Shown here: positions 1 to 64,000 of the stretch, piece by piece | How positions within the stretch are numbered: position 1 is the first letter of the stretch | Layout of the letters: the number at the start of each line of letters is the position of its first letter | IMG/VR virus record: IMGVR_UViG_3300020172_001601 | Location: 1-64,000 of that record | DNA length: 64,000 nt | Direction: 5' to 3' (one strand) | The notes under the pieces: generated by a model | Seen by the model: only the letters and a program-made list of their open reading frames with translations | Told to the model about the DNA's origin: nothing | The model's database searches: none | Made by a program: the position numbers and the translations under genes

Positions 1-594
1 CAAGGCAACCAAGGCAGACAGGGATTCCAAGGCAACCAGGGTTTTGCCGGTAATCAGGGCGTACAAGGCACGCAAGGCAACCAGGGCTTCGTTGGCAACC
101 AAGGCGCTCAGGGCGCACAAGGAAACCAAGGTTTCGTCGGCAATCAGGGTGCGCAGGGTCCGCAAGGCAACCAAGGTCGTCAAGGTAATCAAGGAAATCA
201 AGGCACACAAGGCAACCAGGGTTTTGTCGGTAATCAAGGCGCTCAGGGCGCACAAGGAAACCAAGGCGCTCAAGGTACGCAAGGTACTCAAGGATTCCAG
301 GGCAACCTTGGAAACCAGGGCAACCAAGGTTTTATTGGAAACCAAGGCAACCAAGGCGCACAAGGCACTGCGATGACATCGCAAAACTTTAGTTTCACTA
401 ATGCGAACTTGTCGTCTGGTGTATACACGGCAAACCATAACTCTGGTCGTCAGTATTGGACTGTGGAAGTATATGACAACAACAATAGGTTGGTTATGCC
501 TGACAGTATAACTTGTACCAACACCAATAACTTGGCAATTGATTTGACGACATTCGGAGTAATCACAGGCACTTGGACAGCGAGGTTATCATAA
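1..594 (+). CDS. Collagen-like (Gly-X-Gln) fibre protein, C-terminal part (5' truncated by window)
   Basis: Frame 1 from base 1 reads QGNQGRQGFQGNQGFAGNQG... with no stop and runs into the listed ORF 373..594, which is its C-terminal beta-rich domain. Confidence 0.9.
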   Translation, partial: QGNQGRQGFQGNQGFAGNQGVQGTQGNQGFVGNQGAQGAQGNQGFVGNQGAQGPQGNQGRQGNQGNQGTQGNQGFVGNQGAQGAQGNQGAQGTQGTQGFQGNLGNQGNQGFIGNQGNQGAQGTAMTSQNFSFTNANLSSGVYTANHNSGRQYWTVEVYDNNNRLVMPDSITCTNTNNLAIDLTTFGVITGTWTARLS

Positions 595-595
595 T

Positions 596-1966
596 ATGAG
601 AATAGGATCATTCCAATTCGCAGGGACACGTCTAAGGGACGCCTCAACAATCAACCTTACGAACGTAAGCACTAGCTTGACTATTGCTGGTTCGTATCAC
701 TTGATTACGGTGTCTACTGGTGCGTGTACTTTGACGAGCATCAGCGGACCTGCCACAAACGGCACGACCGTTCAGTTTATTCTGACGACCGGCTCACAGA
801 ACTGCACCTTCAATACAGGTGGAAACATCACAGATGCCGTGACGCTCGCAGCGGGCGGCATGGTTTCGTATATGTATGACGGAACAGCATGGCTCATGCT
901 TCATACAGATGGTCCACAAGGCGCACAAGGAAACCAGGGAGTACAAGGATCACAGGGAAATCAGGGCTTTATAGGAAATCAAGGCAACCAAGGTCATCAA
1001 GGAAATCAAGGTAATCAGGGTTTCCAAGGCGCACAAGGATTCCAGGGTTTCCAAGGCTCACAAGGCAATCAAGGCTACCAAGGCAACCAAGGAAACCAAG
1101 GTCATCAAGGCAATCAAGGAAACCAGGGTTTCGTTGGCAACCAAGGCGCTCAAGGTCCACAAGGAAACCAGGGTTTCGTTGGCAATCAAGGCGCTCAAGG
1201 CCCGCAAGGAAATCAGGGCTTCGTCGGCAACCAGGGTGCGCAAGGCGCACAAGGAGTTCAAGGCAACCAGGGCTTCGTCGGCAACCAAGGAAACCAAGGT
1301 AATCAAGGCAACCAAGGAACCCAGGGCTTCCAAGGCGCACAAGGCTTTCAAGGCAATCAGGGATTCGTCGGAAACCAAGGAAATCAAGGCGCTCAAGGCA
1401 CCCAAGGCGCACAAGGCAACCAAGGTAATCAAGGCTTCGTCGGCAACCAAGGAAATCAGGGCAATCAAGGAAACCAAGGATTCCAAGGAAACCAAGGAAA
1501 TCAAGGAAATCAAGGTAATCAAGGTTTCCAGGGCAACCAAGGAAATCAAGGAAATCAAGGTAATCAAGGCTTCGTCGGCAACCAAGGAAACCAGGGAAAT
1601 CAAGGCAATCAAGGCTTCCAAGGAAACCAAGGCTTTGTTGGAAATCAAGGTCCGCAGGGCTTCCAGGGCAACCAAGGCGCACAGGGAAATCAGGGCAACC
1701 AGGGCAATCAGGGATTTGTTGGCAACCAAGGTACGTTTGCTTGGAATTTAGCTGGGGCCTTTACTACGTTTAACAATGCCAGCTTATCTGGCTCGACGTT
1801 CTCGTATACTCACAGCCGAGCGGTCGATTGTGCCTTCGTGGTATATGATAACAATAACATAGAAATCATCCCGGCAGCGATTACCCGAACTTCTACCTCT
1901 CAGGTGACGATAGATTTACAGGGCTTTACACCGTTAACGGGGACATGGACATTGGTAGTATTGTAA
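596..1966 (+). CDS. Collagen-like (Gly-X-Gln) fibre protein
   Basis: About 90 consecutive G-X-Y triplets (GNQ/GFQ/GAQ/GFV) between N- and C-terminal beta-rich domains; C-terminal domain resembles that of the upstream gene. Confidence 0.9.
   Translation: MRIGSFQFAGTRLRDASTINLTNVSTSLTIAGSYHLITVSTGACTLTSISGPATNGTTVQFILTTGSQNCTFNTGGNITDAVTLAAGGMVSYMYDGTAWLMLHTDGPQGAQGNQGVQGSQGNQGFIGNQGNQGHQGNQGNQGFQGAQGFQGFQGSQGNQGYQGNQGNQGHQGNQGNQGFVGNQGAQGPQGNQGFVGNQGAQGPQGNQGFVGNQGAQGAQGVQGNQGFVGNQGNQGNQGNQGTQGFQGAQGFQGNQGFVGNQGNQGAQGTQGAQGNQGNQGFVGNQGNQGNQGNQGFQGNQGNQGNQGNQGFQGNQGNQGNQGNQGFVGNQGNQGNQGNQGFQGNQGFVGNQGPQGFQGNQGAQGNQGNQGNQGFVGNQGTFAWNLAGAFTTFNNASLSGSTFSYTHSRAVDCAFVVYDNNNIEIIPAAITRTSTSQVTIDLQGFTPLTGTWTLVVL
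911..1729 (+). repeat. 9-nt degenerate coding repeat (ggN aaY caR) encoding the collagen triple-helix region
   Basis: Direct reading of the sequence; period of 9 nt. Confidence 0.9.
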
Positions 1967-3190
1967 ATGAAAATCTCGATCTTTACACCAACGCATAAGC
2001 CGGTCTATCTCGACCGGCTTTTTCGTTCTCTTCAAGAACAGACATATTCAAATTGGGAATGGGTAATTGTTCCCAATAATGGTGCAGTAGTTGAGCCAAT
2101 TGATGATGAGCGAGTGAAGATATTTCCTTGCAATGATTCAGATAACATTGGTTTTCTAAAACGATTTGCTGCTGGCAAAGCCACTGGTGAAGTTGTTGTT
2201 GAAGTCGATCATGACGACGAGCTTTTCTCAACTGCCATTGAAGAATGTGCGAATGCTTTTGCGGACCCCACTGTTGATTTTGCATATTCCAATTGCTGTG
2301 ATGTGCGAGAGAATTATGTCCCTCGTTGTTTCGGTCCAGAATGGGGTTGGATCAATCGTGTTTGCAAATTCAAGAATCATGATTTGATTGAAACTGTTTC
2401 GTTCCCGCCAGACCCCGCTTCAATTAGCAAAATATGGTACGCTCCGAATCACTTCCGGGCGTGGCGTAAAGAGTTCTATGATCGTATTGGCGGTCATGAC
2501 GCCTCTTTGGATGTGTTGGATGACCAGGATATTATGTGTCGCACATATATTCAGGGCAAAATGTTCCACATCGACAAGCCACTTTATGTTTATCATTTGC
2601 ACCAGGAAAACACCTGCTATGGCGAGAAGAATGCCAAGATTCAAGAAGGCACGTTGATGCTTCACGACAAGTACATCTACCAACTTGTCGAACGATGGTG
2701 CGATCTGAACAATTTGCGCAAAATTGACTTATGCGGTGGTCACAGCAAGCCCGAAGGTTATGAAAGCGTCGATCTCGAACGTGGCGACATACAAGCAGAC
2801 TTGAATGGGCGATGGCCTTTTGAAGATGGTTCGGTAGGCGTGTTTCGTGCGCATGATGCTCTCGAACACTTGAAAGACCCAATCAATACGATGAAGGAAG
2901 CATATCGGTGTCTGGCTCCAGACGGTTGGTTCTTGACTCAAACGCCGTCTACAGATGGTCGTGGGGCCTTCCAAGACCCAACGCACGTTAGTTTCTGGAA
3001 CAGCAATAGTTTCTGGTATTACACCCGTGCAGAGCAGGCGAAGTACATCAATACTCCGGCTCGTTTTCAATTGAATCGCATCAAGAATTTCTTCCCAAGC
3101 GATTGGCATCAGTTCCACAATATCATGTACGTCAAAGCAGATTTGCTGAAGCTCACTGATACTCGGATTCCTGGTGGAGTAGAAATCTGA
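1967..3190 (+). CDS. GT2 glycosyltransferase fused to a class I SAM-methyltransferase-like domain
   Basis: N-terminal ISIFTPT...SLQEQTYSNWEWVIV and VDHDD (DxD); C-terminal IDLCGG...ADLN..WPF...HDALEHL...GAFQDPTH. Confidence 0.85.
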   Translation: MKISIFTPTHKPVYLDRLFRSLQEQTYSNWEWVIVPNNGAVVEPIDDERVKIFPCNDSDNIGFLKRFAAGKATGEVVVEVDHDDELFSTAIEECANAFADPTVDFAYSNCCDVRENYVPRCFGPEWGWINRVCKFKNHDLIETVSFPPDPASISKIWYAPNHFRAWRKEFYDRIGGHDASLDVLDDQDIMCRTYIQGKMFHIDKPLYVYHLHQENTCYGEKNAKIQEGTLMLHDKYIYQLVERWCDLNNLRKIDLCGGHSKPEGYESVDLERGDIQADLNGRWPFEDGSVGVFRAHDALEHLKDPINTMKEAYRCLAPDGWFLTQTPSTDGRGAFQDPTHVSFWNSNSFWYYTRAEQAKYINTPARFQLNRIKNFFPSDWHQFHNIMYVKADLLKLTDTRIPGGVEI

Positions 3191-3228
3191 TTGTAAAGCA
3201 AAATAAATACTTGCTGCACGTCTTGGCC

Positions 3229-3257
3229 TTTATTCAATCTTTGGCTTGGTCTATAAT
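3229..3257 (+). promoter_or_regulatory. Sigma70-like promoter TTTATT-N17-TATAAT
   Basis: Perfect TATAAT with 17-nt spacing, upstream of an AAGGAG RBS and the AAA ATPase. Confidence 0.6.
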
Positions 3258-3285
3258 CCCCTGACCTCGAACAAGGAGTTGTCAT

Positions 3286-4371
3286 ATGTCGAAATCCGAC
3301 AGCCAAGAACTAAATGAAATTCTGAAGAACGCCCCAGATACTCCGTCGTATGACGGAGATGGCGACTCAAATCCATGTTTCAGCAATGATATTGCTGTCT
3401 GTGGTGAACCCGTCGCCTCATTTGATCGTGGTCTGGGTGGATATTGCCAGTGGTCCACATCGGACGGCAAGCGATATATTCCATCCAGCAAGACGGCCAA
3501 GAAGCTCACGCCGGGCGTCTACGATATTCTTCACAGTAACACAATCGGTTTGTATTTTGAACAGATTCCAGTTCTCACAACTGGTTTGATCCGGTTTCCA
3601 GAAACCAATTCCGATAAGGTCGTATCTGAAATTCAGAAGTTCTGGAAAAAGGAAAACATCTTCCGCAGTTACAACCTGACTTACAAGCGTGGCATTATTC
3701 TGTGGGGACCGCCAGGATCGGGCAAGTCTTGCACAATCCAGTTGATTATGCGTGACGTTGTAGAGCGTGGCGGCGTGGTCATCAAGTTTACGCATCCCAC
3801 ATTATTCCTTGAAGGCATTCGCAAGTTCCGAGAGATTCAGCCGGACACGCCTGTTGTCGTATTGATGGAAGATATTGACAGCATCTTGGAGATGTACTCT
3901 GAGAGTGAAGTTCTCAATATCCTCGATGGCGTGAATCAGATCGAGAAGGTTGTCTTCTTGGCGACGACCAATTACCCAGAAAAGCTGGGCGCTCGTATTG
4001 TCAATCGTCCTTCTCGATTTGACAAGCGATTTAAGATCGGCCATCCGAATGCCGAAAGCCGTCGTATTTACTTTGAATACATCATCGGCAAAGACAAGGT
4101 GAAGGCTCTCAAGATCAATCTGGATCAGTGGGTTGAAGACACTGAAGAATTCAGTATTGCTCACTTGAAGGAGTTGTTCACTGCGGTTGTTATTCTCGGC
4201 GACGAATATGAGGATGCCATCGAATCTCTTTCTTTGATGAAAGAAGATAAGCCTGATTCATCCAATGATGAAGCACGGAAGTCAATGGGATTCGGAAATG
4301 GCAAGAAGGCTCGCCGTCACAAGTTGACTGCTGATGATTCATTCATGAAAGAATTAAGGGAGATGGAATGA
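3286..4371 (+). CDS. AAA+ ATPase (BCS1-like single AAA module)
   Basis: YKRGIILWGPPGSGKS (Walker A), LMEDID (Walker B), LNILDG, ATTNYPEKL..RIVNRPSRFD (SRH). Confidence 0.9.
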   Translation: MSKSDSQELNEILKNAPDTPSYDGDGDSNPCFSNDIAVCGEPVASFDRGLGGYCQWSTSDGKRYIPSSKTAKKLTPGVYDILHSNTIGLYFEQIPVLTTGLIRFPETNSDKVVSEIQKFWKKENIFRSYNLTYKRGIILWGPPGSGKSCTIQLIMRDVVERGGVVIKFTHPTLFLEGIRKFREIQPDTPVVVLMEDIDSILEMYSESEVLNILDGVNQIEKVVFLATTNYPEKLGARIVNRPSRFDKRFKIGHPNAESRRIYFEYIIGKDKVKALKINLDQWVEDTEEFSIAHLKELFTAVVILGDEYEDAIESLSLMKEDKPDSSNDEARKSMGFGNGKKARRHKLTADDSFMKELREME

Positions 4372-4913
4372 GCGAGTCAATTCTGATCTCGACCGAGTAT
4401 ACCTTGGTCATTCATACAGATGGTTTTTCGGATGCTTTCGCCAAGAAGCTCTGTGCATATTGCACAGGCTTCGTGGATGAAACCGATAGCGATCTCGAAT
4501 TTTCTGATCTGTATTATCTGGAAGAGAACATCGAAGATGATGAGTCTCCGAGAGGTCAAGTGGCCGAAGAAAAGAATCCGTTTTATGGATTTGTCGGCCA
4601 GAGGCTAGATGAAGACCAGATTTATTCTCCTTGCTGTGTCTGGCTCAATAAGCGATACGGATATAACGCCAATGGCGAATACGCCGTGCTGACCGAGAAG
4701 AATTTCGACGAATACAACTTCCCGGCTCCTTTGAGCGTTGGTATTTTCTTCGATGTGGTTCCAGAGCCGGAGCATATCTCGAAGATCAAGGAGCGGGCCG
4801 TGAAGTTTTTCGAGAAGGTCTGGCCTAAGCTCAACGATGGGGCTAAAAAGGTTACGGTCGAAGACTTTCGGTTGGTAATCCACACCAAGTACGGGGAAGA
4901 AGTGGCGGTGTGA
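4368..4913 (+). CDS. Hypothetical acidic protein
   Basis: ATGA-coupled to the upstream gene; 181 aa. Confidence 0.75.
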   Translation: MSESILISTEYTLVIHTDGFSDAFAKKLCAYCTGFVDETDSDLEFSDLYYLEENIEDDESPRGQVAEEKNPFYGFVGQRLDEDQIYSPCCVWLNKRYGYNANGEYAVLTEKNFDEYNFPAPLSVGIFFDVVPEPEHISKIKERAVKFFEKVWPKLNDGAKKVTVEDFRLVIHTKYGEEVAV

Positions 4914-4967
4914 TTTTACGTTTGAATCGGTTTTGTGGTATGGTGTAGGTAGTTCAAGGAGAACACT

Positions 4968-5840
4968 ATGCACCATCAGCAATTGTGGGAGATGCCTCTT
5001 GCACGTCGATATTTTGAATATCTCGTTCGGTTCTTCGTATTTTACAGCATCGGCATGTACCTCCTTGAGATGGAGGTTACAAAGGCTCATCATAGCGACG
5101 GATTCTGGCTCTTGAATGAGCGATTCGTCGCTATGTTTTTTACGGTGGAGTACCTTGTCCGATGGGCAATATCGGACAACAAACGGCACTTCCCGTTCAA
5201 ACTATTGTCGATAATTGACCTGATTGCCATCGTGCCTTTTTATGTCGGGTTCTTTGTTGACGATCACACGCTTGATATAATTCGCACGCTTCGAGTGTTG
5301 CGAATGTTCAAGCTGGTCAGGTACAGTCCTGCCCTGATGAACGTCATGGAAGGCATAAAAAAGGTCAAAAGCGAACTGTATGTCGTTGGATATATTGTTT
5401 GTATTGTTGTGGTGTTTAGTTCGGTTTTAATCCTGCAATTTGAAAAGGACGCACAGCCAGACAAGTTCGACAAGCCGTCCGATGCTTTGTGGTGGTCCTT
5501 CGTGACGATGGCCACAGTTGGCTATGGTGATTTGGCTCCCGTGACCCTTGCCGGTCGGGTAGTAGCGATCTTTACTATGGTCATTGGCATTGGTATATTC
5601 GGTGTGTTCGTGAGTCTCATCGGCAGCGCCCTTATAGTGACGTGGAAGGAACAACAAGATGAGCAAAGAAAATCTAATGCAAGCCTGCAATCTAAGCCTC
5701 CAGATGAAGGGCTTGGACGGCGATCCGAAATACAAGAAGCGACTGAAGTGGGAAATCGAGGAAATCTTAGCCAGGAACAAGTCGGACTATTTTTGGAACC
5801 TGTACAGCAGTCGAACACGCTATCCGCAAAATCAAAATAA
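4968..5840 (+). CDS. Voltage-gated 6-TM potassium channel (KvAP-like)
   Basis: Selectivity filter TVGYGD, pore helix DALWWSFVTMAT, S4 RTLRVLRMFKLVR, S3 IIDLIAIVPFY; AAGGAG RBS. Confidence 0.92.
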   Translation: MHHQQLWEMPLARRYFEYLVRFFVFYSIGMYLLEMEVTKAHHSDGFWLLNERFVAMFFTVEYLVRWAISDNKRHFPFKLLSIIDLIAIVPFYVGFFVDDHTLDIIRTLRVLRMFKLVRYSPALMNVMEGIKKVKSELYVVGYIVCIVVVFSSVLILQFEKDAQPDKFDKPSDALWWSFVTMATVGYGDLAPVTLAGRVVAIFTMVIGIGIFGVFVSLIGSALIVTWKEQQDEQRKSNASLQSKPPDEGLGRRSEIQEATEVGNRGNLSQEQVGLFLEPVQQSNTLSAKSK

Positions 5841-8460
5841 TCTGTTGATCTGTTGGCTTTTGGGCATCGTCCCCGATCACAATATCGACCAAGAGCCTAA
5901 GTGCGAATACGGCGAATATCCCGACATTGACGTGGATTATTTGCCTATTGTTCGAGACTACCTGAAGACCGTGTGGGCCAAAGACACATTTGGTTCTGAC
6001 TATGTTTGTAATATCGGCAACTACACCACGTTCGGCATTAAGTCGGCTCTGATCGACATGGCCCGTGTTCACGGAGAAAGCCGAGAAGAAGTCCAGGCTC
6101 TCACAAAGAATCTCGACGCCAAGGACGATGAAGGCAAGGTTCTCACTTGGGATGCAGCGATGAAGCTGTATCCTGAGTTGAAGAAGTATTGTGAAATAGA
6201 TGATACTCACAAGCGTATTGCTGACGCAGCCAAGCGACTTCTTCACCGCAATCGAGGCATGGGCGTTCATGCTGGTGGTTTGATTATTGCCAATGCTCCT
6301 CTCTCTGATCTCGTTCCGCTCGTCAAGCGTAAAGACAGTCCACAAGCATCTGCATGGGTGGAAGGGCTGCATGGTCAGGACTTAGGCCCTATGGGTCTAG
6401 TTAAGTTTGACTTGTTGGTTATTTCCAATCTGCTTCAGATTGCTCGTTGCTGTGAGATGGTCAAGAAGCGGCATGGTTTAGTTGGCATTTGCAATAAGCC
6501 CGGCGAACCTGACTGGACCGATGTTCCAGCTTGGCGTGATGACCCCACATCATTGGCTATGGCCAATATTGGTGACTTGAAGTGTATCTTCCAATTTGAT
6601 TCTGAAGGTATGCGTGGACTCGTTCGTGCGGGTGGCGTAGACCGATTTGAAGACTTGGTTGCATACACCGCTTTGTTCCGTCCAGGTCCGCTCGGCATGA
6701 AGATGCAGGAGCGATACGTCGAACGTAAGCGTGGTCGTGAAAAGTATACACTTCACCCGCTGGTGAAGCCTATTCTTGATAAGACTTACGGAGTTTTGAC
6801 TTATCAAGAACAAATTATGCGTATCCTCAACGTGGTAGGTGAAATCCCGTTGAAGGATTGCGAATTGGTTCGTAAGGCGATCAGCAAGAAGAAGGTTGAA
6901 GGGTTCATCAAATACAAGGAGATGTTCGTTCTCAACGGCCAGAGAAACCTGGGCTGCAACGAAGAAGAAATCAATCACTTGTGGAATCAGATTGAAGCCT
7001 TCGCTGAATACGGTTTCAATCTCAGTCACGCCGTCGCATACACCTATATCTCGGCATGGTTGTTGTATCTCAAGGCTCACTATCCTCATGAGTTCTATGC
7101 TTCGATGCTGAGTTGTGAAACGCTCAGTGAGAAGATTAAAGAATACAAGATGGAAGCCAAGATTCACGGCGTCGATATGAATCGTTTGGACATCAATAAG
7201 TCCGATGTGAATTTCGATCTCCAAGGCGACATGATCTATTTCGGCCTGAGCAACATCAAGGGTTTAGGCGAGGCTCCGGCCAAGCGTATTGTTGCCGCTC
7301 AACCTTACAAGTCTTTTGAAGACTTCGTAACTCGGTTCGGCACAGATGCCAGCGTATTGAAGCCCATTTTGGGACTTCGATGTTTCCGTGATCGTGACCC
7401 TGTTACTTTGTGGAAGTTTGCTGAACACTTCAAGGATTGTGCCAAGAAGATTGAGGACAAGAAGAAGCGTTATCATGCGTCGATGATTAAATACGATCAA
7501 GAGTTCAAGGAACTCTTGCCGTTGGAAATCCGCACACTGGCTCAGTTGGAGAATGGACTGGACAATGCCTTCGATAGTGAAGGCTGGCGGGTTCAATGTG
7601 ACAAAGATGAAGAGATTGAAGTCGATAAGGAAGTGCTATGTGAGAAGGATTCCCCAGGGGCCACAGAGCGAGTAGTGGTGGAAGATATTGAGGTTGAAGG
7701 AACTGGTTTATATCTCCAGCGGGAAATCATTAAGTATTACCATGTCGGAAAAGTAAAAAAGACGTGGAATTTGTGGAAAGAATTACGCAAACTATGGCAA
7801 CGTAGGAAAAAGAGCATTGAGCGATACCAGAGCATCGAACGGGGCAACCTGCCGACGCTTCTCAATTTTGACGCTAATGCGTGGGATATTGACGAAGACT
7901 TGATGAAAGAATTCCGTGATCCGGTTGCCTGTGAGGAGAAGTATTACGGATTCGCCTGGATTCACGATCTGGAACGTAGCCCGGATTACAGGGGAAACCT
8001 TACTTTTGCCGATCTGAAGAATAGCATTGATGCTGTTGTTGGCCCGGTTGAACTTCGGGTCAAAAAGGTGGTAAAAACTCAAAGTAAAAAGCGAAAAGAG
8101 TTTACATACTACCAAGTTCTAGCGGAAGACGTGACCGGACAAGAGAATAGGATCAACGTATGGCCAGACGATTGGGAATGGTGGCATACAGAGTTTGGCT
8201 GGGAAGAAGTCGGCGGGAAATCGAAATTCACCGCTGGTAACTTACTTAGAGTAAGGCTCCAGCCTCCGACTGGTGGTTTCAATACTTTCACCCTGGAAAG
8301 CAATCAGGTTGGCAAGTGGCGAAGCCAAAAGCGGTATCACGACAAAGCTGACGATCCACGAGTGTTCGTTATGCAGAAGGGACAGAAAGAAGAAGAAAAA
8401 TTTCTGAGTGATGATGAGGCGATGGAGCAGTTCACAAACTGCACTATGGAACAAAAATGA
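5659..8460 (+). CDS. dnaE: DNA polymerase III alpha subunit (family C), lacking the N-terminal PHP domain
   Basis: PDIDVD, GVHAGG, GLVKFDLL, IFQFDS, ALFRPGP, TYGVLTYQEQIM, FAEYGFNLSHAVAY, YLKAHYP, GLSNIKGLG. Confidence 0.93.
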   Translation: MSKENLMQACNLSLQMKGLDGDPKYKKRLKWEIEEILARNKSDYFWNLYSSRTRYPQNQNNLLICWLLGIVPDHNIDQEPKCEYGEYPDIDVDYLPIVRDYLKTVWAKDTFGSDYVCNIGNYTTFGIKSALIDMARVHGESREEVQALTKNLDAKDDEGKVLTWDAAMKLYPELKKYCEIDDTHKRIADAAKRLLHRNRGMGVHAGGLIIANAPLSDLVPLVKRKDSPQASAWVEGLHGQDLGPMGLVKFDLLVISNLLQIARCCEMVKKRHGLVGICNKPGEPDWTDVPAWRDDPTSLAMANIGDLKCIFQFDSEGMRGLVRAGGVDRFEDLVAYTALFRPGPLGMKMQERYVERKRGREKYTLHPLVKPILDKTYGVLTYQEQIMRILNVVGEIPLKDCELVRKAISKKKVEGFIKYKEMFVLNGQRNLGCNEEEINHLWNQIEAFAEYGFNLSHAVAYTYISAWLLYLKAHYPHEFYASMLSCETLSEKIKEYKMEAKIHGVDMNRLDINKSDVNFDLQGDMIYFGLSNIKGLGEAPAKRIVAAQPYKSFEDFVTRFGTDASVLKPILGLRCFRDRDPVTLWKFAEHFKDCAKKIEDKKKRYHASMIKYDQEFKELLPLEIRTLAQLENGLDNAFDSEGWRVQCDKDEEIEVDKEVLCEKDSPGATERVVVEDIEVEGTGLYLQREIIKYYHVGKVKKTWNLWKELRKLWQRRKKSIERYQSIERGNLPTLLNFDANAWDIDEDLMKEFRDPVACEEKYYGFAWIHDLERSPDYRGNLTFADLKNSIDAVVGPVELRVKKVVKTQSKKRKEFTYYQVLAEDVTGQENRINVWPDDWEWWHTEFGWEEVGGKSKFTAGNLLRVRLQPPTGGFNTFTLESNQVGKWRSQKRYHDKADDPRVFVMQKGQKEEEKFLSDDEAMEQFTNCTMEQK

Positions 8461-8969
8461 GCGATACAACAAACGCAGAGTTGGTCATTGATGAGTCTAA
8501 TTTCTCGCAATACTTTAGGGACTGCCGCATCTCCAAGCCTGAGCGTGGCGATGTGATGGCTCGGTATTCCGCACGAGCGGATTTCCTTGATGGTCAAATG
8601 AAGCGAGACATTATTGACTTGGTTCATAACCGTGATAAAGCGTTTGCGGCAACCCAGGTCATGAGAAAGCTGGGTTGTGCTACCCAAATGGATTCAGTCA
8701 GAATTTGCAAAGAAATTTGCAAAGACTTGGCCTCTGGTATGAGTCTGAAAGAAGTAGAACAGAAAGTCTATACATATGACATTGAACTGTTCTACTATAC
8801 CAAGAAAGAATACATCCCTATTGACGATCCGCACTGGACGCCTATCGGCATAGCTAATCTGGATGAGTTCTTGGATCAGGCAGGTACTCGGCTTACTCTC
8901 AAATCGAAAATCATCGAGAAAGAAAAGGAGCCGGAAACAGAGGAAATTGATGACGAGCAAATTCGGTGA
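8457..8969 (+). CDS. Hypothetical protein
   Basis: ATGA-coupled to dnaE; 170 aa. Confidence 0.75.
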   Translation: MSDTTNAELVIDESNFSQYFRDCRISKPERGDVMARYSARADFLDGQMKRDIIDLVHNRDKAFAATQVMRKLGCATQMDSVRICKEICKDLASGMSLKEVEQKVYTYDIELFYYTKKEYIPIDDPHWTPIGIANLDEFLDQAGTRLTLKSKIIEKEKEPETEEIDDEQIR

Positions 8970-9510
8970 CGTGGTTTATATCGACACGCCGTATAGACCT
9001 GAAGCTGGCAGCTTTTGCAAGCCCAAGGACATTGACGGCGATAGATATAAAGTTGGACAGTGGTATTATTGTCGAGATTTATTCCACGGCCAACTATACA
9101 ATCTGAGTTTGTTTTTCTTTTCCCATGATTCCACCAAAGGGCATTGCGTAGCCGCTTTTATGCGGAAGGTTGAAGAAATGTTGAATGTGGAGCCACGTTC
9201 AACATTTGGCCCAACTCAACGCAAAACCATTATGTGGATTGAACCGTCTCGGTGGTGGACAGTTCGAGCGATGCGTAGATCATTGTTCACAATATTGCTC
9301 CGAGCAGGATGCCAATATTCGCCAAGCAAGGATAATTTTGAAGAAGCACTCTTCAGCGATCCTTACACCATGAGTACCAAGTATGCAGTTAAAAGATTCT
9401 TTGCTGGTAATACAGCATATACTGGAAGAAAGCGTGGTTGGTACAAACAGTTTTATGAAAGTAAACCAACAGAACAAGAAGTCAATTCTTTGTTAGTTGA
9501 GCCTTACTAA
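8950..9510 (+). CDS. Hypothetical protein, paralog of 52248..52886
   Basis: Start re-called to ATG 8950 (AGGA RBS). Motifs CR..F, FSH, STF..T, RSL.TI.LR.G..Y...KDNF..ALF are shared with the paralog. Confidence 0.75.
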   Translation: MTSKFGDVVYIDTPYRPEAGSFCKPKDIDGDRYKVGQWYYCRDLFHGQLYNLSLFFFSHDSTKGHCVAAFMRKVEEMLNVEPRSTFGPTQRKTIMWIEPSRWWTVRAMRRSLFTILLRAGCQYSPSKDNFEEALFSDPYTMSTKYAVKRFFAGNTAYTGRKRGWYKQFYESKPTEQEVNSLLVEPY

Positions 9511-10017
9511 TTGTGGTTTGCGTGCAAACCAAACGCCGTCCTCTTCTTTGAATTCTTTTACGCCTAACGATTCAATTGTTTTCTTTATTGAATCATTCAT
9601 GGTAAAGTTGTGTCCAGCAATGATTCCTCCGGGTTTGATTTTTGGATACCAGTTTTTTATGTCTTTGATTTCGCCGCCGTCTATAAAGACAGCAAAGACG
9701 GCCTCGTGTCCTACGTTGTGGGATGCAACTTCAGGCGTTACCATCATCGTACTGATACAGTCGATCACTCCAGCCTTGGTCATATTTTCGTTGAACTTGG
9801 CCAATGTTTCTCTAAAAGTATCGACACAGACAATTTTCACGTTCTTGCCAGACATTTTTGCTCTGGATGCCAAATAGCATGACGACTTGCCCAGCCATGT
9901 GCCGATTTCGATAATCGTGTCATTTTTGCTGGCTTCTCGAATGATTTGATCGTATATCTTGGCATATCCGAACCATCCCTCGATGTCCTGCCAGCCGAAT
10001 TTGTTGTTTAAGTCCAT
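9493..10017 (-). CDS. Class I SAM-dependent methyltransferase (Methyltransf_24-like)
   Basis: IIEIGTWLGKSS, CVDTF, VFIDG, WYPKIKPGGIIAGH. Confidence 0.85.
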   Translation of the reverse strand: MDLNNKFGWQDIEGWFGYAKIYDQIIREASKNDTIIEIGTWLGKSSCYLASRAKMSGKNVKIVCVDTFRETLAKFNENMTKAGVIDCISTMMVTPEVASHNVGHEAVFAVFIDGGEIKDIKNWYPKIKPGGIIAGHNFTMNDSIKKTIESLGVKEFKEEDGVWFARKPQLVRLN

Positions 10018-10092
10018 GTGCTTCTTTCATAATTTGTTGGGTAGCTCTATATAAGAGAGGGGAGATTGCCCTAAATTGGAGAGGAAACAAAT

Positions 10093-10677
10093 ATGAGCGA
10101 CATGATGGATGACATCAACAAATACGCTGCGATATGGGATGCTGCCCAAGAGAAGGGGATTTTCAAGGACGCTCCTAAGCCACCGCAGCCTCGTAACCAG
10201 GACGACGAAGATTCGTTCTTTGGTGCGGACTTCTTTGGACAGAACCGTTCTGCCGAATACGATATGGACGAGCCGATCAATGAAGTCGATTCAAAATATT
10301 GGGCCACCGTATCTCGTATGGCCGATCCTACCGGCAAATACATTGACCCTTTGTTGGCTGAGGAATCTGTTCCCTCCAAAGAAAACACAAAGAAAGCAGC
10401 CGAGAAAATGTCTGGTGCGCACAACCCTGTATATCCAAACAGCGTTGGAAAAGACCAAGATATGAACGTAACCCAGAATTGGGGCGTTGGCGGCAAAGAA
10501 CATTTCCAACTTGAGGATTTGAAGGTTCGTTTAGAGAAGCTGGAAAGCAAACTGAACGGTATTGAATCCAAAGGTGACTCTGGGAAAGGTACACAGGATA
10601 AGATCGACAGCCTCAAGAAGCAAATTGATGAATTAAGTGATTCTCTCAATGGCGACCGATTCTCAAACGATGGCTGA
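10093..10677 (+). CDS. Hypothetical protein with C-terminal coiled coil
   Basis: GGAGAGG RBS; heptad-rich C-terminus. Confidence 0.75.
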   Translation: MSDMMDDINKYAAIWDAAQEKGIFKDAPKPPQPRNQDDEDSFFGADFFGQNRSAEYDMDEPINEVDSKYWATVSRMADPTGKYIDPLLAEESVPSKENTKKAAEKMSGAHNPVYPNSVGKDQDMNVTQNWGVGGKEHFQLEDLKVRLEKLESKLNGIESKGDSGKGTQDKIDSLKKQIDELSDSLNGDRFSNDG

Positions 10678-10738
10678 TCTTGTTTATGTCCATTGCATAG
10701 TTTAGAATTCAAGCTCCTCTAACTCATAGGAGAATGCA

Positions 10739-11287
10739 ATGGCAGTGAATCCCTGGAAAGCTCCCACCGAAATTGTCGAACTGCTCGATCAAATCAAAGA
10801 TAAGCATCACTCAAGGCTTGCTAATGCGTCCATTGCCGTGTGCATGGATGACAGCAAGCCTTTTTTGCGTAATAAACTCAATCTTGGGAAAGTGACGAAG
10901 TTCAGCCCATTGGCGAGGCTCTGGCAAGGCCAGCAGCATGATTTCTGCCTGTCCATTCCAATGGACTTGTGGCATTCTGTCCTGAAAGGGAACCAACGTG
11001 AGGCTTATCTCGATTTACAACTGTCCCGTTGTGGGGTAGAATATCTCCCGGAAGAAATCGAGGAGAACGGCAAGAAGAAGCCAATCAAGGATGAATGGGG
11101 TCGTGTTCAGTATACGCAAGAGGTAAAAGTCGATGACGAAGGGAATCCGAAGTGGAAAGTTGTTCCACTCGACCTTGAGGTTTTCGCTGATAACGTGCGT
11201 AGATATGGATTATGGTGCGACGATCTTTTGGAGTTAAAAAACGCCATTATCGCAGCACCAGATACCGGAGGGGTGAATGGAGCGTAG
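10739..11287 (+). CDS. Phage metallopeptidase-like domain protein with degenerate active site
   Basis: HSRLANASI, LGKVTK, W..L...QREAYLD, DLEVF...VRRYGLW match the putative phage metallopeptidase family, but HELxH is replaced by LQLSR. Confidence 0.6.
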   Translation: MAVNPWKAPTEIVELLDQIKDKHHSRLANASIAVCMDDSKPFLRNKLNLGKVTKFSPLARLWQGQQHDFCLSIPMDLWHSVLKGNQREAYLDLQLSRCGVEYLPEEIEENGKKKPIKDEWGRVQYTQEVKVDDEGNPKWKVVPLDLEVFADNVRRYGLWCDDLLELKNAIIAAPDTGGVNGA

Positions 11288-11717
11288 GCGAGTAATAGAA
11301 CTGGTTATCGTGGGCCTGTGGCTGACCATAGCTGTAGTGCTGTTTATTCACTACCAAAAGGACACCAACAAGACTGTCCCCATCCCTGACAAGTTGGTTG
11401 CTCCAACTGTGCCGGAATCCGAAAAGGGAAAGCGATTTGATGTTCGCAAGGTAACTGTTTTGCGTGGAGATTCTTTCGACATAACCATGAAGGATGAGGC
11501 GAATACCCGAATCCTGGGCAAGTTGCCCGTCATGGCCACTGAGAATGCGAAAGGAAAAGTGCTGGACCTGTTGAACCACAGCACGAATCCGAAAGTTGTT
11601 TTGCGTGAGAAGCAACCGGATGGCCGCTGGACTATTGATTTCTTTTTCACAAATAATGAAGGAAAAGAAATGAATTTGGTCGAGTGGCTGAGTTCCAATA
11701 ATCTGGTATACAAATGA
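11277..11717 (+). CDS. Membrane-anchored protein, possibly a degenerate thermonuclease (SNase-like) fold
   Basis: N-terminal TM; VTVLRGDSFDI resembles SNase V..DGDT; GRWTIDFF and NLVEWL..NNLV follow the SNase layout. Confidence 0.45.
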   Translation: MERRRVIELVIVGLWLTIAVVLFIHYQKDTNKTVPIPDKLVAPTVPESEKGKRFDVRKVTVLRGDSFDITMKDEANTRILGKLPVMATENAKGKVLDLLNHSTNPKVVLREKQPDGRWTIDFFFTNNEGKEMNLVEWLSSNNLVYK

Positions 11718-12904
11718 ACGAACAAGAGGGTGTAGTGACCGAACAACGGCGTCGTCGGTCCTCGGATGATCTGGCAATAGAAGCAGCGGAAGAGGATGGT
11801 AGTAGACAGGAGCCGCAGAAGCGTGGACGAGAAAATGTTCTCTCCAAAACTCAGCGGCTCTTATCGGAAAGGATCAAGGCGGCTCTTACGGAAAAGGGCA
11901 TGGCTAAGATCGCTATATTTACGCATCCTTGCCCTGACCCCGATGCCATTGGGTCACAAATGGGGCTTGCTTGGCTGCTTCGCAAAGCATATGAGGGTGT
12001 AGATGTTGACTGTTTTTACGATGGTCATCTTTCACACCCGCAGAACCAGCGAATGTGCAATTTGCTGGACCCGGAGTTGAAGCTCTATACAGACTGTCAA
12101 CCCGACGAATATGATCTTCGTGTATCTGTAGATACCGTGCCAGCGCACGCTAGTTGTCCAGATAACACGACATTCGATTTGGTTATTGACCACCATAGAG
12201 AAATACCAAATGGTGGATTCAAGGGCCTGTTCTTAAACCTCAAGGGTGGCAGTTGTTGTGCCACCATCTATCAACTCATCAAGGCTCATGGCCTTGGCTT
12301 CGAGGAAGACAATGATGCTGATTCCAAGGTAGCCACGGCTTTGCTGGTGGGCATCATCACTGATACTGAATATCAAACTTCAGACGATACCACTGATCTC
12401 GAACACGAAGCCTATCGAGAGTTATTTGAATATCGTAACTCTGCACACCTGAAGGAAATCACCCGATATAAACAGCCCCGTGAATGGGTTCAGGCTCGTG
12501 CATGTGTGGCTCAGAAGGCCCATGATCGCATTAAGGACGGCGTATTGATTCACGGTATTGGCTTCATCACTGGAAGCAATCGTGATTTGATCGCTGCTGT
12601 AGCCGATGATATGCTTTCCTGGGAGAACGTCGAAACCGCTGTGGCTTTTGCTGTAGTTGATGGCGACCGCATTGAAGGTTCAGTTCGCAGCATGAATGCT
12701 GCCCTTGCCGTACCAACACTCTGTAAAGAGTTGGGCCACGCTCTTGGTGGCTCTGGTGGCGGTAAATTGGGCAAAGGTGCATATGCCTATGCACTTGGCA
12801 GTTGTGCCAACGATGGCGAAATGGACGAAAGCATTAAAGAGAAGTTGTGGGAATTCATTCACGAACGAGAACTCAAGAGGCTCCACAAAATCATCAAGAA
12901 GTAG
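11714..12904 (+). CDS. DHH/DHHA1 phosphoesterase (NrnA-like)
   Basis: THPCPDPDAIGS, VDT, IDHH, GIITDT, GSVRS, glycine-rich GGSGGG. Confidence 0.9.
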   Translation: MNEQEGVVTEQRRRRSSDDLAIEAAEEDGSRQEPQKRGRENVLSKTQRLLSERIKAALTEKGMAKIAIFTHPCPDPDAIGSQMGLAWLLRKAYEGVDVDCFYDGHLSHPQNQRMCNLLDPELKLYTDCQPDEYDLRVSVDTVPAHASCPDNTTFDLVIDHHREIPNGGFKGLFLNLKGGSCCATIYQLIKAHGLGFEEDNDADSKVATALLVGIITDTEYQTSDDTTDLEHEAYRELFEYRNSAHLKEITRYKQPREWVQARACVAQKAHDRIKDGVLIHGIGFITGSNRDLIAAVADDMLSWENVETAVAFAVVDGDRIEGSVRSMNAALAVPTLCKELGHALGGSGGGKLGKGAYAYALGSCANDGEMDESIKEKLWEFIHERELKRLHKIIKK

Positions 12905-12908
12905 GAAT

Positions 12909-13205
12909 ATGAACTTCAACGAGTATTACCACTACTATCTCAGCTTGCATCAAAACAAGACTTGTCGCCGCTTGCACGTTTTAGGGCAATTGGCGACAAT
13001 CTCGTTTTTGATTTTCATTATCTACATGGGCGGGTGGTATTGGCTTTTGCTGCCCTTGTTGCCTTTTGTAGTGTATCCATTTGCTTGGAGTGGTCACTAC
13101 TTCTTTGAGCATAACGAACCTGCCGCTTTCAAGAACCCTATATGGGCGAAGCTGTGTGATTGGCGAATGTTATTCGACATTATCAGAGGCAGGATCGAAC
13201 TGTGA
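12909..13205 (+). CDS. DUF962/Mpo1-like membrane protein
   Basis: YYLSLHQNKTCRRLHVLG, FAWSGHYFFEHNEPAAFKNP; start re-called to ATG 12909. Confidence 0.85.
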   Translation: MNFNEYYHYYLSLHQNKTCRRLHVLGQLATISFLIFIIYMGGWYWLLLPLLPFVVYPFAWSGHYFFEHNEPAAFKNPIWAKLCDWRMLFDIIRGRIEL

Positions 13206-14006
13206 TTATTCCACAGGAACCTTTTCTCGTTGACGTTCCTCAGCCCAAGCCTTAGAAAAGGTTGGGTGTGGATATGGGATGGTTGCCAGCATTTCTCTGG
13301 TCTTCATAACCTCCCATTCAAAGCGTGGATTTTCTTTCTTTGACATTTCCACCACTCTATGGTCGGGCTGGCTTCCTGGTCCCCAAAACCAACTTTGCAT
13401 ACTGATCGTCTTGTCGATCATATTAGCATCACGTCGAACGAAGCCATAGTGATAGATGATGATTTCGTCAACTTGACGACCCATATATCGTGGATCGCAT
13501 TGCAATACTTCGGCGTCACCAAAAGCCGGACAATCCAGAGTCGCCAGTCGAACCACTTCGTCACTGACAGGTTTGTGTTCTTGTGCGATGTCATATCGTA
13601 AATAGTGATTGCAGTCACCCCAAAGGTTACAACGGCGAATCATATAGGAACGATTTGTCGGATGTTGTATGGCCTTTCTGATGGCCGGGAAACTGCGTTC
13701 ATGAATAACCTCATCAGCCTGAAGCATGAAATGCCAGTCTGTATTGAGGTATGACTTGGCAATATCGGCCAAGATTCTAAGTCGCTCGAATTTTTCGTGA
13801 CACTCCCAATTCGCTCCAGGGATTACCCTCAGCTTTGGCTGGCGGGCTTGAACCTGGGCAAGAAGGTCGAGTGTTCCGTCTGTGCTGCTGGCGTCTACGA
13901 CAACTACATCGTCGCATACAGCACAAAGACTGTCGAGGGCTTCAGCAACGCAATAATCAAACTGAATAGCGTTGCGAATAAACATTGAACCGCCAAGTGT
14001 AGGCAT
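13206..14006 (-). CDS. GT2-family glycosyltransferase
   Basis: VVVDASSTDGT, WHFMLQADE, IYHYGFVR; start re-called to ATG 14006. Confidence 0.85.
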   Translation of the reverse strand: MPTLGGSMFIRNAIQFDYCVAEALDSLCAVCDDVVVVDASSTDGTLDLLAQVQARQPKLRVIPGANWECHEKFERLRILADIAKSYLNTDWHFMLQADEVIHERSFPAIRKAIQHPTNRSYMIRRCNLWGDCNHYLRYDIAQEHKPVSDEVVRLATLDCPAFGDAEVLQCDPRYMGRQVDEIIIYHYGFVRRDANMIDKTISMQSWFWGPGSQPDHRVVEMSKKENPRFEWEVMKTREMLATIPYPHPTFSKAWAEERQREKVPVE

Positions 14007-14023
14007 GTGCTTTCTCTCTCTAC

Positions 14024-14650
14024 TTATTTTTTGAGTAGGCTTATGAATAGTCCGTTCCACCATCCTTGATCTAGCTCCTTTTCAAACAAGGTCTTCAGAT
14101 TGAGTTCTTGGATTGCTTGGCGGGTTCCCCGTTGAGGATCGGGCCAGTTCCAGTCATCGACCAAAAACAGAAAAGTATCATCCAACAGTGGATAGAAATA
14201 CGTTAGTGCTTTTAGTTGAGATTCGTAGCTGTGACAGCCATCATATAGGAAGAAATTGACAGGGTTAGGCAGTTCTTCTTTTGTCAAAGAAAAACAATCT
14301 TGCTCGTAGAATTTGTAACTGTTGGGCGTCAGAAGGCTGCTTGTATACTTAATGAATTCCTTCTTTGTCTCGCCGTCTTGGGCAAATTCTGACCAATTAT
14401 CTACGGCGATTGACGAAAGCAGCTTATTTTTGAAGTTTGTTGCAACAAAAGTTGCTCCTTTATGGACGCCGACTTCCAGGTAGTGTGATCCTGGAAGCTC
14501 GCCCAAATTATTCAATAAGTGTCTTATTTTGGGACTTGTGAAGCCAGGAGCTTCAAAAGCCTGACTGGTGAGTTTGGATTGTTCAGCTTCGGCCTTTTGG
14601 ATGGCTTCTTCGATGAACTTAACGATTGAGTCTTCTAGTGGTCTTTGCAT
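14024..14650 (-). CDS. Class I SAM-dependent methyltransferase (Methyltransf_24-like)
   Basis: YLEVGVHKGATF, AVDNWS, FLYDGCHSYESQ, VDDWNW. Confidence 0.85.
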   Translation of the reverse strand: MQRPLEDSIVKFIEEAIQKAEAEQSKLTSQAFEAPGFTSPKIRHLLNNLGELPGSHYLEVGVHKGATFVATNFKNKLLSSIAVDNWSEFAQDGETKKEFIKYTSSLLTPNSYKFYEQDCFSLTKEELPNPVNFFLYDGCHSYESQLKALTYFYPLLDDTFLFLVDDWNWPDPQRGTRQAIQELNLKTLFEKELDQGWWNGLFISLLKK

Positions 14651-14705
14651 GGGATTATATACCTCGCTCTTTCAGCTTTTTATCGTGGCTACTCTCTAAT
14701 ACAGT

Positions 14706-14891
14706 ATGGACAAAAACTTTATCATCAGGTGTCCCAAGTGCCGGTGGGCTAGAATGTCTACGGGCCTCTCGGAAGACCTTAAAGACCTCAAAGAAATTGT
14801 GACTTGCTCAAATTGCGGCAAGCCACGGACTTTTCGTTGCCCTCAATGCGGGCAAATCGCAAAGCAAACCAGAATAAAGAGCAATAGTTAA
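14706..14891 (+). CDS. Small zinc-ribbon protein
   Basis: Three CxxC pairs (CPKC, CSNC, CPQC). Confidence 0.75.
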   Translation: MDKNFIIRCPKCRWARMSTGLSEDLKDLKEIVTCSNCGKPRTFRCPQCGQIAKQTRIKSNS

Positions 14892-16057
14892 TGAAACTCG
14901 TCAAGGCTTATCGTCGCAATCCCGGTGATGGGAAACCTGTCGCTAAGGAAGAGTTGGTCCCTGAGATCAAGTTCCATAAGCACAAGTTCAATAACCGGCC
15001 CCAACCCAAAGACAAGCGCCGAATCTTATTCATCACTTGTTTTAGTGAGTTCGGCTGTGAGTCATTGGCGTTGATGTATTGCATTCCCAAGATCATCCAA
15101 CAAAACCCAGGCACATACGTTATTTGTGTGGGCTGGTTCGGCAGAGAGTATCTGTACCGGCATTTGGTTGATGAGTATTGGGAGATGCACGAAGAGTTTC
15201 AATGGCTTCGTGAACACACTCAGGCGTTCCAGCACACATCCAAGAACCTGTCTAAGCTCGAAGAGTCCTTAAAGGACTTGGGACAGGTTTATAAGGGTGC
15301 CAGCATGGGGCAGATTTGTCTTGGCAACACTTGCCTTGATTGCCGCCATTTCTGGGGCAGCGAAAGTGAGTTGGCGCAGTGTGAAAAGTGTGGTTCTGAC
15401 AATATTGATCGAGCATTATTGGCAAACATTCAACACAATAAGAAGTTTGCGGTTCACATACCACAGCCTAGCTCTAAGGTTTTGGTTCAGGCTAGGTCTT
15501 ATTTGAAACCAAATTCGGTGGGCATTTTTGCTCGTGGTCGAATCTGCTATGGTCGTAATTTGCGACCGGAGTTTTATGAGCGATTGATCGCAAACCTGGA
15601 AGAACAGGGCTACAACCCTATTTGGCTGGGCGAGAAACAAAGTGTATTGCCGTGTCCGGTTCCGCATATCACTGACTTCAGCCGTTTGCCGGAGTCTCGC
15701 AACCTGGAGTTGACATTAGCAATCATTAGCCAGCTAAGGTTCACTGTTCAGTTCTGGACAGCCAGCACACGCCTTTCGTCTATGATGAATGTGCCTTGGA
15801 TATTGTTTGAGTCGCCAGACCAAATCGTTGGCATGGGGCAGGAAGGCAAGCGTATTGCTTTGACTACAAACAACGACAAGAAGAAGCTGGTGCTTTCCCA
15901 ATACCACAATGTAATGGAAAAGGAAGACGAAGCACTGAAGCTAGTCAATCAAGCCATATCAGAGATGAACTTGAATAATTGGGATGACATCATTGGCTTA
16001 GTCGATCAACCGGAAATCATCAGAATGATGCTACTCAGACAGAGTATGTGGAGGTAA
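14891..16057 (+). CDS. GT-B/GT9-like glycosyltransferase with zinc-ribbon insertion
   Basis: LVDEYW, GYNPIWLGEK, DFSRL..SRNLELTLAIIS, STRLSSMMNVP; CLDC...CEKC insert; similar to the downstream gene. Confidence 0.55.
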   Translation: MKLVKAYRRNPGDGKPVAKEELVPEIKFHKHKFNNRPQPKDKRRILFITCFSEFGCESLALMYCIPKIIQQNPGTYVICVGWFGREYLYRHLVDEYWEMHEEFQWLREHTQAFQHTSKNLSKLEESLKDLGQVYKGASMGQICLGNTCLDCRHFWGSESELAQCEKCGSDNIDRALLANIQHNKKFAVHIPQPSSKVLVQARSYLKPNSVGIFARGRICYGRNLRPEFYERLIANLEEQGYNPIWLGEKQSVLPCPVPHITDFSRLPESRNLELTLAIISQLRFTVQFWTASTRLSSMMNVPWILFESPDQIVGMGQEGKRIALTTNNDKKKLVLSQYHNVMEKEDEALKLVNQAISEMNLNNWDDIIGLVDQPEIIRMMLLRQSMWR

Positions 16058-16059
16058 AC

Positions 16060-17202
16060 ATGAGTTCCGTTGTCGAATTTCTAAAGCGATCTGCCGAACG
16101 TAACGGATTTGCCCGTGAGCGGTTTGAGGAACGCAAAATCCCTACTGACCATAGCAACTTAATCGTTATGCCGTTCTTTGGCGATTTAAGAAGCACTATG
16201 GTTATGTCCAGTCTATTGCTTCAACGATATAGACAAGAAGTCAAAAACTCTAAGTATTTCATTCTTGCTTCTTGGCCAGGGTTCCAGGGCATATTCCCTT
16301 ATGTGGATGAATATTGGGCCATCAATGATGAGGCTCACATTAAGAAGTTCTACGAACAGTCTGATGGTTTTAGGAACAAGTCCGACTTAACAACGATTTA
16401 TACTCGCAATCTCAATGAGTTCTTTCGTGACGTTGTTGATTACAAAGAATTGATCCCATATTACCAGAATGGTTTCACAAGTCAGTTCTTTGAAAAGTTC
16501 AGCACCACTAAAAGGTTCCTTCCTTTCGTGCCGTCCTCGACAGCATTAGGCAAAGACTTTAATCGGGAACTATCCACAAAGGCTGGCTACAAGGTATTCA
16601 TTCATCCTTCGATATTCGCCAAGCAATGGCATATCGGCAGAAGTCAAAATGTTCGCACTAAACGAGAGTTCTGGACTGAACTGGTTGAGAAGCTCTTGGC
16701 GAACAATTATGTCCCTGTTATTTGGCAAAATTATCTTTCCTATGATATTTCGCAAGAATTCGTAGGTCGATGCCTATTTATAGGAGAGACAGATGTGGTT
16801 CGTGTCTTATCGGCGATGCGGACCACGGGCTGTGTTCTGGACGTGTTCAATGGTTTGTCACGTCTGGCAATATTGGCCCGATGTCCATTCGTAGCCGTTG
16901 ATGAGCGTTCTAGGTATACGAACCTCAAAGAATACGAGATTGACGACTTGTGTGCCTCGGACATTCCGAAGGAATATATTTTCACTTTTTCCACTATAAT
17001 ATCAGACGGCAACCCATACAACTGGAGCCAGGATATTTTCCAGTCGATATTGAAAAAGTTGGATAATTTCCTGCCTGAGTTAAACCGAGACGAGTGGCCT
17101 TCGACGGGTGAAACCACTGAGGTCGTACCGTATAAAGAGTATGTGCGAACCAACGAGCGAATCAAGCTCGGCACACGACTTTTGAAGATTACTAGAGATT
17201 GA
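16060..17202 (+). CDS. GT-B/GT9-like protein, paralog of 14891..16057
   Basis: FGD...YFILASWPG...YVDEYW, LSRLAILARCP; GGAGG RBS before ATG 16060. Confidence 0.5.
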   Translation: MSSVVEFLKRSAERNGFARERFEERKIPTDHSNLIVMPFFGDLRSTMVMSSLLLQRYRQEVKNSKYFILASWPGFQGIFPYVDEYWAINDEAHIKKFYEQSDGFRNKSDLTTIYTRNLNEFFRDVVDYKELIPYYQNGFTSQFFEKFSTTKRFLPFVPSSTALGKDFNRELSTKAGYKVFIHPSIFAKQWHIGRSQNVRTKREFWTELVEKLLANNYVPVIWQNYLSYDISQEFVGRCLFIGETDVVRVLSAMRTTGCVLDVFNGLSRLAILARCPFVAVDERSRYTNLKEYEIDDLCASDIPKEYIFTFSTIISDGNPYNWSQDIFQSILKKLDNFLPELNRDEWPSTGETTEVVPYKEYVRTNERIKLGTRLLKITRD

Positions 17203-17216
17203 TTAAGGAGCCTAAA

Positions 17217-17492
17217 ATGGCGTGCAAAGTTGAACTGCGTGATCTGCCACCTAATGCAAGCTGGCAGGAAAGAGATATTGCCTTCAAGAAGATGTTTTCA
17301 GTCTTCAAGAAACAGGTTGCTGAGGCAGGAATACTGCAACAGTGTAAGAAGCACGAATTTTATGAAAGTCCTGGCGAAAAGAAACGCCGCAAGAAGAAGG
17401 AATCCCATAACGCACGGCTCAAGGCCAAGCTCCGGGAAAGTTTCCCAGAGCGAAAGCCTAAGAAAGATACCAAGAACAAAGGTGATAAATGA
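17217..17492 (+). CDS. rpsU: Ribosomal protein bS21 homolog
   Basis: FKKQVAEAGILQQCKKHEFYESPGEKKRRKK matches the bS21 core FKR...AGIL...R.RE.YEKP...R.RK; AAGGAG RBS. Confidence 0.85.
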   Translation: MACKVELRDLPPNASWQERDIAFKKMFSVFKKQVAEAGILQQCKKHEFYESPGEKKRRKKKESHNARLKAKLRESFPERKPKKDTKNKGDK

Positions 17493-17773
17493 GTACCGCT
17501 AAGAAATCCAATATTATGAGCCTATCGGTTGATCTTGAAATTCAAGATCGACTGAAGGCGGTCGCAAAGAAGCGAAATGTCAGCGTTTCTAAATTGGTGC
17601 GTGATATGGTTGAGAAAAACCTATCATCTACCGATGAAGACGTGGACACGGTTATTTTCAAGGTTCCCAATAGTGCCAAAGTCACAGAGGTTGAATTGCG
17701 TAAGTGGTTGGCACCACGGATTGAAAATATTGTCAGGGCATTGGCTATGGACGTTGCCAACGGCAGGGGGTGA
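17489..17773 (+). CDS. Ribbon-helix-helix (CopG/Arc-like) DNA-binding protein
   Basis: IMSLSVDLEIQDRLKAVAKKRNVSVSKLVRDMV. Confidence 0.75.
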   Translation: MSTAKKSNIMSLSVDLEIQDRLKAVAKKRNVSVSKLVRDMVEKNLSSTDEDVDTVIFKVPNSAKVTEVELRKWLAPRIENIVRALAMDVANGRG

Positions 17774-17788
17774 TGATACAATTTCCCA

Positions 17789-18292
17789 ATGAAACCAAAA
17801 GCCGCACCCCTTGCGATAGTTCCCGTAGCCGATATTCCACAGGCGGTGGATGTCCCTGTCGATAATTTACTTCCTGTCTTTCGCACCATCACGCAGATGG
17901 AACAACTTTGCACAGCACAAGAAGGAATTGGCCTATCAGCGGTTCAGGTAGGCATTCCCTGGAAGTTATTTATCGTCCAAAGAGGCCACGGTTACGAATA
18001 TTACATCAACTGTGAGTATAATGGCATTGGTGAAAAACAAAAATCTATCGAAGGATGTTTATCTCTTCGAGACTCGCAGGGCAATTTGCGACGATTCGAG
18101 GTTGACCGATATTCCTCGATTGCCGTAAAGGGCAAGCAACTGAAAATATCATCCGACTCCCCTTCTTTGGTTTTGGATGATGTGGATCACATCGAACACG
18201 ATCTATATGCAGTTGTTTTTCAGCACGAGATAGATCACCACAATGATGTCCTTATCAGCGACATTGGCACCGAAGTCGAACTCACGAGGTAA
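17789..18292 (+). CDS. def: Peptide deformylase
   Basis: All three signature motifs: GIGLSAVQVG, EGCLS, QHEIDH. Confidence 0.95.
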   Translation: MKPKAAPLAIVPVADIPQAVDVPVDNLLPVFRTITQMEQLCTAQEGIGLSAVQVGIPWKLFIVQRGHGYEYYINCEYNGIGEKQKSIEGCLSLRDSQGNLRRFEVDRYSSIAVKGKQLKISSDSPSLVLDDVDHIEHDLYAVVFQHEIDHHNDVLISDIGTEVELTR

Positions 18293-18297
18293 GATAT

Positions 18298-18573
18298 ATG
18301 CTCAGTCAGAAACAATTGCGAGATGTTTGTTTGGTGTACGACACCACTTTTCAGAAGTGTCGATATTTGTCGCAGGACGAAAACGATTACACCAAGTTTT
18401 ACTGTTTGAAGAAAACGGCCAGAGCCAACGATATTGATGTTGAGTTGGACGACTTCATTCGTGACGCTCGGAAGAAGGGCAAAGACCCACGCAAAGAAAA
18501 TGTTCCCTTGGGAGATAATTGCCAAGGGTATCCATTGTTGCGACATATCGAACAAGGCTACGACAAGCCATAA
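18298..18573 (+). CDS. Hypothetical Cys-containing protein
   Basis: GAGGT RBS; followed by a terminator. Confidence 0.7.
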   Translation: MLSQKQLRDVCLVYDTTFQKCRYLSQDENDYTKFYCLKKTARANDIDVELDDFIRDARKKGKDPRKENVPLGDNCQGYPLLRHIEQGYDKP

Positions 18574-18600
18574 AAAAGGCCCGCATTTCTGCGGGCCTTT
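18572..18600. terminator. Bidirectional intrinsic terminator
   Basis: aaaggcccgca-tttc-tgcgggccttt between convergent genes. Confidence 0.85.
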
Positions 18601-18604
18601 CCAT

Positions 18605-19111
18605 TTACTTTGCCATTGATTTCTGAAGTCGCATCAGCATGTGATATACATGGCCTTCCGACTCTGTATTCATTGCTGCTCGAAGTACATTGTCGTTTAG
18701 CACCGGATCGTTGAAGCGGGCGATTTCTTTCGCCATGATTTCAGCGGTCTTTTCGCTTTTGACCGCACGATCTCGATACCAATAAAGTAGCATCCCGATA
18801 ACGGCCAGAGAGAACACGAGAATCAAAGCCCCGTCTCCCTGGAGAATTTGTACGCCACTGTTCTCGTTTCGAGACAATGAGGCGTTCAAGTTAAGAAGTC
18901 CATTCTGAACTTCCTTTAGTTGACTGTTCTGTATTTCGGCTGATTGCTTTAGCTTGCCAATTTCGGCCATTACGCCGTTTTGGTTATTGCGTATTTCGTC
19001 AATCCTACCGTTGTTGTTGTCGATTGGCGAGTTGTTCCGTGGGTTTAGGTTTGCGCATCCGCTCATTCCGACCGACAGAGCAATCACCAGAATTGTAAGA
19101 ATCCTTCTCAT
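18605..19111 (-). CDS. Lipoprotein with coiled coil and second TM helix (possible spanin-like)
   Basis: MRRILTILVIALSVGMSG|C lipobox, AGGAGG RBS, coiled coil, TM GALILVFSLAVIGMLLYWY. Confidence 0.65.
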   Translation of the reverse strand: MRRILTILVIALSVGMSGCANLNPRNNSPIDNNNGRIDEIRNNQNGVMAEIGKLKQSAEIQNSQLKEVQNGLLNLNASLSRNENSGVQILQGDGALILVFSLAVIGMLLYWYRDRAVKSEKTAEIMAKEIARFNDPVLNDNVLRAAMNTESEGHVYHMLMRLQKSMAK

Positions 19112-19211
19112 GGTGTAAATCCTCCTACAGTATGTATTGACAACCCAAAGTTTTTCTCGTATCTTTCTCACCAACCACCCCTCTACGCCAGACCAAAAAG
19201 GAGGTTGCAAT

Positions 19212-19700
19212 ATGGCGCAACAAAAATGGCAGGATGCAGACCTGGATTACGACGAGATCGAAGTTCAGGGTGGCGATGAATCGCCGGAAGAATATACGCC
19301 AGAGCAAGAACGTGCCATCAAGGTCTTTGCCCAGGATTTCTACAGTGATGTGAAAGCCCTGGCTCGACAATATATGGAGCAGTTCTTTCAGGATAAGATG
19401 CTTCACTGCGGCGGCAAAATTCCCAAATCACTTCTCTTCGCTGAACGCCGGGTTTCGATGGTCTTGAATTACGATATAATCAAGGGCGTCGAGCGAGCAT
19501 ACAAATATCTTGAACCCACATTGCGGATTCAAGATGTCGAATCCGCAAAGCAGACAGGTGAGGCCACAGACGATATTAAGCTCGTCAATGAAACCCTCAG
19601 TTTACTCGCTCGGTCAGGCATCCCACAGCAATTTGCTGGCGGTATGATGTGCTTGTACTTAGAGTTTATTGAGGGCGTCCATATTGGCACAGAACCGTGA
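19212..19700 (+). CDS. Hypothetical protein
   Basis: AAGGAGG RBS before ATG 19212. Confidence 0.75.
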   Translation: MAQQKWQDADLDYDEIEVQGGDESPEEYTPEQERAIKVFAQDFYSDVKALARQYMEQFFQDKMLHCGGKIPKSLLFAERRVSMVLNYDIIKGVERAYKYLEPTLRIQDVESAKQTGEATDDIKLVNETLSLLARSGIPQQFAGGMMCLYLEFIEGVHIGTEP

Positions 19701-19986
19701 TCTCAGTTTCCTAGCTCGACAATGGGAAACTGTTGAACTGCCCAAAGAGAAGAAGTATTTGCTCAGATACTTCAATACGCCGCTTCAAGCGGCCTTCTTA
19801 AAGTACGTCCACATCTTTGGAGATTACTCTAATTTCGTTGACCATACTGGCCTAGCAAGTAGCCCTCGATGGCTCGCAATCCTGTACAATAGATTGCAGA
19901 CATTGCAAACACTACACCGTGAAGCTAGGGCTAATATGGATATGACGGCCCTGGCTCACATTGAATCAGGGAATTACAAATTATGA
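19669..19986 (+). CDS. Hypothetical protein
   Basis: Fills the gap; ATGA-coupled to IDO; start uncertain. Confidence 0.6.
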   Translation: MRASILAQNRDLSFLARQWETVELPKEKKYLLRYFNTPLQAAFLKYVHIFGDYSNFVDHTGLASSPRWLAILYNRLQTLQTLHREARANMDMTALAHIESGNYKL

Positions 19987-21170
19987 GCATGTGGGATATT
20001 ACAGATCGTGGGTTTCTAGGCGTGGCCGATCCACTCGTTTCGCTCACGGCTAAAAACGAAAAGTATATTCCAGCCGCCGTTAGGTTGGAAAATATTGCTT
20101 CTGTTTTGCCGTATTGGATTGAAGAAAGATGTATACGAGAAGAACTCGTACACAACCTGCGTGAGATTGCCCCGTTGATTGATGGTGAGTTTTTACTGAA
20201 TCAAGATGAGGTAAAAACCGAACGGCTGATGCACCTGTATTCCTATATGGCCAGTGCTTATGTCTTCGCTAGACATGAGAATGCCGCCACGAGAATACCG
20301 TCAGAGATCGCTGTTCCACTTACTATGGTCGCTGAAAAGCTAGACCGCAAACCGATCCTTTCTTACGCTTCATATTGTTTAACCAATTGGGAGCGTATAG
20401 ACCCTAATGATGAAATCAAGTTGGGCAATATAAAATTGCTTACAAACTTTTCATCGCCAGAGTCGGGAAAATCAGATGAGGACTGGTTCATTCTGGTTCA
20501 TGTCGATATTGAAAATTGTGCTGCCGATGGTGTTGGTGCCTGTAAACAACTTTTGGAAAATCCCTGGAAGCAAGGCAACGAAGTTCACAATATTGTCACG
20601 GCCAACGATATTCTTACCAAGATTTTCGTCAGCTTGGCGAAGATGAATAAGACAATGGCAAAGATGCCAGATGAATGCAGTCCAGACAATTACTTCCGAT
20701 GGGTGAGGCCGTATATCTTCTCGTTCAATAACATGGTCTATAAAGGCTGTTTCCAAGATCAGCCAATTACCTGTCGAGGGGAAACCGGGGCGCAAAGTAG
20801 CATCATTCCTGCTTTTTTGGCGGCTCTCGAAATCAACCATCAGGATTCCATGCTGACGCATCACCTTATGGAGATGCGTGATTACATGCCAGCCCCTCAC
20901 CGACGATTTCTTTCAAATCTTGTGATCCAGACAGCGAATAATTCCGTTGTGGGGGTAGGTCTGCGAGATTTTGCTCGGCGTGACCCGGTGTTGAAGGACA
21001 TCTACAACGAGTGCGTCAATGAGATTATTGCCTTCCGAAACAAGCATTTCGAGTACGCAGTCAACTATATCTCCAAGAAGGTTGAAAATCCTTCCGGGAC
21101 GGGCGGTACGCCCTATGTCCCGTGGCTGAAACAACTTAGAGAAGAAACCGAGTCACACCTGATCCCGTAA
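19983..21170 (+). CDS. Indoleamine 2,3-dioxygenase family heme enzyme
   Basis: P.LSYASYCL.NW, DEDWFILVH, VRPYI, RGETGAQSS, MRDYMP..HRRFL, FRNKH (heme His), GTGGT. Confidence 0.92.
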   Translation: MSMWDITDRGFLGVADPLVSLTAKNEKYIPAAVRLENIASVLPYWIEERCIREELVHNLREIAPLIDGEFLLNQDEVKTERLMHLYSYMASAYVFARHENAATRIPSEIAVPLTMVAEKLDRKPILSYASYCLTNWERIDPNDEIKLGNIKLLTNFSSPESGKSDEDWFILVHVDIENCAADGVGACKQLLENPWKQGNEVHNIVTANDILTKIFVSLAKMNKTMAKMPDECSPDNYFRWVRPYIFSFNNMVYKGCFQDQPITCRGETGAQSSIIPAFLAALEINHQDSMLTHHLMEMRDYMPAPHRRFLSNLVIQTANNSVVGVGLRDFARRDPVLKDIYNECVNEIIAFRNKHFEYAVNYISKKVENPSGTGGTPYVPWLKQLREETESHLIP

Positions 21171-21176
21171 GTTTGC

Positions 21177-21205
21177 TTTACAGCACGGCAAAATCAGGGT
21201 AGAAT
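21177..21205 (+). promoter_or_regulatory. Early-type promoter TTTACA-N17-TAGAAT
   Basis: Same architecture at 56676, 58383, 61181 and 62338. Confidence 0.7.
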
Positions 21206-21246
21206 TGCGGCGTTGACACACAGAAAATTAGACGGGAAGCACAAAT

Positions 21247-22455
21247 ATGCTCAAGCGCTTAATGAGTCTCTTTTTGATGGCGAGTATGATTCTCGCAACC
21301 ATGCCAGAGGAGGCTTTTGCTGGGAAAGGAAGGTCTTATTCTTCCGGCAGAAGCTCGTCGTCGAGTCGGTCTTCGTCCTCGTCCTCGTCAAGTAGTCGTC
21401 CTTCCGGCAAGTCGTACTCTTCTGGTTCGTCCAATAAGGGTTCGTCGTTTGCTACGAAACCGAGTTCGCCGCCCAGCAAGCCATACTCGCCGCCCCAGGC
21501 ATCGAGTCCTAGTGGCAAGAAGTATTCTTCAGGGAGCAGCGCACCACCGGCTGCAAAGTCCAGTCCCCCAGCGGGCAAAAAATATTCATCTGGAAATTCG
21601 TCGCCGCCTGTAAAGTCGAGTCCACCGCCAGTTGCATCTGGTACGGATGGCAAGAAGTATTCATCAGGTTCACCGGGATCGCCACCACCATACACACCGG
21701 GAAAGCAATACACAGCCGGAAGTCCACCGCCATCAACTGGACCGCCAGTTGCCAATAAGTCTGCTGACGGCAATAGTCGTAAGCCAAGTGGTAGTGGGTT
21801 CGGCAATGCAATGAGCAGTGACGCCAAGCGTGTTGAAAGTCAGAAGCGATACGAGGCAGCAACCACTCCGAAGTCAACATATACGTCAAAGGGTGCTGAT
21901 GGCAAAGTCGTTCAGCAAACAATCAAGCCAGATTCTCCCCAGGTTCAAACTGTTCGTCGGAGTGTCACTCATGAACGATATGTGACCTACGACAATCGTG
22001 CCAGTGTGTTTTATGGTGGATACAGCCCGATGTATTATCATGACCCATTCAGCCCATTTTTGATGGGATGGATTATGTCTGATGCCATCAATAGCCATCA
22101 ACGGGCAATGTGGATGTATCATCATCAGCCAGTGTCGGCGGGTGGCACGATTGACGACGCTCGGTATGCTGAAATGCTCAAAAAGGATGCAAAACTACAA
22201 GCTGAGATTGACCAATTGAAGGCGCAGAATATTACTCGTGATCCGAGTTATGTGCCGCCTGAAATGGCCGACAATCCTGACTTGATGTTCAATAAAGATT
22301 TCGTGGATGCTTCTTACAATCCTGTAGAAGTAGAAGCGAATACTCCATCGGGGAGTAGCGGAGCAGGGGCATTCTTCTTCTGGATGTTCATCGTCTTCGT
22401 GGTGGTTGTTGTTGGTGGCTTGGCCGTCTACTTCCTGTTCATGAAGGAATACTAA
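21247..22455 (+). CDS. Secreted Ser/Pro/Gly-rich membrane-anchored protein
   Basis: Signal peptide ending AFA, repeated G(K/R)xYSSG motif, C-terminal TM. Confidence 0.75.
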   Translation: MLKRLMSLFLMASMILATMPEEAFAGKGRSYSSGRSSSSSRSSSSSSSSSRPSGKSYSSGSSNKGSSFATKPSSPPSKPYSPPQASSPSGKKYSSGSSAPPAAKSSPPAGKKYSSGNSSPPVKSSPPPVASGTDGKKYSSGSPGSPPPYTPGKQYTAGSPPPSTGPPVANKSADGNSRKPSGSGFGNAMSSDAKRVESQKRYEAATTPKSTYTSKGADGKVVQQTIKPDSPQVQTVRRSVTHERYVTYDNRASVFYGGYSPMYYHDPFSPFLMGWIMSDAINSHQRAMWMYHHQPVSAGGTIDDARYAEMLKKDAKLQAEIDQLKAQNITRDPSYVPPEMADNPDLMFNKDFVDASYNPVEVEANTPSGSSGAGAFFFWMFIVFVVVVVGGLAVYFLFMKEY

Positions 22456-22458
22456 GCG

Positions 22459-23163
22459 ATGAAATTGTACGAGCTTCTGTTGAGAAAGATCGGCTTGTGG
22501 AGTGATTCCTCTCAGCCAGCCGAGGTCGATAAGGCCCAAGAGGATTTGATTTATAATCCCATCGGTTGTAAAATCGGTGGGGTGGTCAAGATCGACTCTT
22601 TGGACTTTCGAGATCATCGGTTTACGGTGAGGGAGATTCGAGAATACTCTCTGTCTCTCGGCGGGAACAAACACCGTATGGTCGATTATGTCCTGTTGGC
22701 CCGTCCCATCGGGAAGCCCGACTTCACTTGTCGGCTCCGTATTGTGCCGAACCCGGACAGCAAGAGCAAAACGACGCATCGAGCGTTGCTTATGTCGCTG
22801 TACGACGATCTGGCGTACAATGAGGGCCTTCATGAAGTCGTGAAAGATGACACGAAGAAGTTCGTGATTGATGATGACACCGATCCGAACAACATCATTC
22901 ATGATGAGTTTTGGCGGGTGAATGATGTAGGAACTTCCTACGTCAGCAACATCAAAATCCTTGCTGATTCCGATGGGAGTGGCAAGGTGGACGAGAGTGA
23001 AGTCTCCAGAGGTTCAGTCGAGTTTTGGGATTACTCCCGAAACACCGACATGGACGGCGTTGAAGTCGAAGAGTTCGTCTTCGTGGAGATGGACAAGAAA
23101 GATGGTTGGTTCAAAGTCTGGCGTGGGTCTGAGGTCAACCCGGAACGCATCGACGTGTTCTAA
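22459..23163 (+). CDS. DUF4178/DUF2491 (YjfK-like) protein
   Basis: NPIGCKIGGVVKID, EFWDYSR, FVEM...WFKVWRG.EV layout; directly upstream of pspA. Confidence 0.55.
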   Translation: MKLYELLLRKIGLWSDSSQPAEVDKAQEDLIYNPIGCKIGGVVKIDSLDFRDHRFTVREIREYSLSLGGNKHRMVDYVLLARPIGKPDFTCRLRIVPNPDSKSKTTHRALLMSLYDDLAYNEGLHEVVKDDTKKFVIDDDTDPNNIIHDEFWRVNDVGTSYVSNIKILADSDGSGKVDESEVSRGSVEFWDYSRNTDMDGVEVEEFVFVEMDKKDGWFKVWRGSEVNPERIDVF

Positions 23164-23222
23164 AGTTGCCCCGGCGTCGGGTGTCAACGTGATTCAAACT
23201 TCTCACAAAGGGGATTCTGGTT

Positions 23223-24014
23223 ATGAGTATTTTCTCTGCAATCGTGTTGGGTGGTGTGGTTCTTTTGGTGCTGGCAGCAGTCAGCCCTCCGGCTCGTCGG
23301 TTCTTCAAGGCCCTTGGCCTTTGGGGTGGGGCGCAGGCCGATAAGAGTGCTGAAGCGGTGTTGAATGCTGACCCGCTGGGAGTTCTCAAGACGCAGATTG
23401 CCAATGCTGCCGAGAACGGCAAGCAGGCCAATTCTGTGGTCGAGGCTGCTGCCAAGCAGTTGATTTCTTTGGAAAATCAGATTGCTGATGGACTGAAGGA
23501 GCAACAGCGACTTACCAATCGCATCGAGTCGGTTTTGGCAAAGGGCGATCCGAACAAGAACGCTCCGAAGTATGCCGCTGATCTTGCTCGTGTCGAAGAA
23601 AACCTGGGGATCAACCAGGAACAGAAAGAGCTTGCTCAACAGCAGTACGACGACAACCTCAAGTTGGTCGAACGCTTCGAGCGGGAGATTCAAGAGGCCC
23701 GTAAGGACGCCGCTGATCTCGGTCTGCAACTTCAGCAGTCTGAAGCTGAGAAGAACCTGCACCAAATGTCGGCTTCTCTCAAGGACAAGTTGAATGTGGG
23801 CGACTTGGCTGCTGCTCGTCAGCGTGTCAAGGACCAGATCAACTCCAACAAGGGTTCTGCCAAGGCTGCTCGTGACCTGAACCGGGTCGGTCTGGCCGAA
23901 GAGGAAGACGAAGAGTTGGAACGCAGTGTCGCCGCCGATGCTGTTCTGGCTCGCTTTAAGAAAGCCGATGGTGCTGATGCCGGTGGCTCCGGCTCCACCT
24001 TTTCTGGTAGCTAA
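23223..24014 (+). CDS. PspA/IM30 (ESCRT-III-like) protein with N-terminal membrane anchor
   Basis: ADPLGVLKTQI, long helical heptads, C-terminal A.ADAVLARFK typical of the PspA helix 5. Confidence 0.75.
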   Translation: MSIFSAIVLGGVVLLVLAAVSPPARRFFKALGLWGGAQADKSAEAVLNADPLGVLKTQIANAAENGKQANSVVEAAAKQLISLENQIADGLKEQQRLTNRIESVLAKGDPNKNAPKYAADLARVEENLGINQEQKELAQQQYDDNLKLVERFEREIQEARKDAADLGLQLQQSEAEKNLHQMSASLKDKLNVGDLAAARQRVKDQINSNKGSAKAARDLNRVGLAEEEDEELERSVAADAVLARFKKADGADAGGSGSTFSGS

Positions 24015-24082
24015 GGCCAGCTACCCGAACTTGGAAGTCGGAATTGATTATCCAAGTATTGTGAAGCCTAAGAAGTAACTTG

Positions 24083-24113
24083 ACCCCGCTGTGGAAACAC
24101 AGCGGGGTTTTTT
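24083..24113 (+). terminator. Intrinsic terminator
   Basis: accccgctgtg-gaaa-cacagcggggt followed by a U tract. Confidence 0.9.
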
Positions 24114-24126
24114 CGTTTATGGCACT

Positions 24127-24133
24127 CTAAATA
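24127..24133 (+). promoter_or_regulatory. Late-type promoter motif CTAAATA
   Basis: T4-late-like; 7 nt before ATG 24141. Confidence 0.6.
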
Positions 24134-24140
24134 TCAAGTA

Positions 24141-25169
24141 ATGAGCAACTTCAATAAATATCTCAGTTCCCGACGAGTCGATGTAGACGTAGACCGTATT
24201 GCTAGGCTTATGGTTCAAAAGAACGTCGATCCCAATTGGTATATTCGTCGCTACTTAGAAGCGATGGAATCTGATGATGGTTTGATCCTTGAAGGTTGGC
24301 TGGGGAGTTTCTTCAAACGTATTGGCAATGCGTGGAGTGGGTTTTGGAAAGACCCTAATCCTCAAGATTCGCCATCGACCCGTTTAGAGGCCGCAAAGAA
24401 GGCCCTGCAAGACCTTGTACAGATGGTACAACAGAACCAAGGCGCTGAATCAAACGTCTTAGGCGTCGTCCTACGAGGTCTGGAGCAGTCTTTGGGCATC
24501 ATTGATAAGATTGAGCCGCCTCTCAAGACAGCCGAACCACGAATCAAGCAATTTCAAGCGGCCCAGGCAGGTGGACAAGCTGGCACCGTCATGTTCCAGG
24601 GCGATCCCAACAATCGACTGCCGGATGACCTTCATCAGAAGTTTGAAGACATCATGCACCGTCGCAATATGCTGATTCAGCAGCCCGATAGTGAAGCCAA
24701 GGCGACCAATCTGGTCAAGAATGATGATGAGCTATTGCAGTTCAGGCAGCAACTTGAGGATCAATATCAGCAAATGGCCCCCAAGACGCCGCAGGATCAG
24801 CAAAATAAAGAACGTATTAAAACATTTCTAACCCGGATAGATACCGATGCAACCTTCCGAGAGATCGAGAGTTTACTTGATTTTGCTCGAAAGCGGACTC
24901 AAGGCAACAATTTGATGGTGTCTCGTCCGCAAGGTTACGAACAGGCAGTATTGGCTTTTAGGAACATAGCGGCCACAACAACGGACCCTAAACAACAAAA
25001 AGATCAGTTGTTGCATTGGTATCAGTCGTTGCCTGCCAATAATCCAGTAAAGCAATTCGTTATGAACGACGTTCGGGAACATCCTGAGTTGGGCAACGAG
25101 TTGGAATTGTTTTGGAAATACTCCCAAGAATGGATAAATAAACTACCACATTTTTTGGCTTCGAGGTAA
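24141..25169 (+). CDS. Hypothetical Gln-rich protein, candidate internal head/ejection protein
   Basis: MSNFNKYL N-terminus; LILE-GWLGSFFKR resembles a prohead-protease site followed by an amphipathic helix. Confidence 0.65.
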   Translation: MSNFNKYLSSRRVDVDVDRIARLMVQKNVDPNWYIRRYLEAMESDDGLILEGWLGSFFKRIGNAWSGFWKDPNPQDSPSTRLEAAKKALQDLVQMVQQNQGAESNVLGVVLRGLEQSLGIIDKIEPPLKTAEPRIKQFQAAQAGGQAGTVMFQGDPNNRLPDDLHQKFEDIMHRRNMLIQQPDSEAKATNLVKNDDELLQFRQQLEDQYQQMAPKTPQDQQNKERIKTFLTRIDTDATFREIESLLDFARKRTQGNNLMVSRPQGYEQAVLAFRNIAATTTDPKQQKDQLLHWYQSLPANNPVKQFVMNDVREHPELGNELELFWKYSQEWINKLPHFLASR

Positions 25170-25172
25170 AGA

Positions 25173-26207
25173 ATGAAAGATTTTCAGCAAGTATTGAGGA
25201 TGTTGATGGAAGGCGACGAAAGCGTGCCTGATAAGGCTGCGCCGCCCCCAACTTCATTTTCGGGTGGGGTAGAAGATGCTACCAATGCCGCCGAAGCATT
25301 TTCTGCGTTTGCGAATGAACACAAGCAGATATATGGTCAATTCAAGGGTGTGATCGGCACTGCCGAGAAGCAACTCGACGCCTTGCAGCAGCACTCTGTA
25401 TCGTTCAATCGTTCTATGGGTAGTCGTCCCGATCCAAGTACGTTCGCAGCCCAGGCTCCACGTCCTAAGTTTGATCGTAGTCGTGTTGCCGCTTTGCAGT
25501 CTGATCTATCTGGCATGAAGCCACCAGTTACTCCTGGGGCCGTGCCAGAACACACCAGCATCCTCGAAGCTGATGGTGCGGATATGATGAAGACTAGCGA
25601 ATTCATTAAGGGTGCAAAAGAAGCCCTGACTGGTGCATTAGCACAATACGAAGCCCACTTAACTGATCTCATCAAGAGAACAAAGGGCAAGATGCAAGAG
25701 TTCGCAGGTCAAGTTACAGGCATGGCAGCGAATCAAGAGTCACTACAGAAGAAGGTCGAAGAACTTCAGGCCAACTTCGAGCAGGCCAGTGGTCAGGTTG
25801 GAAACCTTGTACAGCGTGTTTCGTCTCTCGAACAACATGGCCGTGCAGAAGATCAAGGCGAAATCAAGAAGCTCAGTGGCGAATTGCAGAACCTTGGTGC
25901 TGCTCTCCAACAGAAGCAAGCCGAAGCAGAAGAATTGGCCAAATCTTTGGGCGACGTTTCTACTCGTGCCAGCGATGCAATGCAGGATATGATGTCCAAG
26001 ATTGAAGAACTGGAACAATACAGTGATGAACTATATCAGCAATACGAGAAGCTGCACGCTGCATATTCCAGCTTGCACAAGCGAGCCAAGGAACAGCAGA
26101 TGATCTCTGCTCCTGAACACGTTAAAAACTATGGCAAGTTCGATTTGATCGAACACCTGTCACGAGCCAAGGCAAAAGACTTCAAAAAGAATTCAGCCGA
26201 TTGGTAA
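25173..26207 (+). CDS. Long coiled-coil protein, candidate internal head protein
   Basis: Heptad repeats over about 170 aa; MKDFQQVLRMLME N-terminus. Confidence 0.7.
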   Translation: MKDFQQVLRMLMEGDESVPDKAAPPPTSFSGGVEDATNAAEAFSAFANEHKQIYGQFKGVIGTAEKQLDALQQHSVSFNRSMGSRPDPSTFAAQAPRPKFDRSRVAALQSDLSGMKPPVTPGAVPEHTSILEADGADMMKTSEFIKGAKEALTGALAQYEAHLTDLIKRTKGKMQEFAGQVTGMAANQESLQKKVEELQANFEQASGQVGNLVQRVSSLEQHGRAEDQGEIKKLSGELQNLGAALQQKQAEAEELAKSLGDVSTRASDAMQDMMSKIEELEQYSDELYQQYEKLHAAYSSLHKRAKEQQMISAPEHVKNYGKFDLIEHLSRAKAKDFKKNSADW

Positions 26208-26226
26208 TGAATTAAGTGGTTTACAG

Positions 26227-26255
26227 AAAAGGACGGCGAGAGCCGTCCTTTTTTT
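26227..26255 (+). terminator. Intrinsic terminator
   Basis: aaaaggacggc-gaga-gccgtcc followed by T7. Confidence 0.9.
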
Positions 26256-26266
26256 GTTTGTATGGT

Positions 26267-26273
26267 CTAAATA
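26267..26273 (+). promoter_or_regulatory. Late-type promoter CTAAATA, 5 nt before ATG (leaderless)
   Basis: CTAAATA-gctgt-ATG. Confidence 0.65.
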
Positions 26274-26278
26274 GCTGT

Positions 26279-26500
26279 ATGGCACTATTAAGTTTCAAAG
26301 ATTGGCGATCTTCGTTGGGCGAAGCAAGCTCCTCAACCAGACAAAGAGCGGGATGGGCGTTAGGTCTATATCCTCCAAATGCTGGAGTTATGTCACGATC
26401 AACGCCTTCTCCGTTTATTGTGGATAAAGCACAACAGGAATTCGGTACGCCGGAACATCCTAAGAAGAAGCGTAAAAAGAAAAAGAAAAAGGAAGACTAA
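26279..26500 (+). CDS. Small basic protein
   Basis: MALLSFKDW...LGE; poly-Lys tail; start re-called to 26279. Confidence 0.65.
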   Translation: MALLSFKDWRSSLGEASSSTRQRAGWALGLYPPNAGVMSRSTPSPFIVDKAQQEFGTPEHPKKKRKKKKKKED

Positions 26501-27069
26501 TGAATTTTTCCGAGTGGCTGATAGATGAAGCACGGCGGGGACATAAGCCCCATCCAGATCAACGCACGTTGTTTGATCGTGGGGATTTCGTGCCTAAGAA
26601 AGCACCAGCCAAAAAGAAGATTTCATCTGTCGCACATACAGATATTGATCGCTGGCTCAAGTCAGTAGACGGTCTTGCGAAAGACCTGAGTGCTTTGAAA
26701 GACGCAGAAGTGAAGGCAAAAGGAAAAATGAATCAGATTGGCAAGCCTAAGTCTGACAAGCCCGATGACGACAAGTCTATTGAAAAAGAGAAGGACAATG
26801 AAAAGCCAGGACTTGAGCGAAAGGCTACTGAACGGCCCCGGCCTGAAGCCGATAGAAAAGTTTTGTCGCTCCGATCTAAGCCTGACGCAAAACCAGAAAG
26901 AGAACCAGAATCAAAACCAAAATCAAAACCAGAGCGCCAATTTAGAATGCGGCGACCCGATGCGGAGGATAGCACCGATGTCAAACGAGTCATTGAAGAC
27001 CAACCAACCCCAAGAAAGTCCAAGCCCAAAGCCGTTAAAAACGTCGATGTGGAAGAGGATATGGAATAA
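26500..27069 (+). CDS. Highly charged low-complexity protein (MNFSEWLIDE start)
   Basis: TAATG-coupled; K/E/P-rich. Confidence 0.7.
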   Translation: MNFSEWLIDEARRGHKPHPDQRTLFDRGDFVPKKAPAKKKISSVAHTDIDRWLKSVDGLAKDLSALKDAEVKAKGKMNQIGKPKSDKPDDDKSIEKEKDNEKPGLERKATERPRPEADRKVLSLRSKPDAKPEREPESKPKSKPERQFRMRRPDAEDSTDVKRVIEDQPTPRKSKPKAVKNVDVEEDME

Positions 27070-27373
27070 TTTCTGCGTTGCCACATTTTCTTTTTGTTGG
27101 ATATTTATTGGCGGGGTTGGGGCGATAGACACTGGATTGACAGTTCATTTACGGGACGGTCTTGAAGAAAACGAAAGAAACCCAATTGCCCGAATGATCT
27201 TGGCAAGCGATGGCTGGGAAGTCTCACGTTTCATTGGATTGAAGATGTTTGGCACTATATTGGTGTTGGGCATCGTCATTTGTCTTTTCAAGCGAGATGC
27301 CAAGCATGGCTTGATTGTTATTGGCTCTTTAGCTGTATTTCAGGCTTTCTTGCTGCTTTACCTGTCATTATAA
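27047..27373 (+). CDS. DUF5658-like membrane protein
   Basis: D..LT...E.NP motif (AIDTGLT...ERNPIAR) and several TM helices; start re-called to ATG 27047. Confidence 0.7.
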   Translation: MWKRIWNNFCVATFSFCWIFIGGVGAIDTGLTVHLRDGLEENERNPIARMILASDGWEVSRFIGLKMFGTILVLGIVICLFKRDAKHGLIVIGSLAVFQAFLLLYLSL

Positions 27374-27390
27374 TTTACAGGAGGGAGAAT

Positions 27391-27858
27391 ATGCCTGATG
27401 AGATCATTTTAAGCTCGATGTCGGAGCCTGATTATGTCGTGGTTACACCAGACTTTAAGGCTAAGACCGCCAAAGAATTGCAACATTTTTTGGAAGTTGT
27501 CCCATCATTTGAGCGGACGTATATTATTGTGACGGCACACCATCGGGAGCGTGGTCGTAACTTTGTGAATAGAATAAGTTGCAAGAAAGGTTTGCCCATT
27601 GGCGGCTACACCTACGATTCGCAGACTGACAGCTATCATGTAGAGTGTTCTGACTATCTCCACTTAGGTTATGTTCCTATTTCTTTCACCACACGGGTCA
27701 AGGGATTGATTGGATGGGAAATGAGAGTGCCTATGCCCGAAAACGTGTTGAAGAAATATCTGTCTTCTTTACAAAAGAAAGAACTCAAGAATTTCAAAAA
27801 CCACTTCAAGGTCGAAGACTATGAAGTTCAGTTCATCCAGATGATTGACCCGAATTGA
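27391..27858 (+). CDS. Hypothetical protein
   Basis: GGAGGGAG RBS before ATG 27391. Confidence 0.7.
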   Translation: MPDEIILSSMSEPDYVVVTPDFKAKTAKELQHFLEVVPSFERTYIIVTAHHRERGRNFVNRISCKKGLPIGGYTYDSQTDSYHVECSDYLHLGYVPISFTTRVKGLIGWEMRVPMPENVLKKYLSSLQKKELKNFKNHFKVEDYEVQFIQMIDPN

Positions 27859-27866
27859 AATGAGCG

Positions 27867-28316
27867 ATGAATAAGGTACGCAGACGTTTCAAAGAAACGG
27901 TTAATCGAGATGATTACTGGATGGCGATGGCATTTATGCTGTCAGCCGGTTCCTCTTCTAATCGTCCACAAGGCTGCATAATCGTTGGCACGAACAATGA
28001 ACCACTGGCTATGGCCTGCGATGGCTCGCCCAGGTCCATGCAGGACAGCAGCCATGTGGTTCATGCCGAGATGAATGCAATATTCAATTGCAAAGGCCCC
28101 ATTCCTGGCGGCACAGCATATTTGACTCACACGCCCTGTTATCATTGCGCCCTGAGTTTAATCGGGGCAAATATCAAAAGAATAGTATATTTTCCCACCA
28201 AATCTATAGACCCAGACACTTTAGATGCTGTACGATGTGCATACGCTCAATCAGATGAGTTCAAGGGCAACCTGAACTGGATGAGGGACTATCTCAAGAC
28301 CCTCAACATATTTTGA
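27867..28316 (+). CDS. dCMP deaminase
   Basis: VVHAEMNAI and TPCYHCA zinc motifs. Confidence 0.88.
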   Translation: MNKVRRRFKETVNRDDYWMAMAFMLSAGSSSNRPQGCIIVGTNNEPLAMACDGSPRSMQDSSHVVHAEMNAIFNCKGPIPGGTAYLTHTPCYHCALSLIGANIKRIVYFPTKSIDPDTLDAVRCAYAQSDEFKGNLNWMRDYLKTLNIF

Positions 28317-28327
28317 TCGCCGAAACG

Positions 28328-28334
28328 ATAAATA
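28328..28334 (+). promoter_or_regulatory. Late-type promoter ATAAATA, 5 nt before ATG 28340
   Basis: ATAAATA-accgt-ATG. Confidence 0.6.
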
Positions 28335-28339
28335 ACCGT

Positions 28340-29125
28340 ATGACATGCACATCATCAGGAATCGGTTGCTCTCCTCAGCCACAGGGTTGCCCAGATCAGT
28401 TAGGCTGCGTTCCGGGCATTTGCCCGGACTTTACTCTTCGTAGACATGACACAAAGCCTGCATTCAAGGTGAAGATGGAGGATTGCGATGGTCCTATGGA
28501 CCTGACCGATCTGATATTGGAAGCTACGATGTGGGCCAAAGCCAAGCTCAAGAAGACGATCACGCCCAGCGACACATATTTTGCGTTAGCTGACAATATC
28601 GGCTTTAACCAAATAATGGTTGGCGATATAATTTTCATGGACCAAGCAAGACTTCCAGAAAAGATGCTGGTTATTGCTTTCGACGAAACCAACAGACTTA
28701 TTGAAGTCCAACGTGGGTATCACGGAACAAGTATTCAGACTTGGAAAAAAGGCACTCCGTTAAGAATTATGAAGTTTATCGGAGCAACAGCAGAAACGGA
28801 AATGTTGTACCAAGATATACTTGAAATGGATGGTACTACAACACCGAACGTCTTGATGGATAGTTTCTTCGTGTACGAATGGGGTCCGACAGATACCTGT
28901 CTTCCTGGTTGCTACTACTTAGAATTCAAACTTCTCAAATTACTCGATGTTGCCCCGATTATGCCGTTGGCAGACCCGATAGTGCCAAGTTTTACCGACC
29001 CAAGTTTGACGCCAGTGGATTTCGGCTGTGGTCTTGGGATCGGAGTTGAATGGGTTCGCCGCTTTCCGGTGGATAGCGAAGGATTCCTGATAAAGATCAC
29101 GGATTCACCAACAGCCGAAAACTAG
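28340..29125 (+). CDS. Putative virion structural protein (BppU-like N-terminal region, Cys-rich)
   Basis: FTLRRHDTKP...PMDLT...YEW...DT..PG.Y..EF...RFP pattern typical of baseplate upper-protein domains. Confidence 0.55.
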   Translation: MTCTSSGIGCSPQPQGCPDQLGCVPGICPDFTLRRHDTKPAFKVKMEDCDGPMDLTDLILEATMWAKAKLKKTITPSDTYFALADNIGFNQIMVGDIIFMDQARLPEKMLVIAFDETNRLIEVQRGYHGTSIQTWKKGTPLRIMKFIGATAETEMLYQDILEMDGTTTPNVLMDSFFVYEWGPTDTCLPGCYYLEFKLLKLLDVAPIMPLADPIVPSFTDPSLTPVDFGCGLGIGVEWVRRFPVDSEGFLIKITDSPTAEN

Positions 29126-29136
29126 GGAGAAGCCTA

Positions 29137-30768
29137 ATGCCATCAGTAGCCGAATTTTTGATCGAACGCCTGGAGAATGCCGGAGTTAAACATATCTTCG
29201 GTGTCCCAGGCGATTATGTTTTACAGTTTATTCAGCAGGTTTCTCAAACCGACAAGATTAAGTTCATCAATACGACTGACGAAAATCATGCCGGATTTGC
29301 AGCAGACGCATATGCGAGAATTCATGGCATTGGTTGCGTGTGTGCCACATATAACGTCGGAGCTTTGAAGCTCTGTAATTCAGTGGCCGGAGCATACGCT
29401 GAAAGATCGCCAGTATTGGTTATCAGTGGCTCGCCAGGACTGAAGGAAAGAAACGATGATTTTCTCCTTCATCATGTTGTCAAAGGGTTCGATAACCAGT
29501 TGAAAATATTCAATCATATAACCTGCCACAGTGTTATATTGGATGACGCCACGACAGCAGGTTGGAAAATCGACCAAGCTCTCGAAATGCTCAAGCACTA
29601 TAAGCAGCCGGTATATATCGAACTGCCTCGTGACGTAGCCGATCAGCCATTGAGATATGACGTATATCGTCAGGGGACTCCTGTGGAGCCGCCGAGCGAT
29701 GAAGAAAATCTCAAAGAAGCTCTGACTGAAATTTCCCAATGGATCAAAGATGCCAAGAATCCTGTCATTATGGCTGGAGTTCAGGTCGCTCGATTTGGAT
29801 TGGGCGGTGCGTTGGTTCGGTTTGCCGAGCGGCACAATATTCCAATGGTCACAACTTTATTGAGCAAATCAACAATCAATGAGCATCACCCATTGTTCGC
29901 CGGAGTATATTGTGGCAATCAAACGTCTGAGGAATCTCTACGAAAATTAGTGGACGATTCAGACTGCCTTCTGATATTCGGCGAAATGCTTACGGATATG
30001 ATGCTAGGGTTCCAATCCCCTAAATTTGCCAAGCGACAAACCGTATCTTGCTCTATTGAAGAGTTGAAGATTCGTAACCATTCTTATACGGACGTGCGGT
30101 TCTTGGATGTCTGCAATCATTTGTTCAAATCTGACTTGGGCAAGCGAGAGGCACCAAATATTCCTGTTCGTAAGAAGGCTGAATCATTTGTGCCTGTGGC
30201 TGACGCCAAGATCACCACAACTCGATTCTTTGAGAAGATCGACAGCATGTTGACCGACCAGATGGCGGTCGTGGCAGATATTGGCGAATGCTTATTTGGT
30301 GCTGCTGAACTCACTGTTTCACATCATCACTTTATCAGCCCCGCATTTTATTGTAGCATGGGTCCAGCCATCCCCGGAGCGTTGGGCTTGCAGATGGCGA
30401 AACCTCATTTGAGGCCAATTGTGCTGGTTGGTGACGGTGCATTCCAAATGTCTGTGACCGAACTGAGTACAATATTAGAACATAAATTGAACCCCATCGT
30501 ATTTGTCCTGAATAATCAGGGCTATACAACAGAAAGATTTCTGTTGGATGGAGACTTCAATAACATAAGAAATTGGGATTACCACAAAGTAACTGAAATG
30601 TTACGAGGCGGTCAGGGAGTTAAAGTAGAGACGGAAGACCAGCTTGAAGCTGCCATCGCTACTGCCTTGAAATGCACTACGTTGTTCGTAGTGAATGTCT
30701 CTGTTGATTCCAAAGACATAACTCCAGGTTTAAGGAGAATGGTTGAAAACCTTTCTAAGAGAGTCTAA
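29137..30768 (+). CDS. ThDP-dependent alpha-keto-acid decarboxylase (pyruvate/indolepyruvate decarboxylase family)
   Basis: FGVPGDY, E..AGFAADAYAR, LLHH, GDGAFQM...NNQGYTTER. Confidence 0.92.
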   Translation: MPSVAEFLIERLENAGVKHIFGVPGDYVLQFIQQVSQTDKIKFINTTDENHAGFAADAYARIHGIGCVCATYNVGALKLCNSVAGAYAERSPVLVISGSPGLKERNDDFLLHHVVKGFDNQLKIFNHITCHSVILDDATTAGWKIDQALEMLKHYKQPVYIELPRDVADQPLRYDVYRQGTPVEPPSDEENLKEALTEISQWIKDAKNPVIMAGVQVARFGLGGALVRFAERHNIPMVTTLLSKSTINEHHPLFAGVYCGNQTSEESLRKLVDDSDCLLIFGEMLTDMMLGFQSPKFAKRQTVSCSIEELKIRNHSYTDVRFLDVCNHLFKSDLGKREAPNIPVRKKAESFVPVADAKITTTRFFEKIDSMLTDQMAVVADIGECLFGAAELTVSHHHFISPAFYCSMGPAIPGALGLQMAKPHLRPIVLVGDGAFQMSVTELSTILEHKLNPIVFVLNNQGYTTERFLLDGDFNNIRNWDYHKVTEMLRGGQGVKVETEDQLEAAIATALKCTTLFVVNVSVDSKDITPGLRRMVENLSKRV

Positions 30769-31346
30769 TGATGAATAGCCCTAACTTCGGTAGGAAGTTC
30801 TATGGTGGTCGAGACGGTGGTAATCGTCGTAACGAAGATGAAAACCGTATCAATTGGCAGATTCGAGTCCCACAGGTTAGGGTCGTCAAAGATGAAGAAC
30901 AACTCGGCATAATGCCGACCGATGAGGCTCGCAGACTAGCTCAAGATGAGGGTCTGGACCTTGTTGAGATTGCTCCCCAGGCCCGTCCTCCGGTGTGCCG
31001 GATTATGGATTACGGACGGTTCAAATATGAGGAGAAGGCAAAGAAAAAGGAAAGCGCCAAGAAGCAGCGTGAGTCGCAAGTGCAATTGAAAGAATTGCGT
31101 TTGCGTCCCGGTATTGCCGAACACGACACCGATACCAAAATCAATCAGGCCAAAAAGTTCCTGGAAGAAGGTAGTCGTGTGCAGTTCACTTTGCAGTTTA
31201 GGGGACAACGAGAGATGTCTCATAAGGATCAAGGCTTTTCTGTCATGAAAAGAGTGACAGATGCTCTTGAACCCGTCTGCATCGTGGAGAAGGCACCCAA
31301 GCTAGAGGGAAACCGGATTATATGCTATTTAGCGCCCAAGGCTTAA
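30768..31346 (+). CDS. infC: Translation initiation factor IF-3
   Basis: RINWQIRVPQVRVV, GLDLVEIAPQARPPVCRIMDYGRFKYE, KELRLRPGIAEHD. Confidence 0.95.
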   Translation: MMNSPNFGRKFYGGRDGGNRRNEDENRINWQIRVPQVRVVKDEEQLGIMPTDEARRLAQDEGLDLVEIAPQARPPVCRIMDYGRFKYEEKAKKKESAKKQRESQVQLKELRLRPGIAEHDTDTKINQAKKFLEEGSRVQFTLQFRGQREMSHKDQGFSVMKRVTDALEPVCIVEKAPKLEGNRIICYLAPKA

Positions 31347-31357
31347 TGGAGCTTTAT

Positions 31358-32635
31358 ATGGCGAACGGGTTATCCGCTGAAAAAGTCCTGGAGCTACAAA
31401 ATGAATTCTTGCGGCGGCTGGCTCGTCATGAGCCACCGCCGAAGCATTGTGTTCCTTCATTGCTTTGTCGTGTCGTGGAATGCGATGATGCCCTCTTAGA
31501 GTTCACGCTCGGCAAGGTGGGCCAGAAGCTCCGTCTGTTCGCTCAAAATGTTGATTTCCAACACCCTGAGATTGTGTCCATATTTGATGGCGTCATTGCC
31601 AACGACCAGGACTTCGCTCAGGAGTGTATGGAGCTATTGGTCCTTGGGCAGTTTGCTAGAGATCACAATCTTCAAAGAATCATTCCAGCATTGGGTCGAG
31701 CATTAACTAAAGAATCGCTCACTCGGAATATCATTAAGAAGATTGACATTCCGGCCAATAATAGAATGCACGTTCGTCTCCTTAAAGACTGTAAGGAGAG
31801 AGAAGAAATACGCATGACCAAGCGTATGCAGACTATTGACCTTCAGTCCGTCTATAAAAAAGGCGAGGAAATCTGGAACGCCCAACCTGACAATTTTACT
31901 AAATTCCTACGCTTCGACACAGCGTATCAGGACGACCTCAAGGTGGCCGAGAAGAAGGCTCTGAGGTATGACGAACTTGGCTGCACATCGTTGGCTGCTG
32001 AAGTCCGCAAAAGCATTGAAGCATTCCGTGAGCATATGGAACAGTCCTATTACGGCTTCAATCGCATCACCATGACGAATGCGGCTGTCATCCTGGCGAA
32101 ATCATTAGGGTATACTTACACCCCTCCTCATGACGCCGGGGGTGCGTCCTACGGCACTTGGAGGACTGAAGGCAAAATCACCATCAACCGGAAGTTCTTC
32201 GGCAAATACAATTTCGATCCTGAGCAAACAATGGAGTTCTCTCCAATCGTTAGTTCTGTCGCTGGGTCGCCAATATTCACACAAAAAGTTCAAAGCCCAT
32301 ACAATTATGAACCTCGTGTATATCCTCTGCACGAATTCTCCGATATTGTAACCGATAATGTTCGCAAGACAGTATCGTTATTGGAGAAGTTCCCGGATGC
32401 GGGCGATAAGCCGATATTCGATCACTTTGGAGTGATCGTCCCTGGCGTAGCGTTCCCACTGGAAAAGCAAACGATGTATACGTTTTCGGACGAACGAGGT
32501 ATGGTGCAGTCTTATACGGCTCGTGAAGACGCACTGAAAACTCTGGATTCAATACTCATTAAAGGTGAGTATTTTCATCCCATCATTGTTGGTGAACGTG
32601 ATGGTAAGTGTTACTTCATTTGCTACTGGAACTAA
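31358..32635 (+). CDS. Hypothetical protein
   Basis: GGAG RBS before ATG 31358; about 425 aa. Confidence 0.75.
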   Translation: MANGLSAEKVLELQNEFLRRLARHEPPPKHCVPSLLCRVVECDDALLEFTLGKVGQKLRLFAQNVDFQHPEIVSIFDGVIANDQDFAQECMELLVLGQFARDHNLQRIIPALGRALTKESLTRNIIKKIDIPANNRMHVRLLKDCKEREEIRMTKRMQTIDLQSVYKKGEEIWNAQPDNFTKFLRFDTAYQDDLKVAEKKALRYDELGCTSLAAEVRKSIEAFREHMEQSYYGFNRITMTNAAVILAKSLGYTYTPPHDAGGASYGTWRTEGKITINRKFFGKYNFDPEQTMEFSPIVSSVAGSPIFTQKVQSPYNYEPRVYPLHEFSDIVTDNVRKTVSLLEKFPDAGDKPIFDHFGVIVPGVAFPLEKQTMYTFSDERGMVQSYTAREDALKTLDSILIKGEYFHPIIVGERDGKCYFICYWN

Positions 32636-32638
32636 ATT

Positions 32639-33010
32639 ATGGCTCTCAAACTGACTGACAAGGCCGTTGGCCAAATCAAAGAAATCATTGCATCTCAGAA
32701 TATGTCCTTGGACACCACCAATGTCCGAGTTGGCATCCGTGGAAAAAGCTGTTCTGGTCCCGTCTATGCTTTTGGGTTGGACGAAGAAACCGATCCTGAA
32801 CACGATGAATTGATCGTTCAGGATGGCGTCAAGATTGTCCACCACAAGCAGTTTGCCGACGACCTTAGTGGCGTCACTATTGACTTCAAAGAAGCTGATG
32901 ACAAGCGAGGATTTACTTTCAGTAATCCTCTTCAGGTTCTTGGTGGGTGCAGTAGCGGCGGGTGTGGAAGTGGTGGCGGCGGTTGTGGAAGTGGAGGATG
33001 CAGTGCGTAA
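32639..33010 (+). CDS. iscA: HesB/IscA-family Fe-S cluster carrier
   Basis: LKLTDKAV, RVGIRGKSCSG..Y, TIDF...GFTFSNP, C-terminal Cys/Gly tail. Confidence 0.85.
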   Translation: MALKLTDKAVGQIKEIIASQNMSLDTTNVRVGIRGKSCSGPVYAFGLDEETDPEHDELIVQDGVKIVHHKQFADDLSGVTIDFKEADDKRGFTFSNPLQVLGGCSSGGCGSGGGGCGSGGCSA

Positions 33011-33296
33011 TTTTTGGTTAGATCGCAAGAAGCCAGTCGATGCTGACACGACGCCTTTGTTGAAAGTCGGCGTTCGCCGACTCATGGTTTACATTGAGCG
33101 ACGAACTCATTACTTGTGGCAGGAAGATGCGTCTATGTACACATTTTCTTCCAAGGTCAAAGAGTTGTTAGACCAGCTACGTCGTCGTGGTGCTTTTTGT
33201 GATTACAACTTCATTTGTTCTGAAAAGACAATGGTGATCGGCATTCAGCCCAATGAAAGAGTTCCTTGGGTATATCTGGAACAGGAATTAGTATGA
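33003..33296 (+). CDS. Hypothetical protein
   Basis: GTG 33003 with GGAGG RBS; in frame with listed ORF 32823..33296. Confidence 0.6.
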   Translation: MRNFWLDRKKPVDADTTPLLKVGVRRLMVYIERRTHYLWQEDASMYTFSSKVKELLDQLRRRGAFCDYNFICSEKTMVIGIQPNERVPWVYLEQELV

Positions 33297-34780
33297 GTCA
33301 ATATGTTGGCATGAATTATATCGGCGGGTTTCTCCCATCCCGTGCCGATTTCGGCAGTTTCAATCCTGCCAATGAAGAACCCATCGGATATTTCCCTCAA
33401 TCGACTGATGCCGAAATTGATGAAGCCCTGGTCGCCGCTCAGAAGGCTTTTCCATCGTGGAAAGCTCTTAGCCGGGTCCAGAGGGCCGAATACTTCTGGC
33501 GTCTAGCGAAGCTGTTGGAAACCAAGGTGGATTATGTCGCTAAGGCCATCTCGCTTGAAACTGGCAAATCATTGAACGAGAGCAAAGCAGAAGTCATTGA
33601 GGCTTTGCATATGACTCAGTTCTGTTTTGGCAAGGGTCGTGAGCCGTCTGGCGACATTGTTGCTTCAGAGCTTCCAGAGCGGGACAGCTATGTGATCCGC
33701 AAGCCCAAGGGTGTTGTGGGCGTCATTGCTCCGTGGAACTTTCCATTCGCCATTGGTGGATTCTGGTGTTCTGGCCCATCTCTTCTGGAGGGCAACACCG
33801 TTGTCTTCAAGCCAAGCGAATTGACTCCAATGGTTGGACAGATCACAGCAGAACTCTTTCAAGACGCTGGCTTCCCACCGGGCGTCTTCAACTTATTACA
33901 CGGCGATGGCGACGTAGGTGCGAAGATCGTCAATGACGAACGAGTGGCACATATTGCTTTCACTGGCAGTGCTGAGGTTGGCCGATATATTCGCATTGCT
34001 TGTGCGAAGAGTTGGCACAAGACCTGTAGTTGTGAAATGGGCAGTAAGTCCGCAGTGATGGTCTTTGCCGATTGCGATTTCGATCTGGCAGTATCAGCCT
34101 GTGTTAACAGTGCGTTCAAGTTGAGTGGTCAGAGATGTGTATCGGCGGGCAGGCTGCTCGTTCAGCGATCAGTATTGGAAAAGTTCAAAGAACGGTTCTT
34201 GTATGAAGTCGGCACAGCGGTAGCCATTGATCCTTTTGATACGCCGCCCGGCGTTTGCTCTGTTGCGTTTGGTCCATTGATTAGCCAGGAGCAGATGAAT
34301 AGGGTTGCAGAGTTCAACGATCTCGTGCGATCAGACCCGGACGCCACAGTTTTATTTGACGGCGATAAAGATGGAAGGATGGATGGAAAGGGATATTTTT
34401 TGCGGCCATTCGTATATCAATCGGAATGGGCTGATAAGATGTATCTAAAACAAGAAGTATTTGGCCCGCATGTGGCAATTATTCCTTTCGATACCCTTGA
34501 AGATGCGATCAGAATATACAATGATACTGAGTACGGGTTGGCGTTGGGCGTTATTACCAACGACTTTCGTACTGCCAGAGAAGTAAGGAACCGATGTGAT
34601 TTCGGTTTAGGATATTGGAACGGCGGCAGCATTGCTGCCGAGAGCCATAATCCATTTGGTGGCGTGAAAAAGTCTGGTAATGGATGGCCTTCTGCTGCCG
34701 GTATGTTTGACGCAATCACGCACAAGGTAGCGTGGTCTGCGAATCACGGCGGGTTGAGCTTTCCACAAGGACTGAAGTAA
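33293..34780 (+). CDS. Aldehyde dehydrogenase
   Basis: IAPWNFP, KPSELTP, FTGS, EMGSKS, GQRC (catalytic Cys), QEVFGP, PFGGVKKSG. Confidence 0.95.
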   Translation: MSQYVGMNYIGGFLPSRADFGSFNPANEEPIGYFPQSTDAEIDEALVAAQKAFPSWKALSRVQRAEYFWRLAKLLETKVDYVAKAISLETGKSLNESKAEVIEALHMTQFCFGKGREPSGDIVASELPERDSYVIRKPKGVVGVIAPWNFPFAIGGFWCSGPSLLEGNTVVFKPSELTPMVGQITAELFQDAGFPPGVFNLLHGDGDVGAKIVNDERVAHIAFTGSAEVGRYIRIACAKSWHKTCSCEMGSKSAVMVFADCDFDLAVSACVNSAFKLSGQRCVSAGRLLVQRSVLEKFKERFLYEVGTAVAIDPFDTPPGVCSVAFGPLISQEQMNRVAEFNDLVRSDPDATVLFDGDKDGRMDGKGYFLRPFVYQSEWADKMYLKQEVFGPHVAIIPFDTLEDAIRIYNDTEYGLALGVITNDFRTAREVRNRCDFGLGYWNGGSIAAESHNPFGGVKKSGNGWPSAAGMFDAITHKVAWSANHGGLSFPQGLK

Positions 34781-35019
34781 TGATTGACATCAAGTATGGA
34801 ATTTTGGCGGTTGATTCTCGACAAGACGCAGAGGGCATGAATCCTATTCTTCATTTTTGTGGATATGAAGACCCGCCCAACGAAGATGATTTTGATGATT
34901 TGAGACATGAGTTATCTACAGACCAGGAGTTTGGCTTAACTGAAATGATGGATTATGTTGTTTTGGTTGAAGCGAGTTCTGAAGTTGTAGCCATGTATAG
35001 GGAAATGCTAAATGAATAA
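34780..35019 (+). CDS. Small acidic hypothetical protein
   Basis: TAATG-coupled start 34780. Confidence 0.65.
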   Translation: MIDIKYGILAVDSRQDAEGMNPILHFCGYEDPPNEDDFDDLRHELSTDQEFGLTEMMDYVVLVEASSEVVAMYREMLNE

Positions 35020-35860
35020 AATTGGAGTAGTCGGTGCCGGTATTGTGGGCAATGCCTTTTATGAAGGCATGAAGCACGCTTTCGATGTCATCAGATACGA
35101 CAGACGGCCAGAGTGTTCGGACGTAGACAGCCTACTCAAATTGGCCCACCGTCTCGACGGACCTGTTTTCGTGTGCGTTCCGACCCCGATGAACCCAGAC
35201 GGCAGTGCGAGTACGGCGATTGTCGAAAGTGTCCTAGCTGAGTTGGAGTATGCGTTTTCGTTGATGCCGGAGGCTAGTCGCATTGTAGTCATCAAGTCTA
35301 CCGTTCCACCGGGGACGTGCGACCGCTTGGGCGAGCAGTTCAAGTCCCTTCAGGTCGTATTTAATCCTGAGTTTTTGACTGAAGCCCAGCCAGTCGAAGA
35401 TTTCAAAAATCAGGATCGTATTATTGTGGGTGGTAAGTCAGAGGCTACACAGATTGTGGCCGACATTTACTCAGTTGCTTATCCTGGCGTTCCTCAATTC
35501 CAGTGTGACGCAACGACCGCAGAGATGGTCAAGTATGTCGGAAATTGCTTCTTAGCTACCAAAATTAGTTTTGCAAATGAAATTAGTCAAATTTGTGAAA
35601 AGTTAGGCGTGGCATATGATGGCGTAATCAATTTGGCAATGCTGGATAAACGCTTGGGACGATCTCATTGGAAGGTTCCAGGCCCAGATGGTCATTATGG
35701 ATTTGGGCTTACATGCTTTCCGAAGGACATTAACGCTCTGATTGCTGTCGCCATCGAATTGGGAGTTGACCCTAAGATTCTTCGAGCAGCTTGGGAGAAG
35801 AACTTAGAAGTTAGACCCGAAAAAGATTGGGAAAAGATGAAAGGCAGGGCTGTCTTATGA
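35012..35860 (+). CDS. UDP-glucose/GDP-mannose dehydrogenase family, short phage form
   Basis: GAGIVG, FVCVPTP, KSTVPPG, NPEFL, AEMVKY..N, GFGLTCFPKD; lacks the C-terminal UDP-binding domain. Confidence 0.9.
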   Translation: MNKIGVVGAGIVGNAFYEGMKHAFDVIRYDRRPECSDVDSLLKLAHRLDGPVFVCVPTPMNPDGSASTAIVESVLAELEYAFSLMPEASRIVVIKSTVPPGTCDRLGEQFKSLQVVFNPEFLTEAQPVEDFKNQDRIIVGGKSEATQIVADIYSVAYPGVPQFQCDATTAEMVKYVGNCFLATKISFANEISQICEKLGVAYDGVINLAMLDKRLGRSHWKVPGPDGHYGFGLTCFPKDINALIAVAIELGVDPKILRAAWEKNLEVRPEKDWEKMKGRAVL

Positions 35861-36267
35861 CGCACTATAAATTTAGTCAAGATGAATTGTTGGCATTTGC
35901 CAAGAAGATTTACGAGGAAGCCTGTTATGGATACATGGACCTCAAAGAATCGGTTTGTGATGTATTGGTTCGTGAATTTATTGATGGAAGACAAATAGTT
36001 TCACCAATTGACACTAACATAATGGCAGTGCCAGAAAATGTTGTTAGTGGCTATATGGGTCACGGCAATGCTTATACTGGTAGTGTTGTATCGTTTACGA
36101 CTACTAACACGGCGATGATCCCAGGCAATTTGAGCATGGGAAGCATCAGTGTAAACGACATACCCGCAAGTGGGCCAACTTGGGAAGTCAATGCTCCTCA
36201 AGTTCGCACAGAAGAGTATGTTCGACCAGAACAAAATTTCCACGGCAACGAATCCGAAAGGTTTTAA
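35857..36267 (+). CDS. Hypothetical protein
   Basis: ATGA-coupled start 35857. Confidence 0.65.
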   Translation: MTHYKFSQDELLAFAKKIYEEACYGYMDLKESVCDVLVREFIDGRQIVSPIDTNIMAVPENVVSGYMGHGNAYTGSVVSFTTTNTAMIPGNLSMGSISVNDIPASGPTWEVNAPQVRTEEYVRPEQNFHGNESERF

Positions 36268-36269
36268 CA

Positions 36270-36653
36270 ATGGCAAAGAGCAAGATTTTAGCCCCGTCAG
36301 GGCTTTCGATTTCCAGCACCACACCGATTATCGGTCAGCAGACTTTCACTCCTGTTCCAGAGATCACAGGCGTTAAGCCATGTGGTGCGCAGGTGTTGAT
36401 CGAGATGTTGACAGCACAGGAATTGGCAAATACGCCGATTACCATTTCCGAAAAGACGGACCTCAAGGTTCCGCTTCAGGGATATGTTCGAGCAGCAGGC
36501 CCATCCTTCAAGAGTGAGGATTGGGGTTTCAAGGTTGGCGACCGAGTGTTGATTTCAGGTGGTGGCGTTATTGCTCCCAACTATGATGATTCTCACCGTG
36601 ATCGCTTCTTCATGGAAGCACACGCTGTTAAGTGCGTGCTGAATGAGGAATGA
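36270..36653 (+). CDS. GroES-like co-chaperonin
   Basis: VKPCGAQVLIE...GYVRAAGP...FKVGDRVLIS; adjacent to dnaJ. Confidence 0.75.
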   Translation: MAKSKILAPSGLSISSTTPIIGQQTFTPVPEITGVKPCGAQVLIEMLTAQELANTPITISEKTDLKVPLQGYVRAAGPSFKSEDWGFKVGDRVLISGGGVIAPNYDDSHRDRFFMEAHAVKCVLNEE

Positions 36654-37732
36654 AAGACTACTACGAAGTCCTTGGTGTAGAGAGGGGCGCAACTGACGAA
36701 GAGATCAAGAAGGCGTATCGCAAGAGAGCCAGGACTCATCATCCCGATATGAATCCTGGCGATCCTGACGCCACTAAAAGATTTCAAGAAGTCCAAGAGG
36801 CATATGATACTTTAGGCGATCCGATAAAGAAGTCTAGGTATGATGGTGCCGCTCCGCACATGCGATTTCGTCGTAGGCCGCAAACAAAAACAAATCCTGG
36901 TACACCGCCACCAGGATTTGCTTTTGAAGAAGTCATGGAAGAGTTCTTCGGTGGTAGCACTTTCAAAGGCAGAAACATTACTGTCCGTTTGGAAGTAGAT
37001 TTTAAGGAGGTCTTGACTGGTTGCACGAAGCACATCAAGATCAAAAAGCGAAAACGATGTACAGGTTGTATGGGCAATGGGTTCACAGGTTTTCAACCGT
37101 GTCCTAATTGCGAAGGCAGCGGCGCTGTACAGGTTGCTGATTCCCCATTTGGGTTTCGCACTGCTTGTCAAGTTTGTAGTGGAACGGGCAAGGCGAGTGT
37201 AGTAAAGTGTGGGGACTGTATTGGCTCTGGGTATCTCCCAGGCTACCACGAAAAAGCTCTCGACATAAACATCCCTGCTGGTATCGACAACGGTATGCAG
37301 GTTCGGTTGGCCGGAGAAGGTGAGGAATCCCTTCGAGGCGGCAGGGCCGGAGATGTCATGGTCTTTGTTCTTGTTAAAGAACACCCTTTGTTCAGCAGAG
37401 AAGGGCCTCATTTATCTGTTGAAGTCCCTGTTTCCTATACACAACTGGTCCTTGGGGATGAGATTGAAATCCCTACTTTAGCCGAAGGCTCCTTGAAGGT
37501 CAAAGTTCCTGCTGGGAGTCAATCGCACACAAAGTTCCGTCTGAAGGGGAAAGGTTTTCCGGCTGGCAATGGCTCGCTGGGCGACCTAATAGCTACTTTG
37601 AAGATCGAAACGCCTAAATCTTTTGATGAAGACTACAAGCAGGCGTTAGAAAGGCTTTCTGAGCTAGAAAAGAAGAACATCACACCCCGACGAGAACAAT
37701 GGGCGAAAAAAGTCAGCGGCGAGGGTAAATAA
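36650..37732 (+). CDS. dnaJ: Chaperone DnaJ (class A)
   Basis: J-domain DYYEVLGV...HPD, four CxxCxGxG repeats, C-terminal domain IPAGIDNG. Confidence 0.95.
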   Translation: MKDYYEVLGVERGATDEEIKKAYRKRARTHHPDMNPGDPDATKRFQEVQEAYDTLGDPIKKSRYDGAAPHMRFRRRPQTKTNPGTPPPGFAFEEVMEEFFGGSTFKGRNITVRLEVDFKEVLTGCTKHIKIKKRKRCTGCMGNGFTGFQPCPNCEGSGAVQVADSPFGFRTACQVCSGTGKASVVKCGDCIGSGYLPGYHEKALDINIPAGIDNGMQVRLAGEGEESLRGGRAGDVMVFVLVKEHPLFSREGPHLSVEVPVSYTQLVLGDEIEIPTLAEGSLKVKVPAGSQSHTKFRLKGKGFPAGNGSLGDLIATLKIETPKSFDEDYKQALERLSELEKKNITPRREQWAKKVSGEGK

Positions 37733-37773
37733 AAGGATAATGGAGTGTTACTTTACCGCCGTCAGGAGTTCTC

Positions 37774-38058
37774 ATGAACAATAACAATAAATTACTCTGG
37801 GTCGTTATCGCATTGACGATAGCCATGATTGGGATCGGAGTTGGCAACAAGGTTTTTGTGGACAAGGTTGCTGACAGGGTTATTCAAAAGTTGCAGAAGG
37901 AATATTCTCCTTCTCCTTATGGTCCCGGAATTGATCCTGATAAACTAGATGCAGAGAAGCTGAAGAAGGCCCCTAATGCTCCAGCAGAGCCGCCATTTAA
38001 GGCAATTCAGCCTACTGGCGGTAATTGGACCGAAGATTGGGAAAAGCAGCGTAAGTAA
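37774..38058 (+). CDS. Small membrane-anchored protein
   Basis: AGGAG RBS; N-terminal TM. Confidence 0.7.
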   Translation: MNNNNKLLWVVIALTIAMIGIGVGNKVFVDKVADRVIQKLQKEYSPSPYGPGIDPDKLDAEKLKKAPNAPAEPPFKAIQPTGGNWTEDWEKQRK

Positions 38059-38412
38059 TCAGATTACTTGGCATTTAACTATTTGAGACGGTAAGTCAGA
38101 AGTATCGTGGCCTAGACGTTGCATGGTAACAACCATAGTCTTGCCTCGTTCTGGCTTGCCGTCTATTCTTTTGAATTCGTCATGTGAGAAGAACAGCTTG
38201 GAATTATCTGAGAGTTGCACATAGATTGGGTTCTTCTTATCCATGATAAGCTCTATTTTGCCTCGTTTTTCAACGCTCGGCAGTTCTAATTGGTGTGACG
38301 GCAGCGATTGCGAAATCGACTTAGCCCAGGCGAAATTCTCTGGAATAAGGACTGCGCCGTGCTTCTCAACGCACTCGATCAAATCTATGTAATTTTTGAA
38401 ATTGTTTTTCAT
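38059..38412 (-). CDS. Hypothetical protein (late motif upstream)
   Basis: CTAAATA on the - strand at 38423-38429; MKNNFKNYIDLIE start. Confidence 0.7.
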   Translation of the reverse strand: MKNNFKNYIDLIECVEKHGAVLIPENFAWAKSISQSLPSHQLELPSVEKRGKIELIMDKKNPIYVQLSDNSKLFFSHDEFKRIDGKPERGKTMVVTMQRLGHDTSDLPSQIVKCQVI

Positions 38413-38457
38413 GGTACTACCTTATTTAGCAGCCCCCTAGATGTTTTCAGGACTAAT

Positions 38458-38772
38458 ATGGAACGTAAATACCAAGTCACGTCAGCGACCAGTTTGATGA
38501 AAATGATTGTCACATTCAATAAAACTGAAGATGAAATCTCTGAGCCAACCATTATCCATGTTGGCGTGGACTATTTCAACGACCGGGTATTCTTTGAGGG
38601 CGATCCAATTCCTGGCGTTGATTACCAGGATTTGGAACAAGAAATACTTGTTTATTTACGCCCACCAATGATTGAACAGCCTAAATTGAACCCGGAAATG
38701 ATGCAGAGAATATCTGATGTCAAAGCAGGCAATTATGGTACAGACATAAAGAAATACGGAGTTGGTCAATGA
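38458..38772 (+). CDS. Hypothetical protein
   Basis: AGGA RBS before ATG 38458. Confidence 0.65.
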   Translation: MERKYQVTSATSLMKMIVTFNKTEDEISEPTIIHVGVDYFNDRVFFEGDPIPGVDYQDLEQEILVYLRPPMIEQPKLNPEMMQRISDVKAGNYGTDIKKYGVGQ

Positions 38773-39254
38773 GTACAAACAACACAGAGAATTTAGGCTT
38801 CAAAGTCTTGACAATGGGTCGAGAGGATTTTGATGCACGAAAGCCATGCAACTTACGTCCTATGACTTTAGCAAGGCTTCATGCCTGGATTGATGCTAAG
38901 ACCATTGATGTTCGACTAAAGGCCGAGTTGAAAAAATCTTCTGCCGCTTATCCGCAGCAGGCACTTGGAACATGGCTGAAAATGTTTTCACGCCATTTGG
39001 CGACAGCGCAAAATTCATTACAAAATTCATTAAAAGATAAGCCTGCGGCACCGAAAGAGTTTTTGGTGGAACTAGGCGATGAACCAGAAAGAGAAATCCA
39101 TGAAGAAGAAAACAACGTCCCCTTCAACGACGAATTTGACGCTGGGTGGGAGAATCCAAGTAAAGATCAAGGCCGACAGCCCCCAATTTATCCCAATGTA
39201 CAAGACGAAGGGTTCAGCAGCGGCAGACTTGATAGCGAACATCCCGGCGAATGA
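38769..39254 (+). CDS. Hypothetical protein (acidic tail overlaps dut)
   Basis: ATGA-coupled; 161 aa. Confidence 0.65.
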   Translation: MSTNNTENLGFKVLTMGREDFDARKPCNLRPMTLARLHAWIDAKTIDVRLKAELKKSSAAYPQQALGTWLKMFSRHLATAQNSLQNSLKDKPAAPKEFLVELGDEPEREIHEEENNVPFNDEFDAGWENPSKDQGRQPPIYPNVQDEGFSSGRLDSEHPGE

Positions 39255-39600
39255 TGTAGGCGAACGAATCCTTCGTTTGGCCCCTGGTCACATTGAAACT
39301 ATTGATTGTGGTTTCAGCATGGCTTTGCCGCCCGGTTGGGAAGCTCAGATTCGTCCTCGTAGTGGATTGGCTCAAAAGGGCATCCAAGTCACCAATAGTC
39401 CCGGAACCATTGATGATGACTACCGTGGTCGGTTGATGGTTGTTCTCAACAATGCAGGACGAGAAATAGTCAACATTAAGCATGGCGACCGTTTCGCTCA
39501 GATGGCCCTCAAGCCAGTTTGGTATTTCTCTTGGAATATTGTTAACGAACTGGAATCTACTGAGCGTGGTGAAGCTGGATTTGGCAGCACAGGCGTTTAA
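39100..39600 (+). CDS. dut: Trimeric dUTPase
   Basis: GSAAADL, QIRPRSGLA, NSPGTIDDDYRG, GDRFAQ, RGEAGFGSTG; start is 39079 or 39100. Confidence 0.95.
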   Translation: MKKKTTSPSTTNLTLGGRIQVKIKADSPQFIPMYKTKGSAAADLIANIPANDVGERILRLAPGHIETIDCGFSMALPPGWEAQIRPRSGLAQKGIQVTNSPGTIDDDYRGRLMVVLNNAGREIVNIKHGDRFAQMALKPVWYFSWNIVNELESTERGEAGFGSTGV

Positions 39601-39615
39601 CACAAGGGAAGAATT

Positions 39616-39828
39616 ATGAAGGTATTTGCAATCATTTCCATTGCCCGTCAGGTCGATGGCGAGTATGTCGTGGTAAAGGCCGAGAAAGCCTTTAAGCAAG
39701 CATCTAAGGCTGATGAGTACGCTAAGAGTTTGGCAAAGCGATATACTGAATCAATTCCTACTCCAAGCGGCCCGATGGCCTGCATTTGTGAGCGAGGAGT
39801 TTTTGAATTGGACGTAGACGAAGAATGA
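39616..39828 (+). CDS. Small hypothetical protein
   Basis: GGGA RBS; 70 aa. Confidence 0.65.
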   Translation: MKVFAIISIARQVDGEYVVVKAEKAFKQASKADEYAKSLAKRYTESIPTPSGPMACICERGVFELDVDEE

Positions 39829-39885
39829 TTGGGGATGCACTCTCTTAGCTCAAAGCAGGGTGCATAATTTTCCCCAAGGAGTAAC

Positions 39886-40641
39886 ATGGCAAATTCAATT
39901 ACGCCGCACACGAACCAAGCGGTCCACAATCCCCTAGAGGGCGACAGGCCAGAACTGAGCGTCAAACTTCACGAGAATACCGACGAGCATGTTTCGATCA
40001 TCGTGGTTCACAAGGACAGACCTGAATACCTCAACATCTGTCTCCAGTCTATTGCAGTAGCTTCTTTTAACAACAACTATGAAATCATCGTTGTTGACAA
40101 CGGCTCTGGCAAGGAGTCTCAGGAGTTTCTGGACGAGATTGAAGGCGAAGTGAAGGTTGTTCGCAATGAGAAGAACTTGTATTGGTCAGCCGCAGCCAAC
40201 AAGGGCGTGCAAGCTGCTGACAAGAACAGCAAGTATTTTATTTTCATGCACTGTGACGTGGTTGTTCTCAACCCAGCGTGGATTGACTTGTTGATTAACG
40301 TCTCCGAGGCACAACAGTCTGGATTCGTTGGTATTGATACTCAGACCTACATGATGGGAAACCAGCGAGTTGACTTCTTGCAGGAATATGTCCTATTGAT
40401 TACTCGTGAAGCGTGGGACGATATTGGCCCTTGGCCAGAACAGTTGCCGCAGATCGGGCCATCTTTCATCATGACGTTAAAGGCTCAGAATCGTGGACAC
40501 AAGCCACAGATCATGAAGAATCAGATCATTCACCATTATCGCATTTTCAGTTTGGACATCAGCGAGTTTGAGCGAATGACTGAACAAGCTATGGTGACAT
40601 TGCCCAAGTTGATGAGCGACGTACAGTCGAGGCCACTATGA
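39886..40641 (+). CDS. GT2-family glycosyltransferase
   Basis: VSIIVV, YEIIVVDNGS, NLYWSAAANKG, FMHCDV. Confidence 0.85.
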   Translation: MANSITPHTNQAVHNPLEGDRPELSVKLHENTDEHVSIIVVHKDRPEYLNICLQSIAVASFNNNYEIIVVDNGSGKESQEFLDEIEGEVKVVRNEKNLYWSAAANKGVQAADKNSKYFIFMHCDVVVLNPAWIDLLINVSEAQQSGFVGIDTQTYMMGNQRVDFLQEYVLLITREAWDDIGPWPEQLPQIGPSFIMTLKAQNRGHKPQIMKNQIIHHYRIFSLDISEFERMTEQAMVTLPKLMSDVQSRPL

Positions 40642-41321
40642 AAGTAACTGCTAAGGATTCCAGTCTGGCTGTATTGGATGAAGTCTTTGAACAAGAGCGA
40701 TTTCAATACTTTTGGAACTACTTTAATGGTTTGGAATACGCTTATAAATCAAGCACTGCTTGGCATAAAGTGTGGCGAATCAATGACGGGCAGGTTTTAG
40801 CCAGTCTGTCTTCACATCATTCAAAGGCTCCTTTTAACAGCCCAATGGATTGGATTGACCAAGCCGTGACTGCTGTGGCAGGTCAGCTTGAAGATGTGGT
40901 CGGCAAGAAGGGCGAAGACTGGAACGACATCATTTATACGCCGTACATATATCCTGCCGGAACCAAGATTTCTTGGCATGATGACACTGGATATACTGGA
41001 GCGTGTATTTTTTACCCACACCAAGAGTGGAGTCCGCATTGGGGCGGCGAGCTTTATATCGCTAAAACACCGCCTCCAGAAGAGAGCAAACAGCTTGTTT
41101 TGAATAACGCCAAGGGATCAGTGGTAGACACGATGACTCGTGATTACGTTGCTCCTCTTTTGAACGCTTATGGAATGGGAACTTACATTGCTCCGTTGCC
41201 TAATCGCATGGTGTTCACTTCGGGAGCCGTGTGGCACGCTGTCAATCGTGTAGACGTAGCGGCGGGCGACAAGATGCGATGTTCTATCGTGGCTTTCTTT
41301 TTGCCTGAGAAGGTAAGCTAG
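40638..41321 (+). CDS. 2OG-Fe(II) oxygenase (prolyl-hydroxylase-like)
   Basis: WHDD (HxD), WGGEL, PNRMVF...WHAV...R.S. Confidence 0.88.
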   Translation: MKVTAKDSSLAVLDEVFEQERFQYFWNYFNGLEYAYKSSTAWHKVWRINDGQVLASLSSHHSKAPFNSPMDWIDQAVTAVAGQLEDVVGKKGEDWNDIIYTPYIYPAGTKISWHDDTGYTGACIFYPHQEWSPHWGGELYIAKTPPPEESKQLVLNNAKGSVVDTMTRDYVAPLLNAYGMGTYIAPLPNRMVFTSGAVWHAVNRVDVAAGDKMRCSIVAFFLPEKVS

Positions 41322-41752
41322 TCAGGAATTTTTTTCATGAATTCATGCCATGCTGGATGGTCATGCACTTTAATTTTGTGCTTGGCGTAGTGGCAGGCAT
41401 AGGCCATAGCGAATAATTCTTCATCATTTTGCTTTTGGCGATCTGGGTTCTTTTTGACTACTTCGCTCCATTCTTTCTTCAATTTGGGAGTCATTTTGTA
41501 TTCCCAAACCAAGTGGGCGATTTCATGGAGCGTAGTGAATTCACGTCCGTAGTTCCACGGAGCAGCCACAACGATCTTATCCTTATGGATATAGCCAATA
41601 TGATCGTCATCGCCCTTCAGTGTATTGCCAGGGGTGTATTTGAACTTGTAGCCATTCAATAATTTTTGATGGCCCTTCGGCAGCTTAGAGATCATCGCCT
41701 TGACGTTCTCATGCTCCTCGCTTTCCAGAAATGTTCTAAATCCGTCCATCAT
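41318..41752 (-). CDS. Small zincin metalloprotease-like protein
   Basis: TTLHEIAH (HExxH) and downstream EELFA; CTAAATA at 41771-41777 and GGGAG RBS upstream. Confidence 0.75.
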   Translation of the reverse strand: MMDGFRTFLESEEHENVKAMISKLPKGHQKLLNGYKFKYTPGNTLKGDDDHIGYIHKDKIVVAAPWNYGREFTTLHEIAHLVWEYKMTPKLKKEWSEVVKKNPDRQKQNDEELFAMAYACHYAKHKIKVHDHPAWHEFMKKIPD

Positions 41753-41822
41753 GTTATTTTCTCCCTGGTGTATTTAGAACTCTCTGATGTTTTTTGTCGG
41801 CAAGCATACAATACATTATCAC

Positions 41823-42296
41823 GGCCCCATTTGGGGAGGAGTCGATTGCCTTAAACATCGAGAGCCACTTGTGGTTGGCTACAAATATTCCACGATGCGG
41901 AGTCTGCAATAAGACCTGGAGTATCATCTCCTCAAAACTGATCGCTTGTCTTTTAGCGTTAGATCAGGCCGCATGTCTATTGGCGATACAATAGCAGGGT
42001 GACGACAACGACCTTAACTGACGGACAGCCCTAAGAGAGCGGCAATCTCTTAACCGTGGTCTTGGAAGGTACGGGTATCCGTGGTAGGAGCAGAAATAAA
42101 ACACATCAACTATTGTCTGATCGAGGAAGTCCCCAATGTCGTATCGGGGAACTTTAACCCAAGCTGGCCTTGGTTAGTCTATGACGTATTTTCGACATTC
42201 TGCAATAACCAGCCCATTCTAAATGCGCCGGAAAAGAACAATTTCGTGGAAAACTGACCATCCTGGGGAGCTTGTGTAAACAAGCTCCCTTTTTTT
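41823..42296 (+). ncRNA. Large structured non-coding RNA candidate, class unknown
   Basis: About 590-nt gap without a credible ORF; more than 10 hairpins; long-range helix ttccacga(41888)/tcgtggaa(42244); ends in a strong terminator. Confidence 0.7.
42266..42296 (+). terminator. Intrinsic terminator closing the ncRNA candidate
   Basis: gggagcttgt-gtaa-acaagctccc followed by T7. Confidence 0.9.
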
Positions 42297-42339
42297 ATCT
42301 TTGATACTAAATAAGAGCAGAGAGGTTCTACATAATAAC

Positions 42340-43065
42340 ATGGCACGACAAAAACCCCAACGGCCTGAAAAGGCCACCAGCAGACGAGATACCGCAATCC
42401 CTCAAGCTCAGGGGAAACGACATCCGTTTCATCTCGAATTTCTCAATCAGGCTCAGAAAATGGCCTGGGGCGCATTCGATCAACACGATGTATTGTTTCT
42501 CTTAGGCCCAGCCGGTTGCGGCAAAACCCACTTGGCGTGTGCATTCGCCATCAGTGAAATTCTTGCGAAACGTAAGAAGAAGTGTGTTCTGACTCGACCT
42601 ATTGTTGAAGCAGGAGAGGCACTAGGCTTCTTGCCAGGAACCTTCGATGAGAAGGTTATGCCTTACATGATGCCTATGTACGACTGTATTCAGAAGTGCG
42701 TTGGTCTTGAAGGCCCTCAAAAAGAAATCATTGACCGCAGTATTGAAGTTGCACCAATCGCTTATATGCGTGGTAGAACCTTTGACAGTTCCGTGTGTAT
42801 ATTTGACGAAGCTCAGAACGCTACCAAGTCTCAACTCAAGCTATTCATGACCCGCTTTGGAGAGAATAGTAAGATCATCATCACTGGTGATCCGAATCAA
42901 AGCGATCTTCGCCCCCAGGATCAGGGCTTGATGCACATTGTCAATAAGCTCGAAGATTTACCGGGTGTAGGAGTTATATACTTCAAAGCTAGTTCTATTG
43001 TTCGTCACCCACTGATTGCAGCAATCTTGGAGCGGCTTGAAGAAAAGGCCCCAGACCAACAGTAA
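42340..43065 (+). CDS. phoH: PhoH-family ATPase
   Basis: GPAGCGKT, TRPIVEAGEALGFLPG, YMRGRTF, DEAQN, TGDPNQSD, VRHPLI. Confidence 0.95.
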   Translation: MARQKPQRPEKATSRRDTAIPQAQGKRHPFHLEFLNQAQKMAWGAFDQHDVLFLLGPAGCGKTHLACAFAISEILAKRKKKCVLTRPIVEAGEALGFLPGTFDEKVMPYMMPMYDCIQKCVGLEGPQKEIIDRSIEVAPIAYMRGRTFDSSVCIFDEAQNATKSQLKLFMTRFGENSKIIITGDPNQSDLRPQDQGLMHIVNKLEDLPGVGVIYFKASSIVRHPLIAAILERLEEKAPDQQ

Positions 43066-43074
43066 AGGAAATTT

Positions 43075-43488
43075 ATGCCACTCGTAATAGCAAACGTCGG
43101 AGAGTTAGAGCTTCTGGACAAGATGTTGAAAGACGCTCTAACTGTAGACGAAAATTACACATTGAAGTTGTTTAACAACAACGTAACTCCCGACCAAGCA
43201 TCGGTTGCTGGTACGTTTACTGAAACCGCATTCACAGGATATGTGGCTAAGACTTTGACTCGCACTGGTTGGAGTGCCGCCACAACTGTTTCTAACAAGG
43301 CCCAAAGCAGTTATTCACAGCAAAGTTGGACTTGTGGTGCTACGGGTGACACGATCTATGGATATTATGTGATCGCAGCTACGTCTTCTACTCTTCTATG
43401 GGCAGAGCGATTTGCATCTCCAAGAATTGTAGTAAATACAGACGTGTTGAATGTCACGCCGATTTTCACTTTCAATAGCGAAAATTAA
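43075..43488 (+). CDS. Putative virion/tail structural protein
   Basis: Thr-rich beta protein: LKLF.N..TP...FTE..FTGY...IYGYYV...LLWAERF. Confidence 0.6.
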   Translation: MPLVIANVGELELLDKMLKDALTVDENYTLKLFNNNVTPDQASVAGTFTETAFTGYVAKTLTRTGWSAATTVSNKAQSSYSQQSWTCGATGDTIYGYYVIAATSSTLLWAERFASPRIVVNTDVLNVTPIFTFNSEN

Positions 43489-44816
43489 AACAATTCTTCA
43501 TAAGAGATCGAACACAGAGCAGTGGCGCTAGAGCCACTTGCTCTGATCGCTGCCAGAGTCAGTGTGTCAGATGTCCCTGCGATATTAGATGTGATGTTCA
43601 GCCTCGAAATTAAGTTGCTTGCATCAGCGCTGTCTGTGTTTTCTGCATATCCTGAAAGAACAACATCGCCCCCAGTTATGGCAGATGCCGTAACGTCATA
43701 TTCTGATATAGCACTGCTTCCAACCGATGTCCAAGATGGACCCGTCAGAGTTGCATTCCATAGCAATTGCCATTTCAAGGGCTGTGCATTCATTCCTTTG
43801 ACGAATGTTCTGATGAGCCTTAGCTTTGATCTAATATTTGCACTTTTCAATCTTAAAGACAAAAGTGGAATTAAAGTTCCTGCAATTGTTACAGCGGTAT
43901 TTCCATTGTCAATAGACCGCAAGACGCCTGGATAGTTAAAGCCGCCTTCGCTAATCACCGTGCAGCATATTTGTTTCATGCTGGTTGACGAAGCACTTGT
44001 TCCTGTATTGGTGATTTCGTATCGACAAGGGAGAGATGGTCTTGCCATGTATACTGTTGTTTGTACGTTGGCATTCAAAACTTGATGGCAATAGTAAACT
44101 AAACCATTGATTACAAATCCGAATCGAACACGACCGACACCAAGCCACTCAAAGTCAATAATGAAAATTTGAGTTTTTGACATATCCAGAGTGATGCCGC
44201 TGTTTCCGGTTCCGTCTAGTTTGTCGATGTTCCAGGATGATTGATTTACTGCTGTGTCTGTGGGCGATCCACTTGTGCTGCTTCTAACTACAACTCGTAG
44301 ATTGGTTCCATTTTGTTCAAAAAACAGTCCGTTATTAGCATCGAAATATCCAATTCTTTGACGGACGTTAGCTTTGATTGCTCCCATTACGCCAGTCATC
44401 AATATCATTTGGCTTTTGCCGGGCTGATATTGGAAATATTCTTTGGTTTGACGAACTGCTTGGTCGGCGTTTGTGGTTCCAACTTGAAGTTGTTGGGCGG
44501 CTTCAAGGTTTAGCCAAGACACTGCACCGCTGCCGGTTGTCGAAGAGTCCCAAAACAATGATCCATTTGTTTCAACGAGATTTGAATCAAAAAGCGTAAA
44601 TGGAAAACTTGTTCTTAGGCGGCAAAAAGCGTCAATGGCCGCATTGTCTCCAGTGACAAGTTGCACTGGAAGTGGATTGATTTTAGAAACATCTCCGTCA
44701 TTGGTGCCGTCTGGTCCGAAAACGAGTTTGCCTCTTTGATATTGGATGCCTCCAATATCGTCAGATGCCAATTGTGGTCCACCGTTGCCCGGATTTAGTG
44801 TGATGTTGTCAGCCAT
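43485..44816 (-). CDS. Putative virion structural protein with lectin/ConA-like domain
   Basis: DAFCRLRTS..TLFD, YQPGKSQ, IDFEWLGVGRVRFGF; start re-called to ATG 44816, 5 nt after ATATATA. Confidence 0.65.
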   Translation of the reverse strand: MADNITLNPGNGGPQLASDDIGGIQYQRGKLVFGPDGTNDGDVSKINPLPVQLVTGDNAAIDAFCRLRTSFPFTLFDSNLVETNGSLFWDSSTTGSGAVSWLNLEAAQQLQVGTTNADQAVRQTKEYFQYQPGKSQMILMTGVMGAIKANVRQRIGYFDANNGLFFEQNGTNLRVVVRSSTSGSPTDTAVNQSSWNIDKLDGTGNSGITLDMSKTQIFIIDFEWLGVGRVRFGFVINGLVYYCHQVLNANVQTTVYMARPSLPCRYEITNTGTSASSTSMKQICCTVISEGGFNYPGVLRSIDNGNTAVTIAGTLIPLLSLRLKSANIRSKLRLIRTFVKGMNAQPLKWQLLWNATLTGPSWTSVGSSAISEYDVTASAITGGDVVLSGYAENTDSADASNLISRLNITSNIAGTSDTLTLAAIRASGSSATALCSISYEELF

Positions 44817-44860
44817 GCCCTTATATATCTGAAATGAAACAAAAAAAGGATACATAAGGC

Positions 44861-46498
44861 ATGTGGATCACTGCATTCGATAGTTTGAACCTTAATATTT
44901 TTGATGGCGGCGCTGTTGGCGGCGGCACAGCAGATGTATCGGTTGTTTATGGTTCTTTGGCATCGGGCGGTGCTGTTGCTGGTGGAACAGCCCTTAACTC
45001 GGTTGTTTATGGCAATGCGTCATCTGGTGGTGCTATTGGTGGTGGCGAGGGCGGGCTAACCGCTGAGTACAGTTACTTCCCAGATGGCGGGGAAGTTTTA
45101 ACTGGTGGCGAAGCTCTAACCGGCTTTTCTCTCATATTTGATCTTGAGCTTCAGTGGCAAACCAGAGCCACGATTGAGATCGACAAAGAGTTCTCCTGGA
45201 ACACAGGGCTGTTGCCTCTACGATGGTATCGAGTGCAAGGTTGCTGTGTGTTCCCCACGTCAGCAGGCGATGGCATTGGCGCTGGTCAGCCGGGCGGTTG
45301 CGATATAACAGGCATCCAAACTGATGACAACAGTTGCGTAGGAGCTACAGGTAAGCAGCAGTTCATTCAGAACCTCGTTGGCAGCAGCGTTTCGGATATT
45401 TGCCAGCAACTTACAGACAGCAGATTGAATTGGGAAATATGCAGCATCAAGCAATGGAGTCGGCCTGCCGATGGCAGACTTGTTCCTCCAGACGATCAGT
45501 GCAATACATTGACCGAAGTGCCGTTCTGCGAAATTCCTGAATGTCTAAATTTCTGTATTCACACGAATTCAATAACCAACATTGGTGTTACCACATACGT
45601 CATTGAATCGTTTGCTTCTTATATTGCATCTGGCGGTGCAGTAACGGGTGGAGAAGCTCTAACAAGTATTGTCGGTGGCGGCGATACAAATCAGTCATTC
45701 TTTGAATACTTCCCAGATGGTGGCGAAGTGTTGACTGGTGGCGAGGCGTTAACTTCATCTTCGTGGGAAAACGAGTTGTTGACTACGATTGGAGTCACAA
45801 CATACGTTGAAAACCTCGAAGCTGTATTTGGCGCAGGAACAGAAGGGCCTGTGTTGGAGTTGCCTACAATAGTCATAGGCACAAGTTGTGGTTCTTGCGA
45901 TTCGATGCCGGTGGTGTTGTATTTATTCCACAATTTAGCCAACGAAAACGTGTTGGTGAACTACATGCAACGAAATGGATTGGAGTTGCCTAACCCATTG
46001 CCTATGCACTATAGTTCAAGATTGCAATCGTGGGTTGCCAACTTCCACATGACTGGCACCAGTGACGATAATTTAGGCAGCACAGAGACTTGGAGATTTT
46101 CATTTGAGTGGGCATGTGTTAATTCATTTGGTGGCGATGAACTAGGGTCTTCTTCTTGGAAGTTCTCTATGCTTGTTGTTCGCAAGAATGAATTCAGTGG
46201 CATTGATTTCGACACGAGAAACGTGGTTATTTTCCCGCCTGAGCAAATTTGCTTGACGAGTCAAAATTTAGGCTTTGATTTCTCTTTTAAGCTCAACACA
46301 TTGACCAAGTTCGTTTCAAACGACTCGGATATTGTGCCGAATATGACTTTGTTGACGGATAATATCGGATTATTCAAATCCAAGTTTTGGGCAAAGACGC
46401 CGAACTTCACAATTCGTTTGTCCAGGGGAATTACAACAACCGCTGTGCAGCGTCAGGATATTTATCCTATATTCCCTCAAGTGGTCTTGTCGCAATAA
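44861..46498 (+). CDS. Putative virion structural protein, Gly/Cys-rich with internal repeats
   Basis: YFPDGGEVLTGGEALT occurs twice; ASGGAV.GG.AL repeats; ATACATA 4 nt before ATG. Confidence 0.65.
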   Translation: MWITAFDSLNLNIFDGGAVGGGTADVSVVYGSLASGGAVAGGTALNSVVYGNASSGGAIGGGEGGLTAEYSYFPDGGEVLTGGEALTGFSLIFDLELQWQTRATIEIDKEFSWNTGLLPLRWYRVQGCCVFPTSAGDGIGAGQPGGCDITGIQTDDNSCVGATGKQQFIQNLVGSSVSDICQQLTDSRLNWEICSIKQWSRPADGRLVPPDDQCNTLTEVPFCEIPECLNFCIHTNSITNIGVTTYVIESFASYIASGGAVTGGEALTSIVGGGDTNQSFFEYFPDGGEVLTGGEALTSSSWENELLTTIGVTTYVENLEAVFGAGTEGPVLELPTIVIGTSCGSCDSMPVVLYLFHNLANENVLVNYMQRNGLELPNPLPMHYSSRLQSWVANFHMTGTSDDNLGSTETWRFSFEWACVNSFGGDELGSSSWKFSMLVVRKNEFSGIDFDTRNVVIFPPEQICLTSQNLGFDFSFKLNTLTKFVSNDSDIVPNMTLLTDNIGLFKSKFWAKTPNFTIRLSRGITTTAVQRQDIYPIFPQVVLSQ

Positions 46499-46512
46499 TT
46501 TAAGGGTGAAAT

Positions 46513-46911
46513 ATGGAATTGATATTGTTGATCTGTTTGACCGTTATATCGGTTCTCAATTTGATATTCCTTGCTGCCATCGGCCTTTTTCTGGTGAGGT
46601 TTCGAGATCGAGTCAACAATATTTTTGCTGATTTAATCGAAGCCCTTGAGGTTATGTGGGGAGCCGTGCCGGTGCCTGCTGCTCCTGAATCTGAACCTGA
46701 ACGTCCAAAAACGTGGGATGAAAAATATGAAGAGGAGCTTGAGTCGATAACAAGACGGCTTCGTGGCGATTCTGGTCTTCGAGATTTGCCCGATCCAGTT
46801 CTCTCTTGGGGAGAACCACCTGCATTGAATACACAAAATACAGATGGTCTGTCGATCAAAGATATAGCAAAATCTCCAATGAACGCTAACAGACTTGATC
46901 GGCCTGAATAG
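46513..46911 (+). CDS. Membrane-anchored hypothetical protein
   Basis: N-terminal TM. Confidence 0.7.
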   Translation: MELILLICLTVISVLNLIFLAAIGLFLVRFRDRVNNIFADLIEALEVMWGAVPVPAAPESEPERPKTWDEKYEEELESITRRLRGDSGLRDLPDPVLSWGEPPALNTQNTDGLSIKDIAKSPMNANRLDRPE

Positions 46912-46947
46912 ATGCCGTAATATCCTGGATGGAGCTTGGAGAATCAC

Positions 46948-47949
46948 ATGGCATATTCGGTTGTAAAGTATAAAAAGTTCGTTAGCCAACGTAGATTTGG
47001 AGTCGAGCTTGAAACAGGCAATACGCTTACAAAAGCGAAGGTCAAGTCTGTACTCAAGACGTTATCTGAGCGTACTTCTTTTATCACCAAGTATCAGTTG
47101 AGTGGTGACAACCCTTCTTGGCATGTGAAGGATGATGCGACGTGCGGTCCTCTGGGCAGATTAGGCCCCAAGGGGGTTGAAATAGCGTCCTTTGTAGGCA
47201 AGGGCATAAATGACCTTCAACACATCGCCGATGTCGCTGAGGGCCTTTATAGGGCCGGTTGCAGGGTCAACGACAACTGTGGTCTTCACGTTCATGCTGA
47301 AGCGAAAGATTTGACGACGGCCCAGGTTGGCGTCATTATTGCACATTGGGTTAAGATCGAACCCATTCTCTCTATGGCAATGCCATTGCGACGGTTTGAG
47401 AATCCATATTGTCGAAGTTTGAGAAAGACTAAACTTGACGCATCTCTTCGTTGGAGCGGAGAGGATATATGGGAAATTTTCAAACCCAACAACTTGAACT
47501 TTTACGAGAATGAAGATCGGCGTATGACCTTGAACTTGGTCAACTATGCACGAGCCATTCAATACGACAGCACTCATCGCAAGACGTTGGAGCTTCGCTG
47601 GCCTGAAGGCACATTAGACGGACGAGATGTTCGCTGTTGGGTGAGACTCTTTTTGAGTTTCATCGACACCTGCAAAGATCGTCCGATGCCATCCAACTTG
47701 TACACGGCGAACTTATCTGATGCTCTTACATATCTTGGCATGAATCACGACAAAGATTCATTTGTTATTTTTAGCGAAGGTCTGCATGATACCAAGACAT
47801 GGTTTTTGGAAAGAATAATTCAGTACGGCAGTAGCGAATTGTGCATGGCTTTGCATGGACATCCGGCAATCAATACTCCAGGAGATTCTGTCAAGGAGGC
47901 CAAAAAGATATTGAATCTGATGTGGTCGCCTGTCAAAAAATACGCCTGA
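46948..47949 (+). CDS. Putative amidoligase (phage COOH-NH2 ligase family)
   Basis: RRFGVELET, WHVKDDAT, EIAS, CGLHVH, TLELRWPEGTLD. Confidence 0.85.
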   Translation: MAYSVVKYKKFVSQRRFGVELETGNTLTKAKVKSVLKTLSERTSFITKYQLSGDNPSWHVKDDATCGPLGRLGPKGVEIASFVGKGINDLQHIADVAEGLYRAGCRVNDNCGLHVHAEAKDLTTAQVGVIIAHWVKIEPILSMAMPLRRFENPYCRSLRKTKLDASLRWSGEDIWEIFKPNNLNFYENEDRRMTLNLVNYARAIQYDSTHRKTLELRWPEGTLDGRDVRCWVRLFLSFIDTCKDRPMPSNLYTANLSDALTYLGMNHDKDSFVIFSEGLHDTKTWFLERIIQYGSSELCMALHGHPAINTPGDSVKEAKKILNLMWSPVKKYA

Positions 47950-48021
47950 CCTTTAACTTGAATGACTACAACTACACTATATAATTCACTGTGACTTTCA
48001 CTTACTTTCTAGGACTTTCAA

Positions 48022-48564
48022 ATGACAAATTTTACAACAACGGAGCGACATGCGCTCGTATTGGATCACGTTTCTTTGGCTGAAAAGATTGCCAAAAGCA
48101 GAAAAAAGAAACTTACGCAAGTTTCTTATGATGAGTTGAAATCGGCGGCGTATTTAGGGTTGGTTGAGGCTGCTGCACACTATAATCCGCAGGAAAACGA
48201 CTGTTTCCCAGCGTATGCAGTATGGCGAATTATTGGAGCGGTAAGGGATTATCTCCGAGAACTATCTTGGGGTCCACGTTCCAACCCGGTAAAGATGGTA
48301 GAAATTTTTGTTTTTGAAGAACACATCTTTGACCAAGAAATAGTAGATCGTGCCGGATTTTTCGAGAACGTGATTAGGCAGTTACCAACCGTAAACAAAA
48401 CTGTTCTGAAACTTTACTATCAGGAAGGAATGAAGATTAAGGAAATCGCCAGCGATTTAGGTGTTCACCAATCGAGGGTATCCCAAATTCTATCCGACTC
48501 CCGACTAAAACTGAAGAACATATGGAAAGAGCAGCAGGCTGAATTATGGGCCGCAGCAGCGTAA
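48022..48564 (+). CDS. Sigma70-family sigma factor (FliA/WhiG-like regions 2 and 4)
   Basis: DELKSAAYLGLVEAA..Y, FPAYAVWRIIGAVRDYLR, LYYQEGMKIKEIASDLGVHQSRVSQI. Confidence 0.9.
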   Translation: MTNFTTTERHALVLDHVSLAEKIAKSRKKKLTQVSYDELKSAAYLGLVEAAAHYNPQENDCFPAYAVWRIIGAVRDYLRELSWGPRSNPVKMVEIFVFEEHIFDQEIVDRAGFFENVIRQLPTVNKTVLKLYYQEGMKIKEIASDLGVHQSRVSQILSDSRLKLKNIWKEQQAELWAAAA

Positions 48565-48586
48565 ATATGGTCATCAGGGAGGGATC

Positions 48587-49492
48587 ATGAAAAATTACAT
48601 AGGACTGTTAGTATTGGTAATTGCCTTCGGCTTTGCAGCAGTTGGGCCAAATAGTGTTGGCTCAATTGCTCAAGCCCAAGACGTAATCTATCCATATGGG
48701 GCGGCTGTTCCTACAGACCCAGACCTCAAGAATTTGGAGTGGAACCGATACACGGCAGATAACATTGTCATCTTGAGCATTGACAATGAACAAGGCAAAT
48801 GGCTTGGCGATAATATTGACAAGGTTCGTTCTTGGTGCTTGACTCGTTGGGGATTTCCAGAATCCAAGTTCACAAAAGAATGTCGTATTTTCTGCGTGCC
48901 AAATAAAGAGCTATTCAAGAAGCTGTTCAATTTGGAGCAGTCCAAAGTTGAACTGCGCAAAGACATGACGGTGATATGGGTTGTGTTGGACGACAAGCCA
49001 GCTAAGACTCTCCCACCATTGCTGACGCAAATCTGCCTCGCTGAGTTCGAGGCCAAATACAACGTAAAGATTGGTTGGTGGTTTAAGCGTGGCGCTTCCC
49101 AACTCAATGGTTCTGTTCCCGATATACGACAAAGCGTGTCTGGGCTGAACGATATGTTGAAAAAAGACCAGCCGATATTCGTGAGCGAAAAGATGTTCAC
49201 GATGACCGAAGAAGACTATCTGAAAGAAAGCGTCGAGAACAGAAAGATGTTCGATCAAGAGGCAATTGCTTTGTGCATTATGCTTCGGAAAGAATTTGGA
49301 GAAGCAAAGCTGCAAGGGTTTTTGCGAATCGCAAGTAGGAACAACTCACAGGATGTGCTGAAAGTTGTTTATGGCTTCAGTGGATATGGGCATTTTGATA
49401 GGCAGTACATTAGGTTCATGCGAGACTTGACCTCAGATGTGCTAAATAACAAGACGCCAGATTCATATCTGGAAATCAGACCAGTTCGTTAA
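48587..49492 (+). CDS. Secreted peptidase-MA-like protein with degenerate zinc motif
   Basis: Signal peptide; LPPLLTQICL...IGWWFKRGAS aligns with the family pattern LPHE.TH..L...PRW..EG.A. Confidence 0.5.
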   Translation: MKNYIGLLVLVIAFGFAAVGPNSVGSIAQAQDVIYPYGAAVPTDPDLKNLEWNRYTADNIVILSIDNEQGKWLGDNIDKVRSWCLTRWGFPESKFTKECRIFCVPNKELFKKLFNLEQSKVELRKDMTVIWVVLDDKPAKTLPPLLTQICLAEFEAKYNVKIGWWFKRGASQLNGSVPDIRQSVSGLNDMLKKDQPIFVSEKMFTMTEEDYLKESVENRKMFDQEAIALCIMLRKEFGEAKLQGFLRIASRNNSQDVLKVVYGFSGYGHFDRQYIRFMRDLTSDVLNNKTPDSYLEIRPVR

Positions 49493-49501
49493 GGAGGATT
49501 T

Positions 49502-49801
49502 ATGTTTTCACTTTTGATTTGGATTGTCTTCGGCCTTATTGTGGGCCTTATTGCAAAAGCATTGCATCCCGGCGATGAGCCTGTGGGATGCCTATCTACC
49601 ATCGGCATTGGCGTAGGTGGATCGTTTATCGGCGGCGGCATTAACTGGATGTTAGGCATGGGCAACCATTCATTTCATCCATCGGGATTCTTAATGTCTA
49701 TTCTTGGTGGCATTGTTTGCTGCATGGCATGGCGTTGGTATACGCTCAAGACTTCTCCGACCGGGCCTAAAAATTTCTTTACAGGCAAACGATTGAAGTA
49801 A
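49502..49801 (+). CDS. GlsB/YeaQ/YmgE (transglycosylase-associated) membrane protein
   Basis: WIVFGLIVGLIAKALHPG...TIGIGVGGSFIGG...SILG. Confidence 0.88.
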   Translation: MFSLLIWIVFGLIVGLIAKALHPGDEPVGCLSTIGIGVGGSFIGGGINWMLGMGNHSFHPSGFLMSILGGIVCCMAWRWYTLKTSPTGPKNFFTGKRLK

Positions 49802-49839
49802 GTCTTGATTCAAGTTTACTCGTGGGGTAATATTCAATT

Positions 49840-50070
49840 ATGTTAGACCCTACAATCATCGAAAAACTTCGGGAGCGTTATCCCGATCTTCACCCGTTGC
49901 TTTTTCATCGTTCCGTGGAGCGTGCAAAGAGCAACGGTGATTTATTTGATATACTGGATACTATGCCCAAAAAATATCCTTTGATATGGTGTGAAGACAC
50001 TTATCGGTGGGTCACAGCTAAAGAGTTGTACTTATCTGAAGAATTTTTTGGAGAGATGAAAAGTGAATAG
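49840..50070 (+). CDS. Hypothetical protein
   Basis: Preceded by TTGATT-N17-TAATAT, 6 nt before the ATG. Confidence 0.7.
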   Translation: MLDPTIIEKLRERYPDLHPLLFHRSVERAKSNGDLFDILDTMPKKYPLIWCEDTYRWVTAKELYLSEEFFGEMKSE

Positions 50071-50731
50071 CACTCTGTTTCTATTGGTAGCAACATTGCC
50101 AATCACGCAATGTCAAGATGTATACTACGGACCTGTCGTCTATGGCCCACCAATTGTGTGCGCTCCCGCCGATTACAATAACATCCACTATTCCGGTACA
50201 GTATACAGCAAAAAGTATGTCACTGCGGTAATGGATGACGGACAAAAAATGTCCGTGCCAGTAATCAATGGTCTTCTGCCATCTGTTAATTACAAGCGTC
50301 TCCCCAGCGGTGGGATGCAAAGAGACTTCTGGTATGATGAAGGCTTTAAGCATGGTGGCGAGGCCGTTGTTGAATATGGCCCAAATGAAAAGAAAAAAGT
50401 GGTTGTGCCTCCGAAGGCAAGTTACTCAGAAGATTTACCACTTTCTAAGAAGGCTGGCATTCGTGAAGAAAGCAGCCTTGATGACCCGCCCGCCCGTCCC
50501 CCAGCCAAGGCTAGGGTGAGAGAAGATGATGAGTCGCCGCCCAAGAAGGTGCAAATGCCTGATCCTAAGATTCAGCAATTACAGGATTCAATTGGTGAGC
50601 TTCAGAAGACTGTTGTTGAATTGAGAGAAGCGGTCAAGAAGCAACAGGCTCCGGTTGTTCCTGAGCCAAAAAAGGTTGAGGCTCCTTCGCCAATGAAAAA
50701 GCCGTCTGAATTCGATAAAGAACCAAAGTGA
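50063..50731 (+). CDS. Hypothetical secreted protein with Pro/Lys-rich tail
   Basis: GTG start with GGAG RBS; hydrophobic N-terminus. Confidence 0.65.
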   Translation: MNSTLFLLVATLPITQCQDVYYGPVVYGPPIVCAPADYNNIHYSGTVYSKKYVTAVMDDGQKMSVPVINGLLPSVNYKRLPSGGMQRDFWYDEGFKHGGEAVVEYGPNEKKKVVVPPKASYSEDLPLSKKAGIREESSLDDPPARPPAKARVREDDESPPKKVQMPDPKIQQLQDSIGELQKTVVELREAVKKQQAPVVPEPKKVEAPSPMKKPSEFDKEPK

Positions 50732-50734
50732 ATA

Positions 50735-51373
50735 ATGCGGCCATACGAAGAGTATTTTAAGCGACATTCAATCGCTGATGTTCCTGTGGCGCATCACTGC
50801 TCTGCCGGGTCATTGATTTTACGAACCACCGATCCTTCTATTTGGAAGAGTCGGTGGGTTCTCGTTTCTATGCGGTGGGAGAACCACGACCACCATCCAG
50901 GCCAATACCAAATTGGGATCAACTATCCAATTCACGATGGATACATCAACGATCAGTTGTTCACTCAATCGCCATCCATAGCAAAGAAGTGGCATGAATA
51001 TGAAGATTTTTTTCTTGATTGGAGTGGCAACCTTAAAGCAGCCGTGCCAGTGATTGGCCCACATGAAGTTGTGTTGGCAGCATGGGAAATGTTTGTTTTT
51101 TCTTACGATAGCTGGTTCATCAAGCAGCCCTACGAAATCAAAAGATCGTTATTTGAAGGGCTGGACAAAGACAATCCAATACATCATCGGTATCAACATT
51201 ACCAGGATGTTGCTATATTTCTTTCAACACACCATCCGGCAGTATTGCGTGCGTGGAAATACGAAGTGCTGGCTCGTGTGCAGAATTATTCTGATTGGTT
51301 GGCTGCAATCGTAGATAAGAAATGCAAATTGGAAGAGAAAAATATTCGCCCGTTCAAATTAGAAATCCCATAA
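50735..51373 (+). CDS. Hypothetical protein
   Basis: 212-aa ORF in the operon. Confidence 0.7.
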   Translation: MRPYEEYFKRHSIADVPVAHHCSAGSLILRTTDPSIWKSRWVLVSMRWENHDHHPGQYQIGINYPIHDGYINDQLFTQSPSIAKKWHEYEDFFLDWSGNLKAAVPVIGPHEVVLAAWEMFVFSYDSWFIKQPYEIKRSLFEGLDKDNPIHHRYQHYQDVAIFLSTHHPAVLRAWKYEVLARVQNYSDWLAAIVDKKCKLEEKNIRPFKLEIP

Positions 51374-52197
51374 GCCGGGAGCATCTTGTTCGTTTACTGC
51401 CTAAACAGAAGCTCCACCTTGTCTTTACCAAACCTGAATTCAGGTCTTGTAGTGTAAATATTTCCGGCGATTTTCTAAAGCTGGATGACATAGAGCAAGT
51501 CAAGAACGGATGGGTCGCCTCAATATCACAATCATGGGACATTGAGGAGATCATCAACACTAGCCTGTACCTCGGCGAAGTCAATGTGATGGGTGCCGAT
51601 GGTCTTGTGGCTTCTCTCTGTGTTGTTTCTGACGTTGCCAATGCCGACTGCTTACGAGTTGTTCAACCGACCATAAATCAATTCAGGCTCGAACCACATC
51701 AGGTTTTAGATGTGTTGTTTTATTCGCCGGAATGGGGCGACCAATGGGTTTGCACGGCTGGTGCCGGACAATTGAAGATGGAGCAAATTGACCAATGTTC
51801 TCGGACTTTTGGAGGATTTGATGCTCCGGTTTTGCCAAGTGGCGATCAATGGCCGGTGGAGGAACACTACTTTAGATTTAGACTAGACGCTTCAAGTATT
51901 GAACTGATTCAGAGTCTACCACATGGTCGCTATGATGGAGGAAGTCTTTCCTTTTTCAAAACCAATGGCACCCTAAATCGGTCAAACATACAGATTGTGT
52001 TAAACTGGCGTGACAAAAAAACTACCGTATACAAAGCATTACTACTCCCAAAAAATGCCCAATGTGGAGTCAAATCTCAATATAAACAGCAAAACAAGAA
52101 GTCAAAACACGCAATACAGTCCACAATTGTTTTGAAAAAGATAGAATGTGATGAGATGGACGCAGGGTGTAATGTTATTTTTACCAAATGTCGTTGA
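51322..52197 (+). CDS. Hypothetical protein
   Basis: 291-aa ORF; start uncertain. Confidence 0.65.
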   Translation: MQIGREKYSPVQIRNPISREHLVRLLPKQKLHLVFTKPEFRSCSVNISGDFLKLDDIEQVKNGWVASISQSWDIEEIINTSLYLGEVNVMGADGLVASLCVVSDVANADCLRVVQPTINQFRLEPHQVLDVLFYSPEWGDQWVCTAGAGQLKMEQIDQCSRTFGGFDAPVLPSGDQWPVEEHYFRFRLDASSIELIQSLPHGRYDGGSLSFFKTNGTLNRSNIQIVLNWRDKKTTVYKALLLPKNAQCGVKSQYKQQNKKSKHAIQSTIVLKKIECDEMDAGCNVIFTKCR

Positions 52198-52247
52198 TTG
52201 TCTGGCTAAATAAACAGATAATGCCACCTGTAGAGAGCGAGGGTAAC

Positions 52248-52886
52248 ATGAAGGCATCGTTTGGAGAAGTAAAAAAATTCAAGTGTCATGTTCAGCCTCC
52301 TGTTGGCAATTATGCTTTGGAGGCCGAGCCGCCCAAAGATGTGCATTGGGATCATTGTCGAGAGCAGTTTGCCGCTAAGTTCAATGAGTTGACTCCTGGG
52401 TTTTATTTTTCGCACCCTGTAGGCAAGTCACATGATGTGGGAGAGTTTCTTGCTAAATTTGAAACCATCATTGGATTGACTGCTTTTTCGACGTTTTCCA
52501 AGACCGAAAAAGAATCGGTGCTTTGGATCGTGCCAGCCGCATTCTGGACGAATTGTCAAATGAAGAGATCGTTGATGACGATTATTCTTCGCTGTGGGAT
52601 CAACTACGATTCTGCCAAAGACAATTTCGACGATGCTTTATTTGGTGAATACAAAGAAACCACTTATGTAAAAGAAACCCGATCAGCAATGCTTCGTTTT
52701 ATGTTTGGTTTCACGAAATTCACTGGCACCCTCAATCCAATAACTTCTACCAGTTCAGTGATAAAGCATGGCTGGCGTGAAGAGTTTCAAAAATTAGACG
52801 ATTCAACTATTCGCCGCCGACTGGTTCTCCCAGAAGGAGCGGCTAGAGAATCAAGCATCATAGGCGTGGAGTCTCTTTGGACATGA
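52248..52886 (+). CDS. Hypothetical protein, paralog of 8950..9510
   Basis: WDHCREQF, FYFSH, STFSKT, KRSLMTIILRCG.NY...KDNFDDALF, GW..EF; start 52221 or 52248; CTAAATA at 52206. Confidence 0.75.
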   Translation: MKASFGEVKKFKCHVQPPVGNYALEAEPPKDVHWDHCREQFAAKFNELTPGFYFSHPVGKSHDVGEFLAKFETIIGLTAFSTFSKTEKESVLWIVPAAFWTNCQMKRSLMTIILRCGINYDSAKDNFDDALFGEYKETTYVKETRSAMLRFMFGFTKFTGTLNPITSTSSVIKHGWREEFQKLDDSTIRRRLVLPEGAARESSIIGVESLWT

Positions 52887-53185
52887 AATCATTAACAGAA
52901 TCAACATTTGATACAGATGTTACCGCCGATTCAAATTGGCTGGTTATGTTTTGGGCCGCTTGGTGTGGACCTTGTATTGACGTGAAATATCTCGAAGAAT
53001 TTGAAGTGGTCACTCCTGGCACCCTTGTTGGTCGGGTCAATGTTGAGGAAAACCCAGATTTAGCAGCCACTTACTCTATTGTTGCTGTCCCTACTTATGT
53101 CCTTTTTAAGCATGGACAGCCAGTCAAACGGTTGATCGGTTTGCAAACAAAAGAGTCGCTTCAAGAAGCTGTTAGATCACAATGA
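52883..53185 (+). CDS. trxA: Thioredoxin
   Basis: FWAAWCGPC, VNVEENP, VPT. Confidence 0.9.
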   Translation: MKSLTESTFDTDVTADSNWLVMFWAAWCGPCIDVKYLEEFEVVTPGTLVGRVNVEENPDLAATYSIVAVPTYVLFKHGQPVKRLIGLQTKESLQEAVRSQ

Positions 53186-54231
53186 AAAGAGTTTTACTTA
53201 CTGGCGTCGGTGGTTTCATCGGCGCTCACTGCGTTGAATATTTCCTCAAAAACACAGATTGGTTCATAATCGGTTTGGATTCCTTCAGACACAAAGGAAC
53301 GTATTCCAGGTTGTCTGAAATAGAAAATCTTGATCCATCCCGATTTCAATTGTTAAGGCATGATCTTTCAGTTCCTCTTGATGTTCAGCTTGAAAACAGA
53401 ATCATGTCTCGTCGCATTGGCGACCGTGGGCAGACAGTTGAAGCAAAGCTCGACTACATCATCAATATGGCCTCTGATAGTGCTGTAGAGCGGTCTGTGA
53501 GCGATCCCGGCTGGTGCTGGCGAAACAATTGCGAACTCGCTTACAACATGCTTGAGTTCGCTCGTCGTGTTAAGCCAAAGATATTCTTTCATGTCAGCAC
53601 TGATGAAGTGTATGGCGACTGTCCAGAAGACTATTCTCATCCAGAGTGGGATGTGATTGTGCCATCGAATCCATATGCTGCTTCTAAGGCGGCACAAGAG
53701 GCTCTGGCAATTTCTTATTGGCGAACTTTTGATGTTCCTGTAGTTTTGACCAATTGCATGAACTGCATTGGTACATGGCAAGACAAAGAAAAGTTCCTTC
53801 CTAAGTTGATTTGGAAAATAGCCACAGATCAACAAATGGAAATTTACGCCGATACGAAGCCAGATGGCGAGTGTGTGATTGGCAGCAGGTTTTATCTACA
53901 TTGTGACAATCACGCTGACGTATTCAAGTATTTGGCGAGTAAACCAATTGCCATGTACAACAAAGGCGATCAAAGACCTGACAGATACAATGTCGTTGGC
54001 GAAGTGGAACTAGACAACTTAGAAATGGCAAAGTTGGTTGCTCAAATCATGGGCAAAGATTTGAAGTGTAAGTTGGTTCCTTCTGAATCTGCTCGGCGTG
54101 GTTATGATCGTCGATATGCTTTAGATGGAAGTAAACTCAAAAACATGGGCTGGACTCCACCTGTTGAATTTCGCAAGGGATTAGAAGACATCGTTAAATG
54201 GACTCTGGAGCATCCGTGGTGGGTAGTCTAG
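53182..54231 (+). CDS. rmlB: dTDP-glucose 4,6-dehydratase-like extended SDR
   Basis: TGVGGFIG, STDEVYG, PSNPYAASKA, EKFLPK, DRRYALD. Confidence 0.88.
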   Translation: MKRVLLTGVGGFIGAHCVEYFLKNTDWFIIGLDSFRHKGTYSRLSEIENLDPSRFQLLRHDLSVPLDVQLENRIMSRRIGDRGQTVEAKLDYIINMASDSAVERSVSDPGWCWRNNCELAYNMLEFARRVKPKIFFHVSTDEVYGDCPEDYSHPEWDVIVPSNPYAASKAAQEALAISYWRTFDVPVVLTNCMNCIGTWQDKEKFLPKLIWKIATDQQMEIYADTKPDGECVIGSRFYLHCDNHADVFKYLASKPIAMYNKGDQRPDRYNVVGEVELDNLEMAKLVAQIMGKDLKCKLVPSESARRGYDRRYALDGSKLKNMGWTPPVEFRKGLEDIVKWTLEHPWWVV

Positions 54232-55091
54232 GTTTATTGCCGAACAAAGTGGCTTTTCCTCCTCGTGAAAACTGGCTCAGGCAGCTAGTGCATCACGAGC
54301 AAGACGATTACCATCGTGGATTTTACCAATACTTTGTGAATACGGCTGTGTATGCAGGGCTTGAAGTCATTTGTGATGATAGCTTGGGAGCCATCAGTAA
54401 CCAAGCTATTTCGTTTGTTGTGGACGGCATTAAGTGCGCTTACGATATTTCTGATTATAGCGTTATTCAACCACAAGCCTGGAGCGGTGAATTCAAATGT
54501 TACTTTATGATTCATCATCTGCCTGTATTTGATGTTTACCCTAATCTTGGATCGGTCCCGCAGCAGTCCTTTTTTGATTGGGATGAATACAATCTATTGG
54601 TTGAAGGTCAGTATGATTGTTCTTCAGACTTGATTTTGCATTGTCAAAATTTAGGGCAGATAGCTCGCCGGAAGTTGGCCAGAAAGATATTGGTTGACAA
54701 AGGCTATAACTTAACTACAGAATGTTGGCCGATTTCTGATTTTTGGAAGCTGGGACAAAAATGCTGCGCCAGCGTCCACATCCCTGGGTCTACTCCTCAC
54801 ATACTGGATCGAGGGCAACTTCAATTGATGGCGATGGGAGTTTGCACTGTGTCGCCAAATATCTATTGTTCATTGGGCGAACTTCGACCTGAACCCAATA
54901 TTCATTATGTTTGTGTTCGAGATGACTTTTCTAATCTGATTGAAAAAGTAGATTGGTGTTTGGCCAATCCAACACGTTGTATTGAGATTGGGCAAAATGC
55001 CAAGAAGTTGTTTAATGATTCTTGCACACCACATGCCATATGGAAATACATCAAGAAGCGTATCTCGCCAACCATTAAGATGTTCGCTTAG
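54198..55091 (+). CDS. Glycosyltransferase-like protein (GT90/CgeB-like C-terminus)
   Basis: P..HYV.V.DDFSNLIEK.DWC..NP....EIG.NA motif; start uncertain. Confidence 0.6.
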   Translation: MDSGASVVGSLGLLPNKVAFPPRENWLRQLVHHEQDDYHRGFYQYFVNTAVYAGLEVICDDSLGAISNQAISFVVDGIKCAYDISDYSVIQPQAWSGEFKCYFMIHHLPVFDVYPNLGSVPQQSFFDWDEYNLLVEGQYDCSSDLILHCQNLGQIARRKLARKILVDKGYNLTTECWPISDFWKLGQKCCASVHIPGSTPHILDRGQLQLMAMGVCTVSPNIYCSLGELRPEPNIHYVCVRDDFSNLIEKVDWCLANPTRCIEIGQNAKKLFNDSCTPHAIWKYIKKRISPTIKMFA

Positions 55092-55648
55092 TATCCTAGT
55101 AGCGATTTGACTCGTTCAAAGTCGGCCTCGATGTTGTCACATCGCCAGACCCAAAAAGCTCCCACGTTGAGTGTAGGGTGGTAGTTCGGGGCGACAATAG
55201 AAGCAAAGCCCTCGAAGTCTTCTGGCCACCATCCTGATTTGTGGCATTTCGGATCAGGGTTGCCCACTTCAACCATGTATTCGCCGAGCGGCGTGAATAG
55301 AATTTGCTTATCAGAAATAGACTTCATTCGTTCTACGAGACGGAATCCGTCTTCTTTGGACAGGTGTTCGATGCCATCAGAGCAGTTTGCCACTGTGTAA
55401 TGTTTGTTGAAGCACTTGTGGTTTCCAAGAACGTCAGCTTGAACAAATCGGTGCATTTGGCCTGGAATATTCCAGCAGTCCAAAGCATCGACATACACTT
55501 TATCTTTGAACTCCAAATTTCTGGTGACAGTTGCCTCGCAAGAACAAAGGTCAATGAGTGTTTGTTCATCAATGGTGTTGCCAATGATAGCCCTGATTAC
55601 TTTCTCATAAAGAGGGAAGCTGCCGTGATCTTGGATGTCTAGTTTCAT
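55088..55648 (-). CDS. SAM-dependent methyltransferase-like protein
   Basis: LIDLCS, DGIEHLSKEDG, LFTP.G, HKSGW; CTAAATA 5 nt before the ATG. Confidence 0.75.
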   Translation of the reverse strand: MKLDIQDHGSFPLYEKVIRAIIGNTIDEQTLIDLCSCEATVTRNLEFKDKVYVDALDCWNIPGQMHRFVQADVLGNHKCFNKHYTVANCSDGIEHLSKEDGFRLVERMKSISDKQILFTPLGEYMVEVGNPDPKCHKSGWWPEDFEGFASIVAPNYHPTLNVGAFWVWRCDNIEADFERVKSLLGY

Positions 55649-55767
55649 GAAAGTATTTAGCTACTTTCTTCGTTTTTCTCCCGATGGTACTAGAGCTAAT
55701 GAATTTTTACCTCACTTCAAAATACATACTCATGTAAAGTAACCCATTAAGTACACGGAGGGCTATC

Positions 55768-56331
55768 ATGGGCATGGAAGAAGAGGAAAAACCCAAACAA
55801 CGCACCAGAAGGGAATTCGAGGAAGATCACACGCCGCTATGGATCAAGATATTCGGCGGTTCAATTTTGAGTATTGCCTTTTTGTGCGTAATAACTCTCA
55901 CTGGATATATCGTAAGCAATATCAACAACATTCAAACGCAAGTGAATTGCGTGAATGCTGACATGATAACAAAAAAAGAATTCACAGATCGTCAAAAATC
56001 TATCTGGGATTCAATGAAGGTTGACAGCGATAATATTGCCGGACTGAAAGAGCGACTGAATGCCATCGAGAGTTTGGCAAAAGAACGACAGTTGTGGATG
56101 GAAAAATACGAAGCCAAGATTGCTGAACAAAATAAGGCACTCGAAGTGGTTAACAAGGAAATTGCGGCTTATAAAGAGCGAGCAAATGGTGCAGAAACAC
56201 AGTTGATGCAAGTCCGAGAAGAGAATCGTCAACTTCAGAAGGACATTCAATCTCTTCGAGAAAGAGTGGCCGCTATTGAGGGCAAAACTGGCGCACCGGC
56301 TCCACCCGCTCCAGAAAAGAAAAAAGAATAA
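55768..56331 (+). CDS. Single-TM coiled-coil protein
   Basis: GGAGG RBS; TM followed by about 110-aa coiled coil. Confidence 0.75.
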   Translation: MGMEEEEKPKQRTRREFEEDHTPLWIKIFGGSILSIAFLCVITLTGYIVSNINNIQTQVNCVNADMITKKEFTDRQKSIWDSMKVDSDNIAGLKERLNAIESLAKERQLWMEKYEAKIAEQNKALEVVNKEIAAYKERANGAETQLMQVREENRQLQKDIQSLRERVAAIEGKTGAPAPPAPEKKKE

Positions 56332-56373
56332 CTCCTTCAAGGGAGAGACATATAATCTCTCTAGGAGGACATT

Positions 56374-56673
56374 ATGAAATATCTAGCTTTTGTCGTAGCT
56401 TTGCTTGCGGGCAGCTTTTTCGCTGCCCCAGCAAACGCTCAGTTTGTGCATTATCCACAGCCGCAGGTTTATCCAAGGCCGTATCCGCAAATCAGGGTTT
56501 ATACGGTTTATCCGGTTTATCCCGTCTATCCCGTTTATCGGGTTTATCCGCAATATAACCCATATTTCAACCCATATACGCCGTACTACAACCCGTATCC
56601 GTACCAGCCGTATGTGCCTTATCAGCCGTATCGTCACCAGTACCAGTTCCAGTTCCAAATCTACCGCTGGTGA
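56374..56673 (+). CDS. Secreted Tyr/Pro/Gln-rich low-complexity protein
   Basis: Signal peptide ending ANA; VYP and YNPY repeats; AGGAGG RBS. Confidence 0.75.
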   Translation: MKYLAFVVALLAGSFFAAPANAQFVHYPQPQVYPRPYPQIRVYTVYPVYPVYPVYRVYPQYNPYFNPYTPYYNPYPYQPYVPYQPYRHQYQFQFQIYRW

Positions 56674-56675
56674 GC

Positions 56676-56704
56676 TTTACAAGAGCGAAAAACCACGGTA
56701 TAAT
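56676..56704 (+). promoter_or_regulatory. Early-type promoter TTTACA-N17-TATAAT
   Basis: Exact 17-nt spacing with GG before the -10. Confidence 0.75.
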
Positions 56705-56745
56705 GAGGAATCTAAAAACGAAAAGAAAGTCTCAGAGGAAAACAG

Positions 56746-57597
56746 ATGTGGTTTTTCAGTGCGGATTGGCATCTTGGACATGCCAATATCATCAAGTATT
56801 GCAAGAGGCCCTTTCTATCCCGTGAGGAAGAAGGGCTTCTTTCAATGGCAGACCGTGGAGTGATTCCAGCCAGGGAACTGCGTATATCTCAGGAATCCAC
56901 CAATCGGATGACGGATACCATTCTCGACAGCACAAATGCTGTTGTTGGTCCAGACGATACGCTGGTCATTATCGGCGATTTCTGTTGGACCCCAAGGGAT
57001 GACCGATTTGCCGTCGCCAAAAAGTTCCGTGACCGAATCAATTGCAAGAACGTGTATTTGATTTGGGGTAATCATGACGACCGCCGAATCCTTTCCCCCT
57101 TGTTCAAAGCGTGCTACGATCAATACGTTTTCAACGTAGATGGTCAGAACATCTTTACCAGCCACTACCCTTGTCGATCTTGGGATATGGCTCATCACGG
57201 CTCCTGGGATTTATATGGGCATGTTCATGACCTGTATGGCCCGGAAGACAATGGTGATCTGATGCCATATGAGAAGCAAGTCTTTTCGGAAGGTTTCACT
57301 TCCGTCTTGAACCGATATGGCCTACTCCATAACATGGCCGAGCAACTGGATGTGGTAGAAGACCTTCTGGCCGTTTGTGCGTCTCTCAACGGCATTGACT
57401 TGACAGTTGACGTTGGTGTGGATAATCGCATTCGAGGCGAAGCCGTACCATTTGGTACGCCGTGGAGCATGAACGATCTCCGCACCCACATGGGCAAGAA
57501 AAAGGCACGCTGGGATGCTCGACACGAAGGATACAGAAGTCTTCGTCCGGCATCCAGTTTGAAGGGTGGAAACCCTAACGCCGATCCGAAATTCTAA
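56746..57597 (+). CDS. Calcineurin-like metallophosphoesterase
   Basis: DWHLGH, GDF, GNHD, SHYP, GHVH, DVGVD. Confidence 0.9.
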   Translation: MWFFSADWHLGHANIIKYCKRPFLSREEEGLLSMADRGVIPARELRISQESTNRMTDTILDSTNAVVGPDDTLVIIGDFCWTPRDDRFAVAKKFRDRINCKNVYLIWGNHDDRRILSPLFKACYDQYVFNVDGQNIFTSHYPCRSWDMAHHGSWDLYGHVHDLYGPEDNGDLMPYEKQVFSEGFTSVLNRYGLLHNMAEQLDVVEDLLAVCASLNGIDLTVDVGVDNRIRGEAVPFGTPWSMNDLRTHMGKKKARWDARHEGYRSLRPASSLKGGNPNADPKF

Positions 57598-57643
57598 ATA
57601 CGGCCTGAACCTAAAGCGGTTTCGGCCTCTCTAGGTTGGCATC

Positions 57644-58372
57644 ATGAATATCAATAAAGTAACTATAACCGGGGCCGATAACAGTGTTCGCCCTGAAGAC
57701 CTTTTGGCTTTGTCTGCCGAATTCCCATTTGTCGAGTGGGCGATCCTGCTGAGTAGCACGAAAGAAGACAACCCCAGGTTCCCAAGTCGTGCCTGGATTG
57801 ACGAGCTTGCTGCTTTAGGAAAATCTCACAACCTTCAATTAGCAGGCCATGTTTGTGGAGCCTGGGTCCGAAATCTCGTTGTCAAGAAAGACCCTGCTGT
57901 ATTTGTTGAGCGGCCTGAATTTCTCGAATACTTCCCTCGTATTCAATTGAATTTCAGCCCATATCACGCAGCCCAATTGTTTTTGGATGTATTGAAGCCG
58001 TTCAACAACGAGTTCATTTTCCAAGTGGGCAGTCAAGGCAAGACAGACAAAGTAGCCTTGCTTAACCTTGGTCGTAGCTTGGGCTTAAACCTCTCGATCC
58101 TCTTTGATCGGTCGGGCGGCAAGGGCGTGGTGCCATCAGATTGGCCAGAGCCTATTGACCCATTTTACCTGGGTTATGCTGGCGGGCTGGGTCCAGACAC
58201 ATTGTCAGACCAATTGCCGAAAATATCGGAAACGGTGGGCGATAGAACGATTTGGATCGACATGGAATCCAGAGTTCGATCTGATGACGACCAGCAGTTC
58301 GATCTTGATAAGGTTCGTGCATGTCTTGAAATATCAAGACCTTGGGTCGATTCTACAGTACGATTGCCGTAA
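57644..58372 (+). CDS. TrpF (phosphoribosylanthranilate isomerase)-like TIM-barrel protein
   Basis: LFDRSGGKG, YAGGLGPD, WIDMESRVR, FDLDKV echo the PRAI C-terminal half. Confidence 0.6.
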   Translation: MNINKVTITGADNSVRPEDLLALSAEFPFVEWAILLSSTKEDNPRFPSRAWIDELAALGKSHNLQLAGHVCGAWVRNLVVKKDPAVFVERPEFLEYFPRIQLNFSPYHAAQLFLDVLKPFNNEFIFQVGSQGKTDKVALLNLGRSLGLNLSILFDRSGGKGVVPSDWPEPIDPFYLGYAGGLGPDTLSDQLPKISETVGDRTIWIDMESRVRSDDDQQFDLDKVRACLEISRPWVDSTVRLP

Positions 58373-58382
58373 AGAAGTCGGT

Positions 58383-58411
58383 TTTACAACCAACAAAAAA
58401 CGTGGTACAAT
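58383..58411 (+). promoter_or_regulatory. Early-type promoter TTTACA-N17-TACAAT
   Basis: Same class as 56676; embedded in a hairpin. Confidence 0.65.
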
Positions 58412-58440
58412 GTCTACAAGGGCATTGCCCACGTTTTTTT
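58395..58440 (+). terminator. Long hairpin/terminator overlapping the promoter
   Basis: aaaaaacgtgg..caatgtc / ggcattg.ccacgtttttt. Confidence 0.6.
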
Positions 58441-58493
58441 ATTGGTCGGGTTGAACCTGTTCCCCGGTTTCCTCTCTTGGCCTTCAGGAGAAA

Positions 58494-59009
58494 ATGATGG
58501 GCATCGACTACACGACATATATTGGACCTCACGTTCGTTGTAAGACGAAGAAGGTTCCGTCCACCAAGACGATTCGCACTTGTTCCGACGCAACCTGCAA
58601 GTTGTATGCAAGCGAAGTGTACGAGAAGCAGAAGAAGTTCTGTGGTCAATGTGGATCGCCGGTTGAAGATCGTGACCTTCCTATTGAAGTTGATAACGTC
58701 ATTGCCCATGACGTGCGAATGGACTTGTTGGATGAAGCCTTATATGACGTGCCGGGTGATTCTTTTCACTTTTGGATGAGAGACAATAATACCCACATTT
58801 GGCTCGCCAATAGGCATGTTCCTGACGCACGGGAATTCTCATTCGACCCTGAAGCGGACATTCAATATGTCCCCATGAATGCCGAATTGATCGCCAAAGA
58901 AATTGAACAGTTCAGTTCCTTCTACGAGAAGGAAATTACCATACTTCGAGAAGAGTATGGTGCTGAAAACGTAGAGGTTCAGTGGGGCCTCATTCACTAC
59001 ATCAGCTAA
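58494..59009 (+). CDS. Hypothetical protein with zinc ribbon
   Basis: CSDATC and FCGQCG; AGGAG RBS. Confidence 0.75.
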   Translation: MMGIDYTTYIGPHVRCKTKKVPSTKTIRTCSDATCKLYASEVYEKQKKFCGQCGSPVEDRDLPIEVDNVIAHDVRMDLLDEALYDVPGDSFHFWMRDNNTHIWLANRHVPDAREFSFDPEADIQYVPMNAELIAKEIEQFSSFYEKEITILREEYGAENVEVQWGLIHYIS

Positions 59010-59046
59010 CAAACCGACTAAACACCTAACTAGGAGATTTTTACCA

Positions 59047-61161
59047 ATGGCCGTCAAGCAGCAAGATCAAGAAGTTTCGGAACTTGAGTCAATCATCGAA
59101 ACCCTCGACACTTTGTATGAATCGGGCGATGATTGTGTGCATCCGATCACCGGGAAGTTGGTTTCTGACCCGGAATACGATACGCTACGCAAGCGGCTGT
59201 TTGACTTGCATCCCAAGTCCTATATCTTCAAGGACGTGACGGCTTCAAACGCTGTACAGCACAGCAGGAAGGTTCCTCACAATCCTCCGATGGTGTCGAT
59301 CTCCAAGGCTATTGGGCCTTTGCAGGAACGCACCGATACGTTGAAGGATTTCGTCGGCAAGGTTCAGGCAGAACTTGCCTATGCCGACAGCGAAGAGAAG
59401 TATCTTGTGCAAGCCTACAAGCGTGATGGCGTTGCCGTGGCATTGTACTATGAGAACGGCGTCTTGACTCGTGCCGGTCTTCGTCCTCGCAATGGTACTG
59501 ATGGTGAAGACGTGACAGAAAACATCAAGCACGTTGAAGGCGTTCCGACTGAATTGTGGGAACATGACAAAGACGGCAACCGGGTGAAGTTCCTGCCTGT
59601 CACTTGTTCCATTCGTGGCGAAATCGAATGCCGCAAGTCTGTCTTCCGCAAGGTCGTGGAAGATTGGAATGATCCCAAGTTCGGCCTCGATTCTGAACCC
59701 AAGAATCCTCGCAACTACTCAGCGGGCAGCATTCGTCAGTTCTCGAATCCGGGTGTCACGAAGGAGCGTCGTTTGACGTTCACTGGATATTCTATCCTCG
59801 GCTGGAATGCCAAGGACAATAGCCCTGCTCCGTTCAAGACGGAGATTGAGCGGGCGAAGTACAGCAATGCCAAACTTCGCATTCCGTTCGTGCAGGTTCG
59901 TCCTTTCCGTTGGTCCGATCTTCAAATCCTCGAAGACTTGTCTTCGCAATTGGATTATGAAGTTGACGGCGTGGTTATTTCCGTCAACAACCTCGAAGAC
60001 GCCGAACAGATGGGTACTCACGGTGGCACGGCTACCGGAAATCCCAAGGCCAAGATTGCTTGGAAGTTCGCCGAAGAGTCGGCAGTGGTCGAAGTCGAAG
60101 GCATCACTTGGACGCCGGGTCGCAGTGGCAAGCTGACGCCTGTGTTGAACTTCAAGGGTGTCAAGCTGGATGGCACAACCGTCAGTCAATGTACTGGTCA
60201 CAGCCTTGGTTTCCTCGACGGAACCAGCAAGGCCAGCCTGGGCGAGATCGGCAAGTGGACGGAAGTTCGCATCATCAAGTCCGGCAAGATCATTCCAAAG
60301 GTGATCGAGATCGTCAAGAAAGGCTTCAGCAAGTTGGAAGTTCCGACGAAGTGTCCTTCGTGTAACTCCAAACTGGAAACCCGTCAGGGCGGCGACGGCA
60401 AAGACTTGGTGTGTACGTCAGACTTCTGTGGCGTTCGGGCCGTTGCTCGTCTTGTTCACTTCCTTTCCACGATTGGAGTGAAGGGAATTTCGGACAGCAT
60501 CCTGACCCGTCTGCTGGACGAGAAGTTGGTTCAATATCCTGATGAACTGTATAGCCTTTCGGTGGGCAAGTTGACGACTATTGGATTTTCCAAGCGTCAA
60601 GCGTTGTTGATTGTGTCTCGGCTGTATCTGCATGATGATCCTGCTCATGCTACTGATGATGAATTGGATCAATTCATCAAGCAGAAGAAGACCATCAAGA
60701 TTCCGGCGTGGCAGTTCTTTGCTTCCTTCGGCATTCCCGGCACGGGCAAGTCCGCAGGGCAGGCGCTTATCAATCACTTCGGGACGTTCGACGCTATTGG
60801 GTCTGCAACCCTGGCTCAACTTCAGGAAGTGGATGGGCTGGGCGAAACTTCGGCCAATGCCATCGTCGCCTTCTTTGGCGAACATGATGATATGGTGAAG
60901 CAATTGCTCAAGTTCATCGAGCCGGAAGGCAAGAAGCAAGGCAAGTTGTCTGGCCAGACGTTCGTGTTCACGGGTGGCTTCGATGGTGGCAAGGCCGCTT
61001 GGGAAAAGAAGGTTATTGACCTGGGTGCCTCGGTGTCAGGATCGGTCAGCAAGACGACCAATTATGTGGTGGTCGGAACCGATGCAGGCAGCAAGGAAGC
61101 CAAGGCCAAGCAACTCGGCATCAAGATGCTGAGTCCCGATCAGCTTGAAAAGCTGCTGTAG
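59047..61161 (+). CDS. ligA: NAD-dependent DNA ligase
   Basis: SDPEYD, KRDG adenylation motif, RGE, NPRN..AG, YEVDGVV, AWKF, C4 zinc finger, HhH, BRCT (FVFTG...GSVSKTT). Confidence 0.95.
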   Translation: MAVKQQDQEVSELESIIETLDTLYESGDDCVHPITGKLVSDPEYDTLRKRLFDLHPKSYIFKDVTASNAVQHSRKVPHNPPMVSISKAIGPLQERTDTLKDFVGKVQAELAYADSEEKYLVQAYKRDGVAVALYYENGVLTRAGLRPRNGTDGEDVTENIKHVEGVPTELWEHDKDGNRVKFLPVTCSIRGEIECRKSVFRKVVEDWNDPKFGLDSEPKNPRNYSAGSIRQFSNPGVTKERRLTFTGYSILGWNAKDNSPAPFKTEIERAKYSNAKLRIPFVQVRPFRWSDLQILEDLSSQLDYEVDGVVISVNNLEDAEQMGTHGGTATGNPKAKIAWKFAEESAVVEVEGITWTPGRSGKLTPVLNFKGVKLDGTTVSQCTGHSLGFLDGTSKASLGEIGKWTEVRIIKSGKIIPKVIEIVKKGFSKLEVPTKCPSCNSKLETRQGGDGKDLVCTSDFCGVRAVARLVHFLSTIGVKGISDSILTRLLDEKLVQYPDELYSLSVGKLTTIGFSKRQALLIVSRLYLHDDPAHATDDELDQFIKQKKTIKIPAWQFFASFGIPGTGKSAGQALINHFGTFDAIGSATLAQLQEVDGLGETSANAIVAFFGEHDDMVKQLLKFIEPEGKKQGKLSGQTFVFTGGFDGGKAAWEKKVIDLGASVSGSVSKTTNYVVVGTDAGSKEAKAKQLGIKMLSPDQLEKLL

Positions 61162-61180
61162 GATTCGTGAAATTCTTGAC

Positions 61181-61209
61181 TTTACAACATAGAAGGCAGG
61201 TGGTATTTT
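61181..61209 (+). promoter_or_regulatory. Early-type promoter TTTACA-N17-TATTTT
   Basis: Same class; the -10 lies at the tip of a 14-bp inverted repeat. Confidence 0.5.
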
Positions 61210-61223
61210 ATACCACCTGCCTT
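61193..61223. repeat. Perfect 14-bp inverted repeat (possible ligA terminator or operator)
   Basis: aaggcaggtggtat-ttt-ataccacctgcctt. Confidence 0.8.
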
Positions 61224-61231
61224 TCTTTAGA

Positions 61232-62332
61232 ATGCTGCTGAATGGAGAGAAGATGGAACGTCAAGAATTACTCAATAGCATTACTGCACAATTGGATGTA
61301 GCTGTTGATGAGAGCGATATTCGCCTACTGGCAAACAAATTGTGGCTTGATGCTGGTTCACCAGAAGGTGACGGAGCCTCTTTCTGGTTGGAGGCAGAGT
61401 CTCAATTGCTTGCCGACAAACGTGAGCAAATTGCCAAGACCATTCTTAATCGGGTGTTGATGCCCGTCATGCAAGAATCGGCAGCGTCTATTCAAGACGA
61501 GGCCCAAAAGTACACGCAGAACGCCGTCGCCGTATTGCAAAAAGAACTATTGGAGAACCAACAGTTGGTTTTGCCAGAAGGCGTTCGTTTTCACAAGCGA
61601 GTCGGCAAACTCGATTATCTTGTCATTGAACAGCAGCCTATGGTTCGCACCGTATTGGTTGATACCAGTTATCACAAAGGCAAAATTGGTGCGTCTCGAT
61701 ATGCAGAAGCGTCGTTGGGTGCAAAGGAATATCGCATTGCTTTGCCTTATGTGGTTTATCAGATTACGTTATCTGATTATCAAATGGCTAAGTTTCACAT
61801 TGCCTTCCGCACGGAACCATTGAAGACGCTCAAGGACAAATTGAGTCTTTGTGTTCTTCCTAACTCACATGCAGAAGGTACTGTGTGCTGTCCTTTCACA
61901 AGGCATAACCACACGAATATCGTTGATGCCGTGAGTCATATCATCGGCTTCTATTGGCAGTCGCAATATCGGTATTGTCTTCATCATAGTTTCCCCAACG
62001 ACCCAGCTTTCAAAACCTGGGATGCGTGGGAAAAAGCCAGTGAAGAAAACCCACTTTTTGTTCTCAATCTGAAGTGGCCGGAGTTGGGATACACATTGGC
62101 CGGATACCTGGGCGATGCTGCCAAGGAACAACCGCCAGCGCCGCCAGCAGGCTTCCAGGACTTGTCCTCGAAGTTCATCCGGGCAGCATCAAACATTCTG
62201 TCTTTCAAGGAAATTCCCAAACCCCAGCCTGTGGTCCAAATGACTGATGGCGATGTTCAAAATAAGGTCAAGCAGGCTCTTGATGCCTGCCTTAGAAGGT
62301 TACGGGAAGAACGGGAAGACGAAGATATTTAA
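61232..62332 (+). CDS. DUF2934-like plus prokaryotic E2-like (Prok-E2/PRTRC-B-like) domain protein
   Basis: IRLLANKLWLDAGSPEG...FWLEAE (DUF2934-like); LPYVVY...LPNSHAEGTVC...FYWQS (E2-like N..G.VC); start may be the GGAG-preceded downstream ATG. Confidence 0.55.
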   Translation: MLLNGEKMERQELLNSITAQLDVAVDESDIRLLANKLWLDAGSPEGDGASFWLEAESQLLADKREQIAKTILNRVLMPVMQESAASIQDEAQKYTQNAVAVLQKELLENQQLVLPEGVRFHKRVGKLDYLVIEQQPMVRTVLVDTSYHKGKIGASRYAEASLGAKEYRIALPYVVYQITLSDYQMAKFHIAFRTEPLKTLKDKLSLCVLPNSHAEGTVCCPFTRHNHTNIVDAVSHIIGFYWQSQYRYCLHHSFPNDPAFKTWDAWEKASEENPLFVLNLKWPELGYTLAGYLGDAAKEQPPAPPAGFQDLSSKFIRAASNILSFKEIPKPQPVVQMTDGDVQNKVKQALDACLRRLREEREDEDI

Positions 62333-62337
62333 TCTGC

Positions 62338-62366
62338 TTTACAGCCAGACCTATATGGGGTATAAT
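62338..62366 (+). promoter_or_regulatory. Early-type promoter TTTACA-N17-TATAAT
   Basis: Exact spacing with GG before the -10. Confidence 0.75.
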
Positions 62367-62374
62367 CGGTCATT

Positions 62375-63073
62375 GTGATCGCACGATATACTCCTGGCAA
62401 AGCAAAAGCCATGTTGCTCGAATTAGTGACAATTGAAACACCAGCCGCCTTCAAGGTGGTTAGCAGGGAGGCTATTGATCCGACGAAGTATATTTTCTTG
62501 GTCGAAGCGATTGCGCACAAGTTTCGGAAAAGGTTCCGGGGTAAATTCGAGAAGATCGAGGATACCGAGCCATATTCCATTGCTTCAATGGAGTTGGTCA
62601 AGGCCGCTGCCGGATACGATCCTGAAGTGAATGAAGACTTTAGCCGGTACGCATTTCGTGCGATGCGAAATGGAATTATCGAAGCCATTCGTCATCGTAA
62701 TCGTCAAAAGCGAACTGCTGAATTTGCCAAGTTGACCACTCTTGAGTGGCAAGAATTGCCAGAGAAAGAACAAGTTCTGTCTGCCGATATTCCCTCGGAT
62801 GTATATCAGACCTTGATGGCGAATCACCCGGACGATACCGAACAAGATCGTGCTGATAAGGCACTCTTGACGGAAATCTATATCCAGGGCAAAAAGATTC
62901 CATTCATTGCGGAGAAGTATGGAATCAGCAGAATGACGGTATACAACCGTCTTCGTCGCATCATTGGAAAAATCCGTCAGCGTCACAGCGACCTGATTGA
63001 GTCACACGGGGGAATACTCGATGAATGTCCTGAAAGAGAGCCTTGTCGTCTTCACCGAAGGGGCGAGGGTTAA
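62375..63073 (+). CDS. Sigma70-family (ECF-like) sigma factor
   Basis: LVKAAAGYDP...FSRYAFRAMRNGI (region 2); IAEKYGISRMTVYNRLRR (region 4 HTH); start 62375 or 62411. Confidence 0.85.
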   Translation: MIARYTPGKAKAMLLELVTIETPAAFKVVSREAIDPTKYIFLVEAIAHKFRKRFRGKFEKIEDTEPYSIASMELVKAAAGYDPEVNEDFSRYAFRAMRNGIIEAIRHRNRQKRTAEFAKLTTLEWQELPEKEQVLSADIPSDVYQTLMANHPDDTEQDRADKALLTEIYIQGKKIPFIAEKYGISRMTVYNRLRRIIGKIRQRHSDLIESHGGILDECPEREPCRLHRRGEG

Positions 63074-63527
63074 TTTCAAGGTATACGGCCATTTGGTTCC
63101 AGTGTTTGCAGGCTTGCTGGATGGTGAGCCTCAGATATTCGGAGTTGTGTGGGAAGATGCCGCTCAGAAAGAGGCGTTTGCCCGTCAGGTTCGTGATTGG
63201 ATCGCCGCAGATCGTCTCAAGGAATATATCATGGTGGTCGAAGCATGGACCGCCAATATTCCAGAGGGCGACCAGTATAAAGTCCGGGATTGGCTCAAAT
63301 CTCACGGAACCCTGCAAAATTGGCCCGACCGCAGCGAAGTGGTCATGGTCCTATATTGTTCGCCAACCGAAGAAATTGAGTATACAGCAGACATTATTCG
63401 TGGTAGAATCCCGGCACCAATGATCGGGGAATGGAAAATCAGCCAGCGTAAAGTGAAGTTCAACCACGAAGACTTCACTACTCGATTTCAAGGTTTGTTC
63501 CTTAAAAGCAAAGCGGGGCAAAACTAA
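63021..63527 (+). CDS. Hypothetical protein
   Basis: GGGGGA RBS before ATG 63021; EAW...P.R.EV motif. Confidence 0.7.
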   Translation: MNVLKESLVVFTEGARVNFKVYGHLVPVFAGLLDGEPQIFGVVWEDAAQKEAFARQVRDWIAADRLKEYIMVVEAWTANIPEGDQYKVRDWLKSHGTLQNWPDRSEVVMVLYCSPTEEIEYTADIIRGRIPAPMIGEWKISQRKVKFNHEDFTTRFQGLFLKSKAGQN

Positions 63528-64000
63528 TGCCATCACAACAAGAAATCGTCGATGCAGTCGCTCGCCAGTTGAAGGGCAAAGACCTCAGCCAGCAAGCAGT
63601 CATGGTTCTTCAGAAGGCTACGGCACGGGTGCTTGAGCGAATCAAGCAGAACGTCGATGCCCAAATCAAAGAAGACTCTTCGCCCATCGTTGAGAAGTTC
63701 GTCAAGAATGCCGCCACGAAAATGTCGGCAATGACCCAGCAATGGGCCGATGGCGTCAAGAATGATCTTGTCGTATTCCCGGAAGGAACTCGATATATTT
63801 GGCGTGATGGTCAAATGACAACCATCATCGTTGAGCAGCAGCCGCAGGTTCGCCATATCAACGTCTATGGCAAGATTTACTTGCTGTCGCTGCCATACGT
63901 CCAGTTCATCATGACGTTCAAGAACCACCAGTTGACACAATCTCTTCGGGTGACTTGCACCAAGAAACCAATCACTGATCTCGATCAGGCGGCGAACTTT
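63527..64000 (+). CDS. E2-like protein, paralog of 61232..62332 (3' truncated; absent from ORF track)
   Basis: Manual translation MPSQQEIVDAV...VVFPEGTRYIWRDG...IVEQQPQVRHI...YLLSLPYVQF...KKPITDLD, open to the window end. Confidence 0.75.
   Translation, partial: MPSQQEIVDAVARQLKGKDLSQQAVMVLQKATARVLERIKQNVDAQIKEDSSPIVEKFVKNAATKMSAMTQQWADGVKNDLVVFPEGTRYIWRDGQMTTIIVEQQPQVRHINVYGKIYLLSLPYVQFIMTFKNHQLTQSLRVTCTKKPITDLDQAANF

What the first reader, a model, noticed from the sequence alone, without database searches (positions are those of the whole stretch)
14650..55660. T4-late-like NTAHATA motif about 5 nt before ATG: a leaderless late regulon in a phage encoding IF3, bS21 and PDF
Seen, as motif-spacer-ATG with no Shine-Dalgarno: GTATATA-5 (14650 -), CTAAATA-7 (24141), CTAAATA-5 (26279), ATAAATA-5 (28340), CTACATA-5 (42340), ATATATA-5 (44816 -), ATACATA-4 (44861), CTAAATA-5 (55648 -). 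Further CTAAATA copies with short leaders occur at 38423, 41771, 42307 and 52206. Established: T4 late promoters are a lone TATAAATA with initiation a few nt downstream, IF3 antagonises leaderless initiation, and bS21 acts at the anti-SD. Inference: late mRNAs start at or next to the AUG, and the phage IF3/bS21 retune ribosomes between SD-led and leaderless messages, forming a coupled transcription-translation switch.
Basis: partly seen in the sequence, partly recalled or inferred. Interest (0 to 1): 0.85.

Follow-up and report, generated by a model that had tools for sequence, protein, structure and literature searches.

The report
Promoter fused to start codons
In a 340-kb freshwater phage and its relatives, a short promoter-like motif (TA[A/C/T]ATA) sits 4-6 bases before the ATG of about one gene in ten with no ribosome-binding site, which points to leaderless messages, although no transcript start has been mapped.

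Summary
All eight listed sites are as written. The hexamer TA[ACT]ATA, usually preceded by C, peaks sharply 5 nt before gene-opening ATGs (window Fisher p=4e-6; pooled with relatives p=9e-27).

Orthologues in relatives down to 35% protein identity keep the motif at 4-6 nt while the flanks diverge. The base before the ATG is a pyrimidine in 31 of 34 cases, the usual signature of a transcription start. The motif never precedes GTG or TTG. Three of the four strongest terminators are followed within about 20 nt by motif and ATG.

The same motif also lies 15-53 nt upstream of other genes, usually with a Shine-Dalgarno sequence in the leader. Orthologous start codons switch between the two layouts. 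So it is a -10-only promoter element that is often fused to the start codon.

What is not supported:
- No gp55 homologue was found. Two phage sigma-70-family factors are encoded instead.
- 'Late' rests on one virion gene; PhoH, methyltransferases and a CCA-adding enzyme also carry the motif.
- Two host-type promoters (PDF and gene 49840) are also fused to the ATG.
- The IF3/bS21 switch is untested.
- No RNA data exist.

Closest precedent: the leaderless middle/late genes of Thermus phage phiYS40.

The parts
14656..14661 (-). TATATA motif, 5 nt before ATG 14650(-) of a methyltransferase-glycosyltransferase string. The hexamer is a palindrome and overlaps a TATAAT.
24082..24133 (+). Intrinsic terminator (24082-24109 plus T-run), then CTAAATA (hexamer 24128-24133), then 7 nt, then ATG 24141 (342-aa protein of unknown function).
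26225..26273 (+). Intrinsic terminator (26225-26254), then CTAAATA (hexamer 26268-26273), then 5 nt, then ATG 26279 (73-aa ORF, followed by gene 26500-27069).
28329..28334 (+). TAAATA, 5 nt before ATG 28340. It heads a same-strand gene string that runs through the TPP enzyme gene into IF3.
42265..42334 (+). Terminator (42265-42290), distal CTAAATA (hexamer 42308-42313, 26 nt before the ATG) and proximal CTACATA (hexamer 42329-42334, 5 nt before ATG 42340 of PhoH). The tandem layout is conserved in L022 and L023. L025 keeps only the distal motif, plus an SD.
44817..44860 (.). A 44-bp divergent intergenic region with two back-to-back motifs. TATATA (44822-44827, minus strand) lies 5 nt before ATG 44816(-). 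TACATA (44851-44856, plus strand) lies 4 nt before ATG 44861. The same layout occurs in L023, L025 and L046.
43485..44816 (-). Virion structural protein gene (443 aa). The start 'MAD' is conserved in four genomes.
   Evidence: phrog_1645 at E 5e-111; homologues annotated as virion structural protein in T4-like cyanophages; start conservation
44861..46498 (+). Gly/Cys-rich 545-aa protein of unknown function. Its family was used to fetch relatives.
55654..55659 (-). CTAAATA, 5 nt before ATG 55648(-) (186 aa). Conserved in L022 with a different spacer sequence.
38423..38428 (-). CTAAATA, 10 nt before ATG 38412(-). CTA[AC]ATA sits at exactly 10 nt in all five syntenic genomes (very short leader class).
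41771..41776 (-). CTAAATA, 18 nt before ATG 41752(-), with an SD (GGGAG) in the leader. Conserved in 4 of 5 genomes at 15-23 nt, always with an SD.
37726..37731 (+). TAAATA overlapping the DnaJ stop codon, 42 nt before the SD-led gene at 37774. Kept as TA[AC]ATA in five genomes.
48562..48567 (+). Candidate leadered motif copy (TAAATA overlapping the stop codon of the sigma gene), 19 nt before the SD-led gene at 48587. Other candidates of the same kind: 49443-49448 (before 49502), 52207-52212 (before 52248) and 57595-57600 (before 57644).
17754..17788 (+). Host-type promoter TTGCCA-17-TACAAT (with TG extension), then 6 nt, then ATG 17789 of peptide deformylase. This is a start-codon-fused layout without the motif.
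49805..49839 (+). Host-type promoter TTGATT-17-TAATAT, then 6 nt, then ATG 49840 (76 aa). The -10 hexamer (TAATAT, TACTAT or TATAAT) stays 5-6 nt before the ATG in L022, L023 and L025; the TTGATT -35 at 17 nt is seen in L022 and L023.
48022..48564 (+). Phage sigma factor (regions 2 and 4; nearest solved structures are FliA/sigma-28 and WhiG). It has its own conserved TTGAAT-16-TATAAT promoter (47958-47985) and a 36-nt leader. Syntenic in every relative examined.
62375..63073 (+). Second sigma-70-family gene (region 2 plus region 4, ECF-like). It is preceded by TGGGGTATAAT.
30768..31346 (+). Translation initiation factor IF3, with both domains and the linker.
17217..17492 (+). Ribosomal protein bS21. 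It is SD-led (AAGGAG 6 nt before the ATG).
17789..18292 (+). Peptide deformylase.

Best explanation
TA[A/C/T]ATA, usually preceded by C (CTAAATA), is the -10-like element of a phage-specific promoter class. The class has no conserved -35, only an A/T-rich patch 16-19 nt upstream of the hexamer. It is shared by a clade of freshwater huge phages.

RNA polymerase would start 5-6 nt downstream of the hexamer. At about half of these promoters that position is the A of the ATG, so the message is leaderless or has a leader of only 1-2 nt. Such a message must be translated without SD/anti-SD pairing. At the other promoters of the class a leader follows, usually with a normal SD.

The recognising factor is most likely one of the two phage-encoded sigma-70-family proteins, whose genes sit behind host-type promoters (inferred). 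That would give a cascade from host sigma to phage sigma to motif promoters.

Shown: the motif, its spacing, its conservation and its interchange with SD-led layouts. Inferred: the TSS position, the sigma assignment and the timing.
For: - Sharp offset peak in the window and pooled with relatives.
- Orthologues at 35-87% identity keep the motif at 4-6 nt while the flanks diverge.
- The same orthologous start codon (PhoH 'MARQ', the 545-aa family) is motif-5-ATG in some genomes. In others it is motif plus an 18-nt SD leader, or SD only. The motif is therefore not part of a fixed ribosome-binding site.
- CTA[AC]ATA copies: 35 of 66 lie at most 70 nt upstream of a gene-like ATG. All 13 at 4-7 nt lack an SD. 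Of 9 at 15-30 nt, 6 have one.
- Pyrimidine at -1 in 31 of 34 cases against 47% elsewhere (p=1.7e-7).
- The motif never precedes GTG or TTG at 4-6 nt.
- Strong terminators sit 17-31 nt before three of the ATGs, leaving the motif as the only promoter candidate.
- No conserved -35.
- The sigma gene is syntenic in all relatives and keeps its own TATAAT promoter.
- Precedent: phiYS40 middle/late leaderless transcripts (PMC3594737).
Against: - No transcript 5' end is available; no RNA run holds this DNA.
- The statistics pool related genomes, so the counts are not independent events.
- The host evidently uses SD sequences, and I could not identify it. Whether its ribosomes handle leaderless AUGs well is therefore unknown.
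- The sigma assignment is by proximity and synteny only.
- A sigma with region 4 would normally be expected to read a -35, and none is seen.
- Only 64 kb of the 340-kb genome was examined.
Confidence: 0.7

Rival explanations
1. The motif marks a late regulon read by a T4-type gp55 system, and the phage IF3 and bS21 retune host ribosomes between SD-led and leaderless messages, forming a coupled transcription-translation switch.
For: - The motif shares the TAAATA core of the T4 late box (consensus TATAAATA, my own knowledge) and has no -35 (PMC2988020).
- One motif gene is a virion structural protein.
- IF3 and bS21 are present and canonical.
- IF3 co-occurs on many of the contigs that carry the 545-aa family.
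- The IF2/IF3 balance is known to modulate leaderless initiation, and it shifts during phiYS40 infection (PMC3594737).
- Ribosomes lacking bS21 favour the leaderless lambda cI message (PMC10491246).
Against: - No gp55 homologue in the window or the fetched related loci.
- Motif genes include PhoH, methyltransferases and a CCA-adding enzyme.
- About half of the motif promoters have leaders, most of them with an SD.
- Host-type promoters are also fused to ATGs.
- From the cited literature, extra IF3 and extra bS21 would be expected to disfavour leaderless messages, not favour them.
- IF3 appears to be co-transcribed from a motif-type promoter at 28329, with no strong terminator in between.
Confidence: 0.15
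2. The motif is an mRNA-level, SD-independent translation signal: an A/U-rich enhancer read by bS1, bS21 or the 30S subunit. It is not a promoter, and transcripts start further upstream.
For: The motif is A/U-rich and sits just 5' of the start codon. The phage encodes a ribosomal protein that acts near the anti-SD (PMC7162821).
Against: - Five invariant positions fit sequence-specific DNA recognition better than the loose binding of an enhancer.
- The same motif is conserved 15-53 nt upstream of genes, most of which have a normal SD.
- It follows strong terminators directly.
- The pyrimidine at -1 is a feature of transcription starts.
Confidence: 0.1
3. Chance occurrence of A/T-rich hexamers in A/T-rich intergenic DNA, with wrongly called start codons.
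For: Intergenic DNA is A/T-richer than coding DNA. Several of the start codons differ from the longest-ORF start.
Against: - Single-offset peak.
- Conservation in genomes of 35-51% GC with diverged flanks.
- Conserved N-termini confirm the start codons.
- No such peak before GTG, TTG or control triplets.
Confidence: 0.02

Closest known systems
Leaderless middle/late transcripts of Thermus thermophilus phage phiYS40 (Sevostyanova et al. 2007, as summarised in PMC3594737)
   Same: A phage-specific promoter class whose transcripts lack a leader, so that temporal transcription class and translation mode are linked. An interplay with IF2 and IF3 has been proposed.
   Different: - From my own knowledge, the phiYS40 host belongs to a phylum where ORF-adjacent -10 regions are common (see PMC12340547), whereas this host clearly uses SD sequences.
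- phiYS40 alters the levels of host factors, whereas this phage carries its own IF3 and bS21.
- The motif differs.
- The phiYS40 transcript starts were mapped experimentally; these were not.
Bacteriophage T4 late promoters (8-bp TATA box read by gp55 with gp33 and gp45; PMC2988020, PMC7892883)
   Same: A -10-only, A/T-rich element about one helical turn upstream of the start, with no -35 and a shared TAAATA core.
   Different: - The first two bases of the T4 box are not conserved here; C is preferred just 5' of the hexamer.
- No gp55 homologue was found.
- From my own knowledge, T4 late messages have SD-bearing leaders.
- The cyanophage S-RIM8 and Salicola phage SCTP-2 homologues of the virion gene do not have the fused layout.
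ORF-adjacent -10 regions in Deinococcus-Thermus (PMC12340547; also Actinobacteria, from my own knowledge) and the lambda PRM-cI leaderless message (PMC10491246)
   Same: A -10 element at a fixed short distance from an AUG, with no SD.
   Different: Those cases use the host housekeeping sigma and a TANNNT-type -10. Here a distinct hexamer dominates. Only two genes (PDF and 49840) use a host-type -10 in this way.
Huge phages with translation genes (Al-Shayeb et al. 2020, PMC7162821) and bS21-encoding freshwater phages (Chen et al. 2022, PMC9723584)
   Same: Genomes over 200 kb that encode IF3, bS21 and PDF. Phage bS21 has been proposed to bias initiation towards phage messages.
   Different: Neither paper, in the abstract and passages I read, describes a start-codon-fused promoter class. 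The Chen et al. phages are predicted to infect Bacteroidetes and have a different bS21 gene context.

Membership tests
Leaderless mRNA genes | The transcript 5' end lies at, or within a few nt of, the A of the AUG | not testable with these tools
   No RNA run holds this DNA. Indirect support: pyrimidine at -1 in 31 of 34 cases.
Leaderless mRNA genes | A promoter -10 element at a fixed short distance (about 5-7 nt) upstream of the start codon | tested here: met
   Peak at 4-6 nt; conserved in orthologues.
Leaderless mRNA genes | No Shine-Dalgarno sequence, and an AUG (not GUG or UUG) start | tested here: met
   0 of 13 CTA[AC]ATA sites at 4-7 nt have an SD-like tetramer. The motif at 4-6 nt occurs before 39 ATGs and no GTG or TTG.
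T4-type late transcription (gp55/gp33/gp45) | An 8-bp TATAAATA box at -10 | tested here: not met
   Only the hexamer TA[ACT]ATA is conserved. The two preceding positions are not TA; C is preferred at the position just 5' of the hexamer.
T4-type late transcription (gp55/gp33/gp45) | No -35 element | tested here: met
   No informative column upstream of the hexamer apart from an A/T-rich patch at -16 to -19 from it.
T4-type late transcription (gp55/gp33/gp45) | A gp55 homologue is encoded | tested here: inconclusive
   phmmer with T4 gp55 against all ORFs of the window and 11 loci gave a best E-value of 0.15. This was a single-sequence search, and only 64 kb of the 340-kb genome was available.
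T4-type late transcription (gp55/gp33/gp45) | The gp33 co-activator and a sliding-clamp activator | not tested
   No search was made.
Phage sigma-70-family factor directing a phage promoter class | A phage-encoded sigma with region 2 (and region 4) | tested here: met
   Gene 48022-48564 has r2 and r4 and is closest to FliA and WhiG. Gene 62375-63073 has r2 and r4.
Phage sigma-70-family factor directing a phage promoter class | That sigma recognises this motif | not testable with these tools
   There is only co-occurrence: the sigma gene is syntenic in every genome that has the motif.
Bacterial IF3 (infC) | IF3_N and IF3_C domains joined by a basic linker | tested here: met
   Pfam E-values of 5e-31 and 1e-29. 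End-to-end alignment to solved bacterial IF3 chains, the 180-residue 8jsg_A among them.
Bacterial IF3 (infC) | A non-canonical (AUU-type) start codon for autoregulation | tested here: not met
   The gene starts with ATG, overlapping the upstream stop codon. The defining feature itself comes from my own knowledge of E. coli infC.

The most novel reading that the evidence does not exclude
A clade of freshwater huge phages whose host uses SD sequences has evolved its own sigma-dependent promoter class that places the transcription start on the AUG. It uses its own IF3 and bS21 (and PDF) to shift host ribosomes between SD-led and leaderless initiation during infection. That would be a virus-encoded, two-layer temporal switch of transcription and translation.
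Probability: 0.15. Interest if true: 0.85.

Novelty: new variant of a known kind. Interest (0 to 1): 0.62.

Why it matters
Huge phages are known to carry translation-initiation genes, but no message feature has been tied to them.

This work defines such a feature: a conserved, easily recognised promoter class that is fused to start codons in about one gene in ten. Orthologues flip between this layout and ordinary SD-led leaders.

That gives a concrete, testable substrate for asking what phage IF3 and bS21 do.

It also matters for annotation. Gene callers that expect an RBS mis-start these genes. The longest-ORF start is wrong for 26279, 28340, 42340 and 44816(-).

Tried and rejected
- Megablast of 10 kb against phage records found no match.
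- tRNA scan found none.
- RNA-seq search: no run holds the DNA, only unrelated 'related protein' runs.
- T4 gp55 search found nothing.
- Host inference from IF3 gave only about 50% identity to Kofleriaceae MAGs, plus one 65% 'Neisseriaceae MAG' entry that may be a mis-binned phage contig. The host remains unknown.
- ESM Atlas look-ups for the 24141 and 44861 proteins were uninformative.
- PHROGs gave no function for most motif genes.
- I looked for a metagenome contig ending at the ATG as a proxy for a transcript end. L039 simply starts inside the gene.
- A generic TANNNT peak before starts is only weak (5 at offset 6 against about 2 elsewhere). The host-type fused layout is therefore limited to a few genes.
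- I decided against downloading the whole 595-kb relative LR756511.1.
Full report
**What the window is.** The 64-kb window is the first 64 kb of IMG/VR contig IMGVR_UViG_3300020172_001601 (340,341 bp) from a freshwater metagenome. GC content is about 46%. Genes lie mostly on the plus strand. There are no tRNAs and no close match among deposited phages.

Pfam and PHROGs identify the following genes:
- a DnaE-type polymerase, an NAD ligase and a dUTPase;
- PhoH, DnaJ, a Cpn10-like protein and thioredoxin;
- an IDO-like dioxygenase and a TPP enzyme;
- an aldehyde dehydrogenase, plus collagen-like repeats;
- IF3 (30768-31346), bS21 (17217-17492) and PDF (17789-18292);
- two sigma-70-family factors (48022-48564 and 62375-63073).

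The nearest deposited genome is the 595-kb uncultured phage LR756511.1, at 44% identity for DnaE and for a virion protein. Homologues of window genes lie on metagenomic contigs of 246-602 kb. This is therefore a member of a clade of huge phages.

Within the window, TA[ACT]ATA occurs 58 times on both strands. The distance to the next ATG is exactly 5 nt for six of these.

Of 11 ATGs preceded by the hexamer at 4-7 nt, seven open gene-like ORFs, against 169 of 2208 other ATGs (Fisher p=4e-6). There is a single-offset peak at 5 nt.

CTAAATA is no more frequent than composition predicts (my arithmetic). Yet 9 of its 11 copies point at a gene start within 60 nt.

Three of the four strongest intrinsic terminators (24082, 26225 and 42265) are followed within about 20 nt by the motif. 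The ATG follows directly at 24141 and 26279; at PhoH a second, proximal motif comes first. After such a terminator there is no room for any other promoter or for an SD.

**Comparative evidence.** This is the core of the case.

I took the family of the 545-aa protein encoded at 44861 (48 homologues). From it I fetched 15 IMG/VR loci, four syntenic loci from contigs of 45-603 kb, further metagenome loci and 41 kb of LR756511.1.
- Homologues at only 35-40% identity carry TACATA or TAAATA 5-6 nt before their first ATG. Their surrounding sequence is unrelated, and their GC content ranges from 35% to 51%.
- The divergent neighbour is a virion structural protein (phrog_1645, E 5e-111; it is annotated as such in T4-like cyanophages). 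It keeps TATATA 5-6 nt before a conserved 'MAD' start in the window, L023, L025 and LR756511.1.
- PhoH keeps a proximal TA[AC]ATA 5-6 nt before a conserved 'MARQ' start in the window, L022 and L023. In the distant IMG/VR loci a protein of about 243 aa with a similar N-terminus, probably PhoH (assigned by length and N-terminus only, no family search), has the motif at 4-5 nt.
- Gene 38412(-) has CTA[AC]ATA at exactly 10 nt in five genomes.

Pooled over the window and 11 loci, the counts at offsets 4, 5 and 6 are 11, 16 and 7, against about 2.5 per other offset (p=9e-27). These counts include related genomes and are not independent events.

**Why it is a promoter and not a ribosome-binding signal.** The same motif is conserved 15-53 nt upstream of other genes, and most of those leaders carry an ordinary SD. 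Examples are 41752(-), 37774, 48587 and 49502.

Orthologous start codons switch layout between genomes.
- The 545-aa gene is motif-4/5-ATG in the window, L023, L025 and L046.
- It is motif plus an 18-nt leader with an AGGTGAT-type SD in L022, L037, L038 and L041, which are 72-87% identical in protein.
- It is SD-only in L024.
- PhoH in L025 has lost the proximal motif and gained AAGGAG.

Among CTA[AC]ATA copies, all 13 at 4-7 nt lack an SD-like tetramer. Of the 9 at 15-30 nt, 6 have one, and two of the three exceptions are the distal PhoH promoters.

No -35 is conserved. There is only an A/T-rich patch 16-19 nt upstream of the hexamer and a preference for C just 5' of it.

**Why the start is probably on the AUG.** A -10-type element normally lies 5-7 nt from +1 (established knowledge of sigma-70-family promoters). 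PMC2988020 places the T4 late box one helical turn upstream of the start.

The base before the ATG is a pyrimidine in 31 of 34 motif-proximal starts, against 279 of 592 other gene-like ATGs (p=1.7e-7). This is the Y(-1)/R(+1) preference of bacterial RNA polymerase.

The motif at 4-6 nt precedes 39 ATGs and no GTG or TTG. This fits the AUG requirement of leaderless initiation, which I state from my own knowledge.

All of this is indirect. No RNA run holds the DNA, so the TSS remains inferred.

1. T4 gp55 finds nothing in the window or the related loci. Instead there are two sigma-70-family genes. One is closest to FliA/sigma-28 and WhiG, is syntenic in every relative including the distant ones, and keeps its own TATAAT promoter and 36-nt leader. 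The other has regions 2 and 4 and is ECF-like.
2. 'Late' is supported by one virion gene only. Other motif genes are PhoH, methyltransferase-glycosyltransferase strings and, in a relative, a tRNA nucleotidyltransferase.
3. The fused layout also occurs at host-type promoters. TTGCCA-17-TACAAT lies 6 nt before the PDF ATG. TTGATT-17-TAATAT lies 6 nt before ATG 49840, with the -10 hexamer kept at 5-6 nt in three relatives.
4. The host clearly uses SD sequences. SD hexamers peak 3-7 nt before about 30 starts.
5. IF3 is a canonical two-domain factor. It sits in a gene string headed by the motif promoter at 28329, with no strong terminator in between. bS21 is itself SD-led.
6. In the literature I could read, a higher IF3-to-IF2 ratio disfavours 5'-terminal start codons (PMC3594737, citing Grill et al. 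2001). Ribosomes lacking bS21 favour the leaderless lambda cI message (PMC10491246). On that basis, extra IF3 and extra bS21 would if anything favour SD-led messages. The proposed switch is possible but untested.

**Comparison with what is known.** The closest precedent is phiYS40, whose middle/late transcripts are mostly leaderless and whose infection shifts host IF2 and IF3 levels (PMC3594737).
- ORF-adjacent -10 regions are common in Deinococcus-Thermus (PMC12340547).
- T4 late promoters share the -10-only architecture and the TAAATA core. The full 8-mer consensus and the gp55 homologue tests were not met here.
- The homologous virion gene in cyanophage S-RIM8 and Salicola phage SCTP-2 lacks the fused layout, so the layout is specific to this clade.
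- The huge-phage paper reports IF3, S21 and PDF genes, but the passages I read make no mention of leaderless messages (PMC7162821).
- Five targeted full-text searches found no description of this arrangement.

**Verdict.** This is a real, conserved promoter class that is frequently fused to start codons in a clade of huge freshwater phages. It is best filed as a new variant of a known kind: phage-specific -10-only promoters giving leaderless messages.
- The promoter-plus-leaderless reading has a confidence of about 0.7.
- The T4-gp55 and IF3/bS21 switch reading has a confidence of about 0.15.

Noticed in passing
window 34732-36267: A UDP-glucose/GDP-mannose dehydrogenase homologue is spread over three overlapping ORFs in different frames (34732-35019, 35012-35860, 35827-36267). 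The same 282-aa piece is called in an independent Logan assembly of this phage (L001), so this may be a real frameshifted or split gene.
   Followed up: partly
window 19983-21170: An indoleamine 2,3-dioxygenase family gene (Pfam IDO, E 3e-61) in a phage. This is an unusual auxiliary metabolic gene.
   Followed up: no
window 4968-5840: An ion-transport protein (Pfam Ion_trans plus Ion_trans_2), i.e. a voltage-gated-type cation channel homologue, encoded next to the DnaE polymerase gene.
   Followed up: no
window 1-1966: Collagen triple-helix repeat protein(s) (Pfam Collagen, E 3e-47). The first ORFs are G-X-Y-like repeats that run off the start of the contig.
   Followed up: no
window 14651-14705: The TATATA at 14656-14661 is a palindrome in a 55-bp divergent region. 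It could serve the minus-strand methyltransferase (5 nt to its ATG) and, 44 nt away, the plus-strand string that leads to bS21. It also overlaps a TATAAT on the minus strand.
   Followed up: partly
window 62351-62377 and 49821-49842: Two promoters share the extended form TGGGGTA(T/A)(A/T)AT just upstream of a start codon: 7 nt before GTG 62375 of the second sigma gene, and 6 nt before ATG 49840. This may be a further promoter subclass. The true start of the sigma ORF (GTG 62375 or ATG 62414) is unresolved.
   Followed up: partly
window 23223-24014, 36180-37732: A PspA/IM30-like protein (below the Pfam cut-off), a Cpn10-like protein and a full DnaJ. This is a chaperone and membrane-stress set conserved in the syntenic relatives.
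   Followed up: no
runs X4, X5, X11, X12: DNA runs labelled with a single organism ('organism A', not a metagenome) hold 12-21% of the sampled words of window 41700-47000. They may be cultures or enrichments that contain a relative of this phage, and so a lead to the host.
   Followed up: no
P0148: An IF3 65% identical to the phage IF3 is deposited as 'MAG: Neisseriaceae bacterium' on a 70-kb contig. It is either a host clue or a phage contig binned into a bacterial MAG.
   Followed up: no

What the first reader, a model, noticed from the sequence alone, without database searches (positions are those of the whole stretch)
19983..21170. Phage-encoded indoleamine 2,3-dioxygenase
Seen: a full-length IDO with heme His, the GETGAQSS loop and GTGGT. 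Established: IDO opens Trp to N-formylkynurenine, the entry to kynurenine/de novo NAD synthesis, and is sporadic in bacteria. I know of no characterised phage IDO. Inference: it may boost NAD against NAD-depleting defences (the phage also has an NAD-dependent ligase), drain Trp or indole signals, or scavenge O2.
Basis: partly seen in the sequence, partly recalled or inferred. Interest (0 to 1): 0.75.

Follow-up and report, generated by a model that had tools for sequence, protein, structure and literature searches.

The report
Huge-phage indoleamine 2,3-dioxygenase gene
A clade of very large freshwater and sediment bacteriophages carries, at a fixed place in the genome, an intact copy of the heme enzyme that opens tryptophan to N-formylkynurenine. 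The rest of the tryptophan-to-NAD route is missing, so the enzyme looks real and is new for phages, but its purpose is open and is probably not NAD supply.

Summary
Window 19983-21170(+) encodes a 395-aa IDO-family protein (Pfam PF01231, E 2.8e-61; AlphaFold pLDDT 91; TM about 0.8 to human IDO1/IDO2). It has the proximal heme His, the Trp-carboxylate Arg, the GETGAQSS loop and GTGGT.

The window is the start of a 340-kb IMG/VR huge-phage record. The gene sits at one syntenic site in at least 10 independently assembled relatives, including a complete 511-kb genome with terminal repeats and a 673-kb scaffold. It diverges in step with its neighbours and is under purifying selection (dN/dS 0.06-0.09). 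All phage copies can form one clade whose sister is Gemmataceae (Planctomycetota).

The NAD idea is not supported:
- No formamidase, kynureninase, 3-HAO, QPRT, NAMPT or NAD synthase was found in this record.
- The first three are also absent from the complete relative.
- The nearest bacterial IDO owners mostly lack kynureninase and 3-HAO and have NadA.

The best reading is a stand-alone, active Trp dioxygenase kept as an auxiliary metabolic gene. Its benefit is unproven.

Two caveats apply. Several close relatives have eroded active sites, and one related 595-kb GenBank phage lacks the gene. No phage IDO was found in GenBank phages, BFVD or the paper library.

The parts
19983..21170 (+). IDO-family heme dioxygenase gene, 395 aa (P0001)
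   Evidence: Pfam PF01231 at E 2.8e-61. PDB sequence matches to IDO1/IDO2. AlphaFold pLDDT 91 and Foldseek TM about 0.8 to IDO1/IDO2. Key residues are Y128, F169, H173, Y237, F238, R242, G266-S273, R352, H355 and G372-T376. dN/dS is 0.06-0.09 against L098.
19669..19986 (+). Small ORF of about 100 aa whose stop overlaps the IDO start (ATGA). Function unknown.
   Evidence: A homologue lies directly before IDO, with the same 4-base overlap, in L002, L003, L097 and L098. It is also present in LR756511.1, which lacks IDO. It has no Pfam, NCBIfam or PHROG match and no heme or Fe-S motif visible in the sequence.
19137..19700 (+). Upstream co-directional ORF, probably starting at the ATG near 19212. 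Function unknown.
   Evidence: It is conserved in the syntenic relatives at 22-60% identity. It has no family match.
19137..19165 (+). Sigma-70-like promoter match (TTGACA, 17 nt, TATCTT) at the head of the co-directional gene run
   Evidence: This is a consensus match only. The gene before it (18605-19210) is on the other strand.
21247..22455 (+). Downstream ORF, 402 aa: N-terminal signal/TM-like segment, Ser-rich low-complexity region, conserved C-terminal domain and a C-terminal hydrophobic segment
   Evidence: Alignment A3. No Pfam, NCBIfam or PHROG match. The Atlas search found only unnamed clusters. It follows IDO in L002, L003, L011/L094, L013, L096 and L098, but not in L006-L008 or L012.
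22459..23163 (+). Downstream ORF, 234 aa, function unknown
   Evidence: It is conserved with the previous ORF.
23223..24014 (+). Downstream ORF, 263 aa, with a weak PspA/IM30-like match
   Evidence: Pfam PF04012 at E 1.1e-5, 25.7 bits, below the cut-off of 33.9. The same family is recorded on the homologues in L096, L097 and L098.
24082..24109 (+). Strong intrinsic-terminator-like hairpin (12-bp stem, 8 G-C pairs, T tail) that closes the co-directional run beginning near 19137
   Evidence: The same hairpin sequence turns up on other short contigs in runs X1 and X5 (tables 7-8).

Best explanation
The gene encodes an active, cytoplasmic, heme-b-dependent L-tryptophan 2,3-dioxygenase of the bacterial IDO type. 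It uses O2 to open the indole ring of free L-Trp and makes N-formylkynurenine. It is an auxiliary metabolic gene of a clade of huge phages (about 0.35-0.67 Mb) found in freshwater and sediment. It was probably exchanged once with bacteria whose nearest living IDO owners are Gemmataceae (Planctomycetota), and since then it has been inherited vertically at one genomic site. The phage encodes only this first step, so any further conversion (formamidase to kynurenine plus formate) is left to the host. The benefit is therefore most likely one of two things: removal of free Trp (amino-acid-starvation signalling, or control of translation during a long infection), or supply of N-formylkynurenine/kynurenine. 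Feeding NAD synthesis is unlikely. What is shown: family membership, fold, conservation of the catalytic and substrate-binding residues, phage location, synteny, purifying selection, and absence of downstream pathway genes. What is inferred: enzyme activity, L-Trp as substrate, the direction of gene transfer and the physiological benefit. I put about 0.75 on 'active Trp dioxygenase', about 0.9 on 'genuine conserved phage gene', and only about 0.3 on the Trp-drain benefit specifically.
For: Family and fold.

Active site: the residues equivalent to human Y126, F163, F226/F227, R231 (Trp carboxylate), G261-S268, R343, H346 (heme ligand) and T379 in GTGGT (Trp ammonium) are all present. They are kept in 51 of 59 phage-clade sequences, 20 of 20 Gemmataceae-clade sequences and 73 of 73 other bacterial sequences. 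The position of human S167 is His (H173), as in TDO and the S167H variant 6cxu.

Phage identity.

Same site in independent assemblies: L002, L003, L004, L006/7, L008, L011/L094, L012, L013, L096, L097, L098 and the P0004 contig all show S21 - RHH - peptide deformylase ... small ORF - IDO ... dCMP deaminase - TPP enzyme - IF3. IDO identity of 41-90% tracks that of the neighbouring genes.

Purifying selection: dN/dS 0.063 (NG86) and 0.087 (ML), against 0.03-0.2 for the neighbours.

Composition: gene GC 45.8% against genome GC 47.8%, so the gene is not a recent arrival.

Phylogeny: a phage clade with SH-aLRT 95 is sister to a Gemmataceae clade with SH-aLRT 97. Placing all 63 phage-associated rows in one clade is not rejected (p-AU 0.54). 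The Gemmataceae gene lies between metX, the homocysteine synthase gene and glgB, so it is truly chromosomal.

Stand-alone status.
Against: There is no biochemical or expression evidence, and no RNA run was listed.

In the window's own 13-member subclade, six sequences have lesions at key positions. L097/P0040 has H355K and H173L. P0064 has R242Q and further changes. P0009, P0011 and P0002 have changes in the GETGAQSS loop. L098/P0003, at 90% identity, has the whole GTGGT end replaced. The related 595-kb phage LR756511.1 keeps both flanks but has no IDO. The function is therefore dispensable, or in some lineages not catalytic.

Many bacterial IDOs are reported to be poor Trp catabolisers (my recollection of Yuasa et al. 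2011, cited in PMC4191572 but not read here).

The host is unknown. The phage clade's GC of 35-56% differs from the roughly 60% of the Gemmataceae loci.

The record is only 69% complete, so a partner gene could lie in the missing third. The complete relative G092 argues against that.
Confidence: 0.6

Rival explanations
1. NAD supply or counter-defence. IDO raises flux from Trp into the host kynurenine pathway to quinolinate and NAD+, offsetting NAD-depleting defences such as Thoeris, SIR2 or DSR.
For: IDO is the first step of the Trp-to-quinolinate route, which exists in some bacteria (Kurnasov et al. 2003, cited in PMC13464706). One of 13 IDO-bearing Gemmataceae genomes (G069) has both kynureninase and 3-HAO. 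The phage encodes an NAD-dependent ligase. It also encodes a CinA-like plus NMN/NaMN-adenylyltransferase-like fusion at G000 136369-137517. The bacterial homologue of that fusion lies directly upstream of IDO in about 17 SAR86 loci. The complete relative G092 carries a NAMPT-like gene.
Against: This record has no formamidase, kynureninase, 3-HAO, QPRT, NAMPT or NAD synthase. G092 (complete) and G088 have no formamidase, kynureninase or 3-HAO. Of the 13 IDO-bearing Gemmataceae genomes, 12 have NadA, 10 lack kynureninase and 12 lack 3-HAO. The 10 IDO-bearing SAR86 genomes have neither kynureninase nor NadA, so in those bacteria IDO does not lead to quinolinate. The CinA/NMNAT-like fusion does not co-occur with IDO in phages: it is absent from G092 and G088, and only an NMNAT-like part is present in the IDO-less LR756511.1. 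All described phage NAD countermeasures (NARP1, 2 and 3) are one- or two-step salvage routes from NAD breakdown products (10.1101/2024.02.11.579819; PMC13464706). An eight-step de novo route is slow and costs a scarce amino acid.
Confidence: 0.13
2. The family is the same but the chemistry or substrate differs. The protein oxidises another indole compound (D-Trp, 5-hydroxy-Trp, a Trp-derived metabolite or a peptide-bound Trp), or acts as a mono-oxygenase or peroxygenase like some IDO/TDO-superfamily biosynthetic enzymes.
For: IDOs are broader in substrate than TDOs, and ancestral IDOs have been proposed to be general indole oxidisers (PMC4191572). The distal His173 in place of Ser, and E267/T268 in place of human G262/S263, make the pocket differ from IDO1. 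The same phage block carries a TPP enzyme whose best NCBIfam matches are indolepyruvate/phenylpyruvate decarboxylases, together with an aldehyde dehydrogenase. This hints at a wider interest in aromatic amino-acid metabolites.
Against: R242 and T373 are nearly invariant. In IDO1 the equivalent residues hold the alpha-carboxylate and alpha-ammonium of Trp, which argues for a free alpha-amino acid as substrate. The TPP enzyme and aldehyde dehydrogenase are also present in LR756511.1, which has no IDO, so they do not depend on it. The TPP enzyme scores below both curated cut-offs (354 against 554.5 bits).
Confidence: 0.12
3. The gene is a non-catalytic or decaying passenger. It is a leftover of an old transfer, kept for a non-enzymatic role (heme or O2/NO binding, or a structural role) or on its way to being lost.
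For: Six of 13 sequences in the window's own subclade have changes at catalytic positions, including loss of the heme His in L097 and loss of the GTGGT end in L098. LR756511.1 has no IDO. Some IDO relatives are oxygen carriers, such as the abalone IDO-like myoglobin (PMC4191572).
Against: The window's copy is intact at all 20 positions checked. Fifty-one of 59 phage-clade sequences are intact or nearly so. dN/dS of 0.06-0.09 matches core neighbours. The gene is retained across relatives as distant as 41% identity, including a complete genome. Some variant sequences come from single low-coverage Logan assemblies and may contain errors.
Confidence: 0.1
4. The contig is cellular, or the gene is a bacterial contaminant or chimera, and not a phage gene at all.
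For: IMG/VR labels two IDO-bearing records as 'provirus' (G089, G091). One syntenic contig is binned in a 'Chloracidobacterium' MAG (L013). The record carries many cell-like genes (S21, IF3, DnaJ, tRNA ligases).
Against: The window has tail-fibre and virion structural genes. It shares 16-27 syntenic genes per 21 kb with other viral records, including G092, which has direct terminal repeats, 100% completeness and a terminase. The same gene order recurs in more than 10 assemblies from different samples. An independent assembly is continuous across the gene. The gene's GC equals the genome's GC. Translation genes are typical of huge phages.
Confidence: 0.02

Closest known systems
Bacterial IDO (PF01231) of Gemmataceae/Planctomycetota and other bacteria; the bacterial IDOs surveyed by Yuasa, Ushigoe and Ball 2011 (cited in PMC4191572)
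   Same: It has 46-50% identity over the full length and the same length of about 370-395 aa. It shares the same signature residues, including the distal His, GETGAQSS and (G/A)TGGT. It is the sister clade in the tree. It is also often a stand-alone gene without the rest of the kynurenine pathway.
   Different: Here the gene is carried by a virus, at a fixed site among phage genes, and forms its own clade. The Gemmataceae copies have ATGGT where the phage and other bacteria have GTGGT. IDO is sporadic in Gemmataceae: 14 of 81 genomes searched.
Human IDO1 and IDO2 (e.g. PDB 2d0t, 6e46, 7nge, 9uyy)
   Same: It shares the two-domain all-helical fold, with TM 0.78-0.82. The proximal His, the Arg that binds the Trp carboxylate, the Phe/Tyr pair, the G-x-x-G-x-Q-S-S loop and the GTGGT JK-loop Thr all align.
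   Different: Identity is only 23-25%. It has His at the S167 position, as in TDO and the S167H mutant 6cxu. It has E267/T268/G269 where IDO1 has G262/S263/A264. Its N-terminal small domain is shorter. There is no evidence for the immune-regulatory roles.
IDO-fold proteins of giant eukaryotic viruses in BFVD: Harvfovirus A0A3G5A0E3 (annotated tryptophan-tRNA ligase, 768 aa) and Catovirus CTV1 IDO A0A1V0SAS2
   Same: They are virus-encoded IDO-fold proteins. The Harvfovirus model matches with TMq 0.83 and 24% identity. A link between IDO and Trp-charging or translation is suggested there, and the phage is also rich in translation genes and has a short TrpRS-like ORF.
   Different: Those are viruses of eukaryotes. 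The Harvfovirus protein is twice as long, apparently an IDO-TrpRS fusion. The Catovirus match is poor (TM 0.32). Neither has been characterised, as far as the library shows.
Tryptophan 2,3-dioxygenase (TDO, PF03301), the usual bacterial first enzyme of the kynurenine pathway
   Same: It would catalyse the same reaction, and it shares the distal His feature.
   Different: TDO is an unrelated sequence family and a tetramer. The phage protein matches IDO, not TDO. I ran no TDO search in the phage.
Phage NAD+ reconstitution pathways NARP1, NARP2 and NARP3
   Same: These are phage metabolic genes aimed at NAD. A relative (G092) has a NAMPT-like gene, and this phage has an NMNAT-like domain protein.
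   Different: They are salvage routes built from NAD breakdown products or nicotinamide riboside (10.1101/2024.02.11.579819; PMC13464706). IDO belongs to none of them, and no de novo route from Trp has been described in phages.

Membership tests
Indoleamine 2,3-dioxygenase family (Pfam PF01231) | Profile match above the curated gathering score over most of the domain | tested here: met
   208 bits against a cut-off of 26, E 2.8e-61, residues 4-365 on profile positions 5-359 of 412. The whole-genome scan gave 194 bits.
Indoleamine 2,3-dioxygenase family (Pfam PF01231) | IDO fold (small plus large helical domains around a heme pocket) | tested here: met
   AlphaFold2 pLDDT 91 and pTM 0.90. The top 50 Foldseek PDB hits are all IDO1/IDO2, with TM 0.75-0.82 and E about 1e-17.
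Indoleamine 2,3-dioxygenase family (Pfam PF01231) | Proximal heme-ligand histidine (human H346) and neighbouring Arg (R343) | tested here: met
   H355 and R352 align with H346 and R343. His is kept in 56 of 59 phage-clade sequences and in all 93 bacterial sequences.
Indoleamine 2,3-dioxygenase family (Pfam PF01231) | L-Trp recognition: the Arg that binds the carboxylate (R231), the Thr of GTGGT that binds the ammonium (T379), and the aromatic pair (F226/F227) | tested here: met
   R242, T373 in GTGGT 372-376, and Y237/F238.
Indoleamine 2,3-dioxygenase family (Pfam PF01231) | Distal loop G-x-x-G-x-Q-S-S over the heme (human 261-268) | tested here: met
   GETGAQSS at 266-273. This is the form common to all bacterial members examined.
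Indoleamine 2,3-dioxygenase family (Pfam PF01231) | Binds heme b and converts Trp plus O2 to N-formylkynurenine | not testable with these tools
   This needs expression, a Soret spectrum and an activity assay.
Kynurenine pathway of de novo NAD synthesis (Trp to quinolinate) | Kynurenine formamidase (KynB, cyclase family PF04199) alongside the dioxygenase | tested here: not met
   No match in G000 or in seven other IDO-bearing viral records, including the complete G092. Alpha/beta-hydrolase-type formamidases were not searched.
Kynurenine pathway of de novo NAD synthesis (Trp to quinolinate) | Kynureninase (TIGR01814) | tested here: not met
   No match in G000 or in the seven other viral records. 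It scores above the cut-off in only 2 of 13 IDO-bearing Gemmataceae genomes and 0 of 10 SAR86 genomes.
Kynurenine pathway of de novo NAD synthesis (Trp to quinolinate) | 3-hydroxyanthranilate 3,4-dioxygenase (PF06052) and quinolinate phosphoribosyltransferase (PF01729) | tested here: not met
   3-HAO is absent from G000, G092 and G088 and present in 1 of 13 Gemmataceae genomes. QPRT is absent from G000.
Kynurenine pathway of de novo NAD synthesis (Trp to quinolinate) | Kynurenine 3-monooxygenase | not tested
Phage NAD+ reconstitution pathways (NARP1/2/3) | NAMPT plus NMNAT (NARP2), Adps plus Namat (NARP1), or PnuC plus NadR-like (NARP3) | tested here: inconclusive
   G000 has no NAPRTase/NAMPT family match. 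It has one CinA-like plus NMNAT-like fusion. Adps, Namat and PnuC were not searched. IDO is not a component of any of these pathways.
Viral auxiliary metabolic gene (operational definition) | A host-type metabolic gene lying inside a viral genome between viral genes, recurring in related viruses and under purifying selection | tested here: met
   Flanking phage genes and synteny in more than 10 assemblies. dN/dS 0.06-0.09. A bacterial sister clade.

The most novel reading that the evidence does not exclude
A lineage of huge phages has kept a tryptophan-destroying heme dioxygenase for a very long time. It uses the enzyme the way mammalian cells use IDO1: to collapse the free Trp pool of the infected cell. 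That would impose amino-acid starvation on host translation (and on competing phages), while the phage's own translation genes (S21, IF3, peptide deformylase, tRNA ligases, a TrpRS-like ORF) keep its protein synthesis going. The kynurenine produced might also act as a released signal or protectant. This would be a new class of phage take-over mechanism, and a striking convergence with vertebrate innate immunity and with the IDO-TrpRS fusion seen in a giant virus.
Probability: 0.2. Interest if true: 0.85.

Novelty: new member of a known kind. Interest (0 to 1): 0.55.

Why it matters
IDO is one of the most studied enzymes in immunology, yet its role in bacteria is poorly understood and it has not been described in phages. 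This analysis shows it is not a one-off oddity. It is a conserved accessory gene of a widespread clade of 0.35-0.67-Mb freshwater and sediment phages, with an intact active site and strong purifying selection. That adds aromatic amino-acid catabolism to the list of processes that phages carry genes for.

The stand-alone status, seen in the phages and also in most of the nearest bacteria and in SAR86, points to a use of Trp oxidation other than NAD synthesis. That question has been open for bacterial IDOs since they were first surveyed.

The natural series of variants offers ready-made controls for experiments: intact copies, a His-to-Lys copy, a copy with the GTGGT end deleted, and a genome lacking the gene.

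The work also corrects a tempting over-interpretation. The presence of IDO should not be scored as an NAD counter-defence.

Tried and rejected
- **Known phage IDOs.** Megablast of the locus and tblastn of the protein against 50,697 GenBank phages found nothing. PHROGs has no family for it. A single-sequence scan of IMG/VR found nothing. Only the alignment-based scan found seven records.
- **Upstream partner.** I asked whether the small ORF coupled to IDO could be an electron donor of the cytochrome b5 or ferredoxin type. It has no family match, and no heme or Fe-S motif is visible in the translation. Rejected.
- **Peptide deformylase as formamidase.** I asked whether the peptide deformylase 2 kb upstream could act as the N-formylkynurenine formamidase. 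It is also conserved in LR756511.1, which has no IDO, so it does not depend on IDO. It is an ordinary huge-phage translation gene. Rejected as a link, though not tested biochemically.
- **Downstream ORF as hydrolase.** The ORF at 21247-22455 is a Ser-rich protein with signal/TM-like ends, not an enzyme-like protein. I ran no further search on it.
- **TPP enzyme plus aldehyde dehydrogenase as an IDO-linked pathway.** Both are present without IDO in LR756511.1, and no aminotransferase (PF00155) is in the record. Left as an observation only.
- **CinA-like/NMNAT-like fusion as the NAD link.** It is adjacent to IDO in SAR86 but shows no co-occurrence with IDO in phages, and SAR86 lacks kynureninase. 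Unexplained.
- **Expression data.** The first two requests to the look-up of sequencing runs failed. No RNA run was listed for the gene.
- **Host.** Host identification was not achieved. The window has no tRNA genes and there is no spacer resource. The Gemmataceae sister clade is only a hint, and GC content does not match.
- **Literature.** Yuasa et al. 2011 is not held in the library.
- **Complex prediction.** Not used. A heme-ligand job yields no verdict.
Full report
**Observation.** The ORF at 19983-21170(+) is real. It runs from ATG to TAA and gives 395 aa. It matches Pfam IDO (PF01231) with 208 bits against a cut-off of 26 (E 2.8e-61) over nearly the whole domain. Its only PDB sequence relatives are human IDO2 and IDO1, E 1e-26 to 1e-24. 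An AlphaFold2 model built on 55 homologues has mean pLDDT 91 and pTM 0.90. Its best 50 Foldseek PDB matches are all IDO1/IDO2 with TM 0.75-0.82.

The HMMER alignment to IDO1 places the key residues as follows:
- H355 on the heme ligand H346, and R352 on R343.
- R242 on R231, which binds the Trp carboxylate.
- Y237/F238 on F226/F227.
- GETGAQSS (266-273) on the GGSAGQSS loop.
- T373 of GTGGT on T379 of the JK loop, which binds the Trp ammonium.
- A histidine (H173) at the position of IDO1 Ser167, as in TDO and in the engineered S167H IDO1 (6cxu).

**Is it a phage?** Yes. The window is bases 1-64000 of a 340,341-bp IMG/VR virus record, linear, with CheckV completeness 69%. The window itself has a collagen-like tail fibre (596-1966), a DnaE-type polymerase (5659-8460), a virion structural protein (43485-44855, minus strand) and an NAD-dependent ligase. 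It also has the translation-type genes typical of huge phages: ribosomal protein S21, peptide deformylase, IF3 and DnaJ.

My simple ORF call gives 519 genes, 93% coding, three quarters of them on one strand. The nearest GenBank phage by polymerase is the 595-kb uncultured phage LR756511.1. The record is syntenic with IMG/VR record G092, which is 511,233 bp, has direct terminal repeats, is 100% complete by CheckV and carries a terminase.

An independent Logan assembly of a freshwater metagenome holds 18500-24400 without any difference in a 78-kb contig. Other freshwater, sediment and aquaculture runs hold identical fragments or a relative about 94% identical. The 'cellular contig' refutation does not apply.

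**Distribution and history.** A search of 5.8 billion proteins found 4,637 IDO relatives. About 60 of them, at 48-92% identity, fall in one clade with the window's protein. Every member whose contig I inspected lies in the same gene order. That order is S21 - RHH protein - peptide deformylase - a few small ORFs - a roughly 100-aa ORF overlapping the IDO start - IDO - a variable group of unknown ORFs - dCMP deaminase - a 543-aa TPP enzyme - IF3 - Fe-S assembly protein - aldehyde dehydrogenase.

The inspected contigs are:
- L002 (104 kb), L003 (155 kb), L096 (106 kb), L097 (119 kb), L098 and the P0004 contig.
- The IMG/VR records L006/L007, L008 (436 kb) and L012 (511 kb).
- L011, a 134-kb IMG/VR record that is part of a 673-kb scaffold (L094).
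- L013, a 46-kb contig binned into a 'Chloracidobacterium' MAG, which is plainly this phage type.

IDO identity to the window (41-90%) tracks that of the flanking genes. The gene's GC (45.8%) equals the genome's (47.8%), while the clade spans 35-56% GC.

In the maximum-likelihood tree, the main phage clade (SH-aLRT 95) is sister to a clade of Gemmataceae/Planctomycetota sequences (SH-aLRT 97). L012 and one other viral contig sit just outside. A tree that holds all 63 phage-associated rows together is slightly better than the free tree and is not rejected (p-AU 0.54). The Gemmataceae gene is genuinely chromosomal, lying between metX, the homocysteine synthase gene and glgB. It is sporadic there, in 14 of 81 genomes.

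The simplest history is one old exchange between this phage lineage and Planctomycetota-like bacteria, followed by vertical descent. The direction is not resolved, because the tree is unrooted.

Two further IMG/VR contigs (L009/L100 and L010/L099) carry IDO in different phage-like contexts with small ORFs, a Gp23 fragment, Toprim and PD-(D/E)XK genes. The L010 copy is sister to that of the syntenic phage L008, so the gene has also moved between phages.

LR756511.1 keeps both flanks, including the two ORFs that precede IDO, but has three small ORFs where IDO should be. As L012 is at least as distant as LR756511.1, this is most simply a loss.

**Constraint.** Against L098 (90% amino-acid identity), dN/dS is 0.063 (NG86) or 0.087 (ML), within the range of the neighbouring genes (0.03-0.2). 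Of 59 phage-clade sequences, 51 keep all, or all but one conservative, of the 20 catalytic and binding positions I scored. So do all 93 bacterial sequences.

The exceptions are informative, and all lie in the window's own 13-member subclade:
- L097/P0040 has Lys for the heme His and Leu for the distal His.
- P0064 has lost the Arg and much of the loop.
- P0009, P0011 and P0002 have altered loops.
- L098/P0003 has the last 35 residues, including GTGGT, replaced by a 17-residue tail. A similar variant appears in run X6.

The window's copy is intact. The enzyme is therefore generally maintained but is dispensable, or re-purposed, in some lineages.

**Test of the NAD interpretation.** If the phage used IDO to make NAD, one would expect downstream genes in the phage, or a host that has them. 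Neither is seen.
- *This record.* It has no cyclase-type kynurenine formamidase, kynureninase, 3-HAO, QPRT, NAPRTase/NAMPT, NAD synthase or class I/II aminotransferase.
- *Relatives.* Because the record is 69% complete, I repeated the search on seven other IDO-bearing viral records. None has a formamidase or kynureninase. The complete G092 and the 85%-complete G088 also have no 3-HAO. G092 has a NAMPT-like salvage gene.
- *Gemmataceae.* Among 13 IDO-bearing genomes, 12 have NadA (the aspartate route to quinolinate), 2 have a kynureninase above the cut-off (plus one in fragments), 1 has 3-HAO, and 9 have some cyclase-family protein.
- *SAR86.* Ten IDO-bearing genomes have neither kynureninase nor NadA.

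So this bacterial type of IDO is usually a stand-alone enzyme.

One lead pointed the other way. The phage encodes a 382-aa protein (G000 136369-137517, minus strand). Its C-terminal half has the NMN/NaMN adenylyltransferase signatures (GSFNPFHSGH, ISSTxIR). Its N-terminal half is weakly CinA/PncC-like: 14 of 16 family members match PF02464, with a best E of 3e-4. Its SAR86 homologue lies immediately upstream of IDO in about 17 loci.

However, that gene is absent from G092 and G088. In LR756511.1, which has no IDO, it is represented only by an NMNAT-like piece. It does not travel with IDO in phages. All described phage NAD countermeasures are short salvage routes (10.1101/2024.02.11.579819; PMC13464706). 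I rate the NAD reading at about 0.13.

**What it most likely does.** The conserved Arg and Thr that clamp the amino-acid end of the substrate argue for free L-Trp, or a close analogue, rather than indole or indoleamines. The protein has no signal peptide and should act in the cytoplasm of the infected cell. The phage-encoded chemistry stops at N-formylkynurenine. Host formamidases would give kynurenine and formate.

The gene lies in a co-directional run that starts at a promoter-like site (19137-19165) and ends at a strong terminator-like hairpin (24082-24109). Its neighbours are small unknown proteins, a Ser-rich protein with signal/TM-like ends, and a weakly PspA-like protein. None looks like a pathway partner.

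I therefore commit to an active, stand-alone Trp dioxygenase kept as an auxiliary metabolic gene. I consider removal of free Trp the most likely benefit (about 0.3). That removal could act through starvation signalling, control of translation in a phage that brings its own translation factors, or competition with other phages. Production of kynurenines, and O2 or superoxide consumption, are lesser possibilities. This last step is inference.

**Comparison with what is known.** The protein meets every sequence and structure criterion of the IDO family that can be tested in silico. Only heme binding and activity remain untested. It fails the criteria for belonging to a Trp-to-NAD pathway or to NARP-type systems.

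The closest known relatives are uncharacterised bacterial IDOs. The only other virus-encoded IDO folds in BFVD are from giant viruses of eukaryotes. One of them, from Harvfovirus, is a 768-aa protein annotated as tryptophan-tRNA ligase, apparently an IDO-TrpRS fusion. That is interesting because this phage also has a short TrpRS-like ORF and a TyrRS.

I found no paper on a phage IDO or TDO in the library. JGI's automatic annotation already labels several of these metagenomic proteins 'indoleamine 2,3-dioxygenase', so the sequences are public but undescribed.

**Verdict.** The finding is real and moderately interesting: a new member of a known enzyme family in a new setting. It is conserved across a large clade of huge phages, and its function is open and testable. 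The proposed NAD role is not supported.

**Limits.**
- There is no biochemistry or expression data, and the host is unknown.
- Several comparisons rest on MAGs and single-sample assemblies.
- The trees were 'quick' searches.
- KMO, TDO and alpha/beta-hydrolase formamidases were not searched.
- Only about 14 of the 63 phage-clade sequences were checked by genomic context.

Noticed in passing
window 29137-30768 (+) and 33266-34780 (+): A 543-aa TPP enzyme has indolepyruvate/phenylpyruvate decarboxylases as its best NCBIfam matches (TIGR03394, 354 bits, E 1.7e-105). That is far above acetolactate synthases but below the curated cut-off of 554.5. An aldehyde dehydrogenase (Pfam E 1e-126) lies nearby. 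Both are highly conserved across the phage clade: 120 hits at 59-99% identity, which JGI auto-names 'indolepyruvate decarboxylase'. Both are present in LR756511.1, which lacks IDO. Together they look like a keto-acid to aldehyde to acid module, with the substrate unknown.
   Followed up: partly
G000:C1:136369-137517 (-) (= L093:12369-13517); SAR86 loci such as L069:4828-5937: A 382-aa fusion joins a weakly CinA/PncC-like N-terminal half to an NMN/NaMN-adenylyltransferase-like C-terminal half (GSFNPFHSGH and ISSTxIR motifs). Its 28-30% identical homologue sits immediately upstream of IDO, on the same strand, in about 17 SAR86 genomes that have neither kynureninase nor NadA. The IDO-NMNAT-like adjacency in SAR86 is unexplained.
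   Followed up: partly
L097:10001-11104 (P0040); L098:10001-11131 (P0003); P0064, P0009, P0011, P0002: Close relatives of the window's IDO have eroded active sites. In L097 the heme His is Lys and the distal His is Leu. In L098, which is 90% identical overall, the C-terminal segment with GTGGT is replaced by a short unrelated tail. All such cases fall in the window's own 13-member subclade.
   Followed up: partly
L116 (LR756511.1 312577-342208), about 11500-13250 in locus coordinates: The 595-kb GenBank huge phage shares the whole block, including both ORFs that precede IDO. Where IDO and its downstream group lie in the window, it has three small ORFs (144, 146 and 151 aa). The site behaves as a variable island.
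   Followed up: yes
L013 (JAYVUD010000189.1, 46,487 bp, filed under a Chloracidobacterium sp. MAG): This contig has 11 syntenic matches to the phage within 13 kb, including the IDO block. It is almost certainly a huge-phage contig binned into a bacterial MAG, so GTDB-based taxon counts for IDO include at least one phage copy.
   Followed up: partly
L011 / G091 (IMGVR_UViG_3300049215_000772, 134 kb) and L094 (ERZ12294693 scaffold_68_c1, 673,178 bp): IMG/VR classes the 134-kb piece as a 'provirus'. The identical IDO and flanks lie on a 673-kb scaffold that is syntenic with the huge phages. Either only part of a very large phage genome was recognised as viral, or the scaffold is a phage-host join. 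I did not resolve this.
   Followed up: no
window 17199-17492, 17789-18292, 30768-31346, 36650-37732; G000 76429-77058, 127653-128963, 130248-130721, 301241-302341: The phage has a rich set of translation and chaperone genes: ribosomal protein S21, peptide deformylase, IF3, DnaJ, a short TrpRS-like ORF (trpS 92 bits, below cut-off), an ArgRS-like protein, an RF-1-domain protein (ArfB/peptidyl-tRNA hydrolase-like) and a TyrRS. A homologue of the RF-1-domain protein lies about 5 kb from IDO in some SAR86 genomes.
   Followed up: partly
BFVD entry A0A3G5A0E3 (Harvfovirus sp., 768 aa): A giant-virus protein annotated as tryptophan-tRNA ligase matches the phage IDO model over its whole length (TMq 0.83, TMt 0.44). 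It appears to be an IDO domain fused to a TrpRS. No paper on it was found.
   Followed up: no
L100 (IMGVR_UViG_3300003465_000373 / JGI P52013CM_1002856), 8535-11179: In an unrelated phage-like contig, IDO lies close downstream of an ADP-ribosylglycohydrolase (PF03747), among small ORFs. A thioredoxin, a Gp23 fragment and a 157-aa cytidylyltransferase-like protein lie nearby.
   Followed up: no
window 24083-24114: The terminator hairpin after the IDO gene run also occurs on other short contigs, with different flanks, in runs X1 and X5. It may be a repeated terminator or regulatory element of this phage or its relatives.
   Followed up: no
G000:C1:312414-321752 (+): A single 3,112-aa ORF is by far the largest in the record. 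Most other large ORFs (650-1054 aa) have no PHROG match.
   Followed up: no
window 35012-35860 (+) and 34732-35019: A nucleotide-sugar (UDP-glucose-type) dehydrogenase match covers only profile positions 80-295 of 413 in a 282-aa ORF. The N-terminal NAD-binding part may lie in the preceding short ORF, which would mean a split or frameshifted gene. I did not examine this.
   Followed up: no

Follow-up and report, generated by a model that had tools for sequence, protein, structure and literature searches.

A huge-phage operon encoding a divergent PspA homologue with a predicted membrane anchor and two conserved partners

Three co-oriented genes, here called A, B, and C, lie between a promoter at positions 21177 to 21205 and a terminator starting at 24082 in the window (the whole 64,000-nucleotide stretch of DNA that was analyzed), and the last of them encodes a divergent homologue of PspA/IM30. 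With somewhat better than even confidence, we read the operon as a viral version of the YjfJ-type envelope-stress operons of bacteria, in which A and B form a unit that regulates C and keeps the host membrane sealed and energized. PspA and Vipp1 are the bacterial branch of the ESCRT-III superfamily of membrane-remodeling proteins, and their polymers bind and stabilize membranes; to our knowledge, the way in which they reach damaged membrane is clear in only a few model systems. The source phage record is at least 340 kb long, approximately 69% complete, and of freshwater or sediment origin. Locus-bearing sequencing runs were DNA metagenomes only (freshwater, sediment, and aquaculture), and no RNA run holding the locus was found among the sequencing runs listed. 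A megablast search with positions 19000 to 27000 against 50,697 GenBank phage records returned zero matches. All five elements named by an earlier sequence-only reading (promoter, A, B, C, and terminator) were recovered at the coordinates given below, all on the plus strand.

Transcription unit and predicted gene products

The promoter, TTTACA-N17-TAGAAT (21177 to 21205), matches the consensus at 10 of 12 positions and belongs to a phage-wide class; the strict pattern occurs 24 times in the 340-kb record, 23 of them on the plus strand, versus 0 in a reversed control, and the window contains 6 copies of a relaxed pattern versus 0.13 expected. The motif also lies approximately 40 nt 5' of gene A in the divergent loci L011, L056, L015, L040, and L067. 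The intrinsic terminator (24082 to 24119; hairpin at 24082 to 24109) has a 12-bp stem, in which 8 pairs are GC, closed by a 4-nt loop and followed by a T run; a strong hairpin with a T run also follows gene C in L011, L012, L004, L056, L036, L040, L067, L008, and L046. Since the promoter belongs to this class, promoter and terminator are conserved, the A stop and B start codons are separated by 3 nt, and Shine-Dalgarno-like sequences precede B and C, we consider A-B-C to be one transcription unit. The promoter had also been called early, a timing that we found unsupported: the phage encodes several sigma factors (at least three sigma-70-family proteins), which leaves the label unproven.

Gene A (21247 to 22455; 402 aa) encodes a single-pass envelope protein of an unnamed family, in agreement with its previous description as a secreted, Ser/Pro-rich transmembrane (TM) protein. 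The signal peptide, as read from the sequence, covers residues 1 to 25 (21247 to 21321; MLKRLMSLFLMASMILATMPEEAFA) and ends AFA, followed by GK; the hydrophobic N-terminal leader is conserved across the A family (alignment A3). It is followed by a low-complexity Ser/Pro/Gly/Lys-rich spacer (21322 to 21813; residues 26 to 189) that is 34% Ser and 17% Pro (S 56, P 28, G 21, and K 16 of about 165 residues) and contains five YSSG motifs of the KxYSSG type, at residues 31, 57, 93, 113, and 138; the repeat consensus GKSYSSG is kept in both phage and Pirellulales A homologues. Next comes a conserved, putatively extracytoplasmic domain (residues ~190 to 367; 21814 to 22347) with 14 invariant columns in alignment A4 and the motif VTHERYVTYDNR...FSPFLMGW...RAxWMYHH, and then, by hydropathy, a C-terminal TM helix (residues 376 to 398; 22372 to 22440) with an F-x-K-E-Y tail that is conserved in alignment A3. 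From these features, A is predicted to be exported but to stay attached to the cytoplasmic membrane through the C-terminal helix, with the conserved domain and the long Ser/Pro spacer predicted to lie outside the cell. The A homologues form 41 clusters, and 608 representatives were retrieved at an E value of ≤1e-3 with a profile built from the conserved domain. Gene A could not be assigned to a family in Pfam, PHROG, NCBIfam, or PADLOC, a Pfam match over the domain was absent from all 35 distant members, and a search of the ESM Atlas with the domain returned unnamed clusters only, most commonly from Verrucomicrobiota; we know of no characterized relative of this domain.

Gene B (22459 to 23163; 234 aa) encodes a beta-rich protein that lacks a TM helix. 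Its AlphaFold2 (AF2) model (pLDDT 85), when compared with AFDB clusters by Foldseek, matched DUF4178 at an E value of 1.3e-15 (TM score 0.74) and again at 7.4e-14 (TM score 0.71 to 0.75), with DUF2491 matches at 2.5e-7 to 2.8e-5; 20 of the 30 best AFDB-cluster matches carry one of these two names, and no solved structure with this fold was found. The previous description of B as DUF4178/YjfK-like therefore holds by fold but not by Pfam sequence model: B has no Pfam match at an E value of ≤0.1, the DUF4178 (PF13785) and DUF2491 (PF10679) models match 0 of 32 B members at ≤1, and PF13785 found nothing at ≤1 when all six frames of the phage were searched. Only the B part of the A-B fusion P0194 matches DUF4178, weakly (E value, 0.0065). 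Judging from the models, B has the DUF4178/DUF2491 (YjfK-like) fold and is predicted to be soluble and cytoplasmic. We know of no function for either domain in any organism. B homologues form 72 clusters, and residues 170 to 181 of B (22966 to 23001; DSDGSGKVDESE) form a 12-residue EF-hand-type loop that follows the canonical pattern D-x-[DN]-x-[DNS]-G-x-[ILV]-x3-E. This strict pattern is found at the same position in 47 of the 72 clusters versus 2 of 1440 shuffles, and weak, sub-threshold matches to the Pfam models EF-hand_1 and EF-hand_5 occur in 8 and 5 of 32 members, respectively. In the AF2 model, the loop sits between a beta strand (residues 161 to 169) and a very short helix (179 to 181). 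The helix-loop-helix EF-hand unit, which is usually paired, is not completed, as both an entering helix and a second loop are missing; DxDxDG-type loop, with putative metal binding, is the more fitting description.

Gene C (23223 to 24014; 263 aa) encodes a PspA/IM30 homologue that is predicted to be tethered to the cytoplasmic face of the membrane by an extra N-terminal TM helix, as the sequence-only reading had proposed. The protein matches PF04012 with an E value of 1.1e-5 over residues 49 to 248 and profile positions 22 to 217 (196 of 220 positions); its 25.7 bits are below the curated Pfam gathering cutoff of 33.9 bits, whereas orthologues in the same A-B-C context reach 39.5 bits (L036) and 35.3 bits (L064). 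The C homologues form 39 clusters, and 15 of 26 family members match PF04012 at an E value of <0.01. The C-family HMM also finds Planctomycete PspA-family open reading frames (E values, 4e-28 and 2e-26), which themselves score 56.2 and 44.7 bits on PF04012. In the AF2 model (pLDDT 78), helices at residues 51 to 106, 114 to 165, 174 to 191, 195 to 220, and 227 to 251 give an ESCRT-III-type architecture, in which shorter helices come after a long alpha1-alpha2/3 hairpin. The seven best PDB fold matches are all Vipp1, although weak (E values, 8e-3 to 3e-2; TM score, up to 0.53), and matches to CdvB and CHMP chains were obtained as well; against Swiss-Prot models, other long-helix proteins such as BipB score similarly. 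At the sequence level, C shares approximately 18 to 22% identity with PspA and Vipp1 proteins that are solved or reviewed, and on the modeled fold the match cannot tell Vipp1 from PspA. As a C-family profile search of PDB sequences retrieved only keratin and S17e coiled-coil noise, with no PspA or Vipp1, the assignment rests on the Pfam match, the HMM bridge, and the fold match. Alignment of the C family by hhalign to a single canonical and a single TM-anchored Planctomycete PspA gave low probabilities (0.5% and 14%), one-sequence templates being uninformative here.

The added TM helix of C, identified by hydropathy, spans residues 3 to 20 (23229 to 23282). Directly behind it, residues 22 to 48 (23286 to 23366) form, by model and alignment, the equivalent of the amphipathic alpha0 of PspA and align with MILGKIWGAFKAQLNK, the N terminus of Planctomycete homologues that have no TM helix. 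Two cellular homologues, L070 and L071, lack the TM helix and start directly at the amphipathic helix; a Gemmataceae genome encodes a TM-anchored PspA homologue, so the anchor is not a phage invention. A complex prediction of C (residues 22 to 263) with B scored 0.06, which is evidence neither for nor against binding.

Conserved gene order and cellular relatives

Divergent contigs of huge phages, with GC contents of 31 to 58%, have the genes in the same A-B-C order and share the promoter motif and the terminator. Neither of the two observations that were to refute the sequence-only reading was made: C models as PspA/ESCRT-III, and synteny is conserved, A preceding B in 29 of the 39 loci that leave space for it and C following B in 14 of 37. 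On three independent high-GC contigs, A and B are fused into one protein (signal peptide, A domain, TM helix, and then B), and P0194 is a fourth such case. A Pirellulales genome encodes A, a DUF350 (YjfL family) protein, and B in a row, with an A of the same architecture as that of the phage, and a distant 182-kb phage (L010) has consecutive genes for an SPFH protein, A, B, a TM coiled-coil protein, and a K+ channel. We draw the functional linkage of A, B, and C from the gene order, the A-B fusions, the Pirellulales row, and the L010 row. Part of the synteny is common descent of related phages, not selection; the flanking genes U1 and U2 (upstream) and D (downstream) are also syntenic within the clade. 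U1 and U2 are missing from L008, L046, and L064 and the IDO gene is variably present, with the A-B-C triad retained; we rejected IDO as part of the module, as U2 and A have no IDO gene between them in L015, L040, and L067, where A-B-C is kept.

The genes around the operon are of metabolic type (IDO, deformylase, deaminase, and TPP enzyme). U1, U2, and D have no Pfam or NCBIfam match. In the ESM Atlas, U1 fell into viral-only clusters, some tagged as portal fragments (a lead only), and that search did not support U1 as a CesT/Tir-like YjfI partner. A minus-strand gene adjoining the operon encodes a lipoprotein-type membrane protein. Searches of A, B, and C against PHROGs at an E value of ≤0.01 gave no match, an NCBIfam search gave nothing meaningful, and no DUF350 was found anywhere in the ~69% complete phage record.

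The closest cellular relatives of B and C that we found are in Planctomycetota metagenome-assembled genomes (MAGs). The B family had 0 matches in 200 further genomes of the phylum of the Gemmataceae MAG, and a simple pick-up of B from a planctomycete host core gene is thus unsupported. Phage-type and cell-type copies are not cleanly separated in the B tree, which is unrooted, and we therefore claim no direction of transfer.

Proposed function and alternative explanations

None of the three uses that the sequence-only reading had put forward (preservation of the proton-motive force, resistance to abortive defenses, and compartment building) gained support here. According to our preferred reading, A and B would together make up a single trans-membrane unit, with A outside and B inside, and this unit would report or mark envelope perturbation and recruit C to the inner leaflet or regulate its polymerization there. 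The phage would benefit by having the host membrane sealed and energized through a long infection cycle, including protection from premature collapse of the proton-motive force. The EF-hand-type loop may additionally make the A-B unit respond to Ca2+ entering through a leaky membrane. In its full form, a calcium-gated repair switch in which A-B is the sensor, leaked Ca2+ binds the B loop, and TM-tethered PspA polymerizes locally, this extension is speculative, and we think it unlikely.

The same parts could instead serve counter-defense, with TM-anchored PspA patching the lesions made by membrane-depolarizing or -perforating abortive-infection effectors so that the phage cycle completes. Huge phages are known to carry many counter-defense genes, and the module is distributed unevenly over phages and cells, a pattern often seen in arms-race accessory genes; however, A, B, and C match no PADLOC defense-related model at an E value of ≤0.01, none of the metabolic-type neighbors is recognized as anti-defense, and the A-B pair is also found in bacterial genomes outside any phage context, and we rate this explanation as doubtful as the calcium-gated switch. 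A further alternative is superinfection exclusion or surface remodeling, in which A, as a surface-directed Ser/Pro-rich protein, would be the main player and alter the envelope or block entry of competitor DNA, with B and C only buffering the stress of A insertion. The signal peptide, long extended spacer, and membrane anchor of A fit such a role, as does the neighboring lipoprotein-type gene, and many exclusion proteins are small membrane proteins; conservation of the A domain and its pairing with B in bacterial genomes and fusions argues for an endogenous cellular role, however, and A has no similarity to known exclusion proteins in PHROGs, which makes exclusion quite unlikely in our estimate.

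It is improbable, in our view, that a Vipp1-like C forms or maintains internal membranes or vesicles as a viral compartment together with A and B, an idea that would be of special interest if the host were a planctomycete with complex endomembranes. Its support comes from the Vipp1 rings and tubes that are the best solved-structure matches of C and from the Planctomycetota MAGs that hold the closest cellular relatives of B and C, but the fold match cannot separate Vipp1 from PspA, a planctomycete host is not established (B being found in 0 of 200 other sampled genomes of the phylum), and no lipid-synthesis or other compartment genes were seen adjoining the operon. Lastly, the genes might have no joint function, sharing only an inherited order, with the PspA likeness of C being coiled-coil noise. 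The sub-cutoff Pfam score of C, the keratin-type coiled coils retrieved by the PDB sequence profile, and the synteny of U1, U2, and D in the clade are consistent with this, but we disfavor it as very improbable given the A-B fusions and bacterial A-B pairs, the retention of the triad with its own promoter and terminator across 31 to 58% GC while the flanks vary, and the matches of the C-family HMM to PF04012-passing proteins at E values of 1e-26 to 1e-35.

Comparison with known PspA systems

DUF350 is a component of the bacterial yjfJ-type pspA operons, accompanied either by a lipoprotein and DUF4178 or by DUF1190 and DUF2491, and some of these operons include a K+ channel; the bacterial PspA-DUF4178 linkage was reported by Ravi et al. 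in 2024 (PMC11237479). Like these operons (E. coli yjfIJKLMC and the Shewanella type), the phage operon joins a PspA paralogue to a beta-rich DUF4178/DUF2491 protein and a secreted or lipoprotein partner, and the cellular cognate of the phage A-B pair has DUF350/YjfL between A and B. Unlike yjfIJKLMC, it has no recognized CesT/Tir-type YjfI, DUF350 YjfL, DUF1190 YjfM, or ATP-grasp YjfC, and no polyamine or ATP-grasp genes were seen; its PspA has the extra TM helix, its secreted partner, from an unnamed family, is anchored at the C terminus instead of through a lipobox, and its B lies beyond the Pfam DUF4178/DUF2491 models and carries the EF-hand-type loop. C itself resembles PspA, Vipp1 (IM30), and LiaH in matching full-length PF04012 and in its hairpin and alpha0-position helix but differs from them in the TM helix before alpha0 and in its very divergent sequence.

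In a preprint of October 2026, Yuan and Chen reported that PspA genes recur in huge phages beside membrane proteins, with 189 PspA genes in 184 huge phages and 667 IMG/VR genomes, in neighborhoods that include a Ca2+-ATPase with TerD and VWA, SPFH, ABC transporters, CPBP, DUF350, and TPM (bioRxiv 10.64898/2026.10.24.761521). Our locus shares with theirs the very large genome and the membrane-associated gene neighbors; DUF4178/DUF2491, TM-fused PspA, and IDO are not mentioned there, and C scores right at the threshold of their PF04012 screen (E value, ≤1e-5). As phage PspA genes and the PspA-DUF4178 linkage have both been reported already, the novelty here is limited to the variant, with its new partner family and a possible calcium-sensing element. 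The operon adds a distinct freshwater/sediment lineage and a further neighborhood type to the huge-phage PspA phenomenon, and it suggests that huge phages actively manage the integrity of the host membrane. With only three genes and its own promoter and terminator, it is suited to bench work, to which it would bring a PspA hard-wired to the membrane, a partner naturally split or fused across the membrane, and a testable calcium-type loop.

In eukaryotes, Ca2+ triggers ESCRT-III wound repair via the ALG-2/ALIX pathway. The likeness is that a protein of the ESCRT-III superfamily, which would polymerize, is paired with a protein bearing an EF-hand-type loop, a putative calcium site; B is not homologous to ALG-2 and has a single loop in a beta-rich fold, not paired EF-hands. 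If the calcium switch were true, it would be a viral and bacterial counterpart of that repair pathway and would for the first time assign a function to the DUF4178/DUF2491 (YjfK) fold, and likewise to the unnamed A family (608 clusters).

A further parallel is the pspA-ydjGHI operon of Bacillus subtilis, in which the SPFH protein YdjI is reported to link PspA to the membrane (PMC8581546). Both operons encode dedicated membrane-protein partners, which in the phage would bring PspA to the membrane, and L010 has an SPFH gene directly 5' of A-B; unlike in pspA-ydjGHI, the phage partners are A and B rather than YdjG, YdjH, and YdjI, and the predicted tether is built into C. An SPFH gene is also present elsewhere in the same phage.

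Operon layout and transcription

The anatomy proposed by the sequence-only reading for 21177-24113 (+) was recovered in full: a promoter, three open reading frames, and an intrinsic terminator. A sigma-70-like promoter, TTTACA-17-TAGAAT (21177-21205, +), precedes genes A (21247-22455, +; 402 aa), B (22459-23163, +; 234 aa), and C (23223-24014, +; 263 aa), and the terminator, with a 12-bp stem containing 8 GC pairs and a T run, lies at 24082-24109 (+). A and B are separated by 3 nt, with an AAGGAA box within the 3' end of A, and B and C by 59 nt, with AAGGGGA ahead of the C start. The B-C spacer also carries an imperfect GC-rich hairpin with no T run (window ~23165-23189, +), whose role, if it has one, could lie in processing or attenuation.

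Searched with the strict pattern TTTAC-N17/18-TAGAAT, the phage record gave 24 copies (23 on the + strand) and the reversed control none; the consensus common to the copies is TTTACA-N14-GTGG-TAGAAT. Within the window, members of this phage-wide class occupy 11014-11042 and 21177-21205; relaxed matches fall at 56676, 58383, and 62338, and the relaxed pattern was found 6 times versus 0.13 expected. Judged from its sequence, the promoter at 21177-21205 is real. The phage encodes at least three, perhaps four, sigma-70-family proteins (Sigma70_r2 and r4 matches), with genes at window positions 48022-48564 and 62375-63073 (both +) and further ones at about 156.4 kb and 197.4 kb of the whole record; its transcription programme is therefore probably in part self-directed, and with at least three such proteins of the phage's own, the label "early" given to the promoter was not upheld. 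One relaxed promoter copy is located just upstream of the sigma-factor gene at 62375.

The three proteins

A begins with a signal peptide, after which come a Ser/Pro/Gly/Lys spacer of 165 residues that contains five YSSG motifs, a conserved domain (about 180 residues, 14 positions invariant), a C-terminal transmembrane helix, and a tail with a conserved F-x-K-E-Y; the first gene had been described as encoding a secreted, S/P-rich transmembrane protein, and this holds. The signal peptide and transmembrane layout, as read from the sequence, predicts that the spacer and domain are outside and the tail inside. The family to which A belongs is unnamed. No Pfam family matched the domain in 35 diverse members, and a search of 1.84 billion proteins with the domain profile gave 608 cluster representatives at E<=1e-3.

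Weak EF-hand matches aside, no Pfam model matched B or any of its 32 relatives examined. The structural model of B is confident (pLDDT 85, pTM 0.78) and beta-rich, and its best matches among AlphaFold DB clusters are DUF4178 proteins (E 1.3e-15, TM 0.74, and E 7.4e-14), followed by DUF2491, the YjfK family (E 2.5e-7 to 2.8e-5); 20 of the 30 best fold matches are named DUF4178 or DUF2491. Solved structures and BFVD viral models gave no convincing match. As modelled, B has a DUF4178/DUF2491 fold, in agreement with the DUF4178/YjfK-like identity suggested for the second gene. It has no hydrophobic segment and is thus predicted to be cytoplasmic; its N-terminal helix (MKLYE...) is conserved. Residues 170-181 of B make up a 12-residue loop, DSDGSGKVDESE, that conforms to the canonical EF-hand loop and had not been anticipated; 47 of 72 B-family clusters have the strict pattern at this position, compared with 2 of 1440 shuffles. 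The loop is flanked in the model by a strand and a short helix, with no helix-loop-helix unit, and the most fitting name for it is a candidate calcium site of the DxDxDG type.

C matched the PspA/IM30 profile PF04012 at E 1.1e-5 across profile positions 22-217 of 220, with a score of 25.7 bits that lies below the curated cut-off of 33.9. The profile matched 15 of 26 aligned C homologues (best E 1.5e-8), and orthologues in the same gene context on two comparison loci exceed the cut-off (L036, 39.5 bits; L064, 35.3 bits); the C-family HMM in turn retrieved Planctomycete ORFs that pass PF04012, with E values of 4e-28 and 2e-26. The AlphaFold model of C is all-helical (pLDDT 78); three shorter helices come after a long hairpin (residues 51-106 and 114-165). 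The seven solved structures closest to it are all Vipp1 rings or tubes, at weak E values of 8e-3 to 3e-2, and the list of matches extends to archaeal CdvB and CHMP chains. Among reviewed proteins, the fold matches include M. tuberculosis PspA, Vps24, Vipp1, B. subtilis PspA, E. coli YjfJ, and E. coli PspA, along with long-helix proteins unrelated to PspA. With fold statistics this weak, and no PspA retrieved from PDB sequences by a profile search with C, the assignment relies mainly on the sequence bridge, by which C is a divergent PspA/IM30 protein.

Residues 3-20 of C form a transmembrane helix, and the helix at 22-48 aligns with the extreme N terminus (amphipathic alpha0) of cellular homologues that have no transmembrane helix; the latter is therefore an addition, as the sequence-only reading had proposed. 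The topology predicted for C is N-out, C-in. TM-anchored PspA exists in bacteria too and is not unique to phages, since a Gemmataceae MAG encodes a PF04012-positive protein (43 bits; L073, 1381-2124) with a comparable N-terminal helix. The next gene on that locus encodes a 441-aa membrane protein.

Linkage, proposed function, and precedents

Gene order was tallied from the matches of A, B, and C HMMs in 68 fetched loci. Of 39 loci with room upstream of B, 29 have A immediately before it, and of 37 with room downstream, 14 have C immediately after it. Loci with all three genes range from 31 to 58% GC and include contigs of 673, 463, and 190 kb, and in them the promoter motif and a strong terminator again bracket A-B-C. 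Three high-GC contigs encode A and B as a single fused polypeptide, in the order signal peptide, YSSG repeats, A domain, transmembrane helix, short linker, B; the protein P0194 is a fourth fusion, and its B part weakly matches the DUF4178 model. A 120-kb Pirellulales contig carries an A homologue of identical architecture, then a DUF350 (YjfL-family) gene, then B. In a distant 182-kb phage (L010, 6128-10157), genes for SPFH, A, B with an EF-type loop, a transmembrane coiled-coil protein (207 aa, no Pfam match), a small acidic protein (95 aa), and a K+ channel with the TVGYGD signature stand in a row that resembles an enlarged module for ions and membrane. In a pattern scan, cellular B copies came mostly from Planctomycetota MAGs, and the family was found in 0 of 200 other sampled genomes of that phylum; phage-type and cell-type copies are interleaved in the B tree. 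The distribution is patchy, and we claim neither donor nor host.

We have established the parts of A-B-C, their predicted membrane sides, the operon structure, and the A-B fusion. We propose that A and B would be the outer and inner halves of a single trans-membrane unit, which would couple the state of the envelope to a membrane-tethered PspA polymer on the inner leaflet; the B loop may add calcium sensitivity, and the phage would use the operon so that the membrane of its host stays sealed and energised. A structure prediction for the B-C complex gave a score without a verdict either way.

Other readings have to be weighed against this one. The operon could be a dedicated counter-defence (A, B, and C have no match in PHROG or PADLOC), it could serve superinfection exclusion centred on A, with its predicted outer domain, or it could build membrane in the manner of Vipp1, the protein whose assemblies head the structural matches of C. 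Mere inherited synteny is largely excluded; the flanks of the A-B-C loci vary, with an upstream indoleamine 2,3-dioxygenase (IDO) gene present or absent by locus and the upstream genes U1 and U2 missing in three.

Bacterial yjfJ-type pspA operons combine DUF350 with a lipoprotein and DUF4178, or with DUF1190 and DUF2491, sometimes with a K+ channel, and the association of PspA with DUF4178 is already known in bacteria (PMC11237479); the A-B contexts of phages and Pirellulales mirror this gene make-up. An October 2026 preprint, whose set comprises 7,187 huge-phage genomes, reports phage-encoded PspA (189 genes from 184 huge phages, and 667 IMG/VR genomes), with Ca2+-ATPase, SPFH, ABC transporters, CPBP, DUF350, and TPM as neighbours (bioRxiv 10.64898/2026.10.24.761521); DUF4178, DUF2491, TM-fused PspA, and IDO are unmentioned there, and its screening threshold of E<=1e-5 is about C's own score. 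New here are this particular self-contained A-B-C operon in a lineage of huge phages from freshwater and sediment, the unnamed A family together with the natural A-B fusions, and the EF-hand-type loop in B.

Source phage and neighbouring genes

The window covers the first 64 kb of an IMG/VR virus record that measures 340,341 bp and is only ~69% complete (CheckV); it thus comes from a huge phage. Sequencing runs with its DNA are exclusively freshwater, sediment, and aquaculture metagenomes, with no RNA run among those listed, and no near relative was found among 50,697 GenBank phage records.

Directly upstream of the operon is a full-length IDO gene (19983-21170, +; PF01231, E 2.8e-61), which overlaps the stop of the ORF before it. 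It occupies the same position in the related huge-phage contigs L004, L011, L012, L036, and L056 and is missing from L015, L040, and L067; we found no paper on a phage IDO in the literature. The unannotated genes U1 (19212-19700) and U2 (19669-19986) upstream and D (24141-25169) downstream adjoin A-B-C in most related phage contigs. None of the three has a Pfam or NCBIfam match, and the ESM Atlas clusters that U1 resembles are all viral and hypothetical. A divergently oriented ORF at 18605-19120 (-), with its own promoter-like site at 19119-19092, has a lipoprotein-type signal (LSVGMSGC) and a C-terminal transmembrane helix, and is a further envelope protein beside the operon block, without a family match.

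Outside the window, an SPFH/Band_7 domain (70.6 bits; 96068-96712 of the phage record, locus L076) lies within a 667-aa open frame; SPFH proteins are reportedly PspA partners in B. subtilis. Host-like accessory genes are abundant around the operon, among them those for peptide deformylase (17789-18292), dCMP/cytidine deaminase (27867-28316), a three-domain thiamine-pyrophosphate enzyme (29137-30768), and a DHH/DHHA1 phosphoesterase (11714-12904).
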